The notes under the pieces were generated by a model. That model saw only the letters and a list, made by a program, of their open reading frames with translations. It did no database searches and was not told the DNA's origin. The position numbers and the translations under genes are program-made. From IMG/VR virus record IMGVR_UViG_3300023174_000046, positions 153,414-217,413 of that record: a stretch of DNA of 64,000 nucleotides; one strand, given 5' to 3'. Below are positions 1 through 64,000 of this stretch, one piece after another (positions within the stretch are counted from its first letter, which is position 1; each line of letters opens with the position of its first letter).

Positions 1-471
1 CTTCCGAAAAATGTTGATTATTCAGGCAAATTTAACCTCAAAGGTGTTGATGCGTCCATGATACACTATTATAAATGTAGTGGAGAATTTAGAACACCAA
101 AAAAGAAAGCAAGCCACGACTACGCAGAAGGGGGCATGTACATACTCAGTAAGAAAGCTGTTAAATATATTGTAAGTTGTGATCAGGAAACTTTCATTAA
201 TTCACCTAAAACTTATAAAGGTGAAGATGTTGCAGTTGGTGAACTACTTAATAATGAAAAATTTACTAAATTAGATCTTACAGATAGCTTATCTGACAAA
301 CTTAATATGGATATCACAAGAAATGGTGTCTCGTATCACCCGGTGCATAAATCGTTGATGCACAAATTATATAAAGCTAAGACAACGAACGACAGAATAG
401 ATATATTAGTTGCAAATACAGCAAAGAATGACTATAATAAACGGGATATATTTATTAGAAAATATGAGTAA
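1..471 (+). CDS. Glycosyltransferase, GT31/galactosyltransferase-like (5'-truncated by window)
   Basis: Frame open from base 1; motifs YAEGGMYILSKKAV and EDVAVG resemble GT31/Fringe-like enzymes. Confidence 0.6.
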   Translation, partial: LPKNVDYSGKFNLKGVDASMIHYYKCSGEFRTPKKKASHDYAEGGMYILSKKAVKYIVSCDQETFINSPKTYKGEDVAVGELLNNEKFTKLDLTDSLSDKLNMDITRNGVSYHPVHKSLMHKLYKAKTTNDRIDILVANTAKNDYNKRDIFIRKYE

Positions 472-1114
472 TAATGTTTTAGTGCTAGCACCTCACGGTG
501 ATGACGAAGTTTTAGGCTGTGGTGGCAGCATTGCCAAGCATATTGAATTGGGTGATCAAGTTACAGTTGCTTTTATTAAAGCTGCGTACGATGAGAGATC
601 CACAGTACAGCTTCAAAACACGATAAGTGCGCAAAAAGTATTAGATTATGAGAGAATGATTATTATGAATTTAGATGAGAATACTATTCATAACAAACTT
701 GAGTTTATAAAAGAGCTTGAAGTAATCGTGAATACGGTAAAACCTGATACAATTTATTCAACTTTTTATGGCGATTTGCATCAAGATCATCGCGCATTAT
801 TTGAAGCGCTCAATACAGCAGCGCGTGTATGGGCAGACCATCTTGTTAAAAAAATTCTACTTTGTGAGACAATATCTTCAACTGATCAAGGTATTATTCG
901 TAATATTCATCCGTTTGTACCCAATTATTATGTAACATTAAGTGAACACCATATAGACAAAAAGATGAATGCATTATCATGCTATGAAAGGGAAATTAAA
1001 AAAGAATGTCACCCAAGATCAATAGAGCATGTTTTGAATGTAGCAAAATCTCGAGGTCGTGAGATAAGAAACTCTTATGCAGAAGCATTTATGCTTATGA
1101 GATTTATAGATTAA
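464..1114 (+). CDS. PIG-L/LmbE family N-acetylhexosamine deacetylase
   Basis: APHGDDEVLGCGG and DLHQDH motifs; likely start ATG 464. Confidence 0.9.
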   Translation: MSNNVLVLAPHGDDEVLGCGGSIAKHIELGDQVTVAFIKAAYDERSTVQLQNTISAQKVLDYERMIIMNLDENTIHNKLEFIKELEVIVNTVKPDTIYSTFYGDLHQDHRALFEALNTAARVWADHLVKKILLCETISSTDQGIIRNIHPFVPNYYVTLSEHHIDKKMNALSCYEREIKKECHPRSIEHVLNVAKSRGREIRNSYAEAFMLMRFID

Positions 1115-1115
1115 C

Positions 1116-1895
1116 ATGAATACTTGCAGACATAATAATAAAAATTATAATCTCAACGTAGCTAGTTATACAGAAGAAGAAAATTTTTTAAAAGAATTTA
1201 TAGCTAAAGGTTACGTTTTCTTAGAGAATGTTGTTAACCTCAATTACAACTATAAAGAGAGATCTGAATATTCTAGAATAAAGCAAATGGATGTTATTGA
1301 TAATTTCTTTCCTGATAACCCCGAATATTTTCAAATTTATAATAGTTTTAAAAAATCAAAAATATTTGATATACTTTCCAATAATTTAACAAGCTTAAGA
1401 CTGTATAATTTTATGTGTTTTCGTCTATACAAAGGGAACGAATGCTCATCATTGCACCGTGATGATGATTTTGCTATAACGTATACCCTCAAAACACCAT
1501 TTGTAATTTGCTGGATGCCTTTGACAGACGTCTCTCTTGCGGCTGGTCCTCTTGCAATTGCAGAAAGAACCAAGACTGTGTATACACAGCATGATATCAA
1601 AGAGGGTGAAAAATATATTCAAAAATATTTAAAAAGTAACAACGTTATGGAGAATATTGATGGTATACGCAATGCCATGCTAGAGGAAGAAGATTATAAA
1701 ATTTCTGTACATAGAGATTTCGATACATTAATCTCACGTGATCTCAAAAAAGGTGATGTTGTTGTAATGAATCACGATATTGTTCATGGATCATTAGATA
1801 ATAATAATTTGATTCGGTCTTCTATTGATTTGAGATTGTTTTATAACTGTGACACAAATAATAATCTGCTCAAAAGAGTATCTCTAGATACATGA
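1116..1895 (+). CDS. PhyH-like 2OG-Fe(II) dioxygenase
   Basis: HRD...WMPLTDV...GPL...GDVVVM..DIVHGS..N...RSSIDLR. Confidence 0.8.
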   Translation: MNTCRHNNKNYNLNVASYTEEENFLKEFIAKGYVFLENVVNLNYNYKERSEYSRIKQMDVIDNFFPDNPEYFQIYNSFKKSKIFDILSNNLTSLRLYNFMCFRLYKGNECSSLHRDDDFAITYTLKTPFVICWMPLTDVSLAAGPLAIAERTKTVYTQHDIKEGEKYIQKYLKSNNVMENIDGIRNAMLEEEDYKISVHRDFDTLISRDLKKGDVVVMNHDIVHGSLDNNNLIRSSIDLRLFYNCDTNNNLLKRVSLDT

Positions 1896-3310
1896 ATAAA
1901 AGCATAGTTATTTTGGGTGGCGGTACTGCTGGTTGGATGAGCGCGCTTTTCTTTAAGAAAGCATACCCCCAATCAAAAGTTACTGTAGTTGAGTCCGAAG
2001 AGATAGGTATTATAGGCGTGGGCGAAAGCACCACACCGTATTTTATAGAAATGTTAGATTTTCTTGATATAAATGTTTTAGATATTTTAAAAGCAAGTGA
2101 TATCGCTTTTAAAACAGGTGTAAAATTTGATGGATGGGGTAAAAGTATTTTCTACCACCCTTTTAATCTGAACGATGAACACTATAATCATGATACTGCT
2201 CTTATTCAATACTATTTGAAAAATAAAGATACAAATGTGTTTAAAACATTAAACCCGTTAGTAACAATTACTGAACAAGGTAAGATTCAAAAAATTAAAA
2301 AAAACCTTCCACATAACGATTTTGCGGTTCATATTGATGCTTGCAAAACAAGCATTGCTTTAAAAAGTATTGCTCTCTCACGAGGCATTCAGCTTGTACA
2401 GGGTGTAGTTGGTAGTGTAGAGGTAAAAGATAATAACGTTGCTTCTTTAATCTTAAATAGTGGGCATAGAGTTTGTGGTGATTTCTTTGTAGATTGTTCA
2501 GGATTTAATAGGGTTCTTGCAAATAAGTTCAATATTAAATTTTTAAAATTTAACGATTTATTGACAAATACAGCTATACCTTGCCCTATTAAGAAGACTT
2601 TTTTTGAACCATATACAACCGCAAAAACCTTGAATTATGGCTGGACATGGAAGATACCTACACACTCTAGAACAGGTACCGGTTATGTTTTTTCAAGAGA
2701 TTACACTGATATAGATAGTGCAAAAAAAGAATTTTATACATATTTGAAAACTGTTACAGATGAAGAAATTAACCTAAATAAAATTATCTTTTTTGAAACT
2801 GGGACTCTTGAAAAAATTCATTTTAATAATGTATTAGCTGTTGGGTTAGCGTCACATTTTCTTGAACCACTAGAAGGCACATCTCTCGCTATATCTGCGA
2901 TTATATTATTTGAGTTTATCAAACAAAAAGAAGGCTTTAATAGTAAAATACTACAAAAAATTTTACAGATAAAAGACTTTATTGTATTACATTATTTAAC
3001 TAAAAAAACACAGAGTAATTTTTGGTTGGACGCAAGCAAAAAAGCAAAAGAAAATAATTTAATTCAAAAACTCCTGTCTAGCAAAACATTAAATTTTGAT
3101 TTATTTAAAGACAATGATTATTATTTTAGCTTTTTAAATCATCTCAACTTTTTACAGAATCTCGATGCGGTTGATACCAACACAAGTGTATCAACAGAAC
3201 GCTATAAGACTGATTTTAGCTATATTAAGCTTTTAAAGTCTAAGGCATGGCATTACAGTCATGTTAAAAACGCTGTAGATTATAAAACATATTACGAGCA
3301 GTTTCTATGA
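1892..3310 (+). CDS. Tryptophan halogenase (PrnA)-like flavin-dependent enzyme
   Basis: GGGTAGW, IGVGESTTP, DCSGF, GWTWKIP, FLEPLEGT. Confidence 0.88.
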   Translation: MNKSIVILGGGTAGWMSALFFKKAYPQSKVTVVESEEIGIIGVGESTTPYFIEMLDFLDINVLDILKASDIAFKTGVKFDGWGKSIFYHPFNLNDEHYNHDTALIQYYLKNKDTNVFKTLNPLVTITEQGKIQKIKKNLPHNDFAVHIDACKTSIALKSIALSRGIQLVQGVVGSVEVKDNNVASLILNSGHRVCGDFFVDCSGFNRVLANKFNIKFLKFNDLLTNTAIPCPIKKTFFEPYTTAKTLNYGWTWKIPTHSRTGTGYVFSRDYTDIDSAKKEFYTYLKTVTDEEINLNKIIFFETGTLEKIHFNNVLAVGLASHFLEPLEGTSLAISAIILFEFIKQKEGFNSKILQKILQIKDFIVLHYLTKKTQSNFWLDASKKAKENNLIQKLLSSKTLNFDLFKDNDYYFSFLNHLNFLQNLDAVDTNTSVSTERYKTDFSYIKLLKSKAWHYSHVKNAVDYKTYYEQFL

Positions 3311-3984
3311 AGATATTAGAAGAAATAGACCGCAAATATAGTTTTGATAAACTTAAAAAAGTTATTGACGAGTTTGGTCTCTGCCCTAACTGGCGAGCAA
3401 TTTTGGATAACAATAAGTCTATTAATTTAGAGTATAAAGTATTACTTTTTTACAAAAAAATCTTTCTTAAATATAAAATTGATAAAACTAAAAATATTTT
3501 AGATGTAGGGTCAGGGCTCTGCCACAATTACATGATCAGCAATATAATTGGAGCAAAATGTACCTGTCTTGAAAAAATACCATGCTCCACAGGCACAGAT
3601 GAAAGCAATCTGTACGCATTATTTCATAAAATTTTAAATATAGAGTCAACACTTTATTATAACATTAATTCACCCAACGTTTCTCTCCCAGGAAAATTTG
3701 ATTATATACTATTACTCAACCAGACTTTCGATGAAAAACAAAACGCTAATGGTGATATAACTGTGTGGAGCATTGAGGATTGGGAAACGTTTATTAAAAA
3801 CCTGAACATCAACTTAAACCCTGGTGGCAAGATACTTATCAATTGGACGTTGCAACAGTTAAATGATGTGCATGAAAATGACCCGCTTTATACTAGCAAA
3901 AATGGAAAGATTGTTAAGTATCAGCACAATAAAAACTTTAAATTTTTTAAAAAACACCCAGAATTTAATGTGAGGTTTATATAA
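3307..3984 (+). CDS. Class I SAM-dependent methyltransferase
   Basis: ILDVGSG motif I and LNPGGKILI. Confidence 0.7.
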   Translation: MKILEEIDRKYSFDKLKKVIDEFGLCPNWRAILDNNKSINLEYKVLLFYKKIFLKYKIDKTKNILDVGSGLCHNYMISNIIGAKCTCLEKIPCSTGTDESNLYALFHKILNIESTLYYNINSPNVSLPGKFDYILLLNQTFDEKQNANGDITVWSIEDWETFIKNLNINLNPGGKILINWTLQQLNDVHENDPLYTSKNGKIVKYQHNKNFKFFKKHPEFNVRFI

Positions 3985-3987
3985 TAC

Positions 3988-4221
3988 ATGGATATTGAAT
4001 TGTTTGGATGGTTTTCTACATTCTTTCTTTGGGGTGCTGCTCTACCCAAGCAAAGGCATGTATTGCATCTCTGTACAGCCATAGCAGCTTTGTCTCGTGC
4101 GGTCTATATTATAACCTTGTACCTGGGGCCTACAGGTAATCTCGCTAGGCCATTGATAATAAATTGGATAGCGCTATTTGTTATTCACCTATATCAGTAC
4201 TTTGTATATAAAAATAAATAA
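3988..4221 (+). CDS. Small membrane protein
   Basis: Three hydrophobic segments, co-oriented in cluster. Confidence 0.55.
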   Translation: MDIELFGWFSTFFLWGAALPKQRHVLHLCTAIAALSRAVYIITLYLGPTGNLARPLIINWIALFVIHLYQYFVYKNK

Positions 4222-4224
4222 TAA

Positions 4225-4413
4225 ATGGTAAGTTTGAGTGCAATTAACGATTTTTTTGATCTGTCTAAACCATGCCCCTCAGAAATAAAAAGATGTCGAC
4301 AACTTAGAAACGATTACCGACTTGAACTTCGAAATATGAAGCAATGCACAAGCTGTGCAACACGAGTAGTAAAAAACGTTTATATTAATAAAATAAATCA
4401 ATGCTCGAATTAA
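4225..4413 (+). CDS. Small Cys-rich protein (paralog of next ORF)
   Basis: FFD-x3-PCPS-x4-C...CxxC; TAAATA late motif at 4215. Confidence 0.65.
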   Translation: MVSLSAINDFFDLSKPCPSEIKRCRQLRNDYRLELRNMKQCTSCATRVVKNVYINKINQCSN

Positions 4414-4604
4414 CTAAAATAGAAAGGTTTTTTGATATGAATCAGCCTTGCCCGTCAGATATACCTGATTGTGAACAACATAGAAAAGACTATTTAAATA
4501 AATTAGAAGAATTGAAAAAACAAAACGGTTGCAGTCCTTGCAAGATGCGAGGGATCAGAAACCATTATCTTCAAATTATTACAGGAGCGTATGGAGCTAA
4601 GTAA
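4401..4604 (+). CDS. Small Cys-rich protein (paralog of previous ORF)
   Basis: FFDMNQPCPSDIPDC...CSPC. Confidence 0.65.
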   Translation: MLELTKIERFFDMNQPCPSDIPDCEQHRKDYLNKLEELKKQNGCSPCKMRGIRNHYLQIITGAYGAK

Positions 4605-4920
4605 TTTTATAATAGGGTTTTTATCGACAAGTAGTTTACTGCTACTTTGGTTTTATTCTTCTTTAAAGATTACTTTAGCAGAAATCTTTTTTAATGAGAA
4701 AATTACAAATAATGATCAATTTGAAGACTTAATTATGATTCGTCTAAAAAATGAAAAACTATCACATTTATCAAGTTGTTATATTTGCATGAGTTTTTGG
4801 ACATCATTTCTTGTAGGATGTCTTTTAACGTTTTTGGGTAGCCCCAACTATACCCCTGTCATTACATTCTTGACTTACCCCTGCTTGTGTTATATAATGA
4901 AGAAATATGTCTTTGATTGA
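4591..4920 (+). CDS. Membrane protein with CxxC-xx-FW motif (DUF1360-like)
   Basis: Hydrophobic helices and SCYICMSFW. Confidence 0.5.
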   Translation: MELSNFIIGFLSTSSLLLLWFYSSLKITLAEIFFNEKITNNDQFEDLIMIRLKNEKLSHLSSCYICMSFWTSFLVGCLLTFLGSPNYTPVITFLTYPCLCYIMKKYVFD

Positions 4921-5683
4921 TAGCAAAGTGTGTATCCTGGGGGATGGGTTCGTTGGCCAATCTCTAAAGAAAGCACTACAAAAATGTCATGATGTGGTTC
5001 TTCTTGGACCTCAAGAAGTGCCTGTACAGAAGGCTTTTGATGTCTGTTTTATTTGTGTGCCTACAAATAACACAAACAGTGTTACTGATTTATCAAATAT
5101 AGAAGACGCTTTTCACAAGATAAAGAGCAATCTATATATTATTAAGTCTACTGTGCCAGTTGGTACTTGTAAAGAATTGACTGATCGCTTTAAAGTAGAT
5201 ATAGTTTATTGTCCAGAATTTTTAAGTGAATCAACATACCACAATCCAACTAATTGTGCAGGCAATTTACTTGAATGGCCTTTTTTCGTTCTCGGTGGAA
5301 ACAACGGGCCTGTTGATAATGCATATAATTTTTTATTAGAAATTTTTGGTCCCTGCAAGTCTTACTCTTTTGCTACTTTTGAAACTGCAGAGCTTTTTAA
5401 GTACACAATAAATTTATTCTGGACGTTTAAATTATCTTTTTTTAATAGCATATTTGATGTCTGTGCTGATTTTAATGTAGATTACAAAAAATTAAGAGAA
5501 TTGGTACTTTTAGATAAACGTATACACCCGCTTCATACCGCTATTTTTAAAAATAAGAGAGGTTTTAGGGGAAAATGCTTGCCCAAAGATCTTGAATCCT
5601 TTGTATCACAAATAAAAAACAAACAAAGCAAAGATTTATTTGCTATGATTCAGCAATATAATAACCTTTTTATTAAAAAATAA
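4907..5683 (+). CDS. UDP-glucose/GDP-mannose dehydrogenase family protein (lacks C-terminal domain)
   Basis: GDGFVG, ICVPT, KSTVPVG, CPEFL, GFRGKCLPKD. Confidence 0.85.
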   Translation: MSLIDSKVCILGDGFVGQSLKKALQKCHDVVLLGPQEVPVQKAFDVCFICVPTNNTNSVTDLSNIEDAFHKIKSNLYIIKSTVPVGTCKELTDRFKVDIVYCPEFLSESTYHNPTNCAGNLLEWPFFVLGGNNGPVDNAYNFLLEIFGPCKSYSFATFETAELFKYTINLFWTFKLSFFNSIFDVCADFNVDYKKLRELVLLDKRIHPLHTAIFKNKRGFRGKCLPKDLESFVSQIKNKQSKDLFAMIQQYNNLFIKK

Positions 5684-5719
5684 TATTGCATTTCTATCTT
5701 TCCAATTTAATATAACATT

Positions 5720-5920
5720 ATGTTTAAGTACAAAGCGGTGATCAAGGATAACTATTTAACTAAAACAAGAAATAAGTATGTACATGCAGCCAACAGCCTT
5801 GATGCACATAAATTTGCGCTTTATACAGTTAACCTTGCAAAAGAAGACATCATCAAAATTCTAGATGAAGATGGTGGCACGGTTTATTCTGTTGCAAAAG
5901 GTTTCATACATAAGCATTAA
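5720..5920 (+). CDS. Hypothetical protein
   Basis: ORF with plausible composition following a promoter-like AT tract. Confidence 0.55.
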   Translation: MFKYKAVIKDNYLTKTRNKYVHAANSLDAHKFALYTVNLAKEDIIKILDEDGGTVYSVAKGFIHKH

Positions 5921-5923
5921 TAT

Positions 5924-6124
5924 ATGAGCGATGTTGAAATAAATCTTGCTGATCTCAAAGCTGTGGTTGATATCATTAATTTGATGGCATCCCGAGGAGC
6001 CATTAGAGGTCAAGAGCTGGCAGTAATTGGTGGTGTCTATAATAAATATTCATACGTCATTGAAAAAATCAAAGAAAAGCAAGACAGTCCTAGGCCTGGA
6101 GTTGAATCAGATTCAGCGAATTGA
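5924..6124 (+). CDS. Small hypothetical protein of a type seen in T4-like phages
   Basis: DL..II....SRGAI.G.EL..IG.VYNK pattern. Confidence 0.6.
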   Translation: MSDVEINLADLKAVVDIINLMASRGAIRGQELAVIGGVYNKYSYVIEKIKEKQDSPRPGVESDSAN

Positions 6125-6270
6125 TGATAAAAGCGTTGAAGTCAATTTCTCTATTACCCATGATGTTGAAGAGCTTTTTAAAAACGTATACAAGCTCCAT
6201 AAACTTACTGATAAGCAGTTTTGCAAAAAGATCGGTTCTATAATTGTTGAATATGTTGAAGAAAAATTGA

Positions 6271-6483
6271 ATGAAAAGTATAGAGATAGAAGTTAAAGAT
6301 TCTTACAACGACAAACAAAATCTTATTGTCAAAATTGACGGTAAAGAGGTTGGTATCTTATACATTGACGAAGATCAGAAGTTTGATTTACTTAAGATTC
6401 TACGCAGAGGCAAAGATGAAGACACTGAATTAATTGAGCCTCAAGAGCTGGACGACCTTGATGAAGACGGTGAAGAGTATTAA
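6271..6483 (+). CDS. Hypothetical acidic protein
   Basis: ORF track; packs against neighbours. Confidence 0.55.
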   Translation: MKSIEIEVKDSYNDKQNLIVKIDGKEVGILYIDEDQKFDLLKILRRGKDEDTELIEPQELDDLDEDGEEY

Positions 6484-6490
6484 ATAATAA

Positions 6491-7303
6491 GTGTTTAAGT
6501 ATATAGTAGGTTTTTCATCGTTTCTCATAGCATCTATTGCCGCATATTTTTCAATAAAAGGCATATCTTTACTGTTCGCAGGTAGTTTTTGGCCTGTTGT
6601 TTTGATGGCCGGTTCTCTTGAAATTGGCAAGCTTGTTGCAACCAGTAGCTTATATCGGTATTACCATGAATTGAATGGTTTTATTAAAACATACCTATTT
6701 ACTGCTATAGCTGTTTTAATGATTATTACTAGCTTGGGCATATTTGGGTTTTTATCCGATGCATTTTATAGAAGTAAAATCAAGTCAGAAACCATGTCAG
6801 CTAAAGTTACTTTTGCTGAAGAAAAGAAAATTACATTGCAGCAGAAATTTGACTACAATAAAGAAAGAGTCAAAACATTATCAAATATTAGAACATCGCA
6901 AGAGGAGAGACTCTCTTCAACAACCAAACAAAATACAAGTACGCAAAAAAGCGGTCTTTTTGGCACAGACCAATCAATAGATGCAAATGCTCTTAAGAGT
7001 AAAACTAAAATTCTCGAAAACGTAAGTGAAGAAATAAAAACTGCAAACTTACAGATTGATGAGCTTAATAAAGAAAACGGTGGCATAATGAATGAGCTAG
7101 AATCACTCAATTCGCAACTATTAGCGCTTAAACAGAATGAAAGCAAGGAATCAGATATTGGCACTTTCAAGTTTATTGCAAAATCATTTAATCTTGAGTT
7201 GGATGTAGCTGTAAAATACTTCATCATATCACTAGTGTTTGTATTTGACCCATTAGCAGTAATCTTGTTGATAGTTTTTAACTCTCTAATAAAAAAAAAG
7301 TAA
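6491..7303 (+). CDS. Membrane protein (3 N-terminal TM, coiled coil, C-terminal TM); ends at a slippery A-AAA-AAG
   Basis: Hydrophobic N-terminus, SLEIGKLVA, FVFDPLAV; late TAAATA at 6481; GTG start. Confidence 0.8.
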   Translation: MFKYIVGFSSFLIASIAAYFSIKGISLLFAGSFWPVVLMAGSLEIGKLVATSSLYRYYHELNGFIKTYLFTAIAVLMIITSLGIFGFLSDAFYRSKIKSETMSAKVTFAEEKKITLQQKFDYNKERVKTLSNIRTSQEERLSSTTKQNTSTQKSGLFGTDQSIDANALKSKTKILENVSEEIKTANLQIDELNKENGGIMNELESLNSQLLALKQNESKESDIGTFKFIAKSFNLELDVAVKYFIISLVFVFDPLAVILLIVFNSLIKKK

Positions 7304-7716
7304 TATTTGACGAAGAAATAATTGTACTGGTGCCTTCACCAACACCGACTGTCACTCCGACGCCCACAGTAACGCCAACTTTAACTGTAACTGCTACGCC
7401 TGCTCCCACTATGACTTCAACCCCTACGGCCACATATACTCCACCACCCACACAAACGCCAACCGCTACCAGTTTTTCTACACCCCTTCAAGTAGATGAA
7501 ATGAAAACTACATCAAATAGCAGACTAGAAGGCACCATATATTGGAGTAAAATGAAATGGGATCTGCCTACATTGACGCCTACACCACAGGCACAAGAAA
7601 GTGAAAAAATAGAACAAAAAGAAATAAATAGTGAAAATTTTATTCGTATAACCGACAACACCCCATCAGTATTTGATAGTAAAAACAAGCTGTCATATTT
7701 TAAAAAGATTGATTAA
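7300..7716 (+). CDS. Pro/Thr-rich ORF, probable -1 frameshift extension of the upstream membrane protein
   Basis: -1 frame is open from the A9 run (7291-7299) to 7716; PTPTVTPTP repeats; no convincing own start. Confidence 0.6.
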   Translation, partial: VIFDEEIIVLVPSPTPTVTPTPTVTPTLTVTATPAPTMTSTPTATYTPPPTQTPTATSFSTPLQVDEMKTTSNSRLEGTIYWSKMKWDLPTLTPTPQAQESEKIEQKEINSENFIRITDNTPSVFDSKNKLSYFKKID

Positions 7717-7724
7717 ATATTATT

Positions 7725-7955
7725 ATGATTGGAAGCGATGCATTTACAAATGGCATTGCCATTTGCGAAGAGTTTTCTCGCCATACATATGGCGACAAAG
7801 AGAATCAATCTATGCTTGTCAATGTTTCACATGATTGGGTTGATAGCTTAATAAACAGAATGTCAAGAATTGGTTTCAAATTAATTACAAAGATAGAGAT
7901 GGACATGACAACCACGGTCGTCTTTAGTTTGGTCAAGCTTAAAAAATCTGCTTGA
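7725..7955 (+). CDS. Hypothetical protein (late)
   Basis: TAAATA at 7714, 5 nt before ATG. Confidence 0.6.
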   Translation: MIGSDAFTNGIAICEEFSRHTYGDKENQSMLVNVSHDWVDSLINRMSRIGFKLITKIEMDMTTTVVFSLVKLKKSA

Positions 7956-7984
7956 ATTATAGAATCTTATATTATCATTAGTAG

Positions 7985-8683
7985 GTGATAGAATTTAATA
8001 AAGCACTTCATGCCTATACAAATGTCCATACAGGCGCAAATTACTTCTCTGTAACAACTGTAATTAATTCTTTTAAAGAGCCTTTTGATGTTGATAAATT
8101 TTCCAAGCTTGTAGCTGCAAAAGAAGGTGTAACACAAGATGAGATCAAGAAGAGATGGAATACTGTAAAAACAACTGCGTGTGACTTTGGCACTGATTCA
8201 CATTCAAAGATTGAAGAGCATATAAAATCTGGTGGTGAAAAATTTAAGGATGATGAAATGGTTATTAAGTTTCTGGAGATATCGGATCTGAATATTGATA
8301 AAGTTAAGAGTGAAACACTTGTACATAATAACGAATACAGAATTGCTGGTACAGCAGATTTTATTGTTGATCAGGGCAAAACGTTTGATGTGTATGATCT
8401 CAAGACCAATAAGAATTTCAGACAATCCTCAAAATATAACAAAACTTTACTGGCGCCTCTGACTCATTTTAGTGATTGTGAATACAATGCATACTCACTT
8501 CAAATTTCTACCTATGCTTATCTCTACAGTACCATGACAGGCAAGAACGTTAATAGCTTACGTTTATTTTGGTATGATAAACAGAAAAACGTGTTTTCTC
8601 GTTACGATACACCTTATCTGTATACTGACGTGAAAAACATGTTAGAAGCATTTAAAGCCAAAGGTTTTACATTAAAGAAATAA
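7985..8683 (+). CDS. PD-(D/E)XK exonuclease
   Basis: SVTT, GT..H..IE, IAGTADF, YDLKT, YSLQISTYAY. Confidence 0.85.
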   Translation: MIEFNKALHAYTNVHTGANYFSVTTVINSFKEPFDVDKFSKLVAAKEGVTQDEIKKRWNTVKTTACDFGTDSHSKIEEHIKSGGEKFKDDEMVIKFLEISDLNIDKVKSETLVHNNEYRIAGTADFIVDQGKTFDVYDLKTNKNFRQSSKYNKTLLAPLTHFSDCEYNAYSLQISTYAYLYSTMTGKNVNSLRLFWYDKQKNVFSRYDTPYLYTDVKNMLEAFKAKGFTLKK

Positions 8684-8691
8684 ATATTAAT

Positions 8692-8874
8692 ATGCCAAGC
8701 AGTAAACCAACACCCAAACCTACACACAAGGTTATTGATTCAAGTAACAACAATAAAGAATTGGCTAAAAAAGCCATATATAACGGTGATATGAGTCATA
8801 TCATTCATTACTGCAAGCTCCGTGGTATTAAACTAGAAGATTACCTAGGAACATCTGAAGTAGATGATAAGTAA
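8692..8874 (+). CDS. Small hypothetical protein (late)
   Basis: TAAATA at 8681. Confidence 0.5.
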   Translation: MPSSKPTPKPTHKVIDSSNNNKELAKKAIYNGDMSHIIHYCKLRGIKLEDYLGTSEVDDK

Positions 8875-8887
8875 TTTAACTTAATTT

Positions 8888-10663
8888 ATGGCAACAGAAG
8901 GCTCAGGTGGATTCGGAAGACAACTATATAAGTTTATTAGCAATAAACTGCCTTATACTTCTTATAATATTCTCGATAAATTTGATGAGTTGAACCCAAA
9001 GTTTAAATTGTTCCACGATCAAGGAACATCCAGGCAGGAAGCTTTGCAAAGACAGAGCATTTCTTCTTCTACAAGTTACGGTGATGATCAAGTTGCGAAT
9101 GTGATGCGCGAATCGCAATTCTATCAATACATGTACGCAAACGTACAAACTGATAAACCTAAGCGCATGATGGATTACAGAATCATGGCAGCATTTTCAG
9201 AAGTTGCAGATGCATTGGATGAGATTTGTGATGAGTGTGTTAATAAGAATGATAAAGGTGAAATTGTTAAACTTACTTTTAATGTTTCAGAAGATTTTGA
9301 AGCAACAGTAAAGGAAAGTCTTTCACGTGAATTTGACCGCTACATCAATTACTTTAACCTTGAAGCTAATGGTTGGGAATATTTTAGAAGAATGCTTGTT
9401 GAAGCTGAGTTATATTTTGAGCATGTTATTCATAAAAGATTTCCACAAGAAGGTGTTCTGGGTGTTGTATCTGTTCCAAGTGAATTAATTGATCCTATCT
9501 TTTCTAATGTACAGAACATGCTTGTAAAGGGCTTCTTGCTTAGAAAGCCAATCATGGATCCACAAAATCCTCTTAAGATTAAAGACTACAAGATGATCCC
9601 GATGGACAAGAATCAGATAACATATATCAATTCTGGTATATGGAACGAAAATAAGACGCTCCGTCTTCCATTCATTGAGAATGCTCGTCGTGCTTATCGT
9701 CAGTTATCTTTGATTGAAGATTCAATCGTAATTTATAGATTAGTTAGAGCACCAGAACGTTTGATCTTTAATGTGGATGTGGGTAACATGTCGCCACCAA
9801 AAGCTGAGGCTTATCTGCGCAAGCTCATGAGCAATTATTGGTCCAAGAGAACATTTGATATTGACCAGAGTGCAACTGTGCAGAAGTTTAACCCACAATC
9901 AATGTTGGATAGCTTCTGGTTTGCCAAGCGTGCTGGCAGCGATGGTACCAATGTTACCTCGTTACCTGGTGGTCAGAATCTCGGTGAGTTGACTGACTTG
10001 ATGTACTTTGTTAAGAAACTCTATAAAGCTCTTAAAGTACCAACTACAAGATTGAATCCAGAAGATCAATACCAAGGTGGTGAAAATATTCTTCGTGAAG
10101 AGTTAAAGTTTGCAAAATTTGTTGTACGGTTGCAACAGAGATTTGCTTTAGGTTTGAAGAACGGTTTTATTACACATCTAAAGCTTAAAGAGTTGTGGGA
10201 CAAGCATAAACTCAAAGAACATCACCTCGATCTCACTTTTAACCCACCATCTAACTTTTATGAACTCAGAGAACAACAGAAACTCGAACTCAAAGCTAAG
10301 ACATTTAATGATTTCTCTCAAAACGATAGTGTCTCAAAGACTTACGCACAAAAGCGTTATCTTGGATGGACTGAGAAAGAAATTATGGCTAACCGTGAAT
10401 TCTTACGTAAAGATAAAGAATTCTCATGGGAACTTGCACAAATTGAAGCAGCAGGTCCAGCATGGCAAAAAGCTATTGCAGCAGGTGGCGAGCCAGCGGC
10501 TGCAGAAGGTGGTGCTGAAGCCGGTGGTGGTGCGCCTCCCGCGTTTGGACCAGGTACTGCAGCTGTCAGTGGCGGGGCAGAAGCAGGCGCGGCTCCTGAG
10601 GCTCCAGCAGCTGGTGCAGAAGCAGGTGCGGCCGCAGCAACTCCTGAAGCACCTGCAGCATAA
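8888..10663 (+). CDS. gp20: Portal vertex protein, T4 gp20-like
   Basis: EDSIVIYRLVRAPERLIFNVDVGNM, LPGGQNLGE, KLYKALKVP, REELKFAKFV. Confidence 0.96.
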   Translation: MATEGSGGFGRQLYKFISNKLPYTSYNILDKFDELNPKFKLFHDQGTSRQEALQRQSISSSTSYGDDQVANVMRESQFYQYMYANVQTDKPKRMMDYRIMAAFSEVADALDEICDECVNKNDKGEIVKLTFNVSEDFEATVKESLSREFDRYINYFNLEANGWEYFRRMLVEAELYFEHVIHKRFPQEGVLGVVSVPSELIDPIFSNVQNMLVKGFLLRKPIMDPQNPLKIKDYKMIPMDKNQITYINSGIWNENKTLRLPFIENARRAYRQLSLIEDSIVIYRLVRAPERLIFNVDVGNMSPPKAEAYLRKLMSNYWSKRTFDIDQSATVQKFNPQSMLDSFWFAKRAGSDGTNVTSLPGGQNLGELTDLMYFVKKLYKALKVPTTRLNPEDQYQGGENILREELKFAKFVVRLQQRFALGLKNGFITHLKLKELWDKHKLKEHHLDLTFNPPSNFYELREQQKLELKAKTFNDFSQNDSVSKTYAQKRYLGWTEKEIMANREFLRKDKEFSWELAQIEAAGPAWQKAIAAGGEPAAAEGGAEAGGGAPPAFGPGTAAVSGGAEAGAAPEAPAAGAEAGAAAATPEAPAA

Positions 10664-10671
10664 ATAATTAG

Positions 10672-11748
10672 ATGGAATGCACAGCAGTCACGCCAGTAAC
10701 AGCGTTCGTTAGTACCAATCTTAATAGTAAAATCACTAATTATAATAGATTAGGTGAACGAATTTCACGTGCGCTTGGCGCCCCATTAATCAATCTTGAA
10801 GTACATCAAGATCAACTGTATGAGAACATATCTATTTCTGCAGAAATGTTTACTAAATTTGCTGGTTATACAGAAGAGCTTCTTGTATTTGATTCTGATT
10901 TGTATGTTGATAATGTTGGGTTGAGATTAGATCAATTATATTCTATAACACCATTCTTTAACCGTGTAAATGTTAACGCTAGTGTGGTGTTTATTGCAAA
11001 CACTGCTGTACCGAGCAGTGTATTTTCTGCTTCTTCATCTTTGAGTGCCACTTATGCAAGCGGGTTGTTTACAAATCAAATTCTCAATCAAACATTATAT
11101 GGTGCTATTACTGCGTATAATCTTGCTTTAAGTTCTTACTTTACACCATCTCAACCAAGCACAACACAATACGTTAATAGTTTTGATTATGACATAATGG
11201 ACTACCGCAAGGTAATAGATATTACAGATTTCGAAGAAGGATCAACAACCGGTGTCAATACATTGTTCACTATTGAACAAACTTTAGCTCAACAAACTTA
11301 TTTTAGTTATGCAATGGGCAATTATGGTTTTGATCTTATCAGTTGGGTTGTTCTTAAGAACTGGTTAGATACCCGTGAAAAAGTTTTAGCACAAAGAAGA
11401 TATATTCAATTTGACGATCGTACACAAATGATGACCATGTTCCCACCTCCTCGCACACCTGGAAGTGGTCATCGTTTCTATGGTGTAATTTCTTGCTACG
11501 TGGAAAGACCTCTGCGTGATATTATTAAGGAACCTTGGGTCTATCAATACGCTCTCGCATTGACCAAGATTAACATTGGTCAAGTCCGTGGCAAATATAA
11601 TAACATGAATTTACTTGGTGGTGGTGTGTTGAATTACAACGACATGCTACAGCAAGGTTTAGCCGAAAAGAAAGAATTGGAAGAAAGGCTTTATACAGGT
11701 GCGCCTGGGCTTGGAGATGTTGCTCCACCACAATTCTTCTTGGGCTAA
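10672..11748 (+). CDS. gp13: Neck protein, T4 gp13-like
   Basis: RALGAPLINLEV N-terminus; WVYQYALALTK..IG..RGKY....L.GG.LN C-terminus. Confidence 0.85.
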   Translation: MECTAVTPVTAFVSTNLNSKITNYNRLGERISRALGAPLINLEVHQDQLYENISISAEMFTKFAGYTEELLVFDSDLYVDNVGLRLDQLYSITPFFNRVNVNASVVFIANTAVPSSVFSASSSLSATYASGLFTNQILNQTLYGAITAYNLALSSYFTPSQPSTTQYVNSFDYDIMDYRKVIDITDFEEGSTTGVNTLFTIEQTLAQQTYFSYAMGNYGFDLISWVVLKNWLDTREKVLAQRRYIQFDDRTQMMTMFPPPRTPGSGHRFYGVISCYVERPLRDIIKEPWVYQYALALTKINIGQVRGKYNNMNLLGGGVLNYNDMLQQGLAEKKELEERLYTGAPGLGDVAPPQFFLG

Positions 11749-11749
11749 C

Positions 11750-12202
11750 ATGTTCGTTAAAAACGACAGATACAATCAAGGCATTTACAAGCCGATCAAT
11801 CCACAAAAATACAGAGGCAAAGGATATGCCATATATCGCTCTGGATACGAATTAAAATTCTTCAAATGGTGTGATATGAATTCCAGAGTGCTTGAGTGGG
11901 GTAGCGAGAATTTTGTAATACCATATCTCAATCCTCTGGATAGTAAGTATCATCGATATTTTGTTGATAACTATGTAAAGATCAAATTAGATAACAATAT
12001 AATAGAAAAGTATCTAATAGAGATAAAGCCTTTTAAACAAACGCTTAAACCTGTTAAAGGTAATAAGAAAAATACAACGTTTATCTATGAAGCTAAAACA
12101 TATGTTCAGAACCGTGCTAAATGGGATGCTGCAAAAGCCTTCTGTGATCAAAAGGGTTTTAAGTTTTTAATCATTACAGAGAACGAGCTAAACATTAAAT
12201 AA
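11750..12202 (+). CDS. gp4: Head completion nuclease, T4 gp4-like
   Basis: YKPINPQKYRG, YRSGYE, W.SE..IPY, HRYFVD, EIKP, KWDAA, ITE. Confidence 0.92.
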   Translation: MFVKNDRYNQGIYKPINPQKYRGKGYAIYRSGYELKFFKWCDMNSRVLEWGSENFVIPYLNPLDSKYHRYFVDNYVKIKLDNNIIEKYLIEIKPFKQTLKPVKGNKKNTTFIYEAKTYVQNRAKWDAAKAFCDQKGFKFLIITENELNIK

Positions 12203-12206
12203 TTTA

Positions 12207-12914
12207 GTGAAAGATCGGGCATTTAGCTTTGAAATCAAAGACTTAATGATTCAATTTGTCGCTGCATTCGACAATGTAATTATTAAGAGGTATAATTCTA
12301 TACGTGAAGAGCAAGATCAGATTCAGGTAAGATATGTTTACAGTCCAAAGCAACGTGTTCTATTTGATATTGTAAATAGATCTCAAAATTTAACACTACC
12401 TGTTATTGCTGTATCTATTAATAGTGTGTCACGCGATAACGAAAGAGTCTTCAATAAGATAGCTGGCTTTTATACTAACAAGACACAAACTGAATCAAAC
12501 CGAGGTGCAACATCTGCATACATGCGCACACCGGTGCCTGTTAACATATCTGTTAATATGTCTATTCTTGCAAAATATCAAAGTGATATGGATCAAATTA
12601 TTTCTAATTTTGTACCTTATAATGACCCGTACATCATTATAAGTTGGAAGATACCTGAAGCAGCCGGTCTCTCTATTCCTCAAGAAATAAGAAGCGAAGT
12701 ATTATGGGATGGTAATTTGAACATGACATACCCAACAGACATTAACGCATCTGACAAGTATCGTATTTCTGCAGATACTTCATTCACAATTAAAGGTTGG
12801 TTGTTCAAGGATCTATCTAAAAATGCTGTATCAAATATATTCTTTATTGATAATAATTTTAATTTAGATACTAGCTTTAGTTCACTCACATCATTCGATG
12901 CAGATACCAGATAA
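12207..12914 (+). CDS. gp15: Tail sheath stabiliser/terminator, T4 gp15-like
   Basis: F...FDN..I.R, LPVIAV....SRD..R, PVPVNI, DQIISNF.P, FTIKGWLF. Confidence 0.8.
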   Translation: MKDRAFSFEIKDLMIQFVAAFDNVIIKRYNSIREEQDQIQVRYVYSPKQRVLFDIVNRSQNLTLPVIAVSINSVSRDNERVFNKIAGFYTNKTQTESNRGATSAYMRTPVPVNISVNMSILAKYQSDMDQIISNFVPYNDPYIIISWKIPEAAGLSIPQEIRSEVLWDGNLNMTYPTDINASDKYRISADTSFTIKGWLFKDLSKNAVSNIFFIDNNFNLDTSFSSLTSFDADTR

Positions 12915-12919
12915 AGAAA

Positions 12920-14533
12920 ATGATCCTCGAGGCTATAGATGGCAGTATATTAATTGCGCTTGATGATGCAATCTTACTAGATGTAGGAAGTACACCGCCC
13001 GCTCCAGACACAAATTATACAGAACTCCCACAAGGTGAACCTCTTACACTTTCACTTCAAAGTTACAACTTGTTAAGAACCAACGGTGTGTATTTGTGTG
13101 GAGCTGATTATTCATCAGTAACTGATTATTTGAGTACAGGGTTTTTCGATGGTTACGTAAATGTTGAAGATTTTAAAAACACAAAAAGTTTATCTGGGTA
13201 TTTTCCTTCGTTCTCTGCATATAAAATTTCAACAAATGCATACAGAGTAGCAAATAATAATATTATTGATGTAAAGTTACCGCCAGTAGCAATTTCATAC
13301 GATACAGATGCATCGTTTAATATTATTGTAAAAAATACAGGTGGGTATAGTAAGAGCAGGTTATATTACCCAGCTAGCATCGAACCTTCACCAACGCCCA
13401 CACTAACTGTCACACCAACTGTCACACCAACTGTCACACCTACAGTAACGCCATCTGCAACACTCCCACCCCCTTTACCAAAGAAATTGCTTAGCACAGG
13501 AAACAATTTATATGGTCAATTGGGATTGGGCAACAGTGGTGCTAGTACAAGCAGAAACACTCTCACTCCATTGACTGGCAATTGGTTACAGGTCACATGT
13601 GGGTATTGGCACACCATGGCGCTGTCTGCTGGTGCTACAAAATGGTTTAGCGCAGGAAGCAATTTCAGTGGTCAATTAGGATTAGGATTGGAATTTGGTA
13701 ACACCAGAAGCACATTCACTCCATTGACTGGCAATTGGAGTCAGATGGCATGTGGTCACAGCTACACCATGGCACTGTCTGCTGGTACTACTCGGTTGTT
13801 TGGCACAGGACTCAATTCCTTTGGTGGTTTTGGATTGGGTGATACAGTTCGGAGAAACACCTTCACTGCACTGACTGGCAACTGGTCCCAGATGGCATGT
13901 GGTGTGGGTCACACCATAGCATTAAGTGCAGATACAGACAGGTGGTTTATCACAGGAGACAATTTCAGCGGTCAATTAGGCTTAGGTGACAGTGGCAGCG
14001 CTACTGATAGACTCACTTTTATAGCATTGACTGGCAATTGGTCACAAGTCAGATGTGGTGGGTATCACACCATGGCACTGTCTGCTGGTACTACTCGGTT
14101 GTTTGGCACAGGAAACAATAGCAGCGGTCAATTGGGATTGAGCGACACAACTAATAGAAACACTTTCACTGCATTGACTGGCAATTGGTCACAAGTCATA
14201 TGTGGAAGCGAACTTACCATAGCATTAAGTGCAGATACAGACAGGTGGTTTATCACCGGGCGGAATGACAATGGTCAATTGGGATTGGGTGATACAGTTC
14301 AGAGAAACACCTTCACTGCATTGACTGGCAATTGGTCACAGTTTGCATGTGGTAGGTTTCACACCATGGCACTGTCTGCTGGTACCGATGCATGGTTTGG
14401 CACAGGAAACAATAGCAGCGGTCAATTGGGATTGGGTGATACAGTTCAGAGAAACACCTTCACTGCATTGACTGGCAATTGGTTACAATTCATATGTGGA
14501 AGCGAACACACCATGGCATTGAGCGCTACATAA
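12920..14533 (+). CDS. RCC1-repeat beta-propeller protein, probably virion-associated
   Basis: Seven GxNxxGQLGLG...W.Q..CG..HT.ALSA repeats after a PT-rich linker. Confidence 0.85.
   Translation: MILEAIDGSILIALDDAILLDVGSTPPAPDTNYTELPQGEPLTLSLQSYNLLRTNGVYLCGADYSSVTDYLSTGFFDGYVNVEDFKNTKSLSGYFPSFSAYKISTNAYRVANNNIIDVKLPPVAISYDTDASFNIIVKNTGGYSKSRLYYPASIEPSPTPTLTVTPTVTPTVTPTVTPSATLPPPLPKKLLSTGNNLYGQLGLGNSGASTSRNTLTPLTGNWLQVTCGYWHTMALSAGATKWFSAGSNFSGQLGLGLEFGNTRSTFTPLTGNWSQMACGHSYTMALSAGTTRLFGTGLNSFGGFGLGDTVRRNTFTALTGNWSQMACGVGHTIALSADTDRWFITGDNFSGQLGLGDSGSATDRLTFIALTGNWSQVRCGGYHTMALSAGTTRLFGTGNNSSGQLGLSDTTNRNTFTALTGNWSQVICGSELTIALSADTDRWFITGRNDNGQLGLGDTVQRNTFTALTGNWSQFACGRFHTMALSAGTDAWFGTGNNSSGQLGLGDTVQRNTFTALTGNWLQFICGSEHTMALSAT
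13490..14530 (+). repeat. Seven ~150-nt tandem RCC1-coding repeats
   Basis: Recurrent TGACTGGCAA(T/C)TGG and CACCATGGCACTGTCTGCTGGT blocks. Confidence 0.85.
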
Positions 14534-14606
14534 TAATTGTATAGTTTCTTAAATGGTCTTTAATTTTAGACAAGTTATTCGTAAGGAATTTTAATAAATA
14601 TATACA

Positions 14607-17600
14607 ATGCCAACGTATAAGAAATTTACAGATTTTAGTCTTGTAACTGCACCTGCAGACGCAGATTTCATAGTGGGCTACAAGGCAGATGCATCTGCGG
14701 AGCAACGCACCACAGTGAATGATTTGCTCAGTACAAGTCTTGCCTCCAAAGGTGTATTTTTACAGGGTGACCTAAGTGTTGCAATTGGTGGTGATGGTAA
14801 CACGGTCAATTCACAATGCATGGCCATTGGTGACGCAAATGTTGCTCAGGGGCTCAATTCTTTGGCTCAGGGTTATTCCAATGTTACAGCTTTACTGTAC
14901 AGCACTGCTATGGGCTATAACAACAAAGCAACAGGTGATGTGGCATTTGCACAAGGTGATTCCAATCAGGCCACAGGTGAAGCCAGCTTTGCACAAGGCA
15001 CTCTCAACATTGCAGAAGGTACAGACAGTCAAGCACAAGGCTTCCGCAACATTGCTTCAGGTCCTTATTCACATGCACAAGGCTACAACAATTGCACTGG
15101 AGGCTATGTGACCGGTAACATTTCATATGGTGCTGCACATGCACAAGGTGGTTACAATGTGGTGGCCATTCCACTTGCACATGCACAAGGTTTTGCAAAC
15201 AAAATTGGTTATTATGAATATGCAGATTGGTATGCAACCAACCCACCTCGCCTGGGATTTGGTTACAGTGACCGAACTTTATCCGGTTTGAATGTGTATG
15301 GTTTGAACAATCCTGCATTGAGTTCTTCTGTGCGATTGTTTTTCATTGGTGACAATGGTATCAATACATATTCTGCCTGTGTTTCCTGCACACAGGCCAA
15401 TTACTATGATCCATTTAGTCAAACAACTGGATTTACAATTTTCTTAAAAAATGATGCATCTGCTGTATTGCCTGCAGACGACTACTATAGTCCTTCAATC
15501 ATATGTGTGCCTATCACAGCATATGATGGATCCACCAGTTTCAGTAACTTTGGTGTTGCAGCTTATGCACAAGGCCTTCAAAATGTTGTAGCTGGTAATT
15601 ACGCATATGCGCAAGGAATTAGCAATACAGCTCAAGGATATGCCAGCCATGCAGCAGGTTATGCCAGTAGCACAGGACCAAATGCAGTATATGCTTTTGC
15701 ACATGGTTACAATTGCATAGCTTATGGTCGTTATAGCCATGCCATAGGCATAAAAGCATATGCACAGCATGATAACAGTTATGTGTGGAATTCTGATCCA
15801 AATCCTACAGGAAATTATTTTACTTCATCTCTGAGTGCACAATACAGTGTGAATGCACCCGGTGGCATTGTGCTCAGTGGAGGCAACACATCAGTGCAAG
15901 GGTTGGTAGTTAAGAATGGAAATAATATAGTTGCAGAACTTACTGATGGGACCAAAAACTGGATCTATGGTGGTTTAAGCGCCAGCACATTGTTTGGTTA
16001 TGGCAACAGTGCAGGCTTTTTCTATAGAGGCATAGGTCTTGCCACTGGCAATGTAGCTGTTAGTATCAATGGTGTTGCAAATTATGCTAATAGTGGGATC
16101 ACAGATATTAATGGGGCATATAATTTTGTTTATAGTGATCTAGGCAGAGTTTCTGGTATTTCAAATGTGTTGGGTATGGAGAGTGGATCTGTGGAAGGAG
16201 CCCTCAACACAGTTGGTTCACCTTTTACCATATCAAGAATAGTTTCAGCTTCAAATACCATATTTGTTCATTCTACTTTCATAAACAACAATACCAATAG
16301 TTTTTATTTTAGACCTAATCAAGTCATACAGATAGATGGCATAGTGGGCAATACTTATAATAACTCAGCTGCCAGCAGAGTAAACACCCGCTTCACAGTT
16401 GTATCATCTGACACAACAGCCAGATCAATTACTGTTGTTGAATCTGTAACAGCAATGCAAGATTACCGAGACAATCAGCCATTTACCGATCAAAGATATG
16501 TTGTGGCAGTACAAGGCCGTAATACAAGCAATACTTTAAATGTAGCGGGTGCTCATGCTGAGGGTATGGGTAATACGGTTTTTAGTCGAGCAGGGCATGT
16601 TGAGGGAGAAGCTAATGTAGTTACCGGTTCAGATGGACATGCAGAAAATTTTGGTAATTTTGCTGCCACTGGTGCACATGCAGAAGGTAATGAGAACCGG
16701 GCCGGTTTTGGTGTTCTGTATTTTGATTCCTATAATGCCAGTACAAAGACTTTTCAGTTGTTTACAAACTTTCTCAGCGCACATAACACCATTGATCTTC
16801 CTCTCACACCAAACTCTACTCTGTATTTTATTAATGTAGCTGCTGGCGCTTCAAACAAAAGAAAATTTACTAGATTTTTGGTGCTTTCATCAGATCCAGC
16901 GCTCAACACAGTAACAGCTTTATCAGCTGTGTATCCTGATGACATACCTAGTTCAGGAGTTTCTACATTGACCCGTGCAAAACAATTGCTTCAATCACTC
17001 AATAGTTATACACATGCAGAAGGATCATTCAATAATGCAAAAGGTCCATCAAGCCATGCAGAAGGTGCATTTACTATAGCTCAAGGATCTTATTCACATG
17101 CTGCAGGTGTCAATGCAACTGCCAAGCAAGATTATACATATGCATGGAGTAGCAATGATGGTGCTGGTCCTCAAAGCAATCGTAAGAACACAGAAACAAC
17201 TCGCACTGGCCAATACATGGTGTCAGCACATGGCGGCATATTCTTCCCTGGCAAAGTGGGCATTGGCACTGATAGCATAGAAAATGCATTAACTGTAGCT
17301 GGTACCATATCTGCTACTACCATAACAGCAGATAGCATTTCATACAATGGTGCAGGGTTCAATACATTACCCACATACAAAACTTACCAAGTCAATTTAG
17401 CTGCTAAAAATTCTGCATGGCCTGTCATTTCAGCTGCACAGCTAGCTGAAACTGGTTACTATGATAGTGGTGCTGCATATGCCATGCCTGGCGGTCTTGT
17501 CATCAAAGGTCATTCACCTGCTTACAACACCAGCATTCAAAACTTACCTGGTTATGGCACATACGGCATGTGGCTTCAAGGTGTAGATCAAATGGATCCA

Positions 17601-19304
17601 GGTACCACTTTTGTGAGTGATGGGCGTGCTGCAGTAACTCATGCCATGACATTCCGAGCAGGTATCAATAACTTTACCGGGGGATCAGATCATAATCACG
17701 TGCAATGGCAAGGCGCCCCTTCCAATCCTACCCAAGCATGGCAAATGACCAATGGTGGATCAACAAGTGTTTATGGTTATGGTGCCAATACATATTCACA
17801 AAGATTTCTTGTACATACACTGCCACAATATCAAATCAGTACCACCATTGCAGCTGTTAGCGGTTTCCTTGACACTCAATCAGCTACCCTTGGTGCAGAT
17901 TCAGATACACTGTCAGGAGTTAAACTTATTCTTGATACTACTGCTGGAGTAGGCAATTATGGGTTAATTAATGTGGGAGAGGTGGTTGGGTTTGTAGTTA
18001 ATCCGGGATTGGTAGGCTTGGTTGCTGCAGCTTACGAAACACAATGCACATTAATTTCATCCAATAACACTGGTACATTATCGACATTTCAATTTAATTT
18101 CTTTATTGGTAACGGTGACAACTGGAGCTCTGCAAACAGAGGTATTCAACCAGTTAATTTAAAATCTAGAGCTGAAGGAGGCAATCCAGGCGTAAATCAA
18201 GTTACAAGTCAAATTGGTACCCCCAGCACACAGTACATAGGTCTCACCGGCAGTTACAGAGGCATGAACAAGCATTGCTTAGCCCGCTTCACTACAGGTG
18301 ATATTTTAACTGGCTTCAAGCCAGGCTCTCCTCTCACATTGTGGGTACCTAAGAGCATGCCATCATCTTCTCCAATTGGCTCTGGTTTCATCACATCTGA
18401 TAAAATTTCAACCTTTGCACAAGGCACATTCCCCACTGGTGTGCGCACAGGTTATTTTGATGCTTATGTAGTGAATGTGAGTGGTGGAGACATGGAATTT
18501 GCTTTGTGTAACTTGATGGATTCATATGGATTTGAAAACAGGTCTTGGCCCATATCTGCTGCTGGAAATGCGGGGTGGTTGTTGTACGGTGGCACACAAG
18601 ACACAGTGCATAGACCCACATTTGGTACTGCTGGTTTTTATTTTGAAAGAGAACCTTGGTACTTTTCTGGCCCGGATTATAACTACCTAAGCGGTGGCAT
18701 GGTCAAGTGTGTTGGCTTAGGTAACTCAGAGGTGTATGGTGATTACTCTTATGGCTTGGGTTACCGTGGTGCTGTGTTAGGTAAGAAGTCCGGTACATTT
18801 GCAGGTGATTACAATGCAGTATTTGGTGATAATTCAGTAGCCATCGGTGGCAGTAATTTAATCTCTACAAGTGGCAATCAGGTAGTCATTGGCACGTATA
18901 ACAACCCCAACACCAATTCATTGTTTGTAGTTGGCAGCGGCGCATCAGATAAAAATAGAAAGAATGTATTTGAAGTAAAAGGAAATGGAGACACTACACA
19001 GTCTGGATTTAATATTAGAAGTTTCTCTCTTATTGCTGCTGCTGGTAGCAATCAAGCAACTGCTACAGAAATAACAACAGAAATTGTTACTGTTACCGGA
19101 GGTACCGGTGGTGTTAGATTGCCTGTTACAAATGGAGGTCATTACATAACATTAAATAATAGAAACATAGCTTTCTCACTTTACCCTCCCGTAGGTGGTA
19201 TAATCATAGATCAGAGTATTGGTGTTAATCAACCATATGTTAGCCAGTGGTTCGGTAGCTTGATTATGTATTCGATTAGCGCTAATACCTGGGCACTTTA
19301 CTAA
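14607..19304 (+). CDS. Long tail fibre/adhesin with YadA-head-like repeats
   Basis: SHAQG/SHAEG repeats, GKVGIGT motif, LFVVGSG...RKNVFEV; late TAAATA at 14595. Confidence 0.8.
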   Translation: MPTYKKFTDFSLVTAPADADFIVGYKADASAEQRTTVNDLLSTSLASKGVFLQGDLSVAIGGDGNTVNSQCMAIGDANVAQGLNSLAQGYSNVTALLYSTAMGYNNKATGDVAFAQGDSNQATGEASFAQGTLNIAEGTDSQAQGFRNIASGPYSHAQGYNNCTGGYVTGNISYGAAHAQGGYNVVAIPLAHAQGFANKIGYYEYADWYATNPPRLGFGYSDRTLSGLNVYGLNNPALSSSVRLFFIGDNGINTYSACVSCTQANYYDPFSQTTGFTIFLKNDASAVLPADDYYSPSIICVPITAYDGSTSFSNFGVAAYAQGLQNVVAGNYAYAQGISNTAQGYASHAAGYASSTGPNAVYAFAHGYNCIAYGRYSHAIGIKAYAQHDNSYVWNSDPNPTGNYFTSSLSAQYSVNAPGGIVLSGGNTSVQGLVVKNGNNIVAELTDGTKNWIYGGLSASTLFGYGNSAGFFYRGIGLATGNVAVSINGVANYANSGITDINGAYNFVYSDLGRVSGISNVLGMESGSVEGALNTVGSPFTISRIVSASNTIFVHSTFINNNTNSFYFRPNQVIQIDGIVGNTYNNSAASRVNTRFTVVSSDTTARSITVVESVTAMQDYRDNQPFTDQRYVVAVQGRNTSNTLNVAGAHAEGMGNTVFSRAGHVEGEANVVTGSDGHAENFGNFAATGAHAEGNENRAGFGVLYFDSYNASTKTFQLFTNFLSAHNTIDLPLTPNSTLYFINVAAGASNKRKFTRFLVLSSDPALNTVTALSAVYPDDIPSSGVSTLTRAKQLLQSLNSYTHAEGSFNNAKGPSSHAEGAFTIAQGSYSHAAGVNATAKQDYTYAWSSNDGAGPQSNRKNTETTRTGQYMVSAHGGIFFPGKVGIGTDSIENALTVAGTISATTITADSISYNGAGFNTLPTYKTYQVNLAAKNSAWPVISAAQLAETGYYDSGAAYAMPGGLVIKGHSPAYNTSIQNLPGYGTYGMWLQGVDQMDPGTTFVSDGRAAVTHAMTFRAGINNFTGGSDHNHVQWQGAPSNPTQAWQMTNGGSTSVYGYGANTYSQRFLVHTLPQYQISTTIAAVSGFLDTQSATLGADSDTLSGVKLILDTTAGVGNYGLINVGEVVGFVVNPGLVGLVAAAYETQCTLISSNNTGTLSTFQFNFFIGNGDNWSSANRGIQPVNLKSRAEGGNPGVNQVTSQIGTPSTQYIGLTGSYRGMNKHCLARFTTGDILTGFKPGSPLTLWVPKSMPSSSPIGSGFITSDKISTFAQGTFPTGVRTGYFDAYVVNVSGGDMEFALCNLMDSYGFENRSWPISAAGNAGWLLYGGTQDTVHRPTFGTAGFYFEREPWYFSGPDYNYLSGGMVKCVGLGNSEVYGDYSYGLGYRGAVLGKKSGTFAGDYNAVFGDNSVAIGGSNLISTSGNQVVIGTYNNPNTNSLFVVGSGASDKNRKNVFEVKGNGDTTQSGFNIRSFSLIAAAGSNQATATEITTEIVTVTGGTGGVRLPVTNGGHYITLNNRNIAFSLYPPVGGIIIDQSIGVNQPYVSQWFGSLIMYSISANTWALY

Positions 19305-19347
19305 ACAAAAGCTTGACTACATTGAACGTTCCTTTATAATGGGAACA

Positions 19348-19848
19348 ATGAAATCAAAAGTACTTACTTGTATTGTGTCTGGTATTGAGAAGCGGGTGTC
19401 TGGCAGTACCATGAACAAACAATCATTAAAGTTTGGCAATGAAGAACAGTTTGAAAGTCATTTTGTTTGTCGAGAAGCCAAGCAACTACTCAAGAAACGC
19501 ATTCAACCTGATCAAGTACAAGCACAATTGCTTCCCAAAGGCAAAAGACCATTCAGTATTGATCTAGTAGCATTGGCTCGTCTCAAGCTTCTCAAGAAAC
19601 CCAAGTCAGAAAAAAGCAAAGCCAGTACTAATATTGTTTTTGAGCCAACAGGGCCCAGAGAATTTGATAGCTTTCGCGCTTATGTGGAAGAAATGACTGG
19701 TGGCAAGAATCGCTGTCAAGTGGTGCAAGGCGGCACATGCATTCGACCAGACATTTATTATGATAATGAATTCAGTAAGCAGGGCAATTGTTACACCTGC
19801 ACATACAAAGAGTTTTGTTTGTGTGCCAATAAAAAAGTGTTGATGTAA
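19348..19848 (+). CDS. Hypothetical protein, LxCIVxG family with Cys-rich C-terminus
   Basis: TTGACT-16-TATAAT then ATG 19348; paralog of 48017..48319. Confidence 0.7.
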   Translation: MKSKVLTCIVSGIEKRVSGSTMNKQSLKFGNEEQFESHFVCREAKQLLKKRIQPDQVQAQLLPKGKRPFSIDLVALARLKLLKKPKSEKSKASTNIVFEPTGPREFDSFRAYVEEMTGGKNRCQVVQGGTCIRPDIYYDNEFSKQGNCYTCTYKEFCLCANKKVLM

Positions 19849-19874
19849 AGCACTTTTACCGGTATAATACTTGT

Positions 19875-20162
19875 ATGCTAAAAAAGAAAGACGCATACGC
19901 AACAACAAGTAAACTTTGCCGGGTTCTGTCTGCCAGAGAAAGGGGGGAGCGGTTTCCAGTTATTGAGTTAAATTTTCTAGCAGATAAAACTGTTAGCACT
20001 GGCCACAAGGTGTATGTCAATTTAGATTGTGCTAAACGTCTGTTAAGCAATTTACAGAATAACATTGATGTGATTGAATCTACTTATGATGCAGCTAATT
20101 ATTATGAGAGACGCAATTATGAAACTGCCAACGGAACTCGAAGAGATTCAGAACACAATTGA
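19875..20162 (+). CDS. Hypothetical protein
   Basis: TATAAT 6 nt before ATG. Confidence 0.6.
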   Translation: MLKKKDAYATTSKLCRVLSARERGERFPVIELNFLADKTVSTGHKVYVNLDCAKRLLSNLQNNIDVIESTYDAANYYERRNYETANGTRRDSEHN

Positions 20163-20424
20163 GACGCACAACAAAGACGTCTTCATTGATACACACAGTT
20201 TATCTAATTTAGGCATATACCCTATATTGGGTGAAAATAGTTTCGTAGGGTTTGTTTACATCTACGAAAATAAAATTAAAGAGTTTGGCATACTCAACAA
20301 CAATATAGTTGAATATGCACTAACAGAAGGTTTTAAAATAAACGATATTTACAAATCTTTTGATCGAAAATTGTTTTCATTTTACAGCAAAGAAGAGTTT
20401 TTACAAAAGCTTTTGCACAGTTAA
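20119..20424 (+). CDS. Hypothetical protein
   Basis: Likely start MKLPTEL. Confidence 0.55.
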   Translation: MKLPTELEEIQNTIETHNKDVFIDTHSLSNLGIYPILGENSFVGFVYIYENKIKEFGILNNNIVEYALTEGFKINDIYKSFDRKLFSFYSKEEFLQKLLHS

Positions 20425-20427
20425 TAT

Positions 20428-20733
20428 ATGTTTAAAAAAGAATTAAATATTGATATGGAGTTGCCAGAGAAACTTAAAGATCAAGAGGCTTTGGTCAAGT
20501 GGTATGTCAAAGGAATTAACCGTAAAATTTTTACAGCTAAATTCATTGATCCGGTTTCTGCATCAGAAGCTGCCACAAGAATTTTAGAGACTGAAATGAG
20601 AGCCAACGATAAGATTACACTGGCGAAAAAGATTGATGTATATGGCACTCACAAAAACTCAAAAGTGCATACTTTTGACCCAGATATTATTGCCGCAAAT
20701 GCAGGCTACTATTCTCTTAAAAAAAATAATTGA
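20428..20733 (+). CDS. Hypothetical protein
   Basis: ORF track. Confidence 0.6.
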   Translation: MFKKELNIDMELPEKLKDQEALVKWYVKGINRKIFTAKFIDPVSASEAATRILETEMRANDKITLAKKIDVYGTHKNSKVHTFDPDIIAANAGYYSLKKNN

Positions 20734-20763
20734 TTATTATTTTGAATATATTATAATAGGGGT

Positions 20764-21003
20764 ATGTTAAGCAATAAACGTAAACATACAAGGAAAGGAG
20801 GTAGCAAAGTGATCGACTATAATAACCGTAATCTTCGCGCGAAGACGTTCTACGCAAAGTTCACCCGGAACCGCAATGGTTCTTTTGAACTTGCTCGCGT
20901 TAACGTTCTTGACGTTAAGAATCAGTACGCACAGCGTATTCGTCGCGCCGACAAGCGTGACTTTACCCGTGCCCTACGCAACAACAACATCGTTGTAGCC
21001 TAA
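20764..21003 (+). CDS. Basic Arg/Asn-rich early protein; alternative SD-led GTG start at 20809
   Basis: Promoter 20730-20757; AAAGGAGG before in-frame GTG; distinct codon usage. Confidence 0.7.
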   Translation: MLSNKRKHTRKGGSKVIDYNNRNLRAKTFYAKFTRNRNGSFELARVNVLDVKNQYAQRIRRADKRDFTRALRNNNIVVA

Positions 21004-21053
21004 GTGCTGGTTCAAGTTGCCCGTGCTACCTTGGAACGTACACGATTTTCGCC

Positions 21054-21090
21054 GATCCCCGTATATGGCAACTATACGGGGATCTTTTTT
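21054..21090 (+). terminator. Intrinsic terminator
   Basis: GATCCCCGTATA-7-TATACGGGGATC + T6. Confidence 0.9.
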
Positions 21091-21104
21091 GTATAAATAA
21101 CAAC

Positions 21105-21386
21105 ATGGACAAGTTCGAAGATCTTCCAGACTCTGAAGAAACATATCCAGAAGATGAAGAATACATATACTCTGCAAACACCATAAAAGAGATATTAGAA
21201 AAGTTTCGAAACAAATATAATGAACGGTTGGATCCTAATTTTAATCCTGATCTATGGCTGGAAGATTTTACTATATACGATTATGTTATAGAAGTGCAAA
21301 AGCGTAACATGAACAAGTTTGATAAACTTACTGATCAAGGTTACAAGCTAGACTACATGACTGGTGAGTTTAAACTATCTGCTTGA
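21105..21386 (+). CDS. Hypothetical acidic protein (late)
   Basis: TATAAATA at 21092. Confidence 0.65.
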   Translation: MDKFEDLPDSEETYPEDEEYIYSANTIKEILEKFRNKYNERLDPNFNPDLWLEDFTIYDYVIEVQKRNMNKFDKLTDQGYKLDYMTGEFKLSA

Positions 21387-21416
21387 AAGTTTTGAGATTT
21401 CCTTCATAATTCTTGC

Positions 21417-21659
21417 ATGATTAGAAAAGACCCACCATTCCCCATTAAAGAACGTAAAGTTGTGCAAATTTATTCAGATCCTGAAAAAAATAAAAATCGA
21501 TTTGGCCGAATGGTATATCTGCATAAAACTGGTGCTGTGGTCGACGTTATGACCAAGGAACAGTTCAATAATTTTAAGTCTTATGAACCCGGTAGAATGG
21601 GCATAAGTTCAATCAAAACAAGAAGTAAATCTAGCTCCGGCCAAGCGGGAACTATTTAG
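21417..21659 (+). CDS. Hypothetical protein (early)
   Basis: TTGAAA-16-CATAAT-6-ATG. Confidence 0.6.
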   Translation: MIRKDPPFPIKERKVVQIYSDPEKNKNRFGRMVYLHKTGAVVDVMTKEQFNNFKSYEPGRMGISSIKTRSKSSSGQAGTI

Positions 21660-21843
21660 ACTTCTTACGACCTTTTTTCTTTTTCTTTGGAACTACTTCT
21701 TCTTCAAAGGATTCAACATCATAATATTCATTCTTTGCAAATGAATCTTTTACAATATAGCCAATTTGTTCGAAGTAGACAACAAATGCTGAGCCAAGCT
21801 CAGTCACAAGGTCTTTGGTTGCATACAATATAGATGATAGCAT
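21652..21843 (-). CDS. Small protein with Lys-rich tail (late)
   Basis: TAAATA 5 nt upstream on minus strand. Confidence 0.55.
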   Translation of the reverse strand: MLSSILYATKDLVTELGSAFVVYFEQIGYIVKDSFAKNEYYDVESFEEEVVPKKKKKGRKKSK

Positions 21844-21899
21844 AATTATATTTATGAAGAAAAGCTGTTATATCTCAAGAAAACACATATAATATTCAT

Positions 21900-22067
21900 A
21901 TGAGCAAGAGTACAAACAATGCCGGGAAAGGCGACAAAGCGCGTAATTGCTTTAGTAGGCAGTTCAAAGACAATTTTGATATTATTGCCGGTTGGGCATC
22001 CAAAGAGAACAAAGAGATACGAAACTACACATCAAAAAAAGGTAAAAAGATCTACAAATATCCATGA
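21900..22067 (+). CDS. Small protein MSKSTNNAGKGDKAR... (below ORF-track cutoff)
   Basis: 55-aa ORF read by hand; TATAAT-6-ATG; AGKGD motif common in phage small proteins. Confidence 0.55.
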   Translation: MSKSTNNAGKGDKARNCFSRQFKDNFDIIAGWASKENKEIRNYTSKKGKKIYKYP

Positions 22068-22429
22068 GTTGGGACCGCAAGCGAATGAACAAAGGTAAAC
22101 CGTATACCTTTCATGTGTTTGTTTTCTTCTCTCCTAAGCAATTTGCTAGTAAGAAGAAATACGAAGATAAAGATTTTCTATTTAAAATTAAAGTTTGTAC
22201 TAATTCAAACCGAGCTTATTCAGGTCCTTTCATTGATGAAGTTGTGGGTGAGTATGAACTAACCAATAAAGAGCTCAAGAAAATGCTTGAGATAGTGAAT
22301 GAAACACCAGACTTGATCATGTGTGGTGAAGAGTATACCATTTATGATGATTACAACGGGCTGTGGAAGCACTACGGCCGAGAAGAAGAGACGCCTTTAG
22401 CTCATATTGTTGCGGAAGAGCTTATTTAA
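22064..22429 (+). CDS. Hypothetical protein
   Basis: ATGA overlap with upstream ORF. Confidence 0.6.
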   Translation: MSWDRKRMNKGKPYTFHVFVFFSPKQFASKKKYEDKDFLFKIKVCTNSNRAYSGPFIDEVVGEYELTNKELKKMLEIVNETPDLIMCGEEYTIYDDYNGLWKHYGREEETPLAHIVAEELI

Positions 22430-22430
22430 C

Positions 22431-22522
22431 GCGCGGGTGGTGAAACGGCGAAACACATCTGGCTTAAGATCAGATACGGATTAATGATCACACTGTGGGT
22501 TCAAATCCCACCCCGCGTACCA
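22431..22522 (+). tRNA. tRNA-Leu(UAA)
   Basis: GCGCGGG/CCCGCGT acceptor, TCTGG-CTTAAGA-TCAGA anticodon arm, long variable arm, TTCAAAT T-loop, ACCA. Confidence 0.93.
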
Positions 22523-22959
22523 TTTAAAAGCTGCAAAGCTCTAGAATAATTAGCGCCCCTAGGACTTAATTTAACCGCTATTAACGCCTGTCTAATATTA
22601 GAAGTATTTTTAAGTGCTTTCAAAAGCCTATCATTTGATACTTTTTTCTTTCCACTGTTTTTATTTTTTCCTTTGTATGTTTTGGTTTGACTGTGACAGT
22701 TGGGGCATAAAAATCTTAGATTATCTAAAGTATTATTAAACGTATCACCATCAATGTGATCTAAATCTAGATTTATTGGTTTACCTCTCCATTCGGTCAT
22801 ATTGCAATGATTGCATTTATACTTTCTGCCTGATGTTAATAAAATTTTCTTTAAAGCATGATTAGATAAAAAAGGCTGATTTGCTTGCTTAGCCCTTTGT
22901 AGAGCTTTAGCCCTTTTGGCTTCTATAGATTTTTGCCTTTGCTCATTATTCCAACTCAT
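22501..22959 (-). CDS. HNH homing endonuclease
   Basis: CNHC...LDHIDGD..NN...NLRFLCPNCHSQT; 3' end overlaps tRNA-Leu antisense. Confidence 0.9.
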   Translation of the reverse strand: MSWNNEQRQKSIEAKRAKALQRAKQANQPFLSNHALKKILLTSGRKYKCNHCNMTEWRGKPINLDLDHIDGDTFNNTLDNLRFLCPNCHSQTKTYKGKNKNSGKKKVSNDRLLKALKNTSNIRQALIAVKLSPRGANYSRALQLLNGTRGGI

Positions 22960-23048
22960 ACCAATATTTATGAGACATATATTATAAATTTTGTGTGTTG
23001 CACTATTTTAATTTTCATGCATAATAAGCATGAACAATAAGGAGATAT

Positions 23049-23345
23049 ATGGATAACATAGATGCATTGTGTGATCAAATAGAATTGTACAACAAGAACT
23101 ATGAATGGATTATCAGAGAATCAGAACGTATTCTTGTGGAGATGAACAAACTTGATAAAATGGAAACATTTCAAGCAGACAAGTATGAAGCGCTTTCACG
23201 AAAACATCTGGAGCTACAACAACGTTATAGTAGAGATAAAGATAATTACAATCAAATGATTAAAGCGGTGCGATCCTATTTCAATGAAAATCATGGCATT
23301 GATATAATAGGGTTGCTGGAAGGTGATATTGATGAGGTTAAATAA
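23049..23345 (+). CDS. Hypothetical coiled-coil protein
   Basis: AAGGAG SD before ATG. Confidence 0.65.
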   Translation: MDNIDALCDQIELYNKNYEWIIRESERILVEMNKLDKMETFQADKYEALSRKHLELQQRYSRDKDNYNQMIKAVRSYFNENHGIDIIGLLEGDIDEVK

Positions 23346-23613
23346 TAGCATGATTGATCATATTACCAAGCATAGCTTGCTCTGGAGTTTAGATATCAGT
23401 ATCAGAGAACTCAAAGCATCATACGATAAATACACAACATTTGGAAGATGCACAATATTTCCATTGGAGTTTCTTTTTGCGGGGTGTTGTGTATTGGTGG
23501 GTACTGTAGCTATTCTTGCATCCATAGTTTTAGATAAGCTTCTTTTGATTCATATCTCCAGAGCTTTAAGATTTGTTACGAAAGGGTTGCATGGATTATT
23601 CTTTAAATACTAA
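23332..23613 (+). CDS. Hypothetical membrane protein
   Basis: Hydrophobic stretch; start uncertain. Confidence 0.45.
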   Translation: MRLNNSMIDHITKHSLLWSLDISIRELKASYDKYTTFGRCTIFPLEFLFAGCCVLVGTVAILASIVLDKLLLIHISRALRFVTKGLHGLFFKY

Positions 23614-23773
23614 ACAACAAGAAATAATGTCCAAGCTCCGAACTATAGCTGGCAGTGACAGAGAACTAGATCTTTGGTTGTCAACTCCAAACAAAGAGTT
23701 TCGCGGCAAAGCTCCAATTGATATGCTTCGTCAAGAAGAATACCAATACTTTGCCAAGGTGGTAGCAAAATGA
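23591..23773 (+). CDS. Xre/MbcA/ParS antitoxin C-terminal-like domain protein
   Basis: WLSTPNKEFRGKAPIDML matches the WL..PN..L.G..P..LL pattern. Confidence 0.65.
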   Translation: MDYSLNTKQQEIMSKLRTIAGSDRELDLWLSTPNKEFRGKAPIDMLRQEEYQYFAKVVAK

Positions 23774-24021
23774 AACATCAACACTTTATTCCTTGTAGCT
23801 GTGAAACAGAAGGTCTTTATATTACAAAATATGAAGATGAACCAGAGACATATGTAGCCATCTTCAAGCATGGGTACAATCCTAAATGCAAATCATTGTG
23901 GAACAAAGTTCGTTACATCTGGCAAATTATTAAAACAGGTCAGCCTTTTGGAGATGATATTGTGCTAAGCAAATCAGATGCTTTGAGACTTTCCAGTTTG
24001 CTCAATTCTTTGTACAAATGA
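23770..24021 (+). CDS. Hypothetical protein
   Basis: ATGA overlaps on both sides. Confidence 0.6.
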   Translation: MKHQHFIPCSCETEGLYITKYEDEPETYVAIFKHGYNPKCKSLWNKVRYIWQIIKTGQPFGDDIVLSKSDALRLSSLLNSLYK

Positions 24022-24308
24022 ACACATGGCATATTCGGTTGAGCGATCAGATGGCATACATGAAAGCTTCTGGTGACTGTGTAGTAAATGCTGCAACTGA
24101 AGTGTATGAGAAAATGTGCAATAGCAACGAAAACTTTAAAGTGTCTCTGGTGGGTGAAGCATATGAAGATGGTTATACACCTGAAGATCCAGATCATACT
24201 TTTTTCTTTTTAAATGCTTTGGTAGTGGCCAATGCAGGTGATCATGCCATGGCCAAAGCCTTGAAACAATTGGAAAAGAAGATAATTAAACAAAATGGTC
24301 ATTCTTAA
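24018..24308 (+). CDS. Hypothetical protein
   Basis: ORF track. Confidence 0.6.
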   Translation: MNTWHIRLSDQMAYMKASGDCVVNAATEVYEKMCNSNENFKVSLVGEAYEDGYTPEDPDHTFFFLNALVVANAGDHAMAKALKQLEKKIIKQNGHS

Positions 24309-24494
24309 CAAAGACAAGTTGTTAATTCGATTAACACATCCTAAACTTTTGCTTCACCGCAAAAGCGATTTAGGGGACGTTGAATGTGGACCGTATCTTA
24401 CAGATACAGAAACTGGAATTTACTTCAGTCATTATGATTATGGGTGTGTTTTTAAACTGCAGCTTCTTGGTTTTGGCATAGATATTTGGTGGTT

Positions 24495-24785
24495 ATGAAA
24501 ATTCCAACTACATTTAAATTAGCAGGTCAAACATGGAATGTGGTGTTTGATAAAGATCTCTTGGCCAATGAAGATGAGTATGGTAGTTGTCATGAAGTCA
24601 CAAATACCATTAGATTGCAGGCAGAAGGTGTTGTGCCTAGATCCAGAGTAGAAGCCACATTCTTGCATGAACTTCTGCATGCAATATTTCATGAATTAGG
24701 ACAAAGCTCTTTAACCAGTGATGAAAAGTTAGTTGACAGTGTTTCTGCGCTGCTACACCAAGCGCTAGCTGAATGTGAAGAGTAA
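24495..24785 (+). CDS. Small HExxH metallopeptidase-like protein
   Basis: ATFLHELLHA. Confidence 0.7.
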   Translation: MKIPTTFKLAGQTWNVVFDKDLLANEDEYGSCHEVTNTIRLQAEGVVPRSRVEATFLHELLHAIFHELGQSSLTSDEKLVDSVSALLHQALAECEE

Positions 24786-25047
24786 ATATTTTTTCTTAAT
24801 TGTAATTCTTTTAACTGCAAACATAAGAGCAGAAGAAGAAGAGCAAGACCTGGTTAAAGACACTGCACTTGGTGCTGTAGCAGGGGCTGCAATTGGGTAT
24901 GTGTGTGGTGGGTGGTTATGCTCCATTCCTAGTGCAGCAGGTCAAGCATTCCTTGTATATGACTCAGAGTCCAATACAACACCACGTGATGTGTACAAAC
25001 ACCCTACTATTGATTTGGATGAATTTAACAAGAGATATAGCAAATAA
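24775..25047 (+). CDS. Secreted glycine-zipper protein
   Basis: Signal peptide; LGAVAGAAIG. Confidence 0.55.
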   Translation: MKSKYFFLIVILLTANIRAEEEEQDLVKDTALGAVAGAAIGYVCGGWLCSIPSAAGQAFLVYDSESNTTPRDVYKHPTIDLDEFNKRYSK

Positions 25048-25059
25048 TAGATACAAGTT

Positions 25060-25803
25060 TTATACGTATTCTAACAACCTCAACCTAAGCCAATTTTGCA
25101 GACCGCCCCAAGGAGCATAGGGGTCAGGAGTATTATTAAAGGTTAACACAGGCATCCCTGTGGGTACTTGAGTCTGGGATACCCATGCTACATCTGTCGG
25201 ATAATAAGATAGATCGCCTTCCTCAGAGCGAAACAAAAAACCATTGCCAACATATTCATTATAGATATACCAAAAGTCATCATCCCATCTTATAATGTAT
25301 GACCAACGATCATAATCTTCCGAACTATATCCATTAGTTTTTACATAAAAAGGTCTCTGGAAATTAGTACCAAATTCTTCCCCGTTAGGATCTTGCCACC
25401 AATTTCCAAACCCCCTGTAACCTAGAATATAACTTCCATTTATATCAATACCCTCTACACCAGAATTTCCAAGTCCAGAAACAACAATATTAGATTTGTT
25501 AAAAGATACAAGAGCAAACACAGGAGTGCCATCAAGTTCACCATCTTGAAGTGCCCAGCTTGTTACATTCCATGGCCAGTCTATATTTTGCTGATTTGAA
25601 ACCAGATTAAAATCATTATTAAGAGCTTTAAAAATCCAATTGTTGTTCTCATAATAAATGGTAAAAGCATCATCTAGAGAATTCCAAAAAGGCTTCCCTT
25701 CATTAAAACCTGCATAGCCATAAAATGTATTGGCACTTGGATTGCTTAGACCAGAGATACTGAAGTTATAATCCGGGTAATTCTGAAAAACACCTTCAGC
25801 CAT
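25060..25803 (-). CDS. Late protein with two tandem aromatic-rich domains, possibly virion-associated
   Basis: Repeated xSGL.N...PF...W...YP/WP..V.W...G.PV units; TAAATA upstream. Confidence 0.6.
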   Translation of the reverse strand: MAEGVFQNYPDYNFSISGLSNPSANTFYGYAGFNEGKPFWNSLDDAFTIYYENNNWIFKALNNDFNLVSNQQNIDWPWNVTSWALQDGELDGTPVFALVSFNKSNIVVSGLGNSGVEGIDINGSYILGYRGFGNWWQDPNGEEFGTNFQRPFYVKTNGYSSEDYDRWSYIIRWDDDFWYIYNEYVGNGFLFRSEEGDLSYYPTDVAWVSQTQVPTGMPVLTFNNTPDPYAPWGGLQNWLRLRLLEYV

Positions 25804-26042
25804 ATAATATATTTATTAATAAACTGCATTGTATTCTAGGATTAGAAGGCCTAATAACATCCATTAGCAGCTTGCTTTAATAATAATATCTGTTATAAGT
25901 ATAGGTATAAGAACAAATTAAAAAATATGAAAAATATTTCTAATGTTTTCCAGTCTCACCTGTCTAATATGGTATATGAAAGGTAACACTTTAACTTTCC
26001 ATGATAAGAAAAGTCTCGCTGCAATAGGCGATACAATAGGAC

Positions 26043-26068
26043 AAGCCGCATTTAGTGCGGCTTTTTTT
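26043..26068 (+). terminator. Terminator-like hairpin inside the small ORF upstream of the PEP-CTERM cassette
   Basis: AAGCCGCA-TTTAG-TGCGGCTT + T run. Confidence 0.55.
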
Positions 26069-26151
26069 ATGGCCTATGGTGTTTTCTGGTTAATACTTTT
26101 ACCTTTTGAATTGTTTTTGAAACTAGATGATTTTTTTAAAAAAATAAATTT

Positions 26152-28584
26152 ATGAAAACAACAAACATAATAAAGAAGGCATTGAGCTTAATTGCCGCTG
26201 CTTTCATGACAACCGCAGCCAACAATGCCCAAGCAGTAGTGTTTCTATGGAACAACACTGGATCCAACTGGACATCCCCCACCAGCTGGACCAATGGCAT
26301 TCAACCTTCTGCAACCAGCTCCAGCACCACCACAGATGAAATACAGTTTGGTAATTATGGAGCCAACAATAACACTGTCATCTTGACATCCACCAGAGCT
26401 GCAAAAAATATCACATTCTTAGCCAATGCAAATCCATATTTGATCAACAGTTTCAATGGTGCTCAAACACTGTCATCTAGTGCAGGCATTACCAACAATT
26501 CTACTGCTACCCAAACATTCAACATATTGGTAGAGAATGCTAACAACAGTAACACCTGGTTTCAAACTGCAGGAGGAGCATTAGTATTCAATAATGTAGC
26601 TTCACTCACCACTGCATCTTCTAGCACATCCAGACTATTAACTCTGGCAGGAGATGGTGCATTCACATTCAACAATGAATTGAGGCAAGGTGGTTCAGCT
26701 ACAGCTGGCAGAGTCCTGTACACAGGCAATGGCACAGTCACATTCAATGGCACCAACACTCTGGGTGGAGGGTTTGAAATCAAAGGAGGAGGCACTGTGA
26801 ATGTGAATGGAGGCACTGGAGTCGGTCAAGGGTTGGTAACAATGGGAGCGGCAACTGGCACAACCAATACACCCAAATTGGTAATCAACACCACCAATGG
26901 CTTGTCTGTGGCCAACAGCTTCAAGGGTTCCAGCAGCTTAGCTACCATGGCCACATTGGATTTGCTAGCAGGCAATGATGCAAATGCAGTCACGACTTTT
27001 GTTGTGAATCAATATCAAGGCAACAACATGAGCTTCACCAACCATGGTGCAGGCAAAACACTGCTACAATTCACCAATGCTGCCAACATACTCACACTAT
27101 CCACAGACACCAGTGGTGGCAGGAGATTGATTAATAACAGCGCCAATTTAACTATACAGTTTGATGGCACCATGGACATTGGATCCACAACTGCAGATGT
27201 TAGTACTTTAGGTGGAGCAGGTGATCTTCTCTTCAAAGGATCTCTGTTCAACAACACAGCGTCAGTGCTCAGAGGATTGAACAAAACAGGCACTGGAACA
27301 GTCACTTTGCAAGCAGTCAATGCTTACAATGGAGACACTACCATTCAAGACGGTACACTGTTGGTGGACACTGCAGGTTCCATTGCTTCCAGTGCTGCTG
27401 TAGTATCAGGGGGTACTTTAAGAGTCAAAGGTACAGCTGGCAGTGCAGCACTTAATAGTGGAACCTTGCTAGTAGAAGGCACAGCTGGTGTAATAACACA
27501 AGGTGGGGGTACTTTTGATCTGAGAGGCACAGCTGGTGCCTTTACTATCTCCTCAGGAACTGCCACAGTGTATAGTGGTGGGTTTCTTGGCAACTCAACT
27601 CTCACTGGAGGCAGCTTGCTTAACAGTGGTACAGTAGGTGAAACAACCATTGCCACTGGCAGTACATTTGATGTGAAGACGGGCGGTACATCTTCCAAAG
27701 CTACTGTGAATGGTGGTACTTTGTTGGTATCAGGATCAGTGGCACAGACTGTTGTTAATTCTGGCACAGCCACAGTAAATTCTGGTGGTAATTCTGGCAT
27801 TACAACTGTGAATGGCAGTGCATTGAATGTGTATGGAAGAACTGGTGTATCCACAGTTAATACAGGTGGCACACTCAATGTAAAGACAGGTGGCAGTCTG
27901 TTGGGCACTAGCACTGTAGGTGGTGGCACATTGCTAGTGGATGGAACTGCTGGTACAGTAACAGTCAACTCTGGAACTGCTACAGTTAATACTGGAGGCA
28001 CAATTAACAGCACCACTGTGAATGGCGGTCTATTATCTGTGAATGGATCTGCAGGAGATGCATTGGTTAATACAGGAGGTACTTTGGGTGGTTCTGGTAG
28101 CGTGCAAGGCCTGACACTCAATGGTGGTATTGTGGCCCCAGGCAACAGCCCGGGTCTGCTCACTGCCTATGAGTTGAATGGAAGCAATGGAACATTCCAA
28201 TTCCAGTTGGGTGCACCTACTACCAGAGGGGTAACATATGATGCTATCAATGTGACAAGCTTGTTAACATTGGGTGCCAATACAGCATGGACATTTGAAA
28301 CCTTAGACAATTATGCATATGCTGATGGCAACACATATGACTTGTTTGATTGGGGTACAGCTGACATGAGCACATTTGATAGTGCAGTGCTGTTGGCTGC
28401 TCTGCCTGATCTTAACACTGCTAGTACAGATCTGAAATGGAATGTGAGCAACTTTACCATGGACGGTACAATTGGTGTTATTCCTGAACCTTCTACAGGT
28501 TCACTCATGGTGTTTGGTATTGCTAGCTTGATAACACTCAAAGCTATAAGGAGAAGAAAATGCCAACACCAAATACATTCCTAA
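26152..28584 (+). CDS. PEP-CTERM surface protein with autotransporter-associated beta-strand repeats
   Basis: Signal peptide; GLNKTGTGTVTL..N.Y.GDT.I..GTL; VAPGNSPG; C-terminal IPEPST-TM-RRRK. Confidence 0.92.
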   Translation: MKTTNIIKKALSLIAAAFMTTAANNAQAVVFLWNNTGSNWTSPTSWTNGIQPSATSSSTTTDEIQFGNYGANNNTVILTSTRAAKNITFLANANPYLINSFNGAQTLSSSAGITNNSTATQTFNILVENANNSNTWFQTAGGALVFNNVASLTTASSSTSRLLTLAGDGAFTFNNELRQGGSATAGRVLYTGNGTVTFNGTNTLGGGFEIKGGGTVNVNGGTGVGQGLVTMGAATGTTNTPKLVINTTNGLSVANSFKGSSSLATMATLDLLAGNDANAVTTFVVNQYQGNNMSFTNHGAGKTLLQFTNAANILTLSTDTSGGRRLINNSANLTIQFDGTMDIGSTTADVSTLGGAGDLLFKGSLFNNTASVLRGLNKTGTGTVTLQAVNAYNGDTTIQDGTLLVDTAGSIASSAAVVSGGTLRVKGTAGSAALNSGTLLVEGTAGVITQGGGTFDLRGTAGAFTISSGTATVYSGGFLGNSTLTGGSLLNSGTVGETTIATGSTFDVKTGGTSSKATVNGGTLLVSGSVAQTVVNSGTATVNSGGNSGITTVNGSALNVYGRTGVSTVNTGGTLNVKTGGSLLGTSTVGGGTLLVDGTAGTVTVNSGTATVNTGGTINSTTVNGGLLSVNGSAGDALVNTGGTLGGSGSVQGLTLNGGIVAPGNSPGLLTAYELNGSNGTFQFQLGAPTTRGVTYDAINVTSLLTLGANTAWTFETLDNYAYADGNTYDLFDWGTADMSTFDSAVLLAALPDLNTASTDLKWNVSNFTMDGTIGVIPEPSTGSLMVFGIASLITLKAIRRRKCQHQIHS

Positions 28585-29228
28585 GACATTTAAGACTATT
28601 AAGACGTACATATTTTGGCTTTACATTAGTTGAAATGGCAGTGGTCATAGTTATAATGGCATTTGTAATGAGTCTTTCATTCCCTTCATATGCAGCTGTT
28701 AAACGCAAGTCATCTCAAGCTGCTTGTGCATCCAACATGAAACAAGTGGGTACAAGCATTGTGTTGTTTGCCACAGAAAATGATGGATGGCTTCCACCAG
28801 GTCCTTCTGGTCAAACAATTAATTCGTTTATTAGCGATTCTAGGTTTGGTAGTGATACATCAAATGTTGTAGATACATCCAATCTTGAATATTATCTTAC
28901 TAATTATATATCAACCAAATCTTTGGGTAAAAAAAAGAGAAAAGGCAATCCTGTGTTTTCATGCCCAGCTCATGATGAAAAGCGACCTTTGATTTGGAAG
29001 AGAGGATCTTGTTTTGGTGGAGCAGGAGGGCAATATGGTACGCAAAATTCAGAAAAATTAATTGCAGTAGATACAAATGATTATTTTTTAGTTGACTTTA
29101 CAAAAGCTTTCACCAATCATTCTGGTGCATCTTTAGATCGAACAATGAAAAATCCGCATGGCGCAACCAGAAATCTGCTAAGAACAGATGGCAGTGTGAC
29201 TACAGAACTGGATAACAAGGCTAGGTAA
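28560..29228 (+). CDS. Prepilin-type N-terminal cleavage/methylation protein with H-X9-DG C-terminus (DUF1559-like)
   Basis: GFTLVEMAVVIVI...CASNMKQVG; H-GATRNLLRT-DG. Confidence 0.9.
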   Translation: MPTPNTFLRHLRLLRRTYFGFTLVEMAVVIVIMAFVMSLSFPSYAAVKRKSSQAACASNMKQVGTSIVLFATENDGWLPPGPSGQTINSFISDSRFGSDTSNVVDTSNLEYYLTNYISTKSLGKKKRKGNPVFSCPAHDEKRPLIWKRGSCFGGAGGQYGTQNSEKLIAVDTNDYFLVDFTKAFTNHSGASLDRTMKNPHGATRNLLRTDGSVTTELDNKAR

Positions 29229-29692
29229 TGGAGTATGTGTCTGTATCACAAGCTATTAAGGCTGCTGCAGATCTTAATACGCCTTCCACAGAGTATCTTA
29301 ATAATTTCTTGCCTGCTTATAGAAAGTACCATAAGAGGCAAAATTTCAGAAGAGCAGTTTGCAAAATTGGTTCGGGTATTGCAGTCTTTATAGTTGCATG
29401 TCTCTGCTATTCATCTATAAATAATGATAGCAAGCTGGACATTGATACAGCTTCAGGAGGTGAAATGGCACAACACAATACACATGGCAAGCACGTGGTG
29501 TTTGAAGGTGATGTAAAAGAAGTTACTAATTTTATCAAAGAGCATGTCAAAGAAAAAACACAAACGTTAAATTTAAGAGATCATTTTCAAGCTGATGTAT
29601 GGGGTGTGTATGTTGAGGGAGAACAGACATTTAGATATTATTACCAATGCTTAGGGCATGGCAGATATTCTGTCTTTATTATCAATGAATAA
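29228..29692 (+). CDS. Single-pass membrane protein, possibly anti-sigma-like
   Basis: PS.EY..NFL..Y...RQ cytoplasmic segment, TM helix, DIDTASGGE. Confidence 0.5.
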   Translation: MEYVSVSQAIKAAADLNTPSTEYLNNFLPAYRKYHKRQNFRRAVCKIGSGIAVFIVACLCYSSINNDSKLDIDTASGGEMAQHNTHGKHVVFEGDVKEVTNFIKEHVKEKTQTLNLRDHFQADVWGVYVEGEQTFRYYYQCLGHGRYSVFIINE

Positions 29693-30023
29693 TGCGCAAC
29701 GCATAGAAAATTTTGTTCCTTATATAGTTGGGTTGTGCCTGGCAGGTAGTATTTTTTACACTGTGTACAGCCCACATGCATCCATGGTGAAGCAACACAT
29801 GGACACATATGGCATGGATTTTGAATATGTAACTCCTGAAGGTTCTTGTTTTACGCAAAATATTGAACCCATTGGTCATGAGAGCCATAAATATGTTTTA
29901 AGCCTGAGCAAACCTGCTAAACCTACAAATGCAGAAGAGCCTTTGTATGTGATGGTTGGATACACCATGAAACAAGTGAGAGTTAGATACAGATCTAATG
30001 CATTAACATCTAATAATCTATAA
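29685..30023 (+). CDS. Membrane-anchored hypothetical protein
   Basis: N-terminal TM helix. Confidence 0.55.
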   Translation: MNNAQRIENFVPYIVGLCLAGSIFYTVYSPHASMVKQHMDTYGMDFEYVTPEGSCFTQNIEPIGHESHKYVLSLSKPAKPTNAEEPLYVMVGYTMKQVRVRYRSNALTSNNL

Positions 30024-30227
30024 TATGCCATTTAATTTTTTAGACAAAGACAAGTGCAAAAGAAGCTACTATTATCAGGTGACTGATATTTGGCATAGAT
30101 TGAGTAGTGATCACCCCATAAAGCAGATTTTGACATCTGTAATATTCATTGGCACCATAGGCTTAATAATTCATTTTATTTTTAAACTCTTTTCTAATGA
30201 TTATTAGTTTCAACTGTCTAATACTAT

Positions 30228-31169
30228 ATGAAAACATTAATTTGCTTAGCCTTAATAGCAGTAGCAAGCCATAGTGCATGTGCTACCTCTGTATCTTTCT
30301 TAAAGAATAGTGTATATAAAATTGACAATACCAACAAAGTCACAGCTACTTTAAATGATAAAGTAGAATCCAACACACAAGTGGGCACAGGTGCACAGAG
30401 CATGTGTGAATTGTCATTAGATGATAAGTCCATAACACGCATTGGAGCCAATGCTGTCTTCACATTTGTAGAACAAGAGCGTTTGGTTAAATGCGACAAA
30501 GGAACATTTCTGGTTTCCAAAGATCCTGCAACAGAAACTATGACAGTTACCACAGGCAGTGTTACTGCTGCAGTTAATGGCAGCACTGTGATGTTTGATG
30601 TGACAGGTGATGCAACACATGTTGCTGTTGCTGAAACAACTACTGGAGTTGTGGTGACAGATAAGAATGGCAAATCTATAACATTGCAATCTGGTGAAGG
30701 CATCTCTGCAACACCTAATGGCATGGCATCTGCAGCTCCTAAATCTGTGGACGTTAAAGATCTAGCATCATCATCGCCTCTGTTTACTGAAGCGGGGTTG
30801 GCTCCTCTGGCCAATGATGCATTGATCAAGGGTGTTGCAAGCGCTCAAGAATCTGCAAAAGCTGCAGGCATGTCTTTTACAAGTGAAATTAATGATGTGG
30901 TAGCTGGTAGAATTGATAGTGCTACTGCTTTGGCCAGAGCCAGTGGCATGGATGCGCCAGGTGCTGATGTGCCTGACATTGATACTGCTGCAGGGGGTGA
31001 AGCTGTAGGTAGTAATGCACCTGCAGGCAGTGGAGCAGGAGCCATCTCTGGTTCACAGCAGTTTAATCCTTTATTGAATCCCAATCTTGTGCCCCCTGTA
31101 ACTTCTTCTCCCTTGCCTTCATTAGCTACGCCAATAGGAAGTGATATTACCCCTTATCCTGGTAGATAA
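30228..31169 (+). CDS. Secreted FecR-domain protein
   Basis: Signal peptide; TGAQSMCELSLDDKSITRIGAN; TGSVTAAVNGS. Confidence 0.8.
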   Translation: MKTLICLALIAVASHSACATSVSFLKNSVYKIDNTNKVTATLNDKVESNTQVGTGAQSMCELSLDDKSITRIGANAVFTFVEQERLVKCDKGTFLVSKDPATETMTVTTGSVTAAVNGSTVMFDVTGDATHVAVAETTTGVVVTDKNGKSITLQSGEGISATPNGMASAAPKSVDVKDLASSSPLFTEAGLAPLANDALIKGVASAQESAKAAGMSFTSEINDVVAGRIDSATALARASGMDAPGADVPDIDTAAGGEAVGSNAPAGSGAGAISGSQQFNPLLNPNLVPPVTSSPLPSLATPIGSDITPYPGR

Positions 31170-31220
31170 GAGCAGACTAATTTAGTTGACTACTTCGTAT
31201 TTTCCTGCATAATATAAGAA

Positions 31221-32117
31221 ATGAAGTTATCTTTGTGCTGTCAGAGTAATGTGCTTAATGACAAAGGCATTAAATTTCGCACCATGACTGTGACACAATT
31301 CAAGAAGAAGCCTCTCAATGAATCTTTAAATGTGTTGTGTCATAGAATTGTAGAGAACTTTCAAACACTCAAAGCTACAGTAGAATTATGCAAAAGCATG
31401 AACCTGGCTGGCATGCGCATTGGCAGCGACTTGATACCTGTTATCAATCACCCAGATCTTAATTTAGACTTTTACAAATTACCCATGCAAGATGAAATGA
31501 TGCATGCTATTGGTGAAGCTAAACAAGCCATGAAATGTTCTGGCTTACGCTTTTCTGCTCATCCTTCTGAGTTTATTAGCTTAACATCCGATAACCCTAA
31601 AGTTGTTGCCAATAGCATTCGCGATCTGATTGCTCATGCATTAGTGTTTGAATTGCTTGCATTGCCTGAATCATATGAAGCACCATTGAACATTCATATT
31701 CGCAAAGATGGTGATCCTGAAACGATCTATGCCAATGTGGTGCGTAGTTTGAAGCAATGTCCTGTCAATGTGACCAAGCGATTGGTTTTTGAGAATAATG
31801 ACAACAAGAAAGGTGTGTGGAGCATCAGCAATTTGGTAAAATATTTTCATGCTCGTGATGGCATACCCATCACTTTTGATAATTTGCATCACAAAATGTT
31901 GCCTGGAGATCTATCAGAGTCTGAAGCATTTCACTTGGCACATGGCACATGGCCTGTGATGCCCATATTTCATTATTCAGAAGGCATAGGTGACACACGC
32001 AAGCATGCAGATTACGCACAATATGCTCCTCCAGATTATGGCAAACCTGTGGTATGGGAAGTGGAGCTCAAAGCTAAGGATAGAGCTATTAACAAGATCA
32101 TGGGCATGATTTCATGA
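31221..32117 (+). CDS. uvsE: UV-damage endonuclease
   Basis: R.GSD..P, RFSAHPSEF..L.S, NIH, ENND, FDNLHH, HYSE, HADY, ELKAKD. Confidence 0.92.
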   Translation: MKLSLCCQSNVLNDKGIKFRTMTVTQFKKKPLNESLNVLCHRIVENFQTLKATVELCKSMNLAGMRIGSDLIPVINHPDLNLDFYKLPMQDEMMHAIGEAKQAMKCSGLRFSAHPSEFISLTSDNPKVVANSIRDLIAHALVFELLALPESYEAPLNIHIRKDGDPETIYANVVRSLKQCPVNVTKRLVFENNDNKKGVWSISNLVKYFHARDGIPITFDNLHHKMLPGDLSESEAFHLAHGTWPVMPIFHYSEGIGDTRKHADYAQYAPPDYGKPVVWEVELKAKDRAINKIMGMIS

Positions 32118-32866
32118 ACATTCTCATCATTGATGCTACCAATTTGTTGTACCGCATTTATCATGTGTTGCGTGTCACTGGAGGGCAGGACATGGTGCCT
32201 GCATACATGCGCAGCATCAACAAGTATGTGCGTGATTTTGCACCTGATGCAACATATGCAGTGTCAGATAAGCGCTTGATCAAAGGGCAGAAGAATTACA
32301 GACGTCAACAAGCTGATTACAAGCAAAACAGAGACTGTAGCATGTGGGAAACTGTGCATGCTGCTGAAGATGAATTGGAGCAGGTCATGCAAACACAAGG
32401 CATTCACATGATGTATCCAGGCATACTGGAAGCAGATGATGTAATTGCATTCTTGTGCAAACATTTGACTGGGCGCAAGACCATAGTATCCACAGACAAT
32501 GACATGGTGCAATTGATTGATGAACATACACAATTGTATTCACCCATCAAGAAGGTGATCATTGATGTGCACAATTGCGAACAGCATTTGCCAGTGCATG
32601 TGAACAAGTATCTGCTATACAAGAGCATACTAGGTGATGCATCAGATTGCATCAAAGGGTTATCAGGTTATGGCAAAGTGAAAGCCAAGAGATTAACAGA
32701 AAATTATGATGCGGAGTTTGCAAAATTATCTGTTGAACTGCAACAGCAACAGCTCAATAACATGAGGCTCATGAACTTGAATCAAGGTCTTATAGAACAT
32801 CCAGAAGAACGCAATTGTTACATGCAGCAATTGCAACAATTAACAACCCAGAGTGCTTGCAATTGA
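32114..32866 (+). CDS. 5'-3' exonuclease / T4 RNase H-like
   Basis: IIDATNL, YKQNR, EADDVIA, STDNDMVQL, GDASDCIKG. Confidence 0.9.
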   Translation: MNILIIDATNLLYRIYHVLRVTGGQDMVPAYMRSINKYVRDFAPDATYAVSDKRLIKGQKNYRRQQADYKQNRDCSMWETVHAAEDELEQVMQTQGIHMMYPGILEADDVIAFLCKHLTGRKTIVSTDNDMVQLIDEHTQLYSPIKKVIIDVHNCEQHLPVHVNKYLLYKSILGDASDCIKGLSGYGKVKAKRLTENYDAEFAKLSVELQQQQLNNMRLMNLNQGLIEHPEERNCYMQQLQQLTTQSACN

Positions 32867-32870
32867 GTTT

Positions 32871-33713
32871 CTATAGAAACTCACCATTATGATTGTATTT
32901 AAAAGTATTCTCCATATTACCTCTAAACAAATCTACAAACGCGCCACAATTTCCTGTATGGTTTACAACATACTTGCATTCAGCTACTAATCTTAATACT
33001 GCATCAAATATTTGTGCTTTAGCAATAGGGTCGTCATTGGTTTCTTCATGTATTATAAGCCAAGTAACTTTACTGGTATCTGTAACAACTGCTTCATCAA
33101 AGTAAAAACATTTCTCACCAAACTCTTGTTTAAAAAAGTCTCGAACTTGCAGCTGATCTGTTTGAATTAAAACCCTACACTCCGGGTGAATATTGGTAAG
33201 TTTTTTGGTTTGCTCCAAGACATATTCTTTAGAAGGGAGACGACATTCAGTGTGTTTATCTGTGCCCCTATAAAATACAGATATGGTTCTTTCAAAATTA
33301 ATATTATACTTAGAAATTAATTGCTGTTTAATTGTATTAATTTGATCGGAAGGTGAGAAAAAACAATTTAAAATTTTTGTATAATCTTCAAAATTATATA
33401 ATTTTATTGTATCCAAGTTATATGTATTTGCACCATTAAATGAGTCGGGTAAGAATAAATTTTTATTAACAGGTAGCTCGTTAATATTATAATTTGTTTT
33501 ATAAAATAGAGGGTAAATGTCAAGATTCTTGTCTCTTTTAAAATACCAAAAACCTTGCGCATAATTTATTTTATCTGGTATTATACCACTGTTAAGACAC
33601 ATAATAAGAGATAAAAATGTTTGGTAGGAATTAGAATAAAATCCGCTGTTCCATCTATTATAAATAATTTTTTGGCCGTTTTCTTCTTCTAGAGTGCAAT
33701 TGCAAAGCTGCAT
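32871..33713 (-). CDS. NodZ/O-fucosyltransferase-like glycosyltransferase (late)
   Basis: SGFYSN, VFYRGTDK, LIQTD, C.YVV...GN; TAAATA 5 nt upstream. Confidence 0.65.
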   Translation of the reverse strand: MQLCNCTLEEENGQKIIYNRWNSGFYSNSYQTFLSLIMCLNSGIIPDKINYAQGFWYFKRDKNLDIYPLFYKTNYNINELPVNKNLFLPDSFNGANTYNLDTIKLYNFEDYTKILNCFFSPSDQINTIKQQLISKYNINFERTISVFYRGTDKHTECRLPSKEYVLEQTKKLTNIHPECRVLIQTDQLQVRDFFKQEFGEKCFYFDEAVVTDTSKVTWLIIHEETNDDPIAKAQIFDAVLRLVAECKYVVNHTGNCGAFVDLFRGNMENTFKYNHNGEFL

Positions 33714-33786
33714 TTAATTATTTATTCGGAAGTATATTTATTTGGAAGTATATTGCAATCATATCAAAATCCTATAATATATTCAT

Positions 33787-34467
33787 ATGGGCATGTTTGA
33801 CACAGTTATTACAGAAGGATTAAAGCTCAAGGCTCCCAAGGAGATTGCTAACTTTCTCAGGATTAATAATGCAGAGTTTCCTGCTGAATTTCAAACTAAA
33901 GATCTAGATAATGTTTTGGGTACTTATAAGATAAATGCAAAAGGTGATATCTTTAGAGAAGAAAGAAAGCCTACAGGTAAAAAAATATCTTATGAATTGC
34001 CTTTTTTAAGCTGGAAAGATAATAGATCATGGTTAGAGAGAGTATACTGGAAGATCAAGTATAAAGAAAATAAAAAAGAGAAAATTAAGTTAATTGACGA
34101 AACAAAGCCAGTATTTGTAAGAGTAAAATTAACAAATACTTTCACAATGTTAGCTGTAGAACAGATTAGTGGTAGGAATTTAGTTTTAGATTACGAGGTT
34201 AAAGCAATAGATGGCAAGGTTAAATCAACAAAACTCTTGGAATGGTCTTTAGAGTCTGAAAAAGATGCACAAAAGCGTCATCTGGATGATAAAGAGTTTA
34301 CATTACAAACAGATAGAGCCATGGCTAAGCATAGAGAATTAAGATCCAAATGGTATTATCCTGTATTAAAAGAAACTTATAATCCTTTTATATTCTTTTC
34401 TCGCATAACGGTTCAAGCTGCTTGCAACACTATAGTGCGCTGGAGCTACAGCTGGACGGGTATATAA
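33787..34467 (+). CDS. Hypothetical protein (MGMFD...FQTKDL type)
   Basis: Motif common in phages; early promoter. Confidence 0.65.
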   Translation: MGMFDTVITEGLKLKAPKEIANFLRINNAEFPAEFQTKDLDNVLGTYKINAKGDIFREERKPTGKKISYELPFLSWKDNRSWLERVYWKIKYKENKKEKIKLIDETKPVFVRVKLTNTFTMLAVEQISGRNLVLDYEVKAIDGKVKSTKLLEWSLESEKDAQKRHLDDKEFTLQTDRAMAKHRELRSKWYYPVLKETYNPFIFFSRITVQAACNTIVRWSYSWTGI

Positions 34468-34474
34468 TAAGAAT

Positions 34475-34630
34475 ATGACATATACGCTCAAAGTGGAGCA
34501 AAACGAAATTACAGGTGAATATTTTATTATATTGCCAGAAAAACTTTTAAAAAGAATGAAGTGGAAGACTGGTGATAATATTAAATGGACCTGCAATAAG
34601 AATGGATCTGTCACTCTTAAAAAAGTATGA
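34475..34630 (+). CDS. AbrB/MazE-like small DNA-binding protein (below ORF-track cutoff)
   Basis: Hand translation MTYTLKVEQNEITGEYFIILPEKLLKRMKWKTGDNIKW...GSVTLKKV. Confidence 0.65.
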   Translation: MTYTLKVEQNEITGEYFIILPEKLLKRMKWKTGDNIKWTCNKNGSVTLKKV

Positions 34631-35187
34631 AAAGTAAGCAAGAAGTAGAATTACAGGTGAAAAGAATAATGGGCAAGTGGTATGATGAGCCTGTGTTCTC
34701 AAAAAACAAATACATAGAAGCTGCATATCTCTTTTTTTGGAAATGGTATTATAAACTTACTTCCGGTCTTTACTATAATTGCAAGTATGCTGCACAGCGT
34801 TTGTTTAAAGGGTATGATGATTTGGATACATGGAATGCTGCTTGGTATATTGCCAGAAAAGCTATACCTGTTCTTAAAGCAATGAGAGATAGATTTCACG
34901 GTACCAGTATTAAATGGCACAGAGAAGATAGATTTGGTAATATAGAACAATTAACTGTAGATGAAGTGTATGCTGGATCAACAGAACCAGGTTATGAAGG
35001 CCCCAATGCATTCACTGAAGATGAATGGAGAGCCATTCTTGATGATATCATATTTGCATTTCAATGGCAGATAGATCTGGATATATATCATGATACCAGA
35101 GACCAACAAGCGTTTACAGTCGGTGAAAAAAGGCAGAAGAGAGGTTTGCAGTTGTTTAGTATCTATTATAGAAATCTTTGGGATTGA
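34627..35187 (+). CDS. Hypothetical phage protein
   Basis: W..ILDDIIFAF...GLQLFSIYYRNLWD. Confidence 0.65.
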   Translation: MKSKQEVELQVKRIMGKWYDEPVFSKNKYIEAAYLFFWKWYYKLTSGLYYNCKYAAQRLFKGYDDLDTWNAAWYIARKAIPVLKAMRDRFHGTSIKWHREDRFGNIEQLTVDEVYAGSTEPGYEGPNAFTEDEWRAILDDIIFAFQWQIDLDIYHDTRDQQAFTVGEKRQKRGLQLFSIYYRNLWD

Positions 35188-35217
35188 TTTTATTCTAAAT
35201 ACAGTTATAATGTATGT

Positions 35218-35469
35218 ATGATTATTCAATTTGGTAAAGGTGATGAAAGCCCGTACGGTAAATGGGCCGATGATCCAAGAGTTTTTATTGTTAAGCCTCA
35301 CTTTAAAATTGTTTTTGATAACGGGTTAGGATTCTATTTACTGAATTCGTTTAGATTCAATTTGTTTCCAAAATTTTACGGTACATTCCATAAGACGTTT
35401 TGGGAGTTTGGTTTTCGTTTTGCAGGGTTTAATTTTGAAGTGATGTGGAACAAAGCTTTCACAAAATGA
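35218..35469 (+). CDS. Hypothetical protein (early)
   Basis: TTGATT-16-TATAAT-6-ATG. Confidence 0.55.
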   Translation: MIIQFGKGDESPYGKWADDPRVFIVKPHFKIVFDNGLGFYLLNSFRFNLFPKFYGTFHKTFWEFGFRFAGFNFEVMWNKAFTK

Positions 35470-35787
35470 ATGTTATTGAATATCAGTTGCAACCAGTTAA
35501 ACCAAAATACTATTCAAGGCGTAAGCGTCAGCGTATGCTTGATGAGACAACATGGCGAGAGAACGTTCTTAAGAATCAATGGATTTTTAGAGATTATCAC
35601 AGCTATTATATCGTTATAACAGAATATAAGAAGAAAGAGTTCACAGTTACTTGTTCAGGTGCGCGGGTCGAAAATATTTTTAACACATTAGATGAAGCCA
35701 AACAAGGAGCTTTTGAGTTTTGTAATAAATTATTACAATGAGTATTGCATCTGTTCTAGTTTGTATAGGTGTATTATGTTATATTCT

Positions 35788-36072
35788 TTACTTGGTAGAA
35801 CGCTTCCGTCTCAAGTAATCGTGTCCTCGACGAATTAAATCTTCTTTTTGTTTGCGCTGTCTGCGTTCTAGAGCAGTTACAAGAGCAGCAAGAGAAATGG
35901 GAAATAGAAATCTTATAAGAAATTGCATGTGATCTTCGAATGTGAGAAGATCAAAATATTTTGTATAAAGTTCATGTACTCCTTGCAATGTTACAAATAT
36001 TGCAGGCCCAAATAACATCCAAAATGCTAGATTGTTTCTATTACTAAAATGGCTCTTAATTCTTCCTAGCAT
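35788..36072 (-). CDS. Two-TM membrane protein with basic tail (holin-like topology)
   Basis: Two hydrophobic helices, Arg/Lys C-terminus, TAAGTA upstream. Confidence 0.45.
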   Translation of the reverse strand: MLGRIKSHFSNRNNLAFWMLFGPAIFVTLQGVHELYTKYFDLLTFEDHMQFLIRFLFPISLAALVTALERRQRKQKEDLIRRGHDYLRRKRSTK

Positions 36073-36107
36073 ATAATTACTTAGGAGCCTGGAGCGGTTT
36101 GAATCAA

Positions 36108-37073
36108 CTATAGTATATTTTTATACCATTCTATGGTTTGCTTGAGACCATCTTCAAAGTTAATCTTTGGTTCCCATTTCAGCTCGTTTCGTATCTTGGA
36201 GCTATCAATTGCATATATAAAGTCGTGGCCCTTGCGATCTTCAACAAATTCTATTAAACTGTCTTTGCGTTCAACAATCTCTAAAACCTTTTTTACTAAG
36301 TCTATATTTTTCATAATATCATAGGTTCCTATGTTATAAACTTCACCGCTCTTGCCTTGCTGCAATACAGTTAAAATAGCTCTGCAATGATCTTCTGCAT
36401 GAATCCATTCACGCATGTTGTCACCTTTGCCATAAACAGGTATGGCATGATTGTTAATAGCATTCAATATTGTTTTGGGTAATAGCTTTTCTTTGTGTTG
36501 ATATGGCCCATAGTTATTACTACAACGCGTGACACATACTTCCAGTTTAAACGTCTTGTGATAACTCAATGCAACAAGATCAGCAGAAGCTTTTGATGCT
36601 GAATAAACAGAGCTAGGATTAAGATTTGTTAATTCTGAGAAAAGCGGTTCATCCAAGTTATGCAGTTGACCATATACTTCATCAGTACTAACTTGAATGA
36701 ATTTCTCTACATCATATTTTCTTGAACACTCCAAAAGGTTAAAAGTGCCCACAACATTAGATGATATGAAAGGAGCAGGACCTGTTATGCTGTTATCCAC
36801 ATGTGACTCTGCAGCAATGTTTACTACTAGTTGTGGTTTGATTGCAGCAAAAATAGCATCCATCTTTTGAAAGTTAGATATGTCTTTCTTTATAAACTTT
36901 ATTCTTCTTCGATATTGTTTGTGCTCTTCTAAAAACTTTTTTATGTGTTGTTTCTGAGAAGCATAAGTCTCTGAATCCAGGTTAATAATCTTATAGTCTG
37001 TATTCTCTAATAAATGAATAAGAAAATGCGTGCCTATGAAGCCGTAGCCTCCTGTGACTAATATTTTGGCCAT
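36108..37073 (-). CDS. rmlB: dTDP-glucose 4,6-dehydratase
   Basis: GGYGFIG, AAESHVDNSI, STDEVYG, YSASKAS, NNYGPYQ. Confidence 0.93.
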   Translation of the reverse strand: MAKILVTGGYGFIGTHFLIHLLENTDYKIINLDSETYASQKQHIKKFLEEHKQYRRRIKFIKKDISNFQKMDAIFAAIKPQLVVNIAAESHVDNSITGPAPFISSNVVGTFNLLECSRKYDVEKFIQVSTDEVYGQLHNLDEPLFSELTNLNPSSVYSASKASADLVALSYHKTFKLEVCVTRCSNNYGPYQHKEKLLPKTILNAINNHAIPVYGKGDNMREWIHAEDHCRAILTVLQQGKSGEVYNIGTYDIMKNIDLVKKVLEIVERKDSLIEFVEDRKGHDFIYAIDSSKIRNELKWEPKINFEDGLKQTIEWYKNIL

Positions 37074-37173
37074 AATTTAATAATAGATTATTTTATTTGA
37101 AATCAAGTTAACCAACACGTCTATTGTATTATTTACTTGAGTATTTTTGAAAAACATGTATTATGTTATGTAT

Positions 37174-37268
37174 GCCTCCGTCGTCTAGCGGTCAAGACAC
37201 ACGGCTTATACCCGTGCTCGGCACCAGATTAGTGCATAACGTTGGTTCGAATCCAACCGGAGGTACCA
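37174..37268 (+). tRNA. tRNA-Ile(UAU) with a 24-nt variable region
   Basis: GCCTCCG/CGGAGGT acceptor, CACGG-CTTATAC-CCGTG, GTTGG-TTCGAAT-CCAAC, ACCA. Confidence 0.85.
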
Positions 37269-37273
37269 TTTTT

Positions 37274-37349
37274 GGGCGTATAGCTCAGCGGTTAGAGCAG
37301 GGCACTCATAATGCCTTGGTCCTAGGTTCAAATCCTAGTACGCCCACCA
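37274..37349 (+). tRNA. tRNA-Ile2(CAU), lysidine type (Met less likely)
   Basis: GGGCA-CTCATAA-TGCCT-TGGTC resembles ileX-type tRNAs; CCA encoded. Confidence 0.82.
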
Positions 37350-37351
37350 TT

Positions 37352-37425
37352 GCATCTGTAGCTCAGTTGGACAGAGCAACGGATTTCTAATCCGTGGGTC
37401 ACAGGTTCGATCCCTGTCAGATGCA
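37352..37425 (+). tRNA. tRNA-Arg(UCU), CCA not encoded
   Basis: GCATCTG/CAGATGC acceptor, ACGGA-TTTCTAA-TCCGT. Confidence 0.92.
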
Positions 37426-37427
37426 AG

Positions 37428-37649
37428 TTATTTAAATTTTTCTAGTACTAACTGCTTGAGATTGTATGCTGTGGAGTCGGCAATAACATCATATTCATTG
37501 GAATGCTTTTCAATAAATTCCAACAATTTTATAGCATCTTCTTTTGAAAAGCAAACACCTTCCAAATTAGCACCAATCTGATCATTTATTGATTTAGTTA
37601 AACGCTTGCTTTTGCGGTAAGATTCAAAGATCAGATCGTTATCTTGCAT
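37428..37649 (-). CDS. Putative internal head protein (LIFE leader)
   Basis: MQDNDLIFESY; late TAAATA. Confidence 0.6.
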   Translation of the reverse strand: MQDNDLIFESYRKSKRLTKSINDQIGANLEGVCFSKEDAIKLLEFIEKHSNEYDVIADSTAYNLKQLVLEKFK

Positions 37650-37850
37650 TATATTAATATTTAATAAGATTAACTCTTGAATTCTTGATATAAGAGCTTA
37701 ACTTTATTATATGAACGAAAAATTGAGCTACAGACAGATACTAGTAGCTGTTTTAACATATCTGAAAGAAACCGACCCAGGCACTAATTTTCTTGATTTA
37801 GACAAAGAAGAGCAAGATCAAGTAATAGAAGATGCTTTGGAGTACATGGA

Positions 37851-38063
37851 ATGAAGCAAGAAGATATTCTAGACAAAAAAGTTCTATTTCAAAACGTTCC
37901 TGTGAATCGCTTTGCTGTGCATGAAGGCAAGGTAAAAGAGTTTTCACCCACTGGCAAATGCGTTAAAATTGATCATGAATGGTTCTTGCTCAACAACATT
38001 AGATTTTTGGAGGTATTCACTGAAGATGAAAGACCATCTCTTCGCTTTGTTTGCAAAACTTGA
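37851..38063 (+). CDS. Hypothetical protein
   Basis: ORF track. Confidence 0.55.
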   Translation: MKQEDILDKKVLFQNVPVNRFAVHEGKVKEFSPTGKCVKIDHEWFLLNNIRFLEVFTEDERPSLRFVCKT

Positions 38064-38218
38064 TAACCACACCTGGGAGATGTTCCTATTTTGGTCTGGA
38101 TTTATGATTACAGGCATTATAATCAAATAATGACACATAAAAAATATGAATGGTTCATTGTGTTTCTGGGGGTTATCGCAAACATTGTGCTCATTCTAAA
38201 CGCCATACACCATTGGTA

Positions 38219-38479
38219 ATGAACCAAGACAAACTCATAGAAAAGCTCTTGAGAAAGATTCAAGAGACAGACAACACAAGAGCATCTGTTTGGCTTATAA
38301 ACCATTACATGGAAGAGGCCATTAGCATATGCACTAGCGATTTAGCAGATTCTGCTATATACGCAGATGGCGTGGCGGCCATTGAAGAAGTATTAGAGCA
38401 GAAGGATTATAAAGATGCCCTGGTAATTGCAGAAGATACAGCACAAGAGATGTTGTATGACATGGGTTTTGATAGTTAA
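38219..38479 (+). CDS. Hypothetical acidic protein
   Basis: Likely start MNQDK. Confidence 0.55.
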   Translation: MNQDKLIEKLLRKIQETDNTRASVWLINHYMEEAISICTSDLADSAIYADGVAAIEEVLEQKDYKDALVIAEDTAQEMLYDMGFDS

Positions 38480-38527
38480 CTTGCACTTGACATAATCTAA
38501 ATTTTCAATTATTATTAAATAATTGAT

Positions 38528-39415
38528 ATGGCGTTTGATAAAGACTTTAAACTGCTTCAAGAAGAATACAGCAACATGTATTCAAATGCTGAAAACGCAG
38601 AAGGTTTAGCTTCTACTGTTGGCATTCTTCCATGGAAAGAAGTGCCTGAAGAAGAAAAGAACAAAGCATATGAGCTAATAAAGGCTCATAATGATGCTGT
38701 GGTTAACCCCAAAGATGGTCCAGAAAATTATTACTTCATTGATGTAACTGGCAAGCATCAAGTTTATTATACATTTTGGAGATTCAGAATATTGCCAGCT
38801 GCAATACGCAATTGGATCAAGAATCCCATTTACTTTGGCAATTTATCCACAGACATTGTTGCATCTGTTCAAAAGGCTTTGTCAAAGAATATTGTAAAGA
38901 ATGTGCGGGTAGAATTGTATGGTGATGAAACTAGAGAACACTTGATAGGCAGAAGCAAGTCTACCCCTAAATTTACTTTTGGCAAATACAGAGGCAAATC
39001 GTTCCCTGATGTGTATCTAGAAGATCCAGGTTACTTTGCTTTCTTAGCCAAGAACGCTGATCCCAAGTATGCATCTACAGATAATGCTCAAGCCATTCAA
39101 GCTTTTGCGCAAATGTATTTTGATGATGTCACTAAAAAGAACCAGGAAACTTCTACTGCACAATTTGTGGGCAAACCAGGTGATCGCTTTGAAGGTGAAT
39201 TAGAACTTTATAATTTAAAAGAGGTTCCTGGTACCAGAGAGCAAGATGGTTATAATGTGTACAAATTGAAAGATGCTCAAGGCAATAAATATATTACATA
39301 TGCGTTTCCTGCTTCAGAAGTAGGTACTAAGATGAAAGTTAGAGCCAAGATTCAAGCACATAAAGAAATTTTAGGTGTCAAATTTAACAAGATTGGATAT
39401 GTAAAACCTGTATGA
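38528..39415 (+). CDS. Late protein with FGKYRG (DUF3820-like) motif and C-terminal OB-like domain
   Basis: FTFGKYRGKSF.DV...DPGYF; TAAATA at 38516. Confidence 0.65.
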   Translation: MAFDKDFKLLQEEYSNMYSNAENAEGLASTVGILPWKEVPEEEKNKAYELIKAHNDAVVNPKDGPENYYFIDVTGKHQVYYTFWRFRILPAAIRNWIKNPIYFGNLSTDIVASVQKALSKNIVKNVRVELYGDETREHLIGRSKSTPKFTFGKYRGKSFPDVYLEDPGYFAFLAKNADPKYASTDNAQAIQAFAQMYFDDVTKKNQETSTAQFVGKPGDRFEGELELYNLKEVPGTREQDGYNVYKLKDAQGNKYITYAFPASEVGTKMKVRAKIQAHKEILGVKFNKIGYVKPV

Positions 39416-39999
39416 AAAAGTTCAAAGAATTTTTTACAGAAGATTTTGATGATAATTCTGATGATTTAGATAGCAAATTAATAACAATGCATAAGCAGAT
39501 GCAAAAAAGAAGACAAATGTCCGGCAAGTCTTTACAGTCTGTAGATGCTGCTCCCTTAATGGCACCAGGATACTTTAAAGATTTTAATTTAAGTACAATT
39601 GCTAAGGGGCTGAGAAGATATTATAGAAGTATTATAGTTGATTATTATTCTAAAATTTTTAAAACTTTTAAAGATAAAATTGAACCTATATCCCAACAAG
39701 GAAAATGGGAGATGGACCCAGTTAAACAAGCTGAAAGCTTTAGAAGCTTAAGGTCTGCAGGCGGTCCAAAGTTTACCTTGTGTGGTTTTAATTTTGATAA
39801 AAGATATGGCTTTACTGATGAAGATAGACAAATGAATAATATCCTGGTCAATAGAATGTATGAAAAGATACATGACACCTTGCCCAAACTACTGGGCAAC
39901 AAAGCAAAAGCTATTGATATAAAGATTGACAACGACCCTTGGTATACAGGGCTTACATGTATAACAATAAATATATATTTGAACTATGAAAACGTTTAA
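39412..39999 (+). CDS. Putative internal head protein with T4-type capsid-targeting sequence
   Basis: MKKFKEFFTE resembles T4 CTS MKTYQEFIAE. Confidence 0.65.
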   Translation: MKKFKEFFTEDFDDNSDDLDSKLITMHKQMQKRRQMSGKSLQSVDAAPLMAPGYFKDFNLSTIAKGLRRYYRSIIVDYYSKIFKTFKDKIEPISQQGKWEMDPVKQAESFRSLRSAGGPKFTLCGFNFDKRYGFTDEDRQMNNILVNRMYEKIHDTLPKLLGNKAKAIDIKIDNDPWYTGLTCITINIYLNYENV

Positions 40000-40252
40000 A
40001 GAATTTTATTTAGAAGAAAAAGCTGGTGCAAGATGCACCAAGGTAACAGGTCAGCAATCATCTACACGGAAAGATAAGAAGTATATGCGCTGTGCACGTG
40101 TAAATGGTAAATTAAAAAGAGTGCATTACGGTGATCCTAATTTACGTATTAAGAAATCTAACCCCAAGAAAAGAAAGTCTTTCAGAGCTCGTCACAAGTG
40201 TTCTTCTGCCAAACCAGGAACAGCTAAGTATTTCAGCTGCAAAAATTGGTGA
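39986..40252 (+). CDS. Basic putative internal head protein (CTS leader)
   Basis: MKTFKEFYLEE; VHYGDPN...RKSFRARHKC...YFSC. Confidence 0.7.
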   Translation: MKTFKEFYLEEKAGARCTKVTGQQSSTRKDKKYMRCARVNGKLKRVHYGDPNLRIKKSNPKKRKSFRARHKCSSAKPGTAKYFSCKNW

Positions 40253-40614
40253 AAACGTTTAAAGAGTTTTTTATCGAATCAAAGCAAAAGCATTCTAAAC
40301 AAGAGGCGGGTTACGTGGCGCATACTGTTAAAGGTCAAAGATGTGATCAATGTACTATGTGGAGAGCTCCTAATAAATGCTCTGCAGTAGCAGGAGATAT
40401 CAAACCTGAAGCATGGTGCAAGTGGTGGAAGCAAAGCCACAGAAAAGATTTAAAAGAGAAGAGCATACATGATCCTGTAAGGCCTGGTATATTAAAGCGT
40501 CAGACCAAAGGCAAAATGACCTGCTCCAAAGCAAGAAGATTAAGGGCTAAGCAAAAGAATAAAGGTAACAATACAGCTAAAGCAGCTCAACGCTACTTAA
40601 ATTATCACTGTTAA
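40249..40614 (+). CDS. CTS-leader protein with HiPIP-like 4-Cys domain plus a basic module
   Basis: GTG start (M)KTFKEFFIE; CDQC...KC..V.G.I.PEAWC. Confidence 0.7.
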   Translation: MKTFKEFFIESKQKHSKQEAGYVAHTVKGQRCDQCTMWRAPNKCSAVAGDIKPEAWCKWWKQSHRKDLKEKSIHDPVRPGILKRQTKGKMTCSKARRLRAKQKNKGNNTAKAAQRYLNYHC

Positions 40615-41543
40615 GCCCACTGTGCTGTAAACGGCGTTGTGTAGTTTGTAAATGTGTTTGTAGCTGTCTTGTAAAGCTCAAAGCTATTAACTTGTATATA
40701 AGCCTGGTAACCATCATCCACATTGATGAATGTGCCATTAACCACAAACACATCTGCTGTGAGTGCTGGTGAGAACAGTGTCATACCAGCAGTTAGATTA
40801 GCTCTTGCTTGTGTGCTTGTAGCAGCACGAATAGATTCTGTTGCAAGCTTCATTCTTGTACCAATACCAGAAGTTGTTTGAAGCGAAGTTACATAATTAG
40901 CTGTTAAAGCTTTTCTTGTTGTTGTATCATCCCATAGAATTTTATTCAAGACATATTGCTGATAGTTGTTACCTGTACCGTAACCGGCGCCACCGGTACC
41001 AAAAGGAAATACATCACCACTTAATGGTGCAGTACTAGAAAGAGCATTGCTTGCTGTACCATAAACAGCAGGATTTACTAATCTATTCACAGCAACACCA
41101 ACAGCACCGCAAGTGTTTGAAAGTTCATTGCCTTGACCTCTTCTGAGCATGTAACCCAAATAGCCGCTCAAAGAGCATACACCAATATGAGGAGCAGAAA
41201 ATAACATTAATGCACCATTGGTAGCATATTGTATGTGTGAAGCCCATGCAAAGAGTGCAATTCTCCCAGTATGCGGGTAACCACCAATGCCACCTGCAAA
41301 AAATGGTCCTTGAAAATCATTCAAAGTAGCAGGCATTTGACCAATATTGTTATTGTAATAAGCTGGTGCATTTGCATCATCTGAACAAATTGAATCGGCT
41401 AATAAAACATTGTTGGCGCTATACCCACATAATGTTTGAATAAACGTTTTGCAATATCTGCCAAAATCTTCCACAAGAATGGCTCCAGGGTAGGCAGAAG
41501 CTGCTGTTACTATTGAGGTGTATGTTGATTGTGATATTGGCAT
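40611..41543 (-). CDS. LCIB-family (theta-type) carbonic anhydrase-like protein, copy 2
   Basis: ICSDD, GPFFAGGIGGYPHTG, APHIG, RRGQ, TCGA. Confidence 0.8.
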   Translation of the reverse strand: MPISQSTYTSIVTAASAYPGAILVEDFGRYCKTFIQTLCGYSANNVLLADSICSDDANAPAYYNNNIGQMPATLNDFQGPFFAGGIGGYPHTGRIALFAWASHIQYATNGALMLFSAPHIGVCSLSGYLGYMLRRGQGNELSNTCGAVGVAVNRLVNPAVYGTASNALSSTAPLSGDVFPFGTGGAGYGTGNNYQQYVLNKILWDDTTTRKALTANYVTSLQTTSGIGTRMKLATESIRAATSTQARANLTAGMTLFSPALTADVFVVNGTFINVDDGYQAYIQVNSFELYKTATNTFTNYTTPFTAQWA

Positions 41544-41551
41544 AAAAAATA

Positions 41552-42652
41552 TTAGTTGAGTTGTAATCCTGATTTAAATTGTGTAGTAAAGTCTTCGAAG
41601 GTATCTGTGGTCTTGTTGTATCTTAAGAAGTTTGTTACATCTGCATAAGCTTTAAATCCATCATCCACGTTAATAAATGTACCAGTGCTCAAGAACACAT
41701 CAACATTTCTGCCAGGGAACGCTGTTCTATAAGCAAGCTTGAATGTGCTGTTATTGTCAGGTTTAGCAATAATATTGAAAGCAGAGTTGCGAATTGCTTC
41801 TGTGGCCAATATCATTTGCTGCCCGAAGTCTGATGTTGCACAAATGGCTGTGCGTGCTGTTACATCATCATAAATTGCCTTGACAAGAGTATAGAATTGA
41901 AAATCCGATGCATTTGTTAACAATACATCAAGTGGATCAGGGCTAGGCCATTGAGGAGCAGGGCCGCTTACACCATTGTTTCTGATCCAATCAACAGCAG
42001 CTGCTGCAGCACCACAAGTTGCAGAAAGATTACCATAATTTTGACCGCGGCGTCTCATGTAACCTACTTGACCATCGCGAGTGATGCCAATGTGAGGGGC
42101 TATGTACAAGAATAGAGCACCTCCACTTGTGACGTGTGATGCATAAGCAAGGAGCCCTGTGGTACCAGTGTGTGGGTAACCATCTAAGCCGCCACCCATG
42201 AATGGTCCAAGGAAAGTTTGCAATGATTGAGGCATTTGACCGAGATTATTAATATTATTAAACACTGGTCCGTTCACATCATCAGAGCAAATAGATGATG
42301 AAAAGAGAACATTGCTTGGAGTGTAAGCAGCACTTACCGATTGAATATAAGTTTGTACGCGAAGACCAAAGTTTTCAGCTGTTGCAGCAGTTGGGTATGT
42401 CTTTCTTACCACATCACCATAATCAAGTTGTTGCGAAACTGGACCAGAATCAGATGTTAAACTGGAACCATGCATTAAGTTGTTATTCTCTAGTTCTGCA
42501 CGAGCTGCTTGTACTCTTTCTTCTATGATTTGTTGTTCAAATAAGAATTTCTTTTGAAAATCGGCTGATTGTGGCCTGCTAGGCACAACTACGGGGTTGC
42601 GAGGGCGACCATCATATTGCTTTAACCCATCTACATATTGCCTAGGAATCAT
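41552..42652 (-). CDS. LCIB-family (theta-type) carbonic anhydrase-like protein, copy 1, with N-terminal extension
   Basis: ICSDD, GPFMGGGLDGYPHTG, APHIG, RRGQ, TCGA; start MIPRQ 5 nt after TATAAATA. Confidence 0.82.
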   Translation of the reverse strand: MIPRQYVDGLKQYDGRPRNPVVVPSRPQSADFQKKFLFEQQIIEERVQAARAELENNNLMHGSSLTSDSGPVSQQLDYGDVVRKTYPTAATAENFGLRVQTYIQSVSAAYTPSNVLFSSSICSDDVNGPVFNNINNLGQMPQSLQTFLGPFMGGGLDGYPHTGTTGLLAYASHVTSGGALFLYIAPHIGITRDGQVGYMRRRGQNYGNLSATCGAAAAAVDWIRNNGVSGPAPQWPSPDPLDVLLTNASDFQFYTLVKAIYDDVTARTAICATSDFGQQMILATEAIRNSAFNIIAKPDNNSTFKLAYRTAFPGRNVDVFLSTGTFINVDDGFKAYADVTNFLRYNKTTDTFEDFTTQFKSGLQLN

Positions 42653-42657
42653 GTAAT

Positions 42658-42679
42658 TATTTATATTTAACAATAAATA
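42658..42679. promoter_or_regulatory. Back-to-back T4-type late promoters
   Basis: TATAAATA on minus (42658-42665) and TAAATA on plus (42674-42679), each 5-6 nt from an ATG. Confidence 0.75.
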
Positions 42680-42685
42680 ATATCA

Positions 42686-43435
42686 ATGAATAATAAAGAA
42701 AATCGTCTTATATTTGAAGCTTTTGCAACAAAGCTAATTAAAGAGGATATGCCTTATCCTACATTTGCCAAGCTTGCCAAGCATGCTTCGCCTAAATCGT
42801 CCAAGGAAAAAGATGAAAATGAATACAAAGATCAAATGCCTGATAGCAAAGAAGAATATTCAGCTCATGATTATGCCAAAGAAATGGAAGCCAAGCCCGG
42901 TGAACAAGAAGAACAACCACAAACACATGCGGACATGTCTCATGATCAAAAAGAAGCTGCAATGCTTCTCAAGAAGTTTGGTTACACTTTCTTTGACATG
43001 GACATGCACGGTCGTGATTACGTTGCTTATTTTGTGAACGAAAAGCTCCCTCACAATCATGCAAAGCATGGCATCAAAGTGAAGCATGATGGCATCATAG
43101 TTGGTCCTGCAGATTCCCCTTTCATTGGCAAGAAAGTAAAAGAATTAATTCCTTCAGAAGATGCAGAAGAGCAAGCAGAAGCAGTAGCAGTTTCTGGCCA
43201 ATACAAATACATCTATTTTCTAGATGCTGAAGAATGTTATTCCATTAACCCTTATCAAATTGTGCCGTTCAAGAAAGCAGTAAGAGAGACAAGCAATTGG
43301 ACCAAAGCGCGTGTAATGGTTGGTGAAGATATTGTTCAAATTCTTGGCAAGAGTGTTAAAGATCAAAGAGCTTGGTACATTGTAGGTGCAGAAGCTCCCA
43401 ACGATCATGTATTTGAAGTTTTGTTAGGTAGCTAA
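42686..43435 (+). CDS. Putative internal head protein (LIFE leader)
   Basis: MNNKENRLIFEAF; acidic EDAEEQAE linker. Confidence 0.65.
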   Translation: MNNKENRLIFEAFATKLIKEDMPYPTFAKLAKHASPKSSKEKDENEYKDQMPDSKEEYSAHDYAKEMEAKPGEQEEQPQTHADMSHDQKEAAMLLKKFGYTFFDMDMHGRDYVAYFVNEKLPHNHAKHGIKVKHDGIIVGPADSPFIGKKVKELIPSEDAEEQAEAVAVSGQYKYIYFLDAEECYSINPYQIVPFKKAVRETSNWTKARVMVGEDIVQILGKSVKDQRAWYIVGAEAPNDHVFEVLLGS

Positions 43436-43436
43436 T

Positions 43437-43985
43437 ATGGATAGAGAATCAAAGCTTATTTTCGAAGCATATGCATTGAAAGGTTTAGCTGCAGGTAAAA
43501 CACTTGCTGATATAGCCAAGAAGCATGGTGTTAGTATAGAAGTGATGCAAACAGCTCTGCAGAGAGGCATGAAAGTTGAACACGAGCACACAGGTAATGA
43601 AGCTGCTGCAAAAAAGATTGCAATGGATCATTTGTTTGAAGATCCAGAATATTATGCAAAACTTGCCAAGATAGAGGGTGAAGAGAGTGAGCAAAATGAA
43701 GAGCGCAGATTGGATCCTAAATGCTGGAAAGGCTATCATAAATCTGGTACCAAGCTCAAAGATGGTGTGCGTGTCAACAATTGTGTTAAATCACAAAATA
43801 ATGAAGAAAAGCTTGTAGGTGGTCAGAAGAAACTGGATGCCAATCATGATGGTAAGATCTCTGGCGCAGATTTTAAAATTCTCAAGAAGCATAAAGGTGA
43901 AGAACAAGAAGAAATGCAATGCCCATATGCAGCAAAAGGCTGTAAATGTAGTGAATGTGAAGAATGTGCTGCCAATCAGGCTTAA
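43437..43985 (+). CDS. Modular putative internal protein (LIFE leader; DUF5661-like, CWKGY, EF-hand-like and Cys modules)
   Basis: EHEHT...IAMDHL.EDP.YY.KL; CWKGY...NCV; LDANHDGKISGADF. Confidence 0.7.
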   Translation: MDRESKLIFEAYALKGLAAGKTLADIAKKHGVSIEVMQTALQRGMKVEHEHTGNEAAAKKIAMDHLFEDPEYYAKLAKIEGEESEQNEERRLDPKCWKGYHKSGTKLKDGVRVNNCVKSQNNEEKLVGGQKKLDANHDGKISGADFKILKKHKGEEQEEMQCPYAAKGCKCSECEECAANQA

Positions 43986-44027
43986 TTAGCTTGATTATTT
44001 TTTAAAATCATTTAATATCATTCGTTA

Positions 44028-44234
44028 ATGAAATATATATTATGTTTGTTGACACTAGCCATGGCTGGGTGCTCCACAGCACATGTATATAATCCAAAAC
44101 AACTATCAGAAGATTCTGTTAACTGGGAATATGATAGAGCAAGATCTTTTAATACCAACAACAATCAACTGGATTCACCAGACGGTTCTGTGCAAAAAGG
44201 TAACGGTATAAAGTTCTTCAAAGCAACATATTGA
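44028..44234 (+). CDS. Small lipoprotein
   Basis: Lipobox LAMAGC. Confidence 0.65.
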   Translation: MKYILCLLTLAMAGCSTAHVYNPKQLSEDSVNWEYDRARSFNTNNNQLDSPDGSVQKGNGIKFFKATY

Positions 44235-44337
44235 TGCCTCTGTTTGACTGATTCACTTGTAATTAAAAAATAATTTTAGTCGACTATATATCAAGAAAAA
44301 CATTGATATTTTCAGTAATATCATGTATACTATAATA

Positions 44338-44958
44338 ATGAGTGAAGATTTAGTCATGCCAGCACCAACTGTTACCATCATAAATGGTTCATTAGGAGGA
44401 AGAACTGGCAACACTAACAATCTCCTGCAAAAAGTTAAGAAGATTATTCTTAAGAAAAACAGTGATACAAATATTAAAGTTGTTCATTTATCACCATCTT
44501 TTGATTGGCTAAAGGTTAAGAGGTGCATTAAAGCTAGTAATATTCTCATTTTCTGTACTGGAACATATTGGGACTCTTGGGGTTCACCCATGCAGCAATT
44601 GTTCGAGAAAATGACACAAATTGAAGGTAAAAAGCATTTGTTAGGCAAACCTGCAGGCGCTATTGTTACAATGCATTCAGTTGGCGGTAAAGAAGTATGC
44701 TCCAGAATTCTTGGCAATCTTGTAGGGCTGGGTTGCATAATACCTCCCTTCACAGGCTTTGCATATGCATACTCAGATCATATTGCGCATCGCTCCAGAG
44801 TATCAGGCAAGAAGCTGTTGGATGATGTGTGGCATATTGACGATCTGGAAGCTTTTGTGCACAACCTATTTGAAGCGCATAAAGGTACAAAGGATTACAT
44901 GGTCTGGGATTACCTGGATACGCAAGCAATGGACCCCAGTTATGTTTGGCTTAAGTAA
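44338..44958 (+). CDS. NADPH-dependent FMN reductase / flavodoxin family
   Basis: INGS....GNT, TGTYW.S, LLGKPAGAIVT. Confidence 0.75.
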   Translation: MSEDLVMPAPTVTIINGSLGGRTGNTNNLLQKVKKIILKKNSDTNIKVVHLSPSFDWLKVKRCIKASNILIFCTGTYWDSWGSPMQQLFEKMTQIEGKKHLLGKPAGAIVTMHSVGGKEVCSRILGNLVGLGCIIPPFTGFAYAYSDHIAHRSRVSGKKLLDDVWHIDDLEAFVHNLFEAHKGTKDYMVWDYLDTQAMDPSYVWLK

Positions 44959-45768
44959 TTTATGTGGGCAGAAAAATTTTCGAGTATATTGTAGTTGTAA
45001 TAATTTATTTTTTAATTGCACTTGTTAAGTGTTACCATTATTATTGGTGGATAAGATACGAAAGCAAAGGAATATTAACAAGAAAGATTAAAAAATATGT
45101 GGGATCCAATTAGTTTGTTTTATATGATGTGGGCACTTAACACAGGTCTTCCTGATGCAAGACTTAATGTTACAGAGGTGATTCAAGCGCGTGAAAATAA
45201 AATTGTAATTGAACACATCGTAGAATCAGTTTCTTTGAGAGAAGGAATCTAATATAGCTTGAATAGAAAATAAAAGAGTATATAATAAAAACATGACAAT
45301 AACAAACAATAATGTAGCTCTTGATATGGTTTTGACGTCTATTGTTAATAACAGATCTATTTTAAATAGCATAACTTCTGATATTAATGAGAGATTCAAA
45401 GTAAAGTTGAACGAACAAGATTTGGAAAATTATTTGAGTGTAATTGAAATGAGGAAAAAATAAATGAACTTTTTATATGAAATGTACACAACAAAGAATG
45501 GCAGTAATGTTTTTCTTGGTTATAAAAAAGTAGCAGCAGATTGCAAAGAAGATGCTTTACTGTGTGCCCAAGAAGCTGTTGATCCAGATGTGAGGTTGTA
45601 CCCTGTTTATATCAATGAGGCTGATCCGTACGCTCGGTAAATGGTTTAATGCTGTAGTTAAAATTGTAGTTAATGATTGTTCAGTTGGGTTGGCACTAAT
45701 AATTATTGGCTTCATTTTAGGCTGGTGTTCCCAAAGCATTTGGATTATACTCTGTAAGATAATACATT

Positions 45769-46080
45769 ATGTTCGAGTTTCTTAAAAACTTCTTTGCAGG
45801 ATCAAAATATAAGATATATGTTACAGGGCCAAATACTTTAGCAGAACTATTAACACAGTTTGATCAGCCACCCAAAGAGAAAACTAAAGAAGATATCATT
45901 CGTGACTATACCATAAAAGAAACCATGGCTTCATTGGAATTATCATATCTAAAAGAAGATCCTTCAATTTTCTTTACAGGCAATCAAAAATGGTTTGATG
46001 GTGAAGGTAATAAGTATTTTGACTTTGTGCCTTGTGCATTAAGACCGGAAGTTTTGTATTGCTCATATGGCAAAAATTAA
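45769..46080 (+). CDS. Hypothetical protein
   Basis: ORF track. Confidence 0.55.
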   Translation: MFEFLKNFFAGSKYKIYVTGPNTLAELLTQFDQPPKEKTKEDIIRDYTIKETMASLELSYLKEDPSIFFTGNQKWFDGEGNKYFDFVPCALRPEVLYCSYGKN

Positions 46081-46360
46081 GAAAATAAGTTGCAGACCCA
46101 CCATGTGGCTGGTAAGAGTTTCAGTAAAAGATCCAAGCTGTTCATTCTCCATAAATCCTGAGATTAGTTACATGAGACTGGTTAAAGCATTCAATGCTAA
46201 TGCTGCTGTTAAAGCTGCAGCAACATATTGTAACAAGAAAATGAAAGACTATCCAGGGACACGTTTTACATATTCAACATCAGAGATTGAAGCTTACTAT
46301 TATCCCATACATCAATTCAAGGAGGAAGCACGTGAAGTTTGCTACAAGACAAAGATATAG
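46067..46360 (+). CDS. Hypothetical protein
   Basis: ORF track. Confidence 0.55.
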   Translation: MAKIKKISCRPTMWLVRVSVKDPSCSFSINPEISYMRLVKAFNANAAVKAAATYCNKKMKDYPGTRFTYSTSEIEAYYYPIHQFKEEAREVCYKTKI

Positions 46361-46574
46361 TTATAATGTGAAAGGTATTGAGACGGATGTGGACTATGTG
46401 ACAATGTCAGACATAGAATCAAAACATGGTTCAAGATTTGCTGAGCAATTTAAAAAGTTTGCGTTGAACCTCAAGAAATTGCATATAAAGGAAAAAGAAA
46501 TAGAAGCATATTACTATGCTGATTACCAGCACATCGCGAGACGCACCGAACTATTTCTTAATCCAGTTAGCTAA

Positions 46575-46856
46575 TTATCGGAAGTTTCCGAGCTCTCTAT
46601 CGAGAGTGTATTCAGCAGGCTTTTGAACTAATGTATCCCAAGAGTTCTCTGCCTCTCCTGCCATAGCTGTGAAGGGAGAGGTTACTGCATAGGCTGTGAA
46701 GCCTAGCGTTGTGCCTACAAATGTAAATGGTCGCACCAAAGCAACATCAACTGCTTGCAAGCAAACAGGTGCATCTTCATTTGTAGAATCAACGTCTGCA
46801 AATGCTGCGGTAGCAAGAGCTACACTAACAGCAATACCGACTAGTGTTTTGTTCAT
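46575..46856 (-). CDS. Exported host-type small membrane protein (late)
   Basis: Signal peptide; D..LVRP.....T..G.....SPF...G...LV..PA.YT..R.LG; TAAATA upstream. Confidence 0.6.
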   Translation of the reverse strand: MNKTLVGIAVSVALATAAFADVDSTNEDAPVCLQAVDVALVRPFTFVGTTLGFTAYAVTSPFTAMAGEAENSWDTLVQKPAEYTLDRELGNFR

Positions 46857-46884
46857 GGGATTATTTATTGTGTGACAACTTAAA

Positions 46885-47166
46885 TCAACTTTCAAGTTTC
46901 ATTGAGAGTGTTGTATCTTGTTTATAGACAAAGGTTTGGTCGATTGCAATAACCTCTTTCATCATCTCAGAATAATAGCCAAGTTCGCCTGTATCCAAGC
47001 AAATAGTATCATAAGTGCATTGTGAATTTTTGGGCACTTTAACCTTCATGTATACAGCGGATTTAACATTGTTAGGATCAGAGATTGTAAAAACATCTGA
47101 TGATTTTAAATCTCTGAAGGGTACACGGTTATCTCTCTTTTCTGGCTTGATGAATTCAAATTTCAT
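46885..47166 (-). CDS. Hypothetical protein
   Basis: ORF track. Confidence 0.55.
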   Translation of the reverse strand: MKFEFIKPEKRDNRVPFRDLKSSDVFTISDPNNVKSAVYMKVKVPKNSQCTYDTICLDTGELGYYSEMMKEVIAIDQTFVYKQDTTLSMKLES

Positions 47167-47242
47167 ATTACTATTTTAATATAATCTTTAAGAATGCTAC
47201 TTTTTTATTGAACTATTATAAACGGTGAGTTATAATCGTTGC

Positions 47243-47926
47243 ATGGCCGAGAGAATAACAAACAAATGGACCAAGGATCTCAAAGGAGCCTTTGGAGATA
47301 CACAACAAATTAAAAAAGCTATCAAAGGCGAGCAAATGTGGGAGCGTTATGCTCGAGGCAAATATGCCAGTGTAATTAACCATAGCGCTGATAGGAGCAA
47401 ACAAACTGCAGGTGTTGATTTTACTATCACTGGCAGGTCTTTGCCTAACCCTGTTACTGTAGATGTAAAGGCCAATATGAAATGGGGGTTCTTCTATGTG
47501 GAGAATAATCCTACAGGCTGGTTGAGAAACTCCAACAAAATAACAGATTGGATTGCACACATAGATATACACAGGGGTTATGTGTGTGAGTATAGCAGAG
47601 TAGATATGATTGCTTATCTTGATGAGAAAGGTTATAAGCAGGATCTTGTTAGATTATCTAACTACAAAACAGGTATTCAGAGTTTTATTAGAAAATATTG
47701 GCTCAAAAAAAGTTACACAAGCAAATCAAAATCTCGACCCAAATTTTCTGAACAATATGCGCATACAAATGCTGCAAAGTATTATACATATAGTACGCGT
47801 CAATATTATAGAAGAGACGAAAAACCTTGGGATACAGACAAATATCCTATGGAAGAGTATAATGATGTTACAGATACATTTTATTATCCTTATGGGGAAG
47901 TCAGAGGATTTAGCGATTCGGACTAA
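47243..47926 (+). CDS. PD-(D/E)XK nuclease-like protein
   Basis: KGE...GVDF...VDVK; TTGAAC-17-TATAAT-6-ATG. Confidence 0.6.
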   Translation: MAERITNKWTKDLKGAFGDTQQIKKAIKGEQMWERYARGKYASVINHSADRSKQTAGVDFTITGRSLPNPVTVDVKANMKWGFFYVENNPTGWLRNSNKITDWIAHIDIHRGYVCEYSRVDMIAYLDEKGYKQDLVRLSNYKTGIQSFIRKYWLKKSYTSKSKSRPKFSEQYAHTNAAKYYTYSTRQYYRRDEKPWDTDKYPMEEYNDVTDTFYYPYGEVRGFSDSD

Positions 47927-48016
47927 TCGTATCTTCATAACTTGTTCTGAATCATTAAAGAAAAAAATCTAAAAAATATAGTTGAACAGATCCGGAAAGC
48001 ACATATAATTGGACTT

Positions 48017-48319
48017 ATGAAAAATAGCAACACTAACACGAACCAACAGAAGCAGAAAACCCCAACCCTTGCCTGTATTGTTACAGGTAAGAGCCGCTTG
48101 ACCAACCAGGAATACCTGGAAAACAAGGCCACGGCTGCAGGCGCAACGGTCGAAGAGATCGTTAGCCATTACGTTACCCGTGAGGTTCTTAAGAACCTTC
48201 GCAAGGGTGACTTGCAGGGCTTGTCGCAGGAGGTTGCCACCCGCATTCTCCGCCTCAATGGCAAGCAGAAGGGTGCTTCGAAGGCTCGTAAATCTTCTGA
48301 GACGGCGGTTGCCGTTTAA
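48017..48319 (+). CDS. Early protein, LxCIVxG family
   Basis: Own promoter and terminator; GC-richer codons. Confidence 0.7.
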   Translation: MKNSNTNTNQQKQKTPTLACIVTGKSRLTNQEYLENKATAAGATVEEIVSHYVTREVLKNLRKGDLQGLSQEVATRILRLNGKQKGASKARKSSETAVAV

Positions 48320-48350
48320 ATCAGAGTAACGCCCGAGGTGTTACACAGGG

Positions 48351-48385
48351 GGAGGGAGGTTCTTTGAGCCTCCCTCCTTTCTTTT
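48351..48385 (+). terminator. Intrinsic terminator
   Basis: GGAGGGAGGTTC-TTT-GAGCCTCCCTCC + TTTCTTTT. Confidence 0.85.
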
Positions 48386-48420
48386 GTATTGATATATTGA
48401 AGTTTATTATATAATAAAAA

Positions 48421-48497
48421 TATTGTAAGAACAAACTTACAAAGCGGAACCGTGACGCGAAAGGAAGCATTGAGTGAAATCAATGCTTCCTTTTTTT
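48421..48497 (+). ncRNA. Candidate ~75-nt small RNA
   Basis: TATAAT at 48410, 7-bp hairpin TTGTAAG/CTTACAA, 13-bp terminator, no ORF. Confidence 0.5.
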
Positions 48498-48694
48498 ATT
48501 TTTTCATCTTGAATCATACCGCGGAGAATATATACTAATGGTATGATGAATAAAAAAGAGAAAAAAATTAAAATATCCGATGAAGAAATTGAATTGCTTG
48601 AAACTGGCTCAACAAATATCGATTGGTTAAATTTTTATAAAGAAATATTTAAATAAAGCTTGCTTAATGAATTGGTTTATTATATATTAGGAGC

Positions 48695-48797
48695 ATGAGA
48701 TTTCGGAGGCCGACAGTTAGGTTAAGCCGGTTCACCTCAAAGTAACCGGTTCATCATCGTAGTTCTCGGGTCTACGTTAAAAAACCGAGATTTTTTT
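48695..48797 (+). promoter_or_regulatory. Leader peptide + hairpin + H-type pseudoknot + U7 (attenuator/riboswitch-like)
   Basis: MRFRRPTVRLSRFTSK; CGTAG/CTACG and TCTCGG/CCGAGA stems. Confidence 0.5.
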
Positions 48798-49010
48798 ATG
48801 AAAACAGTATTAATTTACGATATTGAATATGCAGAACATGATAAGCGCAAAAAGCTTCCTACTGAACTCATTGCCGATCTTGACAGTTACAAATGTCAAG
48901 TTGGTTATGGTAATTTGAATTACCGTACCCATCAAGCAGTTCATGAAGCCACAGGTGTATACGCAAAGCACTGTAAAATTGAGTTGTTAGATGGATGTAA
49001 ACAAGCTTAA
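48798..49010 (+). CDS. Hypothetical protein
   Basis: ORF track. Confidence 0.6.
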   Translation: MKTVLIYDIEYAEHDKRKKLPTELIADLDSYKCQVGYGNLNYRTHQAVHEATGVYAKHCKIELLDGCKQA

Positions 49011-49209
49011 ACATCTTCAAGAATTACTTGAACAACTCAAAGAAGAGTTGGAATCAATCCACCGAAACGATAAGTTAAGAGGCGGAACAACAGGTCATCG
49101 ATCTGGTTCTCGCTTAACAACTACTAGACAAATGTTATTGATTGTTAATCATTTAGCTCAAGAAGCTTTTTGGTCTTGATTTAGTCATAAATTCATTTAC
49201 AATTGTAGT

Positions 49210-49524
49210 ATGATGAATGAAAAACCAACGTGGTTCTACACGAACGCCCCCACAAAAAAAGCGGCGCTCAAATTAATGAAGTCAGAACATAAAGTCAAAC
49301 TGGCTCGTCGACTGTGTAATGTTGATGAGTTTGTAAAGAGAATGAAAGGCTCCAAGGGTACTTGGCTGCATTCTCAACTCGATAAACAATGTCTTAATGT
49401 TTTGATTGGAGAGTTCTTAACTCAAGACCCGAGAGAATACTGGAACAAGTATGGACGGGTTGATGAAGACAAGCTTAATTTCGTTATGAAAAAAGCTACA
49501 AAAAAGAACTTGACAGCATTATAA
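49210..49524 (+). CDS. Hypothetical protein (early)
   Basis: TTGATT-16-TACAAT-6-ATG. Confidence 0.6.
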   Translation: MMNEKPTWFYTNAPTKKAALKLMKSEHKVKLARRLCNVDEFVKRMKGSKGTWLHSQLDKQCLNVLIGEFLTQDPREYWNKYGRVDEDKLNFVMKKATKKNLTAL

Positions 49525-49545
49525 ATTCACATATAATATAAGGAG

Positions 49546-50454
49546 ATGAAAATGGATCTTAAAATTAACTCAACGTCGTTCGTCGACATCAATCAAGTAA
49601 ACATTCCGGATGCGTTCTACAGGAGAATGACCTCTGGTATTGAACAGCTCGATAACCTGTTTGGCAGTGGCCTGCTTCCTGGCAGTACTATTACTATTGC
49701 GGCTCGAGCAGGTCTAGGCAAAACTACTCTAATGCTACAATTGCTTCAAGGTCTTGTTAATACAGGTCATGAAGTAGGTTATTGTTCTAATGAAGAATCA
49801 ATTGAGCAATTGGCCATGACTTGTAAGCGTCTCAACGTTAATAACATTCGTGCTTGTAATGAATCTAATGTTGATGTTATTAGCTCTTACATGGATAAGT
49901 TTGATGTGCTTGTTGTGGATTCCTTTCAAGGACTCAGCAAGGGCAATCTATCCGGTCGAGCTCTAGAGAAGTATTGTATTGAGAAGCTCATCAAGAAAGC
50001 TAAAAGCTCTGAATGTGTTCTCATTCTAATCTGTCACAATACTAAGGCAGGTCAGATCAAGGGCAGTTCATTGATCATTCATGCAGTTGATGTGAATATC
50101 GCTATTGAACCTGTTAAAGATGCAGAGATCAATGCACGTCGCATTGTGTTCAATAAAAATCGCTTTGGTCCTTCGAACGATCTGGAATGTTATATTGAGC
50201 AGAATGGTTATGACTTTCAGTCGGAGGTTGCTCTATTGGGCGAAGAAGGTGTCAAGCCGTCCAAGAAGAAAGCCAAGAACCAGCAACGTGAGCAGATCTT
50301 AACCATGGAAGATATCTCCATCAAGGGTGTTTGTAAGTTGTTAGGTATTGATGCAACGAGAGCTGGCTTTCTCCTTCGAGAGCTTCAACTTGAAGGTGTC
50401 ATTGTGAAGGAAGGTCGCGGTGCAGATGCGCGATGGGTTAAAGAGGTGGCTTGA
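49546..50454 (+). CDS. RadA/Sms-like RecA-family ATPase with C-terminal HTH-like region
   Basis: SGIEQLDNLFG.G, ARAGLGKTT, VVDSFQ, H.TKAGQIKG, KNRFG. Confidence 0.85.
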   Translation: MKMDLKINSTSFVDINQVNIPDAFYRRMTSGIEQLDNLFGSGLLPGSTITIAARAGLGKTTLMLQLLQGLVNTGHEVGYCSNEESIEQLAMTCKRLNVNNIRACNESNVDVISSYMDKFDVLVVDSFQGLSKGNLSGRALEKYCIEKLIKKAKSSECVLILICHNTKAGQIKGSSLIIHAVDVNIAIEPVKDAEINARRIVFNKNRFGPSNDLECYIEQNGYDFQSEVALLGEEGVKPSKKKAKNQQREQILTMEDISIKGVCKLLGIDATRAGFLLRELQLEGVIVKEGRGADARWVKEVA

Positions 50455-50945
50455 AGGTAGGATTCAATTGCAGCTCGTTTGACCTCTTGCATGCAGGGCA
50501 TGTCACAATGCTTCGTATGGAAAAAGAACTCTGTGATTATCTCAAAGTAGCTTTGCAGGTTGACCCAACAATTGATAGGCCGGGTATTAAAAACAAACCT
50601 GTGCAGAGTGTTTACGAGAGATACATACAGCTTCAAGCATGCAAGTATGTTGATGAAATTCTCGTTTATAGTACAGAATTTGATTTGTTACAATTGTTGA
50701 TGACACAAACAGTGCATGTACGTTTCTTGAGTGAAGAATACGAGAACAGAGACTTTACAGGTAAACAATACTGCATTGATAATGGAATAGAATTGCATTA
50801 CCATAAGCGTCGTCATGTGTATTCTTCCAGTGAATTGCGCGAAAGAACGGCAAATTTAGAAAGCGCCAAGAAAGAATCTACTGTAGAGGTTCCACCTCAA
50901 TATTCTCCCAAGCTAATAAAAATGCCTAGCAACGTAATCAGCTAA
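50451..50945 (+). CDS. Glycerol-3-phosphate cytidylyltransferase-like (TagD-like)
   Basis: SFDLLHAGH, YVDEI, YSSSELR. Confidence 0.88.
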   Translation: MKVGFNCSSFDLLHAGHVTMLRMEKELCDYLKVALQVDPTIDRPGIKNKPVQSVYERYIQLQACKYVDEILVYSTEFDLLQLLMTQTVHVRFLSEEYENRDFTGKQYCIDNGIELHYHKRRHVYSSSELRERTANLESAKKESTVEVPPQYSPKLIKMPSNVIS

Positions 50946-51328
50946 TGAGCCGCTCTGATCACATCATAGAAAACCGAGCATCTGCTAGCTACATTGCTGA
51001 ATATGGTGCACCCAAGCTTGAGCTAGAGAATGTGCATCAATTCAAGAATGATACTCAAAACAATCTCAACAATAAAATTAAAGCTCGGTTGGGTGATTTG
51101 CAGAAAGAATATAAAGAGCTGGAAGATTTATATCATTACAATGTATTTGTTGATCAATTTGAGCATAACTTTATTCCAGTAACAGGTCATGTATATTTTC
51201 TGTATGACTATAACAACCATAAGTTCCTGAGTCTCATAGAGCCAGAGAATTTCTTATTGTGCAAAGAAGGATTTGTAGGTAGATGTCGCTACAATGGTTT
51301 AGGCTTCTTTGAAAAAATAGTTGACTAG
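50945..51328 (+). CDS. DUF2452-like protein
   Basis: F.PV.G..Y.LY.....FLSLI.P. Confidence 0.6.
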   Translation: MSRSDHIIENRASASYIAEYGAPKLELENVHQFKNDTQNNLNNKIKARLGDLQKEYKELEDLYHYNVFVDQFEHNFIPVTGHVYFLYDYNNHKFLSLIEPENFLLCKEGFVGRCRYNGLGFFEKIVD

Positions 51329-51354
51329 ATTCTAGATTCAGATATAATATTGGT

Positions 51355-51621
51355 ATGATGAAAAAACAAACGAACAAAGAATACAGCCTGTTGGTGTTTA
51401 TGAAAGCTCAGCACAAATATACCGATTCCGAGGTTCATCTTGAAACATTGTGCAAAGAGAAGTATAATGGGCGAGGTGTTGGAGGGGGTACTAACTTGAG
51501 CAATGGCAAGCGAGATCAGCAATTTGTTTTCGAGAGTAAAACAGATGCAAAAGCTTTTCTTAGACATCCTTTTACTAAAGCAGTTATTCTTAAAGATTAT
51601 GATCTTGTGGAGATTGATTAA
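51355..51621 (+). CDS. Hypothetical protein (early)
   Basis: TTGACT-16-TATAAT-6-ATG. Confidence 0.6.
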   Translation: MMKKQTNKEYSLLVFMKAQHKYTDSEVHLETLCKEKYNGRGVGGGTNLSNGKRDQQFVFESKTDAKAFLRHPFTKAVILKDYDLVEID

Positions 51622-51622
51622 T

Positions 51623-52000
51623 ATGAACCTCAAAACAGTACAACTTCCAGAGCAAATGCCATTTGTTGGCCAGCATGTAACGGAATTTCATTACACTGAT
51701 CGTGATGCCTGGGAAGTGATTGAAGTGATTAGTCCTCGCAAGATCAAGATTCGTGAACTAGATTCAGAATGCACCCGCAAGCCCAAAGAATTCTACCCAG
51801 GTGGCTTCTGTGGGCATTTTGCAGACAATCATTCTCAAGAGTACAAGCTAACTAGCAACTCTGCTAACAGAGTGAAGACTCTTAGTTGGCGCTCCAAAGC
51901 TAAACGCTGGGCTGAAGTGGGTCAGAGAACCCAATATAGTTTGTTTGGATTGCACAAAAAAGGCGAACAAGCCACAAAGTTCTACGATTACAATTTTTAA
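51623..52000 (+). CDS. Hypothetical phage protein
   Basis: P.VG..VT...YTDR...YDYNF pattern. Confidence 0.6.
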   Translation: MNLKTVQLPEQMPFVGQHVTEFHYTDRDAWEVIEVISPRKIKIRELDSECTRKPKEFYPGGFCGHFADNHSQEYKLTSNSANRVKTLSWRSKAKRWAEVGQRTQYSLFGLHKKGEQATKFYDYNF

Positions 52001-52035
52001 GTTGACTCATTTCAAATTTCAGCCATAATATGTGT

Positions 52036-52317
52036 ATGATGAAAACAATGACAGCAACACAATATCAGAAACAGTTTGAAATGGATTGGAAGGAGTGGCA
52101 GGGAGTGATGAAGAACCTTTCTCCTCTAACTCAGATGCAGGTTCGCTCTGGTGCATCCTATAAGTTGAGCAGAGAGATGGAAGGCACAGGGTGTGGCATT
52201 GGCTCTTCAGATATTAATCATGAGATGTTTGGCATCTGGAAGGGCAATGCAAAAGATACAGATGCATATGTTCAGGAGTGTGTGGAGCTTTATGAGGAGC
52301 GCATCAATGCATCTTAA
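52036..52317 (+). CDS. Hypothetical protein (early)
   Basis: TTGACT-16-CATAAT-6-ATG. Confidence 0.6.
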   Translation: MMKTMTATQYQKQFEMDWKEWQGVMKNLSPLTQMQVRSGASYKLSREMEGTGCGIGSSDINHEMFGIWKGNAKDTDAYVQECVELYEERINAS

Positions 52318-52663
52318 GTTCAAAGATTTTACAGGCTCTGATTCTACTGACAAAGTGAATCTCCTCAAACAATCAATCTCCTTTGAGCGGTGTGCATATA
52401 TTGTTTCCAATGCATTTCTCAATGGATTGATCAAGTCAGGATTAACCCCCACACAGGCCATGAATGTTTATACTTCCAAAGCCTTTCGTCACAAGCTTGA
52501 TTGGGACCTGGAAGATGCTTTGGAGCGGGTAGCATTTAAGGCTGGTAAGAATGTTGGAGAAGGCTTCTATGCGCAACAAGAGCCTGAACATTGGATAAAT
52601 GGTAAGTTGCGTAAAGAAATTAAGAAAGAATTAGATAAAAGAATGGAGCCAGAGTTTGCATGA
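52307..52663 (+). CDS. Hypothetical protein
   Basis: Likely start MHLKF. Confidence 0.55.
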   Translation: MHLKFKDFTGSDSTDKVNLLKQSISFERCAYIVSNAFLNGLIKSGLTPTQAMNVYTSKAFRHKLDWDLEDALERVAFKAGKNVGEGFYAQQEPEHWINGKLRKEIKKELDKRMEPEFA

Positions 52664-52917
52664 GAACAGCACTGCATGATCAATTGCTGGATGCTATGGT
52701 CAAACATCCTTCAGATTATACCCCATGGGGCAAGGTGGAAAGATGGGCAGATGATAATAAACATTATCCGGATTGTTCTGCGGGATGCAAATATTTTAAC
52801 GCATTAGAAGGTAAGCTTGGATATGATTGGGGTGTCTGTATCAATGAAAAAAGTCACAGGTTTGGCATGTTAACCTTTGAACATCAAGCAGGAGTAGATT
52901 GTTTTGATAAAGCTTGA
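52660..52917 (+). CDS. Cys-rich protein, DUF3027-like
   Basis: C..GC.YF..L.G.LG.DWGVC.N. Confidence 0.55.
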   Translation: MRTALHDQLLDAMVKHPSDYTPWGKVERWADDNKHYPDCSAGCKYFNALEGKLGYDWGVCINEKSHRFGMLTFEHQAGVDCFDKA

Positions 52918-53107
52918 ACTGAATCTGTGTTCCTGCATAATAATAAAACTATGAACAAGCACGACTTTGCATATAACCTGAGACGCATCATTGAATTGGC
53001 TGAGCGTAGCACACAGACCATTGGTCATGAAGGTGATGACTGTCATATCATTAAAGTAATTGCAGAAGATATGTTGAACCATATCAATAAAGAGCTATAA
53101 TAACAAT

Positions 53108-53356
53108 ATGAAAAGAACTAAGAAAAAACTAGAAACAAAAATGGGAACAATAGCCCTGGGTCCATTTAAAAAGGTAACCTACTATCAGGCTGATATGACA
53201 GGGCCAGAAAATTATCTAGAGATGATTGCTCAAGTTGGAAGAAACGTTATCACTCAAGCTGAATATGTGAATATTGGCATGAATCACATACTTACACATA
53301 TGATTGGCAATAAGTTCGAGCTGGATGTGCCCAGAAGCTTCAAAGCGAAAAAATGA
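53108..53356 (+). CDS. Hypothetical protein (early)
   Basis: TTGAAC-16-TATAAT-6-ATG. Confidence 0.6.
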   Translation: MKRTKKKLETKMGTIALGPFKKVTYYQADMTGPENYLEMIAQVGRNVITQAEYVNIGMNHILTHMIGNKFELDVPRSFKAKK

Positions 53357-54021
53357 ATAAGTTTAAATTCGAATGGCAATTCATGGATGGTAAATCTTCT
53401 GATAGGGTTGGCAGTGTGGAAATATGCAGACCAACATTGACAATGCAATTTGAAGCTACTACTATTGATGAGGTTTTGAGGCAAGTAGGCTATTTTCTCA
53501 AGGGATGTTCTTATGAATTTGAAGGACAGGTGGGCATTGTAGATGAATAAAGCACAAGCTCAACAAGCTCTCATGCGCATAGTACTGGAGCCTGGTATTG
53601 CTGATCAATATACAGAAGAAGAAATAGAAAGGTTAGAAGAGTTAGCAGCAAGAAAATAATTTATGAGTAAACCTAAAGGCATTCTCATAGATCCTCCTTC
53701 AGGTTGGCAGTTTGGATTTCCTGATTATTATATTGCAGAAGAGCATGGCACCATGGAAGACTTCCTACGTCTCAAAAAATATCCAGAGAAAGATATTGAA
53801 TTTGCAATGCAATACATGCGGATTATAGGTGAAGAAGAATGAGTGTAAGTCTTATTGTATTGGTGGGGTTGATATACCTATATGTGGCTGTGGATCAATT
53901 CCTTAAAGGCAATCCAGGCATGAGCATTTGTTATTTGAGTTACGCTGTAGCTCAAGTTGGATGGTACTGGATTGCAGTAAAATAGTGTTGACCTATTTTT
54001 AATTTCAGCCATAATAGTAGT

Positions 54022-54555
54022 ATGATGAATGAAACGATAGAACAAATTGATTGGAATGCATTGTATTCTGTAGGTAAAGATAGCAAAGAGTTTACCTTTG
54101 ATATGTTTGATCCTTTGCTTCTAGCAGAAAATCCTGTTAGTCAGAATTGGACAGCTACTGTTACTTTCCGAGGACGTTATGGTGATAGAGCTAATGCAAA
54201 GAAGAATATCATCTTTCGTGGTGGTGTTCCTGCTCCTCATGAACTGGAAGCTAGTCATTCCTGGTACATGGTACAACCTGAACATAGCGTTAAAGGTCAA
54301 GATAAAGAGAATGATAAACTGTGGCGCAAGTATAATAAGTTAGAGCTCAAGCTTGATGAAGTGTTCCTCGCAGGATTTTTCAACGTGGCTTCTTTTGAGA
54401 TTCAGAGCTTCCTCATTGAAGCAGGATGGTACTCTCGCAAGTTTAGCATGCGTGCAGGATGCAGCATGTGCCCATGCTCTCCAGGATATAATCTTAAAAG
54501 TGCAAATGGATTCATTAAGAATACCGCTATTAATGTGGTCTTTAAAAAGAAATGA
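54022..54555 (+). CDS. Hypothetical protein with AGCSMCPCSPG motif
   Basis: Early promoter 53988-54015. Confidence 0.65.
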   Translation: MMNETIEQIDWNALYSVGKDSKEFTFDMFDPLLLAENPVSQNWTATVTFRGRYGDRANAKKNIIFRGGVPAPHELEASHSWYMVQPEHSVKGQDKENDKLWRKYNKLELKLDEVFLAGFFNVASFEIQSFLIEAGWYSRKFSMRAGCSMCPCSPGYNLKSANGFIKNTAINVVFKKK

Positions 54556-54735
54556 TCCTCAAAGTGATGGAACAATATGATGGGCGTTTGCCTGTCTTCA
54601 GTGTAGTGAAAGAAGTTACTGCATGTGATAATTGCGGGTTCCAGAAAGATGAGATAATCAAATCTTTTGATACATATGAAGAAGCAGATGCTTATTGCAG
54701 TAGCTTAATTGCAGAAGGCAAAGCCAAAGGATAAC

Positions 54736-55200
54736 ATGTCAGCATACATTTATAAGTTAATCAAACCAACAAAGAGCATCTGGATGAAGATTCAGGTTGA
54801 TGGTGATACTACAGTTGTTAGCAACGTTTACCATATGAAATTCTGGTACAAGCCTTATGCCGGCATGGAAGATGATAAGAAGCTTCAGAAGAAGCTCAGC
54901 AGAGAAGAAGCTAAAACAAAAGAGCTCTTCAAAGATGTTGATGTGGAATATGCAATTACTACTTATGAGGGTGATATTAGCAAGCCCTTCATCCATGGCG
55001 ATTTCTTTGGGTGCTGGCAAGTAGTGGCATGGAAGAAGCTCAAGAATATTGAAGGTGATATTACTAATTATCCTGCAGGTACCAATCGCATTCTGTTCAA
55101 TGATGAAAGCTTCAGCAATGTGTGGTGCAAGGCTGTGCTGGCTGACAAAGAAGATATTTATGATCATTTAACTAGCCCTGGAATGAAGGTACTAGCATGA
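54736..55200 (+). CDS. Hypothetical protein
   Basis: Likely start MSAYIY. Confidence 0.55.
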   Translation: MSAYIYKLIKPTKSIWMKIQVDGDTTVVSNVYHMKFWYKPYAGMEDDKKLQKKLSREEAKTKELFKDVDVEYAITTYEGDISKPFIHGDFFGCWQVVAWKKLKNIEGDITNYPAGTNRILFNDESFSNVWCKAVLADKEDIYDHLTSPGMKVLA

Positions 55201-55505
55201 AAAATATGAACACAATGAAACACCTAGCACAACGAATCGTTAACTTCTATGTTAATAGAGCGCTCTTTGCAAAAGAAGATGCATTGAAAGAGTTCGTTCA
55301 AGTATGCAATCAATCAGAGGGAGTGAAAGGCTACAAGCTACTGGATGAACATGCCAAGTTTATTGCACGCTTCTATGATTGGTATGTGGGTGTAGCAGAT
55401 AGGCCTCTCTCTGACATGATGAAGCTCATGGATGATTTCTTTGAGCAAGAATGCGGTGAAGCAGGATACACTTGGGAAGATCATATTGAATACGCCAAGC
55501 GCTAA
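55197..55505 (+). CDS. Hypothetical protein
   Basis: ATGA overlap. Confidence 0.55.
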   Translation: MKNMNTMKHLAQRIVNFYVNRALFAKEDALKEFVQVCNQSEGVKGYKLLDEHAKFIARFYDWYVGVADRPLSDMMKLMDDFFEQECGEAGYTWEDHIEYAKR

Positions 55506-55831
55506 AGACGCCAAGCATGAAGCGTTCATTACAAACTATCACGTGAAGTGTCAAGATGTTCTCAACAGAATGGGACCTGAAGCTCGCAAGATGATTCAAT
55601 GCAACAAAGACTTGAATGACATGTATGATATCTTTCTTGATTTTATTCTGGATACTCGTATAATGGTAGAATGAAAAAGCACATCCCCGATCCATATTGG
55701 CATAAAGTTATTAGCTTTGCAAAGAGTGGTCTGCGCATATTGGCCGGCACTGCACTCATTTTCTTCTGGATGCCCATTGCTGGCATCTTGTTCATTGCAG
55801 CAGAGTTGCTGGGTATCTTGGAGGAGATGGT

Positions 55832-56146
55832 ATGAGCATGCTAGCAATGCAAATGAGTGAACACATCAAATCAAACATTCTATCTTCTACAGCTTCACTC
55901 TGGCATGCCATGGGCATTGAAGTAACACAAGATAAAATCTGGAATGATCTGGCCCGCAGTGGCAATGGTGGCATTGAAGCCACATTCTATGTTACTGGAT
56001 TGGATAATGTGGTGCGAAAAGAATTTAATGCGCATGTGGAAACGCTCAAATCAAGCAATCCATGCATTCAAGAATTCAAAGTCAAGTTCAAGAGACCAGA
56101 GAAAGAAGTTCGTTTCTTTATTAAGATTGCAAATGAAACACATTAA
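55832..56146 (+). CDS. Hypothetical protein
   Basis: ATGA overlap. Confidence 0.55.
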   Translation: MSMLAMQMSEHIKSNILSSTASLWHAMGIEVTQDKIWNDLARSGNGGIEATFYVTGLDNVVRKEFNAHVETLKSSNPCIQEFKVKFKRPEKEVRFFIKIANETH

Positions 56147-56444
56147 GAACTTTGTATTTGACTTTGTTGGTTTCTTTATCATAGTGCTTGGCTCCTTTTT
56201 TATGCTTGTAGCAGAGATTGTGACTGTAGCAAAGCAAACATTAGAGAACATATTCTATGATGTCATTTGGCCTGCAATGGTAGAAGCATTCACTGATGTG
56301 TGTCTCATATGCATGATTGTATCACAAGGTGTTTGTGAGGCATTATCCAATTGCTTCCTTGGTGTGTCCAAATTCTCGCTTTGGATTGCACAATATTTTC
56401 ACAACAAATCTGAGTCTCTTATCACTGTTACTTGGCGCGATTAA
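56133..56444 (+). CDS. Hydrophobic hypothetical protein
   Basis: Likely start MKHIK. Confidence 0.5.
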   Translation: MKHIKNFVFDFVGFFIIVLGSFFMLVAEIVTVAKQTLENIFYDVIWPAMVEAFTDVCLICMIVSQGVCEALSNCFLGVSKFSLWIAQYFHNKSESLITVTWRD

Positions 56445-56634
56445 CTAAATAATTGCATGACATATGCGCGCTTAAGAGACATCATTGGTATGATGAATGG
56501 TGCACAATTGAATGCACCTGTTAAAGTGGTTGTGGCTGGCAAAGAGATTTTCATTGACAGAGTGGATGCAGAAGATAACAATGCAAATGCTCCTTATCTC
56601 AATTCAAACAAAGACGTTTAATTTTTGAACAAGG

Positions 56635-57705
56635 TCACAAGGACCATTTTTCAGTCAAATAAGAATTAACTGCAATCAATTCTGCATCAGTCAGAATTCT
56701 TTCATAAGCAAAAAATTCTCCAATGACACCATTGAAGTAGGCAATTTCAGAAACAAATCTGCGTCCAATGGCAACTTTGGCAGCATTGGTAGTAGATGAA
56801 TTGCCTTTGGTTTGAAAATCAGGATCTGATCCTGCAGCAGCACCATTGAACAATATGTCCACTTCGCCTGCTGCATAGTTAATTTTGGCTGTTATGATGC
56901 CAGGAGCAGTGTTATTCTTGAATGTGGCAGTGCTGATATCAGCAGGTGCTCCTTTGTCGTTCAAATCAGAATCAAGTCTCCTGCCTCCAGCTGCAAAATA
57001 CCATCCTTCATCATCAGCAGGGGCACCTGGTATCACAGATGGATTGCTCATGAATTTGATTCTGGAACCATTGCCTCCTCCTGGGCTAGGTCTGGTGGTG
57101 GTGAAAATAGCTTCAGGAAGTACAATGCCTGTGTTAGGATTGCCAAACTGTGCCACACAAACCAATGTGATGCCCGCCACATTGTTGGCAAAAGTGAGGG
57201 AGTTCGCATTACCGTTCAAATGATTGCCACTGTTGGAATCAAATTTTAGGTAATTCATGCCTTGGTAGGATGACAGAGCTGGACGAATGAGGCTGTTGGA
57301 TTGTTCAAAGTGTCTGTTGTTTGTGCTCAAGTCCAGCCATGTGGCCACTGGTGTGTTGAGAGCACAAGGGTTGCCAGATGCATCCAACACACTGACTCTG
57401 CGACTTGAATCAAGCCATATGCCTGGATTTGCAGCAGGGGGCACAAGTGGGTTGCTTCCAGCGCTGCCTGGATCTGCTCCAATGCCCATGGCCGCATCTC
57501 TGGATGCACCATGGTGTTCCAATTGTTTGCGAGCTTCTTGTATGATGCGCATTTGTTGCTGTTGATCAAAAGCCATGCTATCATTAATCATTCGCTTCTG
57601 TTGTTGATTGGGAAGCGCCGGACGCCAAGTGTTGGTATCTGGAGGATAAACTACATTTCTCCCCGGATCAGTGAGCGCATTTAAATAGTCATCAAACCAG
57701 TCCAT
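56635..57705 (-). CDS. Late protein: MDWFDDYL leader module + LamG/ConA-like domain
   Basis: WLDSS...VATWLDLS...F.G.IGE...Y.R.LT..E...V..YL..KW. Confidence 0.75.
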   Translation of the reverse strand: MDWFDDYLNALTDPGRNVVYPPDTNTWRPALPNQQQKRMINDSMAFDQQQQMRIIQEARKQLEHHGASRDAAMGIGADPGSAGSNPLVPPAANPGIWLDSSRRVSVLDASGNPCALNTPVATWLDLSTNNRHFEQSNSLIRPALSSYQGMNYLKFDSNSGNHLNGNANSLTFANNVAGITLVCVAQFGNPNTGIVLPEAIFTTTRPSPGGGNGSRIKFMSNPSVIPGAPADDEGWYFAAGGRRLDSDLNDKGAPADISTATFKNNTAPGIITAKINYAAGEVDILFNGAAAGSDPDFQTKGNSSTTNAAKVAIGRRFVSEIAYFNGVIGEFFAYERILTDAELIAVNSYLTEKWSL

Positions 57706-57713
57706 AACAGTAT

Positions 57714-60086
57714 TTATCCTGGTAAATTCTTAACAACAGTTATATTAGTACCACCTGCTATGCTTTGACCTGCACCAGCAGTCCAGGTGGCATCGCTGGC
57801 TCGAGCATATATTGTACGGCCATTGAGAGTACTTAATGAACCTGCTTCATACACAGTCAATGGAGCAAAGGAACTGATGGTGAGCAAGCTTGTGCAGTTG
57901 TATAAAAACAATCCTCCAATAGATGCAATGCCATTGGGTATGAGTATATTGGTTAAAGACGGGTTTTGTGCAAATGCATAACTGCAAAGGATTGCAGTGC
58001 TAGTGTTTGCTATGTTCACAGCAGTTAATGAGTTTAAATTGAATGCAAATCGACCAACTATGGACACGCTGCCGGGTATGCTCACAGACTTTAACGCATT
58101 GCTTGCAAATGCACCATCACCAATGTATGTTACATTGCTGGGTATATTCACTGCAGACAAATTGTTGCCTTGAAATGCATTGGTACCTATGCTTGTCATA
58201 TTGTTAGGTATAGTTACAGCAGACAATTGATTGTATAAGAATGCACCTATACCTATGCTTGTCATATTGTTAGGTATGTCTACAGCAGACAATTTGTTTT
58301 GTGCAAATGCATAGTCAGGTACAAAATTTATACCAGTCCCCAGTGTAAGGATGGATATATTGTTGCTTTGAAATGCACCTCCACCCATGCTGGTGACAGT
58401 GTCAGGTATGCTCACAGCAGACAATTTGTTGCCGTAGAATGCAAATAAATTAATATTTGTCACGCTGTTGGGTATGGTCACAGCAGACAAATTGTTTAGG
58501 CTAAATGCATAATTTCCTATGGTTGCAACGCTACTGCCCAATGTCAAGAAGGATATGGTGTTGCTTTGAAATGCATAATTGCCAATGGCTGTCACACTGT
58601 TGGGTATGTTCACAGCAGATAATTTCTGGTTATTGAATGTACTTGAGCCAATATATTGCACACTGTTGCCCAGTGTCAAGGAGGATATGTTGTTGCTTTG
58701 AAATGCAGTAGAATCAATATATGTAACTGAGTCTGGTATGTTAACTACAGTTAATTTGTTGTTACCAAATGCATACTCTCCTATGTATGTGACACCATTG
58801 GGTATGGTTGCAGCAGACAAATTGTTGTTGGCAAATGATTGATATGCAATGTTGGTCACACCATTGGGTATGACAATGTCATTCAATCGATTGTCCTTGA
58901 ATGCCTGGTATGATGTGAAGGACAGACCAGTTGGCAGTGTTACAGCAGACAATGCATTGGCAGCAAAAGACAAAGATGCACCAGCTGCACCTTGCTTGGG
59001 CAAACTAACTGCACTCAACTTGTTGTTGGTGCAATACAAGTTTGATATATTCCTACTGCTAGCCACATCCAGGTATGTTAATGCATTGTAATTGCAATTC
59101 ATTTCTTTTAATGCAGAAAGGCTTGACACATCCAGAGATGACAGACTGTTGTAATTCACATAAAGATATTGTATGTTGTTGCATCCTGAAAAATATATGG
59201 AAGAAAGAAGCAATCCTCCTGTTCCAGAGCTGTAATAGCCTTCATAATTATTAACAAAAACACTGATTAGCTTAGGAAGATTGGTGAAAGTAAAAGATGT
59301 GAATTGATTATTTTGCATATAAATAACTTCTAAATCCGTGCATCCAAAAAGATTCACAGATGATAGCCGATTGGATGCAATATTAACAGAGTTTATTTTG
59401 TTGTTGTTGGAAAGATTCAGTGTGGTAAGTTTACCGCCGGGCGCCTGTAAAGATGTTAAGTTCGGAACATTAGTCAGATTGATGGCGGTTAAATTATTGT
59501 TGATACAGTAGAGAGAATGAAGACTGCTGAGACCAGATGCTTGAACAGAAGATAGAACATATTGAAAACCGGCATCATGTTGATAGCTACAATCCAGTAA
59601 CTCTAGTGCAGGCATCTGAGCAGACAGATTGTTCAAAGATGTAAACCAATTAGAATTGCAGTTCAACTGCTTCAGCTTGTGCAAGCCAATGACAGGCAAA
59701 CTTGTAAGTTTATTGCTATTGCAATCTAGTATTTCAACATTTTGCAAATCAAACCCCGTGGTAGGGTCAATTGAATCCCACCCACCCAGCATAGTGGCTA
59801 TTTGCAAATGCTTTACCACTGGTGACAGTATCAGGTCTTCCTGTTCTATGTTATTGTATGACACGTTTAGTTTTGTTGCCAAGGGAAACTGTGTGGCATC
59901 AAAATAATCAAACAAATTGCTGCTCACATCCAGAGTCACAATATTATTTTTACCTGTGATTGCTTGCATCCAGCTGTTCAGCTGACATTCAGCCATGGTC
60001 AAATCCAACTGAGAACAACGGGATGCATCCACACCCTGCATGGGTATTCCTGCAACGTATAACCGGTTAATTTTACCTGTTTTCAT
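57714..60086 (-). CDS. Leucine-rich repeat protein (internalin-type LRR + BspA/LRR_5)
   Basis: L.C..N.L..L repeats then IP.SVT.IG..AF..N.L repeats; in frame with the upstream ORF across one TGA. Confidence 0.88.
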   Translation of the reverse strand: MKTGKINRLYVAGIPMQGVDASRCSQLDLTMAECQLNSWMQAITGKNNIVTLDVSSNLFDYFDATQFPLATKLNVSYNNIEQEDLILSPVVKHLQIATMLGGWDSIDPTTGFDLQNVEILDCNSNKLTSLPVIGLHKLKQLNCNSNWFTSLNNLSAQMPALELLDCSYQHDAGFQYVLSSVQASGLSSLHSLYCINNNLTAINLTNVPNLTSLQAPGGKLTTLNLSNNNKINSVNIASNRLSSVNLFGCTDLEVIYMQNNQFTSFTFTNLPKLISVFVNNYEGYYSSGTGGLLLSSIYFSGCNNIQYLYVNYNSLSSLDVSSLSALKEMNCNYNALTYLDVASSRNISNLYCTNNKLSAVSLPKQGAAGASLSFAANALSAVTLPTGLSFTSYQAFKDNRLNDIVIPNGVTNIAYQSFANNNLSAATIPNGVTYIGEYAFGNNKLTVVNIPDSVTYIDSTAFQSNNISSLTLGNSVQYIGSSTFNNQKLSAVNIPNSVTAIGNYAFQSNTISFLTLGSSVATIGNYAFSLNNLSAVTIPNSVTNINLFAFYGNKLSAVSIPDTVTSMGGGAFQSNNISILTLGTGINFVPDYAFAQNKLSAVDIPNNMTSIGIGAFLYNQLSAVTIPNNMTSIGTNAFQGNNLSAVNIPSNVTYIGDGAFASNALKSVSIPGSVSIVGRFAFNLNSLTAVNIANTSTAILCSYAFAQNPSLTNILIPNGIASIGGLFLYNCTSLLTISSFAPLTVYEAGSLSTLNGRTIYARASDATWTAGAGQSIAGGTNITVVKNLPG

Positions 60087-60089
60087 GTG

Positions 60090-60596
60090 TCAAATGCCTC
60101 CATTCACATCACAGGATGTCACTTGCACCAAGCGCGGTGCAGCATATGGATCATCTGGTGCAATGTAGTGTTCAAAATATAACTCATCACCAGGGACACC
60201 TGAGCCAATGACTTCAGATGTGCCATCCCAATATTGCACAAATGCATACCCCGTGGATGTGTATACATATGCATATACATATTGACCTGGATCAACATTG
60301 TAATACAAAGACACAGTCTCTGCCACAATAGGTGCGGCAGGACTGCCTGGATCTGCTCCAATGCCTTCTGCCACATCTGCATGCGACATGTGACCATGTG
60401 TGTGTTCCTCCAGCTCATGTCTGGCCTCTTGAATCATCTTCATTTGTTGCTGTTGATCAAAAGCCATGCTATCATTGATCATTCTTTTCTGTTGTTGATT
60501 GGGACGAGCAGGGCGCCAAGTATATGTGTCTGGGGGGTAGTTAACTGTTCTGCCGGGATCGGTGAGCGCATTTAAATAATCATCAAACCAGTCCAT
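60090..60596 (-). CDS. MDWFDDYL leader module + N-terminal part of the LRR protein
   Basis: N-terminus duplicates 56635..57705; late TAAATA. Confidence 0.7.
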   Translation of the reverse strand: MDWFDDYLNALTDPGRTVNYPPDTYTWRPARPNQQQKRMINDSMAFDQQQQMKMIQEARHELEEHTHGHMSHADVAEGIGADPGSPAAPIVAETVSLYYNVDPGQYVYAYVYTSTGYAFVQYWDGTSEVIGSGVPGDELYFEHYIAPDDPYAAPRLVQVTSCDVNGGI

Positions 60597-60834
60597 ATCT
60601 AATTATTTATGAATAAATAAAATAAAAATAGGCTGGAGCTTGAGTGAATAATCACATATAATAACAACATGCCCAAGAAGAAAGTAACATTAAGAACGGT
60701 GAGAGAGCTGGGTAAAAGGATTGCAAAGAACAAGCCTTTTGTAGGTGAATGCATTGACCGAACTTCTGGTAAAATCATTAATTTGGACGGTCGGCTTGTG
60801 AGAAAATTAGGAAAGAAATCTAAATAATATTGAT

Positions 60835-61347
60835 ATGGTTAATGATAGTCACTTGATATTTGAAAATTATGTGGATGGCATCTCCAAAAGAAAAGGTGAG
60901 CTGGCCGGAAACATCATGGACATTGTGAGATACGGTATTCCTTCCAAAGAAGAGTTTATTAAGATCAGACAAGAACTGCATGACAAAACAAAAGAAATTT
61001 TAGACAGAGGTACTCCTGCAACAGAAGAAGAGAAACACCGAGGCAGGCAGTTGATAGGCATGATAAGATCCTACAGAGCTCAACATCCCAATGATCCTCC
61101 TGTGGCTAAAAACCTGCATCATGCAGAAGAGAGTGCAGAAAATACACAGCCTGCAGATGTATCCAATGAAATCAGAATCAAATTGGGACAAGCCTATAAT
61201 ATAGTCAAAGGTTTAATTGAGCTGCTGGACAAGACACCCTCAGAACAAACACCATACAATGAGATGGCCATAACCCATCTGGCCAATCTGGAGGAAGATT
61301 TAAAAGAATTATCCATGATGCTTCAAGACAGAATGCTGGGTAAATAA
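60835..61347 (+). CDS. Putative internal head protein (LIFE leader)
   Basis: MVNDSHLIFENY; EESAEN linker; TAAATA 60821. Confidence 0.65.
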   Translation: MVNDSHLIFENYVDGISKRKGELAGNIMDIVRYGIPSKEEFIKIRQELHDKTKEILDRGTPATEEEKHRGRQLIGMIRSYRAQHPNDPPVAKNLHHAEESAENTQPADVSNEIRIKLGQAYNIVKGLIELLDKTPSEQTPYNEMAITHLANLEEDLKELSMMLQDRMLGK

Positions 61348-61352
61348 TTGAT

Positions 61353-62225
61353 ATGAGAAAAGATGATCATTTGATATTTGAATCTTTTATTAATAAGAAA
61401 GGTGATGCTGGCGTTGGTCGGCCGGCTTCAGAAGAAGAAATTAACGTTAGTAAAGCTGATCTGAACAAGGATAAACAATTGAGTGATTATGAATTGGCCC
61501 GGGCTAAAGCCATGGACAAAGCCATGCACAAAGATGAACAAGCAGAGAGCAAGTCTACAGGCCGAGGTGCAGTGAATGACATAGTGGTTTCAGAGTTGCA
61601 TAAGATACATACAGCATTGAATCAGATGTCTAGCATGATTGATTTAAATCCTAGTGCAGAGGTGGATCAATTGTTATCTAAGATAAGGGATGTGGCTGAT
61701 ATGCTAATTGCAGAAAGGCCTGCAGAGAATGAAGAGAGTGCGGATGAAAGAAAAGAGCGGGTACAAAGAGGATGGGATATAAACAAGAAGAGATGGGCTA
61801 AATGGAAGATGGAGAATCCAGAGGCTGCTGCTAAACATGCTGCAAAGAAAGCTACTGGTAAAGAAGAGAGTGCAGAGAATGAACCACATGGTTATCCTCA
61901 GGGAATGACAGCTATTCAGAACTTGTTGTTAAATGAATTGAAGAAGTATGGCTTTGAATTAACAAGAATTAGTCATACAGATAAAGAGAGAGACAAGTAC
62001 CCAACGGTATTCATGCATAATAAGAGTGGACCGATGCATAGGGTAGTAGAGATTAGCGGTATGGGTGAGATCAATGGTGAGCCTTATAAGAAGTATCTGG
62101 CTGATTTAAAAGAGAAAATCAAACGTTTATCTGGTATAAGACCTGAAAATCCAGAAGATCCTTATTATGATACATGGCAGAGCATTGCTCAAGATCATGC
62201 TGGTGAAGAAGAAGAAGATTGCTAG
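61353..62225 (+). CDS. Modular putative internal head protein (LIFE leader)
   Basis: MRKDDHLIFESF; EQAE, ENEESADE, EESAENE linkers; ADLNKDKQLSDYE. Confidence 0.65.
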   Translation: MRKDDHLIFESFINKKGDAGVGRPASEEEINVSKADLNKDKQLSDYELARAKAMDKAMHKDEQAESKSTGRGAVNDIVVSELHKIHTALNQMSSMIDLNPSAEVDQLLSKIRDVADMLIAERPAENEESADERKERVQRGWDINKKRWAKWKMENPEAAAKHAAKKATGKEESAENEPHGYPQGMTAIQNLLLNELKKYGFELTRISHTDKERDKYPTVFMHNKSGPMHRVVEISGMGEINGEPYKKYLADLKEKIKRLSGIRPENPEDPYYDTWQSIAQDHAGEEEEDC

Positions 62226-62412
62226 ACAGTATAAAAAGCAGTTGTTTTGCCAAAAAGCACACGTAAAATTACAAAAAGCATAGTGTATTCTGCAAAACTA
62301 TGATGCTTTATCTGAAGAGATATAGTAGATCATAACAAGAAACATGCCGGAAATACAGAAATACCGATAAAAAGAAGTTGACTATTACGGAGACTCAGCC
62401 ATAATAATAGGC

Positions 62413-62745
62413 ATGATCACTTATACAGGCTACAAACAATACCCACAACCTACTGATAACGATAACGCACACCCTTTACTACCCAATGCACCTATAGGCC
62501 TACCCCTAGAAACCATCATGTCGCTATCAGAAGATACCAGACAGCTGTATGATCTGATATACGATTACTGTACCTATGCTAGTGACCCCCAATACCAGAC
62601 ACTCCACAAGTTCCGTAACCGGATAGCTCGCATAGAGAATACCGTTGAACGGGATATACTCATTGCTTACTTTAATAACGATCCTGCTATTAAATGGAAT
62701 GGCATGACAGAGGCACCTTACGAATACTATGCTAAGCCTTACTAA
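62413..62745 (+). CDS. Hypothetical early protein (C-rich coding strand)
   Basis: TTGACT-16-CATAAT-7-ATG. Confidence 0.6.
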   Translation: MITYTGYKQYPQPTDNDNAHPLLPNAPIGLPLETIMSLSEDTRQLYDLIYDYCTYASDPQYQTLHKFRNRIARIENTVERDILIAYFNNDPAIKWNGMTEAPYEYYAKPY

Positions 62746-62817
62746 ACGTGAGACGACTATTATCCCCGTTTGGTTATTATCCTTGACTCGTATTATACGT
62801 ACACATATAATATACAC

Positions 62818-63102
62818 ATGAGCCCGGCAGCAGACATTGAGTGGATTCAGCAAGAAGTACTCAATCAAGTGGATGTTGTTGTGGAGCAGTTTACTGTATA
62901 CGATCCACACAAACTACTAGACCTTAGCAAGGTGATTGTTAGTTCCATTATAGATAAGATTGATGTGGCCCATGTACTTGGCATGTACTATCATATAGCA
63001 GCAACTAAGGATACTGTGTCTGCACCTGAAGACCGTCTACAGTGTGTGTATGATCATTTTAATGAATGGGTGGAATTAGAACTGGCCAAACGGTATGCTT
63101 AA
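62818..63102 (+). CDS. Hypothetical early protein
   Basis: TTGACT...TATAAT-6-ATG 62818. Confidence 0.55.
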   Translation: MSPAADIEWIQQEVLNQVDVVVEQFTVYDPHKLLDLSKVIVSSIIDKIDVAHVLGMYYHIAATKDTVSAPEDRLQCVYDHFNEWVELELAKRYA

Positions 63103-63343
63103 TGTGGCTATTGATGTGTTGTGTGCTGGCATCATACCCTTCTTCTTTGTTTGCTTTGGCATCATTTGGTTTGTATTTAAGATTATAGATATTTTTAAGA
63201 AGAAGTAAAGCTTCTGTAACTCCTTCATTTTGGAGGTTTGCTAAATGGTTGATCTCCCCTACCATACTGTAACTACTTGATACTACAATTGTATTTGTAG
63301 TTTGTTGATTCACAACAATCCAACCACCCTTCATACTCAACAC

Positions 63344-63357
63344 CTTTACGCGTAAAG
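63344..63357. other. Perfect 14-bp palindrome CTTTACGCGTAAAG near the C/G skew switch
   Basis: Read directly. Confidence 0.7.
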
Positions 63358-63503
63358 TAGCGGTCCAGAGCCCCCCTCTCCTCTCTTAATTTTCAAGATG
63401 GTTCCGCTTTCCCTAACTTATCCATATAGTATAAAGGAATTGCAGATTTGGTCAATATGTATTTTGTTGTTGTGTTGAAGCAAACTTCCCATATAATATA
63501 AGA

Positions 63504-63674
63504 ATGAAAATTAATAAAAATGAATTGAAGGTGGGTTACATATTTGAAGGTGGTGAGGGTAGTGATGAAATTGTAGTGCATATTGATAAAGATGATGGGA
63601 TGGTTTATTGTAGGCATTTAGAGGAAGATGGTAACAGATATAAAATTGAAAGGGATGGTAGTATTAAAGTTTGA
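63504..63674 (+). CDS. 56-aa protein with C-depleted coding strand (below ORF-track cutoff)
   Basis: MKINKNELKVGYIFEGGEGSDEIVVHIDKDDGMVYCRHLEEDGNRYKIERDGSIKV; 4 C in 171 nt. Confidence 0.6.
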   Translation: MKINKNELKVGYIFEGGEGSDEIVVHIDKDDGMVYCRHLEEDGNRYKIERDGSIKV

Positions 63675-63676
63675 GG

Positions 63677-63705
63677 TTGACAAAATATTAAATTACAGAT
63701 ATAAT
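63677..63705 (+). promoter_or_regulatory. Perfect sigma70 consensus promoter
   Basis: TTGACA-N17-TATAAT, ATG 6 nt later. Confidence 0.9.
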
Positions 63706-63711
63706 ATAAAA

Positions 63712-64000
63712 ATGAAAATTAATAATAGAGAATTGAATAAGAAAGTTAGGGAATTGTTTGTTAAGAAATTGAATATGGAAGGTTATGATGGTAGTGTTAA
63801 AGTTAAATGTAATTGTGAGAGGTATAATAATGAATTGTGTAATGGTTATAAGATTGTGTGGAAGAGTTATGGATGGTTTGGATATGAAAAGGTTTGGAGA
63901 TATATTGTAGAAGAAATTAATAAAATTGATAGTGGTTGGGTATTGTTAGAAAGTGCAAGTTGGAGGGGAGATGGTAATGTGTGGGGAATGAGTAAAGAAT
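63712..64000 (+). CDS. Early protein with nearly C-free coding strand (3'-truncated)
   Basis: MKINNRELNKKVRELFVKK...; one C in 289 nt. Confidence 0.7.
   Translation, partial: MKINNRELNKKVRELFVKKLNMEGYDGSVKVKCNCERYNNELCNGYKIVWKSYGWFGYEKVWRYIVEEINKIDSGWVLLESASWRGDGNVWGMSKE

What the first reader, a model, noticed from the sequence alone, without database searches (positions are those of the whole stretch)
37428..62225. Second leader family (M-x4-6-LIFE-x-[YF]) on dispersed late genes built as acidic-linker polyproteins
Seen: MQDNDLIFESY (37649, minus), MNNKENRLIFEAF (42686), MDRESKLIFEAY (43437), MVNDSHLIFENY (60835), MRKDDHLIFESF (61353) and the variant MAFDKDFKLLQEEY (38528). All are late-promoter linked and their bodies are unrelated. 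Modules are separated by ENAE, EDAEEQAE, EESEQNEE, EESAEN and ENEESADE; 43437 strings four mini-domains this way. Inference: a distinct capsid-targeting signal plus an E-x-[AE]-E prohead protease site that releases small effector peptides.
Basis: partly seen in the sequence, partly recalled or inferred. Interest (0 to 1): 0.65.

Follow-up and report, generated by a model that had tools for sequence, protein, structure and literature searches.

The report
Capsid-cargo leader on shuffled cassette genes
An uncultured lake-water relative of phage T4 puts the same 10-residue N-terminal tag, which looks like the cut-off tips of its own head-scaffold and head-protease proteins, on several late genes built from small interchangeable modules joined by a conserved acidic joint, probably a quickly reshuffled set of proteins packed into the phage head.

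Summary
L-[ILV]-F-E-x-[YFW] occurs six times in the six-frame translation of the 217-kb genome, each time 5-7 residues after the start Met of a late-promoter-linked ORF. Five are in the window and one lies outside it.

The genome is a T4-like phage with a gp21 (S77) prohead protease. In about 170 environmental relatives the leader is a strict 10-mer, M-x-x-D-x-x-L-I-F-E|A, with synonymous codon variation, so selection acts on the protein. It matches the clade's inferred protease sites: MCP WC-[LIV]-x-E, gp21 L-[LI]-V-E, gp22 [IV]-L-K-E-A. It has the length and Glu/Ala ending of the T4 capsid targeting sequence. This fits a second CTS-type propeptide, but nothing was measured.

The acidic linkers are also real. 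E-[DN]-A-E and E-x-E-E bound discrete modules that are shuffled among relatives. They do not fit the protease motif and are not enriched in the canonical substrates, so cleavage there is unsupported.

Two results are new. First, the linker is constrained at the nucleotide level (GAR RAT GCA GAR, with Ala coded as GCA at 43 of 44 sites). Second, lake metagenome contigs carry in-frame variants broken exactly at the leader end and at linkers. The linkers therefore look like in-frame recombination joints.

Verdict: a new variant of a known kind, moderately interesting.

The parts
37428..37649 (-). LIFE-leader gene, 73 aa. Leader MQDNDLIFE is at 37623-37649 (Glu at residue 9). Promoter-like TAAATATT is at 37656-37663.
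   Evidence: weak DUF7336 hit only
38528..39415 (+). Variant-leader gene, 295 aa. The N-terminus ends in L-L-Q-E (38528-38563) and is followed by SNAENAE (38582-38602). TAAATAAT is at 38516-38523. The C-terminal part has an ExoX-like_C hit. Homologues start MKFDNLVDNILE.
42686..43435 (+). LIFE-leader gene, 249 aa. The leader is at 42686-42718. Junctions are GEQEE (42899-42913) and SEDAEEQAE (43154-43180), the latter holding the canonical 12-mer at 43157-43168. TAAATAAT is at 42674-42681.
43437..43985 (+). LIFE-leader gene, 182 aa, co-transcribed with 42686. The leader is at 43437-43466. Modules in order: DUF5661, a CWKGYHK-type module, an EF-hand-like module, and a Cys-rich tail. Junctions start at 43674 (EGEE, followed by SEQNEE) and lie at 43896-43913 (GEEQEE).
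60835..61347 (+). LIFE-leader gene, 170 aa. The leader is at 60835-60864, junction AEESAE at 61123-61140, and TAAATAAT at 60821-60828.
61353..62225 (+). LIFE-leader gene, 290 aa. The leader is at 61353-61382. Junctions are DEQAE (61533-61547), AENEE (61722-61736, start of ENEESADE) and EESAE (61863-61877). TAAATAAT is at 61341-61348. Natural in-frame variants break at 61382/61724 and at 61541/61872.

Best explanation
These are late genes for cargo proteins of the phage head, the functional counterpart of T4's internal proteins.

Each starts with a 10-residue propeptide, consensus M-[RND]-[KQR]-D-x-[HK]-L-I-F-E|A-[LFY]. This propeptide mimics the N-terminal tips of the phage's own prohead protease (L-[LI]-V-E) and scaffold ([IV]-L-K-E-A). 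The inference is that it docks the protein into the scaffolding core of the prohead and is then cut off after Glu10 by the gp21-type S77 protease.

The bodies are combinatorial strings of small modules of about 20-130 aa, joined by conserved acidic joints (E-[DN]-A-E or E-x-E-E). The joints are flexible, and the E-[DN]-A-E type is also conserved as DNA (GAR RAT GCA GAR). They act as in-frame microhomology at which modules are deleted, inserted and exchanged between paralogues and co-infecting relatives. The result is a fast-evolving, arms-race-type cargo repertoire.

Shown: the motif and its placement; protein-level selection on the leader; the protease gene; the match to the clade's inferred cleavage motif; modularity; nucleotide-level constraint on the linker; in-frame natural variants broken at the leader end and at linkers.

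Inferred: packaging, cleavage at Glu10, the recombination mechanism, and any effector function.
For: - Placement: 6 of 6 motif occurrences are at N-termini of late-promoter-linked ORFs.
- Leader conservation: the leader is conserved in 109 of 120 homologues of the 61353 protein, and 56 of 64 homologues of the 42686 protein keep L-I-[FY]-E at residues 7-10. Glu is at position 10 in 106 of the 109.
- Protein-level selection: Leu, Ile, Asp and Ala codons in the leader vary freely.
- Protease and capsid genes: gp21 S77 protease (E 1e-32) and gp23 (E 3e-94) are in the genome.
- Cleavage motif: T4 gp21 cuts after L/I-x-E, and the T4 CTS is about 10 aa, MKTYQEFIAE (PMC9026906, PMC8442874). In the clade, MCP propeptides are conserved up to WC-[LIFV]-x-E and then become variable. 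Clade gp21 starts M-x-L-x-L-[LI]-V-E-T-P and gp22 starts ..[IV]-L-[KR]-E-A-T.
- Same leader on unrelated bodies: it sits on at least three unrelated body families, including a conserved 290-aa protein present in 4 relatives.
- Leaders are exchangeable: one body carries a T4-type leader in some phages and a third leader type in another. DUF5661 carries a T4-like leader in Caulobacter phage Cr30.
- Modularity: discrete module sizes. Cassette presence or absence falls exactly between linkers. Homology breakpoints lie within 3 aa of ExAE in 29% of cases against 6% at random.
- Structure: AF2 gives confident modules, pLDDT below 50 at the EESAE linker and just after DEQAE, a dip at ENEESADE, and pTM 0.37.
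- Nucleotide-level constraint on the linker: GCA at 43 of 44 sites against 39% elsewhere in the same genes, and TCA at 13 of 14. The 12-mer occurs only in these genes.
- Natural variants: lake-metagenome contigs hold in-frame variants joined at E10 and at linkers. One joins linker to linker through a shared GCAGAG hexamer.
Against: - No virion proteome, N-terminal sequence or expression data exist, and no cultured relative carries these genes.
- The proteins are mildly acidic (pI 5.3-6.7), unlike the basic T4 internal proteins.
- The leader shares no sequence with the T4 CTS beyond length and the Glu-Ala end.
- The structure-based test of protease-leader binding gave no verdict.
- The linker-to-linker joint rests on one contig of depth about 6 with only 24 letters on its shorter side.
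- Glu wobble positions in the linker vary freely. That is odd if DNA identity alone were selected.
- No module has a recognisable function.
Confidence: 0.55

Rival explanations
1. The proteins are true polyproteins: after targeting to the prohead, the gp21 protease, or a second Glu-specific activity, cuts after the last Glu of every E-x-[AE]-E joint and releases 20-130-aa peptides that are ejected with the DNA.
For: Every joint ends in Glu, the P1 residue of all known gp21-type proteases (PMC9026906, PMC5694885). The joints are strictly conserved as protein across 233 unique sites and are predicted to be exposed or disordered. The modules have the size of T4 IPI*-like proteins, and small pieces would pass the tail channel more easily. 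phiKZ and SPN3US head proteins are cut at several sites (PMC9026906).
Against: P3 in the joints is D/N/E, whereas the clade's MCP, gp21 and gp22 sites have L/I/V. E[DN]AE is not enriched in the head-module ORFs (gp21, gp22, gp23 and neighbours) of 80 relatives and is absent from gp21, gp22 and gp23 of this genome. T4 internal proteins are cut only once (PMC8442874). Codon-level conservation of the joint is not needed for a protease site. Some modules are always C-terminal.
Confidence: 0.25
2. The leader is a protein-protein interaction tag for something other than the prohead core, for example another late assembly, a chaperone, or a host target after lysis. It is not removed.
For: Only late timing and conservation are shown. 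The proteins are acidic, unlike T4 internal proteins. AF2 places the leader in a low-to-moderate-confidence helix that continues into the body.
Against: The leader has exactly the length and the [LI]-x-E|A ending of the propeptides of the clade's protease and scaffold, and of the T4 CTS (PMC8442874). Leaders are exchangeable on one homologous body, including a T4-type CTS-like 10-mer that also ends in Glu10.
Confidence: 0.15
3. The shared N-terminus is a nucleic-acid feature. It could be a translation-initiation region for the nearly leaderless late mRNAs, or a stretch of homology kept by recombination. On this view it is not a peptide signal.
For: Late promoter-like motifs lie only 3-6 nt before the ATG, so the first codons could matter for initiation. 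Metagenome contigs break at the leader.
Against: The conserved residues L-I-F-E-A are encoded by many synonymous codons: six Leu codons, three Ile codons, GCA/GCT/GCC for Ala. Other late genes such as gp18, gp19 and gp21 lack the sequence.
Confidence: 0.05

Closest known systems
[quoted passage not shown]
   Same: An N-terminal 10-mer on otherwise unrelated, non-essential, variable proteins. It ends in hydrophobic-x-Glu followed by Ala. The genes are late, and the genome has the gp21 S77 protease that removes the CTS in T4 (PMC9026906, PMC8442874).
   Different: There is no sequence similarity beyond the ending. The bodies are acidic and multi-modular, not small basic single proteins. A separate T4-like CTS family (MKTFKEF..E) coexists in the same genome. 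Targeting and cleavage are untested.
N-terminal propeptides of T4-type prohead core proteins gp21 and gp22
   Same: T4 gp21 starts MNEPQLLIE and T4 gp22 starts MLKEQLIAE. The clade's gp21 starts with L-[LI]-V-E at residues 5-8, and its gp22 has [IV]-L-K-E-A at about residues 7-11. This is the same M-x(3-6)-[LIV]-[LIV]-x-E layout as the LIFE leader.
   Different: Those are single-copy essential assembly proteins. Here the tip is copied onto a variable set of accessory genes.
Multiply processed head and inner-body proteins of phiKZ, 201phi2-1 and SPN3US
   Same: Many head proteins are cut after Glu at short motifs, sometimes at several sites within one protein (PMC9026906, PMC5694885).
   Different: Their motif is S/A-x-E and was established by mass spectrometry. 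Here the joints do not match the clade's inferred motif, and no processing data exist.
Linker-mediated modular shuffling in phages (Botstein linkers; PeSL cassettes of RB49/phi1, PMC2839356; from my own knowledge, the conserved motifs of T-even tail-fibre genes)
   Same: Short conserved sequences flank exchangeable modules. Breakpoints between relatives fall at them, and recombinant forms are seen in natural populations.
   Different: PeSLs are intergenic elements of about 100 bp with a promoter and terminator. Here the joint is about 12 nt, lies inside the reading frame, and also encodes a fixed peptide.
Polyvalent proteins of phages and conjugative elements (PMC5512222)
   Same: Many small unrelated domains are strung in one polypeptide in elements involved in conflict with the host.
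   Different: Those are very large proteins with recognisable enzymatic domains. The modules here are tiny and unannotated, and the strings carry a common leader and a fixed joint motif.

Membership tests
T4-type CTS / gp21-removed N-terminal propeptide | Located at the extreme N-terminus, about 10 (10-19) residues long | tested here: met
   Glu at residue 10 in 106 of 109 leaders. In the window the leader is 9-11 residues long.
T4-type CTS / gp21-removed N-terminal propeptide | Ends in the protease motif L/I-x-E | tested here: met
   The leader has I-F-E at residues 8-10, followed by A/S/N. The motif is taken from PMC9026906. The clade's MCP, gp21 and gp22 show [LIV]-x-E.
T4-type CTS / gp21-removed N-terminal propeptide | Genome encodes a gp21 (Peptidase_S77) prohead protease | tested here: met
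   PF03420, 110 bits, at genome 46984-47658(-).
T4-type CTS / gp21-removed N-terminal propeptide | Same leader on otherwise unrelated proteins | tested here: met
   The leader is found on at least three body families plus the 73-aa protein. Leaders are exchanged on homologous bodies.
T4-type CTS / gp21-removed N-terminal propeptide | Sequence resembles MKTYQEFIAE | tested here: not met
   The LIFE leader differs from it. The neighbouring genes at 39412, 39986 and 40249 do resemble it.
T4-type CTS / gp21-removed N-terminal propeptide | Sufficient to carry a protein into the prohead and is cleaved there | not testable with these tools
   The complex-prediction run of gp21 with residues 1-40 gave no verdict.
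T4 internal proteins (IP) | Small, highly basic, DNA-associated proteins cut only once | tested here: not met
   pI is 5.3-6.7 and the bodies are multi-modular. Only one 47-aa module is basic (pI 9.7).
Prohead-protease-processed polyprotein | Internal sites match the specificity seen in the phage's canonical substrates | tested here: not met
   The joints are E-[DN]-A-E or E-x-E-E. The canonical sites are [LIV]-x-E. The joint motif is not enriched in head-module proteins.
Prohead-protease-processed polyprotein | Sites lie in exposed linkers between independently folding units | tested here: met
   pLDDT is below 50 at 68-72 and 171-178, with a dip at 121-130, between confident modules. pTM is 0.37.
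Linker-mediated modular shuffling | Conserved short sequence at module boundaries, conserved as DNA beyond what the coding requires | tested here: met
   GCA at 43 of 44 sites, TCA at 13 of 14, and T-ending D/N codons at 38 of 39. Breakpoints are enriched near the motif.
Linker-mediated modular shuffling | Recombinants with junctions inside the linkers exist | tested here: met
   There is an in-frame 110-codon deletion joining two linkers through GCAGAG, and a module replacement between E10 and a linker, both in lake contigs. Each rests on a single contig.

The most novel reading that the evidence does not exclude
The phage clade runs a dedicated in-frame cassette system. A fixed 12-nt joint (GAR RAT GCA GAR) would serve both as the recombination site that builds combinatorial strings of mini-domains and, as the peptide E-[DN]-A-E, as a Glu-specific processing site. 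One leader would then load a whole string into the prohead, where it is cut into many small ejected effectors. This would be a polyprotein strategy and a diversity generator not described for T4-like phages.
Probability: 0.2. Interest if true: 0.8.

Novelty: new variant of a known kind. Interest (0 to 1): 0.6.

Why it matters
T4's capsid targeting sequence is the textbook way a phage loads accessory proteins into its head and delivers them into the host. It is also used as an engineering tool.

A second, unrelated-looking leader that copies the tips of the protease and scaffold would show how such tags arise. It would also give a simple rule for finding head cargo in uncultured phages: a 10-mer ending in [LIV]-x-E|A, shared with gp21 and gp22.

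The cassette genes would then mark the arms-race payload of an abundant lake phage clade. About 600 capsid-gene relatives matched in IMG/VR, and the best 80 are 69-95% identical.

The in-frame, DNA-conserved joint, together with natural recombinants, is a compact and testable example of linker-mediated domain shuffling inside genes.

Tried and rejected
- Complex prediction of gp21 with residues 1-40 of the 61353 protein gave no verdict (score 0.00, controls not run). This is not evidence either way.
- Foldseek of the 61353 model against the PDB found nothing at E <= 0.001. There were only weak dsRBD-like rows (E about 0.2) for the alpha-beta-beta-beta-alpha module at 179-260. The two Atlas searches gave no usable lead.
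- Pfam and PHROGs scans found DUF5661 in the 43437 protein and ExoX-like_C in the 38528 protein. The other hits are families of unknown function or fall below the curated cut-off.
- tblastn of three LIFE proteins against 50,697 phage records gave no match. blastn of 42686-46000 also gave none. The search for related loci with the 42686 protein found nothing in IMG/VR.
- A search for LIFE-x-[FY] DNA in T4, Cr30, B23, Pelagibacter phage Mosig and pf16 gave six hits, five of which begin with a Phe codon rather than Leu. Their positions were not checked against gene starts, and none was followed up. The strict leader pattern was not run on these genomes.
- An antisense or guide RNA pairing with the joint was considered. 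No reverse-strand copy of the 12-mer exists in 155 kb of related loci.
- Avoidance of hidden stop codons as the reason for GCA/TCA was rejected by inspection. GGT-GAR and GAT-GAR, which create TGA, occur at position -1.
- General codon bias was also rejected. GCA is 39% elsewhere in the same genes and 51% before Glu genome-wide.
- The staphylococcal-nuclease gene next to LIFE genes in two relatives has a signal-peptide-like N-terminus, not a leader.
- The AF2 model of the 43437 protein was confident only for the DUF5661 module. The count of four mini-domains therefore rests on the alignment.
- Literature searches for DUF5661 and for the leader and joint strings returned nothing.

Full report
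**What the window is**

The window is the last 64 kb of a 217,413-bp virus record. CheckV rates the record complete, and its G+C content is 36%. It encodes a T4-type prohead protease (Peptidase_S77, 110 bits, genome 46984-47658 minus strand). It also encodes a gp23 major capsid protein (312 bits) and homologues of gp17, gp18, gp19 and gp20. A gp22-like scaffold gene sits between gp21 and gp23.

The capsid protein is at most 37.5% identical to that of any cultured phage, the nearest being cyanophages, Pelagibacter phage Mosig and Pseudomonas phage pf16. In IMG/VR about 600 stretches matched, and the best 80 are 69-95% identical. Near-identical DNA is found in lake and freshwater metagenomes from at least three studies. 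This is an uncultured freshwater T4-like myovirus.

**Checking the observation**

All quoted N-termini are present. Across the six-frame translation of the whole genome, L[ILV]FE.[YFW] occurs six times, always 5-7 residues after the start Met of an ORF. The sixth is a 295-aa ORF at genome 78487-79374 on the minus strand, outside the window.

The count itself is close to chance, with about 2 expected. The placement is not.

The phage's late promoter-like motif is TAAATA[AT]T, lying 3-6 nt before the ATG. It precedes gp18, gp19, gp21 and about 70 ORFs in all. It precedes four of the five window LIFE genes, the 38528 variant, and the sixth gene. Gene 43437 starts one base after the stop of 42686.

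**The leader in relatives**

A word-based search with the 61353 protein returned 120 environmental proteins. Of these, 109 begin with the leader, and Glu is at residue 10 in 106 of them. The consensus is M-[RND]-[KQR]-D-[DN]-[HK]-L-I-F-E-A-[LFY], with D4, L7 and E10 nearly invariant.

A second search with the 42686 protein returned 64 proteins with different bodies. 56 of them keep L-I-[FY]-E at residues 7-10, five begin with variant 10-mers, and three are cut at the N-terminus.

A strict DNA pattern for M-x-x-D-x-x-L-I-F-E hit all five long related records tried, with no hit for the reversed control. It uncovered a conserved protein of about 290 aa, the type found at genome 78487, that carries the leader in four relatives.

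In 21 genes for which DNA was available, the leader's Leu, Ile, Asp and Ala codons vary synonymously. Selection therefore acts on the peptide, not on the RNA or DNA.

**Why the leader looks like a prohead propeptide**

- T4 gp21 cuts after L/I-x-E. The T4 CTS is a 10-mer, MKTYQEFIAE, cut before Ala (PMC9026906, PMC8442874).
- The LIFE leader is a 10-mer ending in I-F-E followed by Ala.
- T4's own gp21 and gp22 begin MNEPQLLIE and MLKEQLIAE.
- In 80 relatives the capsid propeptide is conserved up to WC-[LIFV]-x-E and becomes hypervariable right after it.
- In the same relatives gp21 begins M-x-L-x-L-[LI]-V-E-T-P, and gp22 begins with [IV]-L-[KR]-E-A-T around residues 6-12.

The leader therefore copies the tips of the two core assembly proteins and fits the clade's inferred cleavage rule.

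Leaders also behave as exchangeable cassettes. The IHDPVRPGIL...LNYHC body carries a T4-type 10-mer (MKTFKEFF.E) in this window and in L013 and L019, but an MKFDDLVNSILE leader in L020. DUF5661, which sits behind the LIFE leader in gene 43437, sits behind MKDFKSFL in Caulobacter phage Cr30.

None of this measures packaging or cleavage. The single structure-based binding test gave no verdict.

**The acidic joints**

In the 61353/60835 family every protein carries E-[DN]-A-E. There are 273 sites, 233 of them unique, typically in the context [GK]-[SAG]-E-[DN]-A-E-[NSGHD]. In the 42686/43437 family the joints are E-x-E-E, for example GEGEE, ENEE and EEEE. Some proteins mix both families.

Cutting at the joints gives modules of fixed size, about 22, 46, 48, 71-77, 85 and 127 aa, that recur in many different orders and neighbourhoods. 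An alignment shows cassettes present or absent exactly between joints. A 98%-identical relative of the 42686 protein carries, at its C-terminus, the EF-hand-like module that in this phage sits in gene 43437.

Internal homology breakpoints among the 120 proteins lie within 3 aa of an ExAE motif in 29% of cases, against 6% for random positions.

AF2 gives confident modules and low confidence just after DEQAE, around ENEESADE and at EESAE, with pTM 0.37. The picture is beads on a string.

In this genome E[DNS]AE occurs 5 times in about 320 ORFs, 4 of them in these genes.

**Are the joints protease sites?**

They end in Glu, as all gp21-type sites do. However, P3 is D/N/E rather than L/I/V. The motif is absent from this phage's gp21, gp22 and gp23. 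In 107,000 aa of head-module proteins from 80 relatives it occurs 4 times, all at one helical position of gp22. T4 internal proteins are cut only once (PMC8442874). Cleavage at the joints is therefore possible but unsupported.

**An unexpected nucleotide-level signal**

At 44 unique E-x-A-E sites from ten loci the DNA is GAR RAT GCA GAR.

| Position | Codon at the joint | Same codon elsewhere in the same genes |
|---|---|---|
| Ala | GCA at 43 of 44 | 39% |
| Ser just before the motif | TCA at 13 of 14 | 18% |
| Asp/Asn | T-ending at 38 of 39 | 71-78% |

The Glu wobble positions are free. Genome-wide, Ala before Glu is GCA only 51% of the time. The 12-mer occurs only inside these genes and only on the sense strand, in 155 kb of related loci.

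**Natural variants**

Lake-metagenome contigs were laid on 60600-62400. They are fragmented at the leader and at the joints, and they include two in-frame variants of gene 61353.

- In the first, codons 11-124 are replaced by seven codons (AFRNKLQ). The breakpoints fall right after Glu10 (61382) and at A|ENEESAD (61724). Depth is about 18, similar to the reference form.
- In the second, 110 codons are deleted between 61541 and 61872. This joins DEQ|AE to EES|AE through a shared GCAGAG hexamer. Depth is about 6, from one contig with 24 letters on its shorter side.

Other contigs diverge from the reference right at a GKSENAE joint.

Taken together, the joints behave as in-frame recombination joints. 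This is conceptually like Botstein's linkers and the PeSL cassettes of RB49/phi1 (PMC2839356), but the joints are about 12 nt long and lie inside reading frames. Why GCA in particular is fixed while the Glu wobbles vary remains unexplained.

**Function of the cargo**

This is unknown. Only DUF5661 and an ExoX-like C-terminal motif are recognised. One module has an alpha-beta-beta-beta-alpha fold with weak dsRBD-like matches. The proteins are mildly acidic, and one 47-aa module is basic. No cultured phage has them.

**Verdict**

The capsid-targeting reading of the leader is the best-supported explanation, by analogy and by its match to the clade's own propeptides. The protease-site reading of the linkers is not supported, and a recombination-joint role has direct though thin evidence. 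This is a new variant of a known kind, a CTS-type leader, combined with an unusual in-frame cassette architecture.

Noticed in passing
window 39412-39999, 39986-40252, 40249-40614 (+): Three adjacent genes start with a T4-type CTS-like 10-mer, MK(K/T)FKEF(F/Y)xE, with Glu at residue 10. Relatives put the same leader on a nucleotidyltransferase-like protein (L010 5564).
   Followed up: partly
L013 2154, L019 1710, L020 195; window 38528: There is a third leader type, MKFD(N/D)LV(D/N)(N/S)ILE, ending in I-L-E. It sits on homologues of the 38528 protein. In L020 it sits on a body that carries the T4-type leader elsewhere. Similar N-termini occur at genome 70393-71181(-) and 71178-71501(-).
   Followed up: partly
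whole genome; for example window 42674-42681, 60821-60828, 61341-61348: The late promoter-like TAAATA[AT]T lies only 3-6 nt before the ATG of about 70 ORFs, including gp18, gp19 and gp21, with no Shine-Dalgarno sequence. Late mRNAs would be nearly leaderless.
   Followed up: partly
window 40611-41543 (-) and 41552-42652 (-): Two paralogous proteins match LCIB_C_CA (PF18599), the limiting-CO2-inducible beta-carbonic-anhydrase-like family, at E 4e-20 and 7e-31. The second has a late promoter-like motif. The pair is syntenic in relative L021.
   Followed up: partly
window 56635-57705 (-), 60090-60596 (-), 57714-60086 (-): Two late genes share the N-terminus MDWFDDYLNALTDPGR and about 70 further residues, then diverge. 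One has a Laminin_G_3-like C-terminus. Between them lies a 790-aa BspA-type leucine-rich-repeat protein. These are likely swappable fibre or adhesin genes.
   Followed up: no
genome 73046-73296 (-), outside the window: An 84-aa late ORF repeats the capsid-protein segment GGSLGTFQTS(N/D)W downstream of an L-M-E, resembling the start of mature gp23.
   Followed up: no
window 37174-37426 and 22431-22522: There is a tRNA cluster, Ile(TAT), Met(CAT) and Arg(TCT), directly beside the first LIFE gene, plus tRNA-Leu(TAA) further upstream.
   Followed up: no
L018 4286-4699, L010 2075-2488, genome 72587-73012 (-): GIY-YIG (SegE-like) homing-endonuclease genes lie within about 1-2 kb of leader-bearing genes in several relatives and in this genome. 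A link to the local gene shuffling was not tested.
   Followed up: no
L019 4567-4989, L021 8667-9089: In relatives, a staphylococcal-nuclease-family gene with a signal-peptide-like N-terminus occupies the slot that gene 43437 holds in this window.
   Followed up: partly

What the first reader, a model, noticed from the sequence alone, without database searches (positions are those of the whole stretch)
39412..40614. Three tandem genes with T4-like capsid-targeting leaders, one carrying a HiPIP-like Fe-S domain
Seen: MKKFKEFFTE, MKTFKEFYLE and (M)KTFKEFFIE. Established: T4 internal proteins use the 10-aa CTS MKTYQEFIAE, removed after Glu by the prohead protease, and HiPIPs bind [4Fe-4S] through CxxC...C...WC but are normally Tat-exported. 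Here the 4-Cys domain has a CTS instead of a Tat signal and is followed by LKE and a second basic module. Inference: a redox/Fe-S protein packaged in the head and injected with the DNA.
Basis: partly seen in the sequence, partly recalled or inferred. Interest (0 to 1): 0.62.

Follow-up and report, generated by a model that had tools for sequence, protein, structure and literature searches.

The report
Capsid-tagged phage proteins, one HiPIP-like
Three neighbouring genes of a large T4-like water phage start with a close copy of the ten-residue tag that phage T4 uses to load proteins into its head, and one carries a small iron-sulfur (HiPIP) domain, so this phage probably packs and injects an iron-sulfur protein, though packaging is untested.

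Summary
Three overlapping + strand genes (39412-39999, 39986-40252, 40249-40614) begin MKKFKEFFTE, MKTFKEFYLE and (GTG)KTFKEFFIE. This motif occurs nowhere else in the 217-kb genome and was absent from ORF starts in 60 random genomes.

The genome is a T4-like myovirus with gp20, gp21 protease, gp22 and gp23.

Gene 3 residues 11-66 form a PioC-type HiPIP domain. A family profile hits PioC at E=3e-17, and the top 17 Foldseek hits to the AlphaFold model are all HiPIPs. The four Cys, the Tyr and the aromatic shield are conserved. Bacterial homologues carry Tat signals exactly where the phage protein carries the leader.

Comparative data favour a T4-type capsid-targeting propeptide:
- The cargo domains are nearly invariant, while their leaders are hypervariable.
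- The leaders end in (L/I/V)-x-Glu at the cargo boundary (116 of 117 and 46 of 46 proteins), which is the gp21 cleavage motif.
- Homologues in non-T4 phages lack a leader.
- MKTFKEF starts at least 103 mostly basic proteins on viral contigs, and long contigs nearly always carry gp23.
- In other phages the HiPIP domain is fused to portal-MuF and prohead-protease proteins.

Packaging, cleavage and iron binding remain unmeasured. A sigma-70-like promoter upstream argues for early expression. I rate this a new variant of a known kind.

The parts
38487..38515 (+). Best sigma-70-like promoter match (TTGACA-17-TATTAT, 11/12) in the 48-bp gap before the first gene of the unit
   Evidence: This is a consensus match only; function is not shown.
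38528..39415 (+). Upstream gene of the same overlapping unit (295 aa, ExoX-like_C motif, phrog_3628). It has no leader and is context only.
39412..39999 (+). Gene 1 (P0004, 195 aa). Leader MKKFKEFFTE at 39412-39441. The cargo is 185 aa, pI 9.05, with no known family. Only three homologues were found, all with the same leader; one is fused to the C-module of gene 3.
39966..39973 (+). AATAAATA, the phage's late-gene motif, 12 nt before the ATG of gene 2 (the usual spacing is 5-6 nt)
39986..40252 (+). Gene 2 (P0005, 88 aa). Leader MKTFKEFYLE(E) at 39986-40018. The cargo is a 77-aa, pI 11, four-Cys basic core (weak DUF5754, phrog_7595) that is 75-97% conserved in over 300 relatives.
40249..40278 (+). 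Leader of gene 3, (GTG)M-KTFKEFFIE. The predicted gp21 cut is after Glu10.
   Evidence: (pLDDT about 50, not part of the fold)
40279..40446 (+). HiPIP (PioC-like) domain of gene 3, residues 11-66. Cys ligands are at 40342-40344, 40351-40353, 40378-40380 and 40417-40419. Tyr22 and Trp38/56/59/60 form the aromatic shield.
40450..40458 (+). Leu-Lys-Glu junction (residues 68-70), a candidate internal gp21 site. It matches the boundary that follows the leader in proteins made of leader plus C-module only.
40459..40614 (+). C-module of gene 3 (residues 71-121, pI 11.2, helical, plus stop codon). This mobile ~50-aa module is 80-94% conserved in 198 proteins. It is found alone after a leader or behind DUF5661, cREC_REC, HiPIP, the gene-1 cargo or the gene-2 core.

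Best explanation
The three genes encode internal head proteins of the T4 IPI/IPII/IPIII kind.

Proposed mechanism (all steps inferred):
- Each protein is made with a ~10-residue N-terminal capsid-targeting propeptide (Phe4, Phe7, Glu10) that carries it into the gp22 scaffolding core of the prohead.
- The gp21-type prohead protease (Peptidase_S77) then cuts after the Glu. In gene 3 it probably also cuts at Leu-Lys-Glu70.
- The small basic mature products stay with the DNA in the head and leave with it at infection. They are about 21.6 kDa, 8.9 kDa, and 12.8 kDa or 7.0 + 5.9 kDa.

Shown by computation:
- The cargo of gene 3 is a PioC-type HiPIP domain, a fold that holds a [4Fe-4S] cluster on four Cys.
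- In the phage protein the propeptide stands where the bacterial Tat export signal stands.

Further inference: HiPIPs acquire their cluster in the cytoplasm before export, so the phage protein can be loaded by host Fe-S machinery. At about 7 kDa it is small enough to pass the tail folded, as proposed for T4 IPI*.

The role of the cluster after injection is open. My preferred guess is a compact, redox-responsive effector or DNA-associated protein that acts against a host defence. A purely structural use of the cluster is the fallback.
For: (1) T4-type head machinery is present: Portal_T4, Peptidase_S77 at 1e-32, Gp23 at 3e-94 with gp22 and gp21 adjacent.

(2) The leaders keep the T4 CTS residues shown by mutagenesis to matter. 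Positions 4 and 7 are needed for targeting and position 10 for cutting (PMC9026906; CTS sequence). As in T4 ipIII-ipII, the tagged genes sit in tandem.

(3) In the gene-2 family the core is 75-97% identical while the leaders are hypervariable. 116/117 leaders end in Glu at the boundary, with L/V/I/F/M two residues before it in 110/116. In the C-module family 46/46 end in Glu and 39/46 have the hydrophobic residue. This is the gp21 motif L/I-x-E.

(4) The same cores in non-T4 phages have no leader: podophages CRP-235 and elemo, and siphophage Kolga. In the T4-like HTVC008M and Melnitz they carry extensions.

These fall into about 64 cargo clusters with median cargo pI 10.1; Glu is at position 10 in 52/103. 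9 of 10 host records of 60 kb or more carry Gp23. The commonest cargo occurs in T4-like cyanophages.

(6) The HiPIP domain recurs inside head proteins of other phages: portal+MuF fusions, XkdF/ClpP-type prohead proteases, and ParB- or zeta-toxin-bearing giant proteins.

(7) HiPIP identity is supported.

(8) Mature sizes and pI match T4 IPII and IPIII.

(9) A late-gene motif lies 12 nt before gene 2.
Against: - There is no virion proteome, no N-terminal sequence and no metal analysis for any member.
- The strongest promoter match before the unit is sigma-70-like, which points to early expression. The late motif before gene 2 has atypical spacing.
- Position 8 (P3) is Phe in genes 1 and 3, not Leu/Ile. 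Gene 2 is canonical only if it is cut after Glu11.
- In cyanophage P-SSM2 two tandem leader-bearing genes (PSSM2_114 and _115) are annotated as hypothetical, while the adjacent PSSM2_116 is annotated as a virion structural protein. They may therefore have gone undetected in virions, although Lys/Arg-rich proteins are hard to see by tryptic MS.
- Leaders on different cargo in one genome are not always of the same type (3 of 9 contigs).
- A structure prediction of gp21 with the leader gave no answer.
Confidence: 0.55

Rival explanations
1. These are small cytoplasmic early proteins that are never packaged. On this view the shared N-terminus is a short amphipathic helix used for something else, such as binding a common host or phage partner or giving efficient translation starts. 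The unit would be transcribed by host RNA polymerase early in infection.
For: An 11/12 sigma-70-like promoter sits directly upstream of the four-gene unit. The genes lie among non-structural genes (tRNAs, sugar epimerase, carbonic-anhydrase-like genes). The P-SSM2 counterparts are not annotated as structural. AAA/AT-rich second to seventh codons are common in well-translated genes (general knowledge).
Against: This view does not explain why the leader ends in the gp21 motif exactly at the edge of the conserved cargo in 116/117 and 46/46 proteins. It does not explain why non-T4 phages lack the leader, or why the tag is tied to gp23-bearing genomes. It also leaves unexplained why the HiPIP domain is fused to portal and prohead-protease proteins elsewhere. 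The leader is disordered in the model and is not part of the fold. A late motif does lie before gene 2.
Confidence: 0.28
2. The four-Cys domain keeps the HiPIP fold but in the phage binds Zn, or nothing, as a structural knuckle. It would then not be a redox protein. This rival concerns only the cargo and is compatible with packaging.
For: Small four-Cys domains often bind Zn. The protein itself scores below the Pfam HiPIP cut-off (18 versus 22 bits). A few family members have lost the fourth Cys or replace the Trp before it with His. A cluster may not survive passage through the tail.
Against: The non-ligand residues that shield the cluster in HiPIPs are kept across 59 phage and bacterial members: Tyr22 59/59, an aromatic at position 38 59/59, Trp56 56/59, an aromatic at position 60 56/59. 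The Cys spacing is identical to PioC, a proven [4Fe-4S] HiPIP (PMC7462912). The model superposes on PioC at 1.8 A.
Confidence: 0.2
3. The three leaders are alike only because of recent tandem duplication or cassette recombination at a shared 5' end, with no function of their own.
For: The 30-nt leaders are 24-25/30 identical in DNA. T4 internal-protein loci are known recombination hot spots (general knowledge; PMC3012670).
Against: The three cargos are unrelated. The same heptapeptide heads about 64 unrelated cargo clusters on other contigs. Orthologous cargos keep the pattern (Phe, hydrophobic pair, Glu) while the sequence drifts. Recombination at the tag is also what is expected of a functional CTS and does not exclude function.
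Confidence: 0.05

Closest known systems
[quoted passage not shown]
   Same: A ten-residue N-terminal tag is 5-6/10 identical to MKTYQEFIAE, including positions 1-3, 6, 7 and 10, with Tyr to Phe at position 4. The tagged genes are in tandem. The mature products are small and basic (pI 9-11, 7-22 kDa). The genome encodes gp20, gp21, gp22 and gp23.
   Different: The cargos are unrelated to the T4 IPs. Position 8 is Phe or Tyr. The cargos are built from shuffled mini-modules rich in Cys. The host and phage lineage are distant: the portal is only about 35% identical to cyanophage portals. Nothing has been shown experimentally.
PioC of Rhodopseudomonas palustris TIE-1 and other short HiPIPs (PDB 6xyv, 1isu, 3h31)
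   Same: Cys spacing is the same (C-x2-C-x8-C-x12-C). The Tyr and Trp shield is conserved, the domain length is about 50 residues, and the predicted fold matches.
   Different: There is no Tat signal and no periplasmic electron-transfer partners in the genome context. The domain is fused to a basic C-terminal module and encoded by a virus.
Propeptide-bearing ejection and inner-body proteins of giant phages phiKZ, 201phi2-1 and SPN3US
   Same: These are head proteins targeted by N-terminal propeptides and cut after Glu by a gp21-related protease. Paralogues share identical N-termini (PMC5694885).
   Different: Their propeptides are mostly over 100 residues with an S/A-x-E motif, the proteins are large, and the phage lineage is different.
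Polyvalent proteins and MuF (SPP1 gp7-like) head-associated fusion proteins
   Same: The HiPIP-like domain occurs in portal+MuF, ParB, zeta-toxin and prohead-protease fusions. This fits the idea of packaged, injected multi-domain effectors (PMC5512222).
   Different: Here the modules are small separate or two-module proteins carrying a T4-type tag, not giant fusions. That paper does not mention a HiPIP domain.

Membership tests
HiPIP (Pfam PF01355) | Four Cys ligands in the pattern C-x2-C-x(8-16)-C-x(12-15)-C | tested here: met
   Cys32, 35, 44 and 57 have the same spacing as PioC. They are invariant or 58/59 across the family alignment.
HiPIP (Pfam PF01355) | Score above the curated Pfam cut-off (22 bits) | tested here: not met
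   P0006 scores 18 bits, E=0.0037. Its homologues P0144, P0168, P0139, P0231, P0137 and P0204 score 22.7-36.8 bits.
HiPIP (Pfam PF01355) | Sequence homology to a HiPIP of solved structure | tested here: met
   The family profile hits PioC (6xyv) at E=3.3e-17 and other HiPIPs at 1e-6 to 1e-4. The single sequence hits PioC at E=2.2e-5 with a gapless alignment.
HiPIP (Pfam PF01355) | HiPIP fold | tested here: met
   In the AlphaFold2 model pLDDT is 85-94 over residues 11-60. The top 17 Foldseek PDB hits are all HiPIPs; PioC gives TM 0.79 and rmsd 1.8 A. This is a prediction, not a solved structure.
HiPIP (Pfam PF01355) | Conserved Tyr and aromatic residues that bury the cluster | tested here: met
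   Tyr22 59/59, aromatic at position 38 59/59, Trp56 56/59, aromatic at position 60 56/59.
HiPIP (Pfam PF01355) | Binds a [4Fe-4S] cluster with high redox potential | not testable with these tools
   This needs UV-vis, EPR and electrochemistry on purified protein.
HiPIP (Pfam PF01355) | Tat signal peptide and periplasmic location | tested here: not met
   P0006 and other phage members have no RR motif or hydrophobic stretch. Bacterial homologues (P0204, P0217, P0184, P0190, P0226) do.
T4-type CTS-bearing internal head proteins | N-terminal ~10-residue propeptide resembling MKTYQEFIAE, with the targeting residues 4 and 7 and Glu at 10 | tested here: met
   All three leaders have Phe4, Phe7 and Glu10 and are 5-6/10 identical to the T4 CTS.
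T4-type CTS-bearing internal head proteins | gp21 cleavage motif Leu/Ile-x-Glu at the end of the propeptide | tested here: inconclusive
   Gene 2 has Leu-Glu-Glu11. Genes 1 and 3 have Phe-x-Glu10. Family-wide, P3 is L/V/I/F/M in 110/116 and I/L/F/V in 39/46 proteins.
T4-type CTS-bearing internal head proteins | Genome encodes the gp21 prohead protease, a scaffold and a T4-type capsid | tested here: met
T4-type CTS-bearing internal head proteins | Basic mature protein | tested here: met
   pI 9.05, 10.99 and 10.26, against 9.56 and 9.65 for T4 IPII and IPIII.
T4-type CTS-bearing internal head proteins | Late expression together with head genes | tested here: inconclusive
   A late motif lies 12 nt before gene 2, but a sigma-70-like promoter lies before the unit.
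T4-type CTS-bearing internal head proteins | Present in virions in processed form and ejected with the DNA | not testable with these tools
   No proteome of a carrier was found.

The most novel reading that the evidence does not exclude
A large, mostly uncultured clade of marine and freshwater T4-like phages uses a sequence-readable N-terminal tag (MKxFxEF-hydrophobic-x-Glu and its variants) to load dozens of families of small basic modules into the capsid. If so, the set of injected proteins can be read directly from genomes. One recurrent cargo is a true [4Fe-4S] HiPIP carried in many copies per virion. It would be the first redox metalloprotein known to be delivered by a phage head, and a capsid-borne iron pool that bears on how much iron aquatic viruses hold.
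Probability: 0.35. Interest if true: 0.82.

Novelty: new variant of a known kind. Interest (0 to 1): 0.68.

Why it matters
T4's capsid-targeting sequence has been treated as a feature of T-even coliphages. Here the same tag, with the same critical residues and the same protease motif, appears across uncultured aquatic T4-like phages on many unrelated small basic cargos.

If it works as in T4, three things follow:
- It gives a simple sequence rule for predicting which phage proteins are injected with the DNA. That class includes anti-restriction and other counter-defence factors.
- It points to an unexpected cargo, an iron-sulfur electron-carrier fold that bacteria normally export to the periplasm.
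- It raises testable questions: what a redox cluster does inside a capsid or in the first seconds of infection, and how much iron virions carry.

UniProt already labels the S-SRM01 homologue automatically as containing a HiPIP profile domain. I found no paper that discusses a phage HiPIP or a CTS outside the coliphage and giant-phage models.

Tried and rejected
- **gp21 with the leader:** Complex prediction of gp21 (P0400) with P0006 residues 1-40 gave no verdict (score 0.00, controls not run). It counts neither for nor against binding.
- **Fold of the gene-2 core:** the model (m4b604474e5cb, pLDDT 74) has no PDB match with E below 1.
- **Gene 1 cargo:** no Pfam or PHROG hit, only three homologues, and an Atlas hit of 0.78, which is chance level.
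- **Close relatives:** megablast of the locus against 50,697 GenBank phages gave no match.
- **Cultured carriers of the HiPIP domain:** tblastn with three different HiPIP-domain queries found only Synechococcus phage S-SRM01.
- **T4 late promoter:** TATAAATA is not enriched in the window (5 matches against 7 expected). The informative signal turned out to be ATAAATA placed 5-6 nt before start codons.
- **One leader type per genome:** this idea is only partly borne out. In 3 of 9 contigs the leaders on the C-module and on the gene-2 core are close in sequence; in 3 both are N-terminal but of different type (3300020578_000006, 3300021376_000030, 3300043436_005236); in the other 3 the leader-like stretch is internal or followed by another domain. 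Genes next to orthologues on other contigs carry no leaders.
- **Literature:** searches for HiPIP with phage capsid, DUF5661, high-potential iron-sulfur protein with cyanophage, and CTS with cyanophage or pelagiphage found nothing relevant. The polyvalent-protein paper, the S-SRM01 paper and the cyanomyovirus comparison do not mention the domain or the tag.
Full report
**What is there**

The window is the last 64 kb of a 217,413-bp viral record rated complete. It is a T4-like myovirus. It has a T4-type portal in the window (8888-10663). Elsewhere in the genome it has a Peptidase_S77 prohead protease (gp21), a scaffold-like gp22 and a gp23 capsid gene side by side. Its portal is only about 35% identical to those of cyanophages, and no GenBank phage is close in DNA.

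At 39412-40614 three + strand genes overlap one another, and the first overlaps an upstream ORF (38528-39415). They start MKKFKEFFTE, MKTFKEFYLE and, from GTG 40249, KTFKEFFIE. A loose version of the motif occurs only at these three start codons in all six frames of the genome. Sixty random genomes gave none on a start codon.

**The iron-sulfur domain**

- Gene 3 scores 18 bits on Pfam HiPIP, under the 22-bit cut-off.
- An exhaustive search with residues 1-72 found 479 relatives. Several phage members with similar leaders pass the cut-off.
- A profile of 71 family members hits the solved HiPIP PioC at E=3.3e-17 and four other HiPIPs at weaker E-values.
- The single sequence aligns to PioC without gaps at E=2.2e-5, with all four Cys matched.
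- The AlphaFold2 model is confident over residues 11-60. Its 17 best PDB matches are all HiPIPs, with PioC at TM 0.79 and rmsd 1.8 A.
- The Tyr and the aromatic residues that bury the cluster in HiPIPs are kept in 56-59 of 59 members.

I therefore accept the HiPIP fold and think a [4Fe-4S] cluster likely. Metal binding itself is unmeasured.

Bacterial members of the family carry Tat signals. The phage leader stands in the same place, and the cut predicted after Glu10 falls where mature PioC begins. UniProt already labels the S-SRM01 homologue as containing a HiPIP profile domain.

**Is the leader a capsid-targeting sequence?**

What is established for T4:
- IPII and IPIII both start MKTYQEFIAE.
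- The tag is removed after Glu by gp21, whose motif is L/I-x-E.
- Mutagenesis places targeting at residues 4 and 7 and processing at residues 8 and 10 (PMC9026906; PMC8442874).

The three leaders here keep Phe at 4 (Tyr in T4), Phe at 7 and Glu at 10. Position 8 is Phe or Tyr instead of Ile. Gene 2 is canonical if it is cut after Glu11.

Comparative evidence:
- *Gene-2 family.* More than 300 relatives keep the core at 75-97% identity, while the N-terminal 7-32 residues vary freely. Even so, 116 of 117 leaders end in Glu at the edge of the core, with L/V/I/F/M two residues earlier in 110 of those 116.
- *C-module family.* All 46 short-leader members end in Glu.
- *Other phage types.* The same core has no leader in two podophage groups and a siphophage. 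It carries N-terminal extensions in the T4-like HTVC008M and Melnitz.
Of 124 matches, 103 look like true ORF starts. Their cargos fall into about 64 crude clusters with median pI 10.1, and Glu is at position 10 in 52 of the 103.
- *Link to T4-type capsids.* Of ten host records of 60 kb or more, nine carry gp23, including both complete ones. The commonest cargo occurs in T4-like cyanophages, where P-TIM68 has MKTYKEFI and P-SSM2 has two tandem tagged genes next to a virion structural gene.
- *The HiPIP domain elsewhere.* In other phages it is fused to portal+MuF proteins, XkdF or ClpP-type prohead proteases, and ParB- or zeta-toxin-bearing giants. These are all head-associated contexts.

**Modular build**

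Gene 3 is two modules joined at Leu-Lys-Glu70. The C-terminal 51 residues (pI 11.2) form a mobile module that is 80-94% conserved in 198 proteins. It occurs alone behind a leader, or behind DUF5661, cREC_REC, the HiPIP domain, the gene-1 cargo or the gene-2 core.

A Glu precedes the module in 115 of 120 proteins, including 73 of the 75 where the module is internal. The junction may therefore be a second protease site that frees the two halves.

Mature sizes and pI resemble those of T4 IPII and IPIII.

**Points against**

- The best promoter match before the unit is sigma-70-like, which suggests early transcription.
- The phage's late signal appears to be ATAAATA 5-6 nt before start codons: 54 of its 85 occurrences precede an ORF start, including gp21 and tail genes. 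One copy lies before gene 2, but at 12 nt.
- The P-SSM2 counterparts are not annotated as structural.
- Leaders on different cargos within one genome can differ.
- The complex prediction gave no verdict.
- No proteomic or biochemical data exist for any member.

**Verdict**

The sequence observation is confirmed and the HiPIP assignment is well supported. The capsid-targeting reading is the best explanation (about 0.55), but packaging has not been shown. The main rival is a non-packaged early protein (about 0.28). Whether the domain holds Fe-S or Zn is a separate open point.

This is a new variant of a known kind: T4-style tagged internal proteins, in a distant aquatic lineage, built from shuffled mini-modules and carrying a HiPIP cargo.

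Noticed in passing
window 40611-41543 (-) and 41552-42673 (-): Two tandem ORFs (310 and 373 aa) match the LCIB/LCIC carbonic-anhydrase-like family known from algal CO2-concentrating mechanisms (PF18599, E=4e-20 and 7e-31). This is an unusual gene for a phage and a possible clue to a phototrophic host. The second has a late motif before an internal ATG at 42652.
   Followed up: partly
whole genome; e.g. window 10660-10671, 14594-14606, 42673-42685, 57706-57717: ATAAATA sits 4-13 nt (mostly 5-6 nt) before the start codon of an ORF in 54 of its 85 occurrences, including gp21, tail genes and large structural ORFs. It looks like a T4-type late promoter placed so close to the ATG that late mRNAs would be almost leaderless.
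   Followed up: partly
genome 73302 (-), 95847 (-), 99092 (-), 79374 (-); window 42686-43435: Several late-motif genes start with other amphipathic leader-like N-termini (MKMFDVLFAKLMED, MTMKSFSDRFISLFE, MNNKSIFDKLYEDVM, MNNK..LIFEA), followed by Gly-rich or acidic stretches. They may be further propeptide-bearing head or core proteins.
   Followed up: no
genome 73302 (-) versus gp23 at genome 44355-45851 (-): An 86-aa late-motif protein shares the stretch GGSLGTFQTS(D/N)W..NP with the N-terminal region of the major capsid protein. This suggests a partial duplication of the capsid N-terminus.
   Followed up: no
window 37174-37426 and 22431-22522: A tRNA cluster comprises Ile(tat, 95 nt, unusually long), Met and Arg(tct). 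A separate 92-nt tRNA-Leu(taa) lies elsewhere in the window.
   Followed up: no
window 43437-43985: This ORF has a DUF5661 domain plus an EF-hand/dockerin-like Ca-binding motif. DUF5661 is one of the modules most often found between a leader and the C-module in related phages.
   Followed up: partly
window 1892-3310, 12920-14533, 14607-19304, 26152-28584, 57714-60086: Uncommon phage genes: a tryptophan halogenase, an RCC1-repeat protein, a 1565-aa ORF with a late motif, a PATR-repeat protein and a BspA-type leucine-rich-repeat protein.
   Followed up: no
L015 (IMGVR_UViG_3300011113_000747) and L100: In some relatives the leader-like peptide is internal. It joins a cREC_REC domain or a long unknown protein to the C-module or to the gene-2 core, as if genes had fused or polyproteins were cut at these junctions.
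   Followed up: partly
phage records BK067786.1 (Nitrosopumilaceae spindle-shaped virus) and OQ401624.1: The C-terminal half of the gene-2 core (RKSFRARHKC...W) also occurs in an archaeal spindle-shaped virus and is annotated as an HVA1 family protein in Roseobacter phage CRP-902. The module crosses very distant virus groups.
   Followed up: no

Follow-up and report, generated by a model that had tools for sequence, protein, structure and literature searches.

A gene pair of the LCIB/theta-type carbonic anhydrase family, with a predicted LCIB-type fold, in an uncultured T4-like lake phage

Why would a lake phage carry two adjacent genes resembling the LCIB/theta-type carbonic anhydrases, a family described mainly from algal carbon-concentrating mechanisms? 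We examined this question in IMG/VR record IMGVR_UViG_3300023174_000046, a 217-kb genome of an uncultured freshwater T4-like phage. Coordinates refer to the window, the 64,000-nucleotide stretch of this record (positions 153,414 to 217,413) that was analyzed, unless otherwise noted. The initial annotation, made from sequence alone, described two paralogous LCIB-like genes under a late promoter and proposed that late timing, an N-terminal extension resembling a leader module at 56-60 kb, and L-[ST]-[AG] motifs pointed to a virion-displayed or packaged CO2/bicarbonate enzyme pair rather than a typical metabolic auxiliary gene. What it had observed at the locus was confirmed. Its interpretation was only partly supported. 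The features of the locus are as follows.

42672..42679 (plus strand): a second, divergent late-promoter element, AATAAATA, 6 nt before the ATG of the neighboring plus-strand gene (42686-43435); the two elements lie back to back, 6 nt apart.
42658..42665 (minus strand): T4-type late promoter element TATAAATA, 5 nt upstream of the gene A ATG.
41552..42652 (minus strand): gene A, 366 aa from the ATG that its orthologs also use.
42428..42652 (minus strand): N-terminal extension of A (residues 1-75), with a conserved QY[VIL][DE]GL motif, a Pro-rich stretch, one long helix (residues 30-57) in the AF2 model, and a Gly/Ser-rich linker; it is not part of the LCIB fold.
41552..42427 (minus strand): LCIB/theta-CA-fold core of A, inferred to be catalytic (residues 76-366), with invariant residues C122, D124, D125, H173, H187, R201, and C213.
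41544..41551 (minus strand): 8-nt spacer between the A stop codon and the B ATG, with no promoter motif.
40611..41543 (minus strand): gene B, 310 aa, an LCIB/theta-CA-fold paralog without an N-terminal extension, with invariant residues C53, D55, D56, H103, H119, R134, and C145; its stop codon overlaps that of the convergent gene 40246-40614.

Family membership and predicted fold of the two proteins

A and B are 43% identical over about 300 residues (BLASTP E 2e-59), and the ICSDD, GG..GYPHTG, APHIG, RRGQ, and TCGA motifs listed in the initial annotation are all present in both. Both exceed the Pfam gathering score of 25 for PF18599 (LCIB_C_CA), A with 107.7 bits (E 6.8e-31) and B with 72.5 bits (E 4.1e-20), and both were also recovered by a search of the whole genome for the family. 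A phmmer search of PDB sequences matched PtLCIB4, 6kfs, 9vzj, LCIB, and LCIC, with the ICSDD Cys and Asp, the ASH[VI] His, the APHIG His, and the TCGA Cys aligned to PtLCIB4 residues. The zinc ligands of PtLCIB4 are reportedly Cys46, His102, and Cys126 (Jin et al. 2016), a numbering consistent with the PDB mutant names S47R and H88A. The corresponding residues are C122, H187, and C213 in A and C53, H119, and C145 in B, each with an Asp two residues after the first Cys (D124 and D55). These residues, together with A R201, are invariant among 122 homologs of 35 to 93% identity. The second-shell His and Arg noted as important for active-site integrity (CrLCIB His162 and Arg194, PtLCIB4 His88; PMC5876011) are likewise invariant, as H173 and R201 in A and H103 and R134 in B, and H173 aligns with the His of PtLCIB4 "AGHI."

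The AF2 model of A (pLDDT 79.6, core mostly above 85) matched LCIB-family crystal structures, including those of PtLCIB4, LCIB, and LCIC, namely 5b5z, 5b5y, 6kfs, 5b60, 5b5x, and 5k5w in Foldseek at E 1e-12 to 9e-6, with TM by target of 0.71 to 0.81 over about 280 columns, and LCIB_C_CA clusters of the AFDB matched at E 1e-14 to 1e-10. Canonical beta-carbonic anhydrases, such as E. coli CynT2/Can, M. tuberculosis Rv3588c, and pea CA, share the general alpha/beta fold and Cys/His/Cys zinc ligation but were only distant hits (E 0.01 to 0.5, TM below 0.5). The phage proteins lack the CxDxR and HxxC motifs of that group, having Asp125 in place of the Arg and 25 residues between His187 and Cys213. 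The proteins are only 15 to 23% identical to Chlamydomonas LCIB/LCIC, Phaeodactylum PtLCIB3/4, and the bacterial LCIB_C_CA proteins (PDB 5k5w, 5b5x, 5b5y, 6kfs, and 9vzj), and the phage clade is 18 to 23% identical to cellular LCIB proteins. It carries lineage-specific N-terminal modules instead of transit peptides, as well as a CSDD motif and other invariant features absent from the part matched by the Pfam profile: GTFINVDDG..AY near the C terminus, D125, and Q139. Both genes are under strong purifying selection. Values of dN/dS were 0.07 to 0.15 across A, B, and the A extension (0.07 to 0.13 for B), and the extension, at 0.07 to 0.14 and 71% mean column identity among 15 orthologs, is as constrained as the core.

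Late promoter element and gene arrangement

The octamer TATAAATA, identical to that of gp55-dependent late genes of T4, was not enriched in the window (5 found, 7 expected). However, the broader NATAAATA motif, which corresponds to the late promoters of cyanomyoviruses, is strongly tied to gene starts across the 217-kb genome. Of 85 copies, 45 lie within 40 nt upstream of a called ATG, and 31 of those lie at 5 to 6 nt, so the promoter call rests on position and not on the count of the octamer. The motif precedes head, tail, and fiber genes but also nrdB and phoH homologs. A gp55 late sigma factor homolog (41% identical, E 2.5e-17) is encoded at 75080-75643 of the genome. Among related IMG/VR loci (designated here by L numbers), AATAAATA-N5-ATG precedes the A orthologs in L099 and L100, and TATAAATA-N4-ATG precedes the solo gene in L014. 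The spacing of 5 to 6 nt, which differs from that of T4 and cyanomyovirus late genes, leaves no room for a Shine-Dalgarno sequence and implies leaderless or near-leaderless late mRNAs.

B is read as the second cistron of the A transcript, and similarly close spacing was seen in all relatives carrying the pair. Contigs 80 to 93% alike to both genes occurred in three lake metatranscriptome libraries, although these carry no start-site or timing information and DNA carry-over is not excluded. Modeling of the A-B complex, one of the checks proposed in advance, gave an ipSAE of 0.92 against 0.00 for the best of 3 controls, a mark reached by 58 of 80 solved complexes and 2 of 110 mismatched pairs. 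The predicted interface covers the CSDD, GG.GYPH, ASH, and RRG segments, with pLDDT of 86 to 90 for B. This prediction cannot separate an A-B heterodimer from A-A or B-B homodimers, because the family has solved homodimers, the two chains are paralogs, and close relatives of a true partner also score high.

Distribution, gene neighborhoods, and N-terminal extensions

The phage contig recurs in lakes. The subfamily occurs on at least 175 IMG/VR contigs but on only one small MAG contig among 185,579 species genomes. Neither DNA nor protein searches of the INPHARED phages returned a match, PHROGs contained no family for A or B, and the BFVD viral structures contained no LCIB-like fold, the best hit being a canonical CA of a pandoravirus at E 0.03. 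We found nothing on LCIB or theta-CA in phages or viruses in the literature we could search. A comparison with Syn9 identified T4 core genes but no psbA, psbD, hli, talC, cobS, or mazG, and the nearest cultured capsid and portal proteins were only about 34% identical. These results, and the occurrence of the family in crAss-like phages, do not favor the idea of a cyanophage whose cytosolic CA collapses the carbon-concentrating mechanism of its host. The only hint to host identity was the rarity of Shine-Dalgarno-like sequences (15% of genes against 9% background).

The family sits in head or structural gene blocks in three phage lineages. In T4-like relatives (capsid protein 74 to 88% identical) the single gene lies directly after portal gp20 (13 loci) or after capsid gp23 (7 loci), and in crAss-like contigs it lies between the major head protein and PHROG "virion structural proteins." Other members lie beside replication genes (the L075 group, next to a DNA polymerase) or after an endolysin (L010), and the regions next to g20 and g23 in T4-like phages also collect nonstructural accessory genes. 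The small basic neighbors in the window were not significantly similar to the DUF6321 protein next to the crAss-type gene.

About 70 of the 80 related IMG/VR loci have a single copy. Of 122 family members, 106 carry an N-terminal extension of 23 to 132 aa, and 12 of the 16 without one belong to the B clade. Solo copies nearly always carry an extension, whereas in pairs only the upstream copy does, a layout repeated in a second set of pairs with its own up and down clades (L040, L042, and L057). The extensions are lineage-specific modules, and in L010 the module is shared with the adjacent non-LCIB protein (E 1e-12) and with the crAss-type extension (E 6e-8), recalling phage proteins with a conserved N-terminal particle-binding or targeting module and a swappable C-terminal payload, such as tailspikes and fibers with their anchors and T4 internal proteins. 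Pfam and PHROG scans of six different modules found nothing significant, and ESM Atlas feature searches gave only subthreshold leads, namely T4_gp9_10_N for the MAIIPVSDL-type module (score 0.75) and nothing usable for the others.

The proposed likeness of the A extension to the MDWFD leader (56635-57705 and 60090-60596) is only marginal. BLASTP gave E values of 0.002 and 6e-4, and hhalign gave a colinear, end-to-end alignment at a probability of 62 to 67% (E 5e-5 to 8e-5). However, an HMM of the A extension did not retrieve the leaders (E about 6) and found no significant second hit among all ORFs of the genome. A leader-profile search of 1.84 billion proteins returned 73 representative clusters, none of them A-type, with no LCIB domain in the 50 that were scanned; the payloads of this leader are adhesin or lectin domains (LamG, BspA-LRR, fn3, GLEYA, PA14, and CBM5/12). 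The suggested L-[ST]-[AG] link was not supported, as A has 1 copy (background level), the two leader proteins have none, and B has 5 at unconserved positions. Neither A (MIPRQYVDGL) nor B (MPISQSTY) begins with the MKTYQEFIAE-like capsid-targeting sequence (CTS) of T4 internal proteins, which ends in an (L/I)-x-E protease site, although the genes flanking the pair start with CTS-like MKTFKEF../..LIFExF sequences and A has conserved [LIV]FE and IIE/IEE motifs at residues 37 to 45. No signal peptide was found, and A had no significant match to any known virion protein family.

Interpretation of the gene pair

Our analysis demonstrates that both products are zinc-site-intact members of the LCIB/theta branch of the beta-carbonic-anhydrase fold, that both are under strong purifying selection, and that they lie behind a T4/cyanomyovirus-type late promoter element so close to the ATG that the mRNA would be nearly leaderless. 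The remainder of the model is inferred. In this view, the phage gp55-type sigma factor drives late transcription and A and B are made together; the two chains pair through the usual beta-CA dimer face, where the active sites lie, to form a heteromer in which only A carries a 75-residue adaptor; the adaptor tethers or targets the complex to the phage particle, so that the enzyme is displayed on or carried in the virion rather than acting only as a free cytoplasmic enzyme; and the chemistry is interconversion of CO2 and bicarbonate, or a closely related small-molecule hydration, at a Cys-His-Cys zinc site. Family membership is close to certain and late coexpression is likely. The heteromer and carbonic-anhydrase-type catalysis are each slightly more likely than not. 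Virion association is not shown. It gains circumstantial support that the initial annotation did not have, from the head or structural gene blocks in three phage lineages and the modular architecture of N-terminal add-on plus payload, but it remains tentative, as does the model as a whole, and late timing alone does not imply a virion protein.

The strongest alternative, which remains possible, is that the pair is a soluble, late-expressed cytoplasmic enzyme, an auxiliary metabolic function that would speed CO2/bicarbonate equilibration in the infected cell, for example to feed bicarbonate-dependent carboxylations for nucleotide and lipid synthesis or to buffer pH, with the extensions serving oligomerization, regulation, or localization within the cell. 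The invariant catalytic residues, the absence of any extension on B, the homologs beside replication or lysis genes, the late motifs before nrdB- and phoH-like genes, and the lack of a signal peptide, a T4 CTS, or a match to virion proteins are consistent with this view. However, extra nucleotide supply would be wanted early or in the middle of infection, and recurrence in head or virion blocks of three separate lineages and N-terminal modules shared in at least one phage with a neighboring nonenzyme protein are not expected of a plain metabolic enzyme. It is also possible, although somewhat less likely, that the two proteins are independent homodimeric enzymes arising from simple duplication. 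The predominance of single copies indicates that homomers must work, but the long-plus-short layout is conserved in two separate sets of pairs, extensionless chains are found essentially only as downstream partners, and both clades have long stem branches, consistent with divergence after pairing.

Less likely still is that the fold serves something other than carbonic anhydrase activity, either different zinc-dependent chemistry (the beta-CA fold also gives COS and CS2 hydrolases) or a noncatalytic, zinc-stabilized structural or binding module of the particle, as was proposed for the inactive LCIB-LCIC complex. Recombinant Chlamydomonas LCIB and LCIC showed no CA activity in vitro despite an intact site (PMC5876011), and the phage clade is divergent, with invariant motifs of its own. 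Against this, both Cys, both His, the Asp, and the Arg are invariant over a very divergent family, a pattern more typical of catalysis than of a scaffold, and diatom members (theta-CA) are reported as zinc carbonic anhydrases (PMC7215798). A broader possibility, which we consider unlikely on present evidence, is that many uncultured freshwater phages of at least two unrelated morphotype lineages (T4-like and crAss-like) carry such a zinc enzyme as part of the particle, attached or packaged through exchangeable N-terminal adaptors, with B riding along as a heteromer partner in pair-bearing phages. This would be the first virion-borne CO2/bicarbonate enzyme and would act at the cell surface or on entry rather than as an ordinary metabolic helper.

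The LCIB/theta carbonic anhydrases are described in the literature we searched as proteins of algal carbon-concentrating mechanisms, with a few bacterial homologs. Here they form a large and diverse subfamily, almost confined to viruses, whose members keep every catalytic residue, are inferred to be expressed from late promoters, and sit among head and virion genes, in the present case in a phage without photosynthesis genes and with no link to a pyrenoid or carbon-concentrating mechanism. What the enzyme would do for the phage is not resolved by these data. If the proteins are active, phages in lakes carry their own inorganic-carbon enzyme, an unrecognized class of phage-encoded function. If they are part of the particle, that would be a new kind of virion enzyme, and the exchangeable N-terminal modules would be a handle for studying how phages load or display cargo. 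The conserved long-plus-short pairs, two diverged paralogs side by side that recall the LCIB-LCIC heteromer, also offer a simple bacterial-scale model for why LCIB-type proteins work as heteromers.

The LCIB-type gene pair and its protein family

The 217,413-bp IMG/VR virus record, of which the DNA examined here is the last 64 kb (153414-217413), is rated complete by CheckV. Two adjacent genes of one protein family, here called A and B, were found together with two short promoter-like motifs, as follows:

42672-42679, plus strand: late-promoter motif serving the divergent neighbor, 6 nt from the motif of gene A
42658-42665, minus strand: late-promoter motif TATAAATA, 5 nt before the ATG of gene A
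41552-42652, minus strand: gene A, 366 aa
40611-41543, minus strand: gene B, 310 aa, starting 8 nt after the stop codon of A

The length of A is that obtained from the ATG that its orthologues also use; a longer TTG start, listed mechanically at 42673, would overlap the promoter. The two proteins are 43% identical over about 300 residues (E 2e-59). The initial annotation had described tandem LCIB/theta-carbonic-anhydrase-like genes behind a late promoter, each retaining the motifs ICSDD, GG..GYPHTG, APHIG, RRGQ, and TCGA. Each of these motifs is present in both proteins, and this observation is confirmed. The stop codons of B and of the convergent plus-strand gene 40246-40614 overlap by 4 nt (40611-40614), leaving no room for a terminator between the two convergent transcription units.

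Both proteins exceed the gathering score of Pfam PF18599 (LCIB_C_CA) by a wide margin, with 107.7 bits for A and 72.5 bits for B against a cut-off of 25. Sequence searches of the PDB found only LCIB-family entries, namely 6kfs, PtLCIB4 (5b5y) and its S47R and H88A mutants, 9vzj, LCIB (5k5w), and LCIC (5b5x). The first Cys and Asp (ICSDD), the ASH[VI] His, the APHIG His, and the TCGA Cys align to the corresponding residues of PtLCIB4. In an alignment of 122 homologues of 35-93% identity, C122, D124, D125, H173, H187, R201, and C213 (numbering of A) are invariant, and the same holds with B as the reference. The canonical beta-CA motifs CxDxR and HxxC are not present, as in the LCIB family generally.

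An AlphaFold2 model of A has a mean pLDDT of 79.6, with the core from residue 78 mostly above 85. This model matches the LCIB-family crystal structures over about 280 columns at E 1e-12 to 9e-6, with TM scores by target of 0.71-0.81, whereas canonical beta-carbonic anhydrases follow only at E 0.01 or worse. AlphaFold-DB fold clusters give the same family at 18-23% identity. Both genes, and also the N-terminal extension of A, are under purifying selection, with dN/dS of 0.07-0.15 against four orthologous loci.

Late-promoter motifs and the phage genome

Counted in the window alone, the octamer found before A is not enriched (5 found, 7 expected), but the genome-wide picture is different. Of 85 NATAAATA copies, 45 lie within 40 nt upstream of a called ATG on the same strand, and 31 lie at exactly 5-6 nt; examples in the window are at 8679, 10659, 14593, 21092, 25817(-), 33726(-), 42665(-), 42672, 57718(-), and 60611(-). 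Genes behind such motifs include those for the gp21 prohead protease, gp18 sheath, gp19 tube, a gp13-like protein, a 1565-aa fibre-like protein, and two proteins sharing an N-terminal “MDWFD” leader, as well as nrdB- and phoH-like genes. The genome encodes a homologue of the late sigma factor gp55 that is 41% identical to Syn9 gp55 (E 2.5e-17). The same motif at the same spacing precedes the A orthologues in two related loci, L099 and L100, and the solo gene in another, L014. B has no motif of its own and is read as the second cistron. In T4, transcription starts about 6 nt after the element, and by analogy the late mRNAs of these 31 genes would be leaderless or nearly so. Shine-Dalgarno-like sequences are rare in this genome, being found in only 15% of genes against a background of 9%. 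Contigs from three lake metatranscriptome libraries, 80-93% alike, cover parts of both A and B, consistent with expression of relatives in nature, although this does not exclude DNA carry-over and gives no timing.

T4 core genes are present in the genome: gp23, gp22, gp21, gp20, gp17, gp18, gp19, gp43, gp41, gp32, uvsX, uvsW, gp46/47, nrdAB, and phoH. Comparison with cyanophage Syn9 revealed no psbA, psbD, hli, talC, cobS, or mazG. The nearest cultured capsid and portal proteins are about 34% identical and belong to cyanomyoviruses, while the DNA recurs in lake and freshwater metagenomes from several studies. Other accessory or structural genes in the window encode a tryptophan-halogenase-like protein also present in cyanomyoviruses (1892-3310), an RCC1-repeat protein (12920-14533), the 1565-aa fibre-like protein behind a late motif (14607-19304), and a 790-aa BspA-type LRR protein lying between the two leader-bearing genes (57714-60086, minus strand). 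There is also a tRNA cluster (Ile-TAT, Met, and Arg-TCT; 37174-37426) and a separate tRNA-Leu-TAA (22431-22522). The tRNA-Ile call is 95 nt long, unusual for a class I tRNA, and may hold an intron or be miscalled.

Nine or ten mostly small genes start with MK(T/K)FKEF(F/Y).E or with M....(L/H)LIFE(A/S/N)(F/Y), and five of them flank the LCIB pair. They lie in the window at 37428-37649 (minus strand), 39412-39999, 39986-40252, 40249-40614, 42686-43435, 43437-43985, 60835-61347, and 61353-62225, and in the genome at 78487-79374 (minus strand). The first type resembles the capsid-targeting sequence of T4 internal proteins, MKTYQEFIAE, and LIFE fits the (L/I)-x-E site of the gp21 protease, which this phage encodes. 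These genes may encode packaged internal proteins.

Distribution, genomic context, and N-terminal modules

The protein database searched contains 240 homologues. A scan with degenerate patterns found 175 IMG/VR contigs but only one 1.5-kb MAG contig among 185,579 species genomes; the patterns were specific to this subfamily, and the scan therefore says nothing about cellular LCIB proteins with other motifs. No cultured phage, PHROG, or BFVD model among those searched has the family, and a literature search found no paper on it. In T4-like relatives, whose capsid protein is 74-88% identical to that of this phage, the single gene lies directly after portal gp20 in 13 loci or after gp23 in 7 loci. 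In a crAss-like group it lies in the structural block, between the major head protein and three PHROG “virion structural proteins,” next to a Dps-like gene. In one crAss-like locus (L012, 5400-10400) the LCIB-like gene is surrounded by several very basic proteins of 49-97 aa, one of which is DUF6321, and a Dps/ferritin-like protein (DUF5856, phrog_858), which could be a set of packaged cargo proteins. Other family members lie beside a DNA polymerase or after an M15 endolysin. An NADPH-dependent FMN reductase-like gene (PF03358; 44323-44958 in the window, 3134-3826 on the minus strand of L099, and 733-1425 on the minus strand of L100) stays within a few kilobases of the A+B pair in relatives, as do a DUF5661 gene and, in some relatives, a glycosyltransferase and a staphylococcal-type nuclease.

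The LCIB core is preceded by different N-terminal modules in different lineages. Of 122 sequences, 106 carry an extension of 23-132 residues (median, 51), and the 16 without one are 12 B-clade proteins plus what look like fragments or miscalled starts. The A+B pair, with a long upstream and a short downstream copy, is conserved across a clade, and a second set of pairs (loci L040, L042, and L057), whose members fall in their own up and down clades, has the same layout. A and B each form a fully supported clade on a long stem branch. In the related locus L010, a module of roughly 40 residues (KKxFVxYxxxGxIVPGSL..PKPGxWxEV) is shared with the adjacent Fib_succ_major protein (E 1e-12), where it occurs twice, and the same module heads the crAss-type proteins (E 6e-8). 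The regions concerned in this unannotated, mobile N-terminal module are 8001-8180 and 8999-10477 of L010 and 8001-8165 of L012.

The extension of A has a QYVDGL motif, a Pro-rich stretch, a helix at residues 30-57, and a Gly/Ser linker. The initial annotation proposed that it resembles the leader module at 56-60 kb and that L-[ST]-[AG] motifs pointed, with late timing, to a virion-displayed or packaged enzyme pair. The likeness to the MDWFD leader of the 356-aa LamG-like and 168-aa proteins (56635-57705 and 60090-60596, both minus strand) is only weak: BLASTP gave E 0.002 and 6e-4, and hhalign gave a probability of 62-67%, colinear from end to end, but a profile of A's extension did not find the leaders, nor did the leader profile find A. 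The L-[ST]-[AG] motif is not shared by A and the leader proteins. The leader itself, of roughly 75 residues (MDWFDDYLNAL...FDQQQQMRIIQEAR..LE.HG...GADPGS), is a real module that heads 73 representative protein clusters of 34-2595 aa, nearly always from residue 1, and is also seen at 202-1710 (minus strand) of locus L097. It has no Pfam or PHROG family. Its payloads are LamG, BspA-type LRR, fn3, GLEYA, PA14, and CBM5/12 domains, which are adhesin or lectin types expected on the outside of a particle, and it looks like a shared particle-anchor module for adhesin-like proteins.

Possible pairing and roles of the proteins

A prediction of the A-B complex scored an ipSAE of 0.92 against 0.00 for the best of 3 controls, a mark reached by 58 of 80 solved complexes and 2 of 110 mismatched pairs, with an interface running over the active-site segments. 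Because the chains are paralogues of a family with solved homodimers, this score shows likeness to the family dimer and does not show a preference for the heterodimer. The stronger argument is comparative, in that extension-less chains occur essentially only as downstream partners of extension-bearing chains.

Our findings establish that the two genes are real, constrained, and encode LCIB-type proteins with intact zinc-site residues in a late-promoter operon of a T4-like phage. That they are co-expressed late and form a heteromer is likely but unproven, and carbonic-anhydrase-type catalysis is likewise inferred from the conserved site. The reading put forward in the initial annotation is partly supported. 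Attachment of the complex to the particle, or its packaging there, through the extension of A remains plausible but tentative, and the main rival is a soluble late cytoplasmic enzyme. A chemistry other than that of carbonic anhydrase, or a structural role, also remains possible, because Chlamydomonas LCIB and LCIC were inactive in vitro despite intact sites (PMC5876011). A cyanobacterial carbon-concentrating mechanism is not favored as the target, because photosynthesis genes are absent in the comparison with Syn9 and the family also occurs in crAss-like phages. The pair belongs to a known enzyme family but to a previously unrecognized, almost virus-restricted form of it, found in an unexpected genomic setting.
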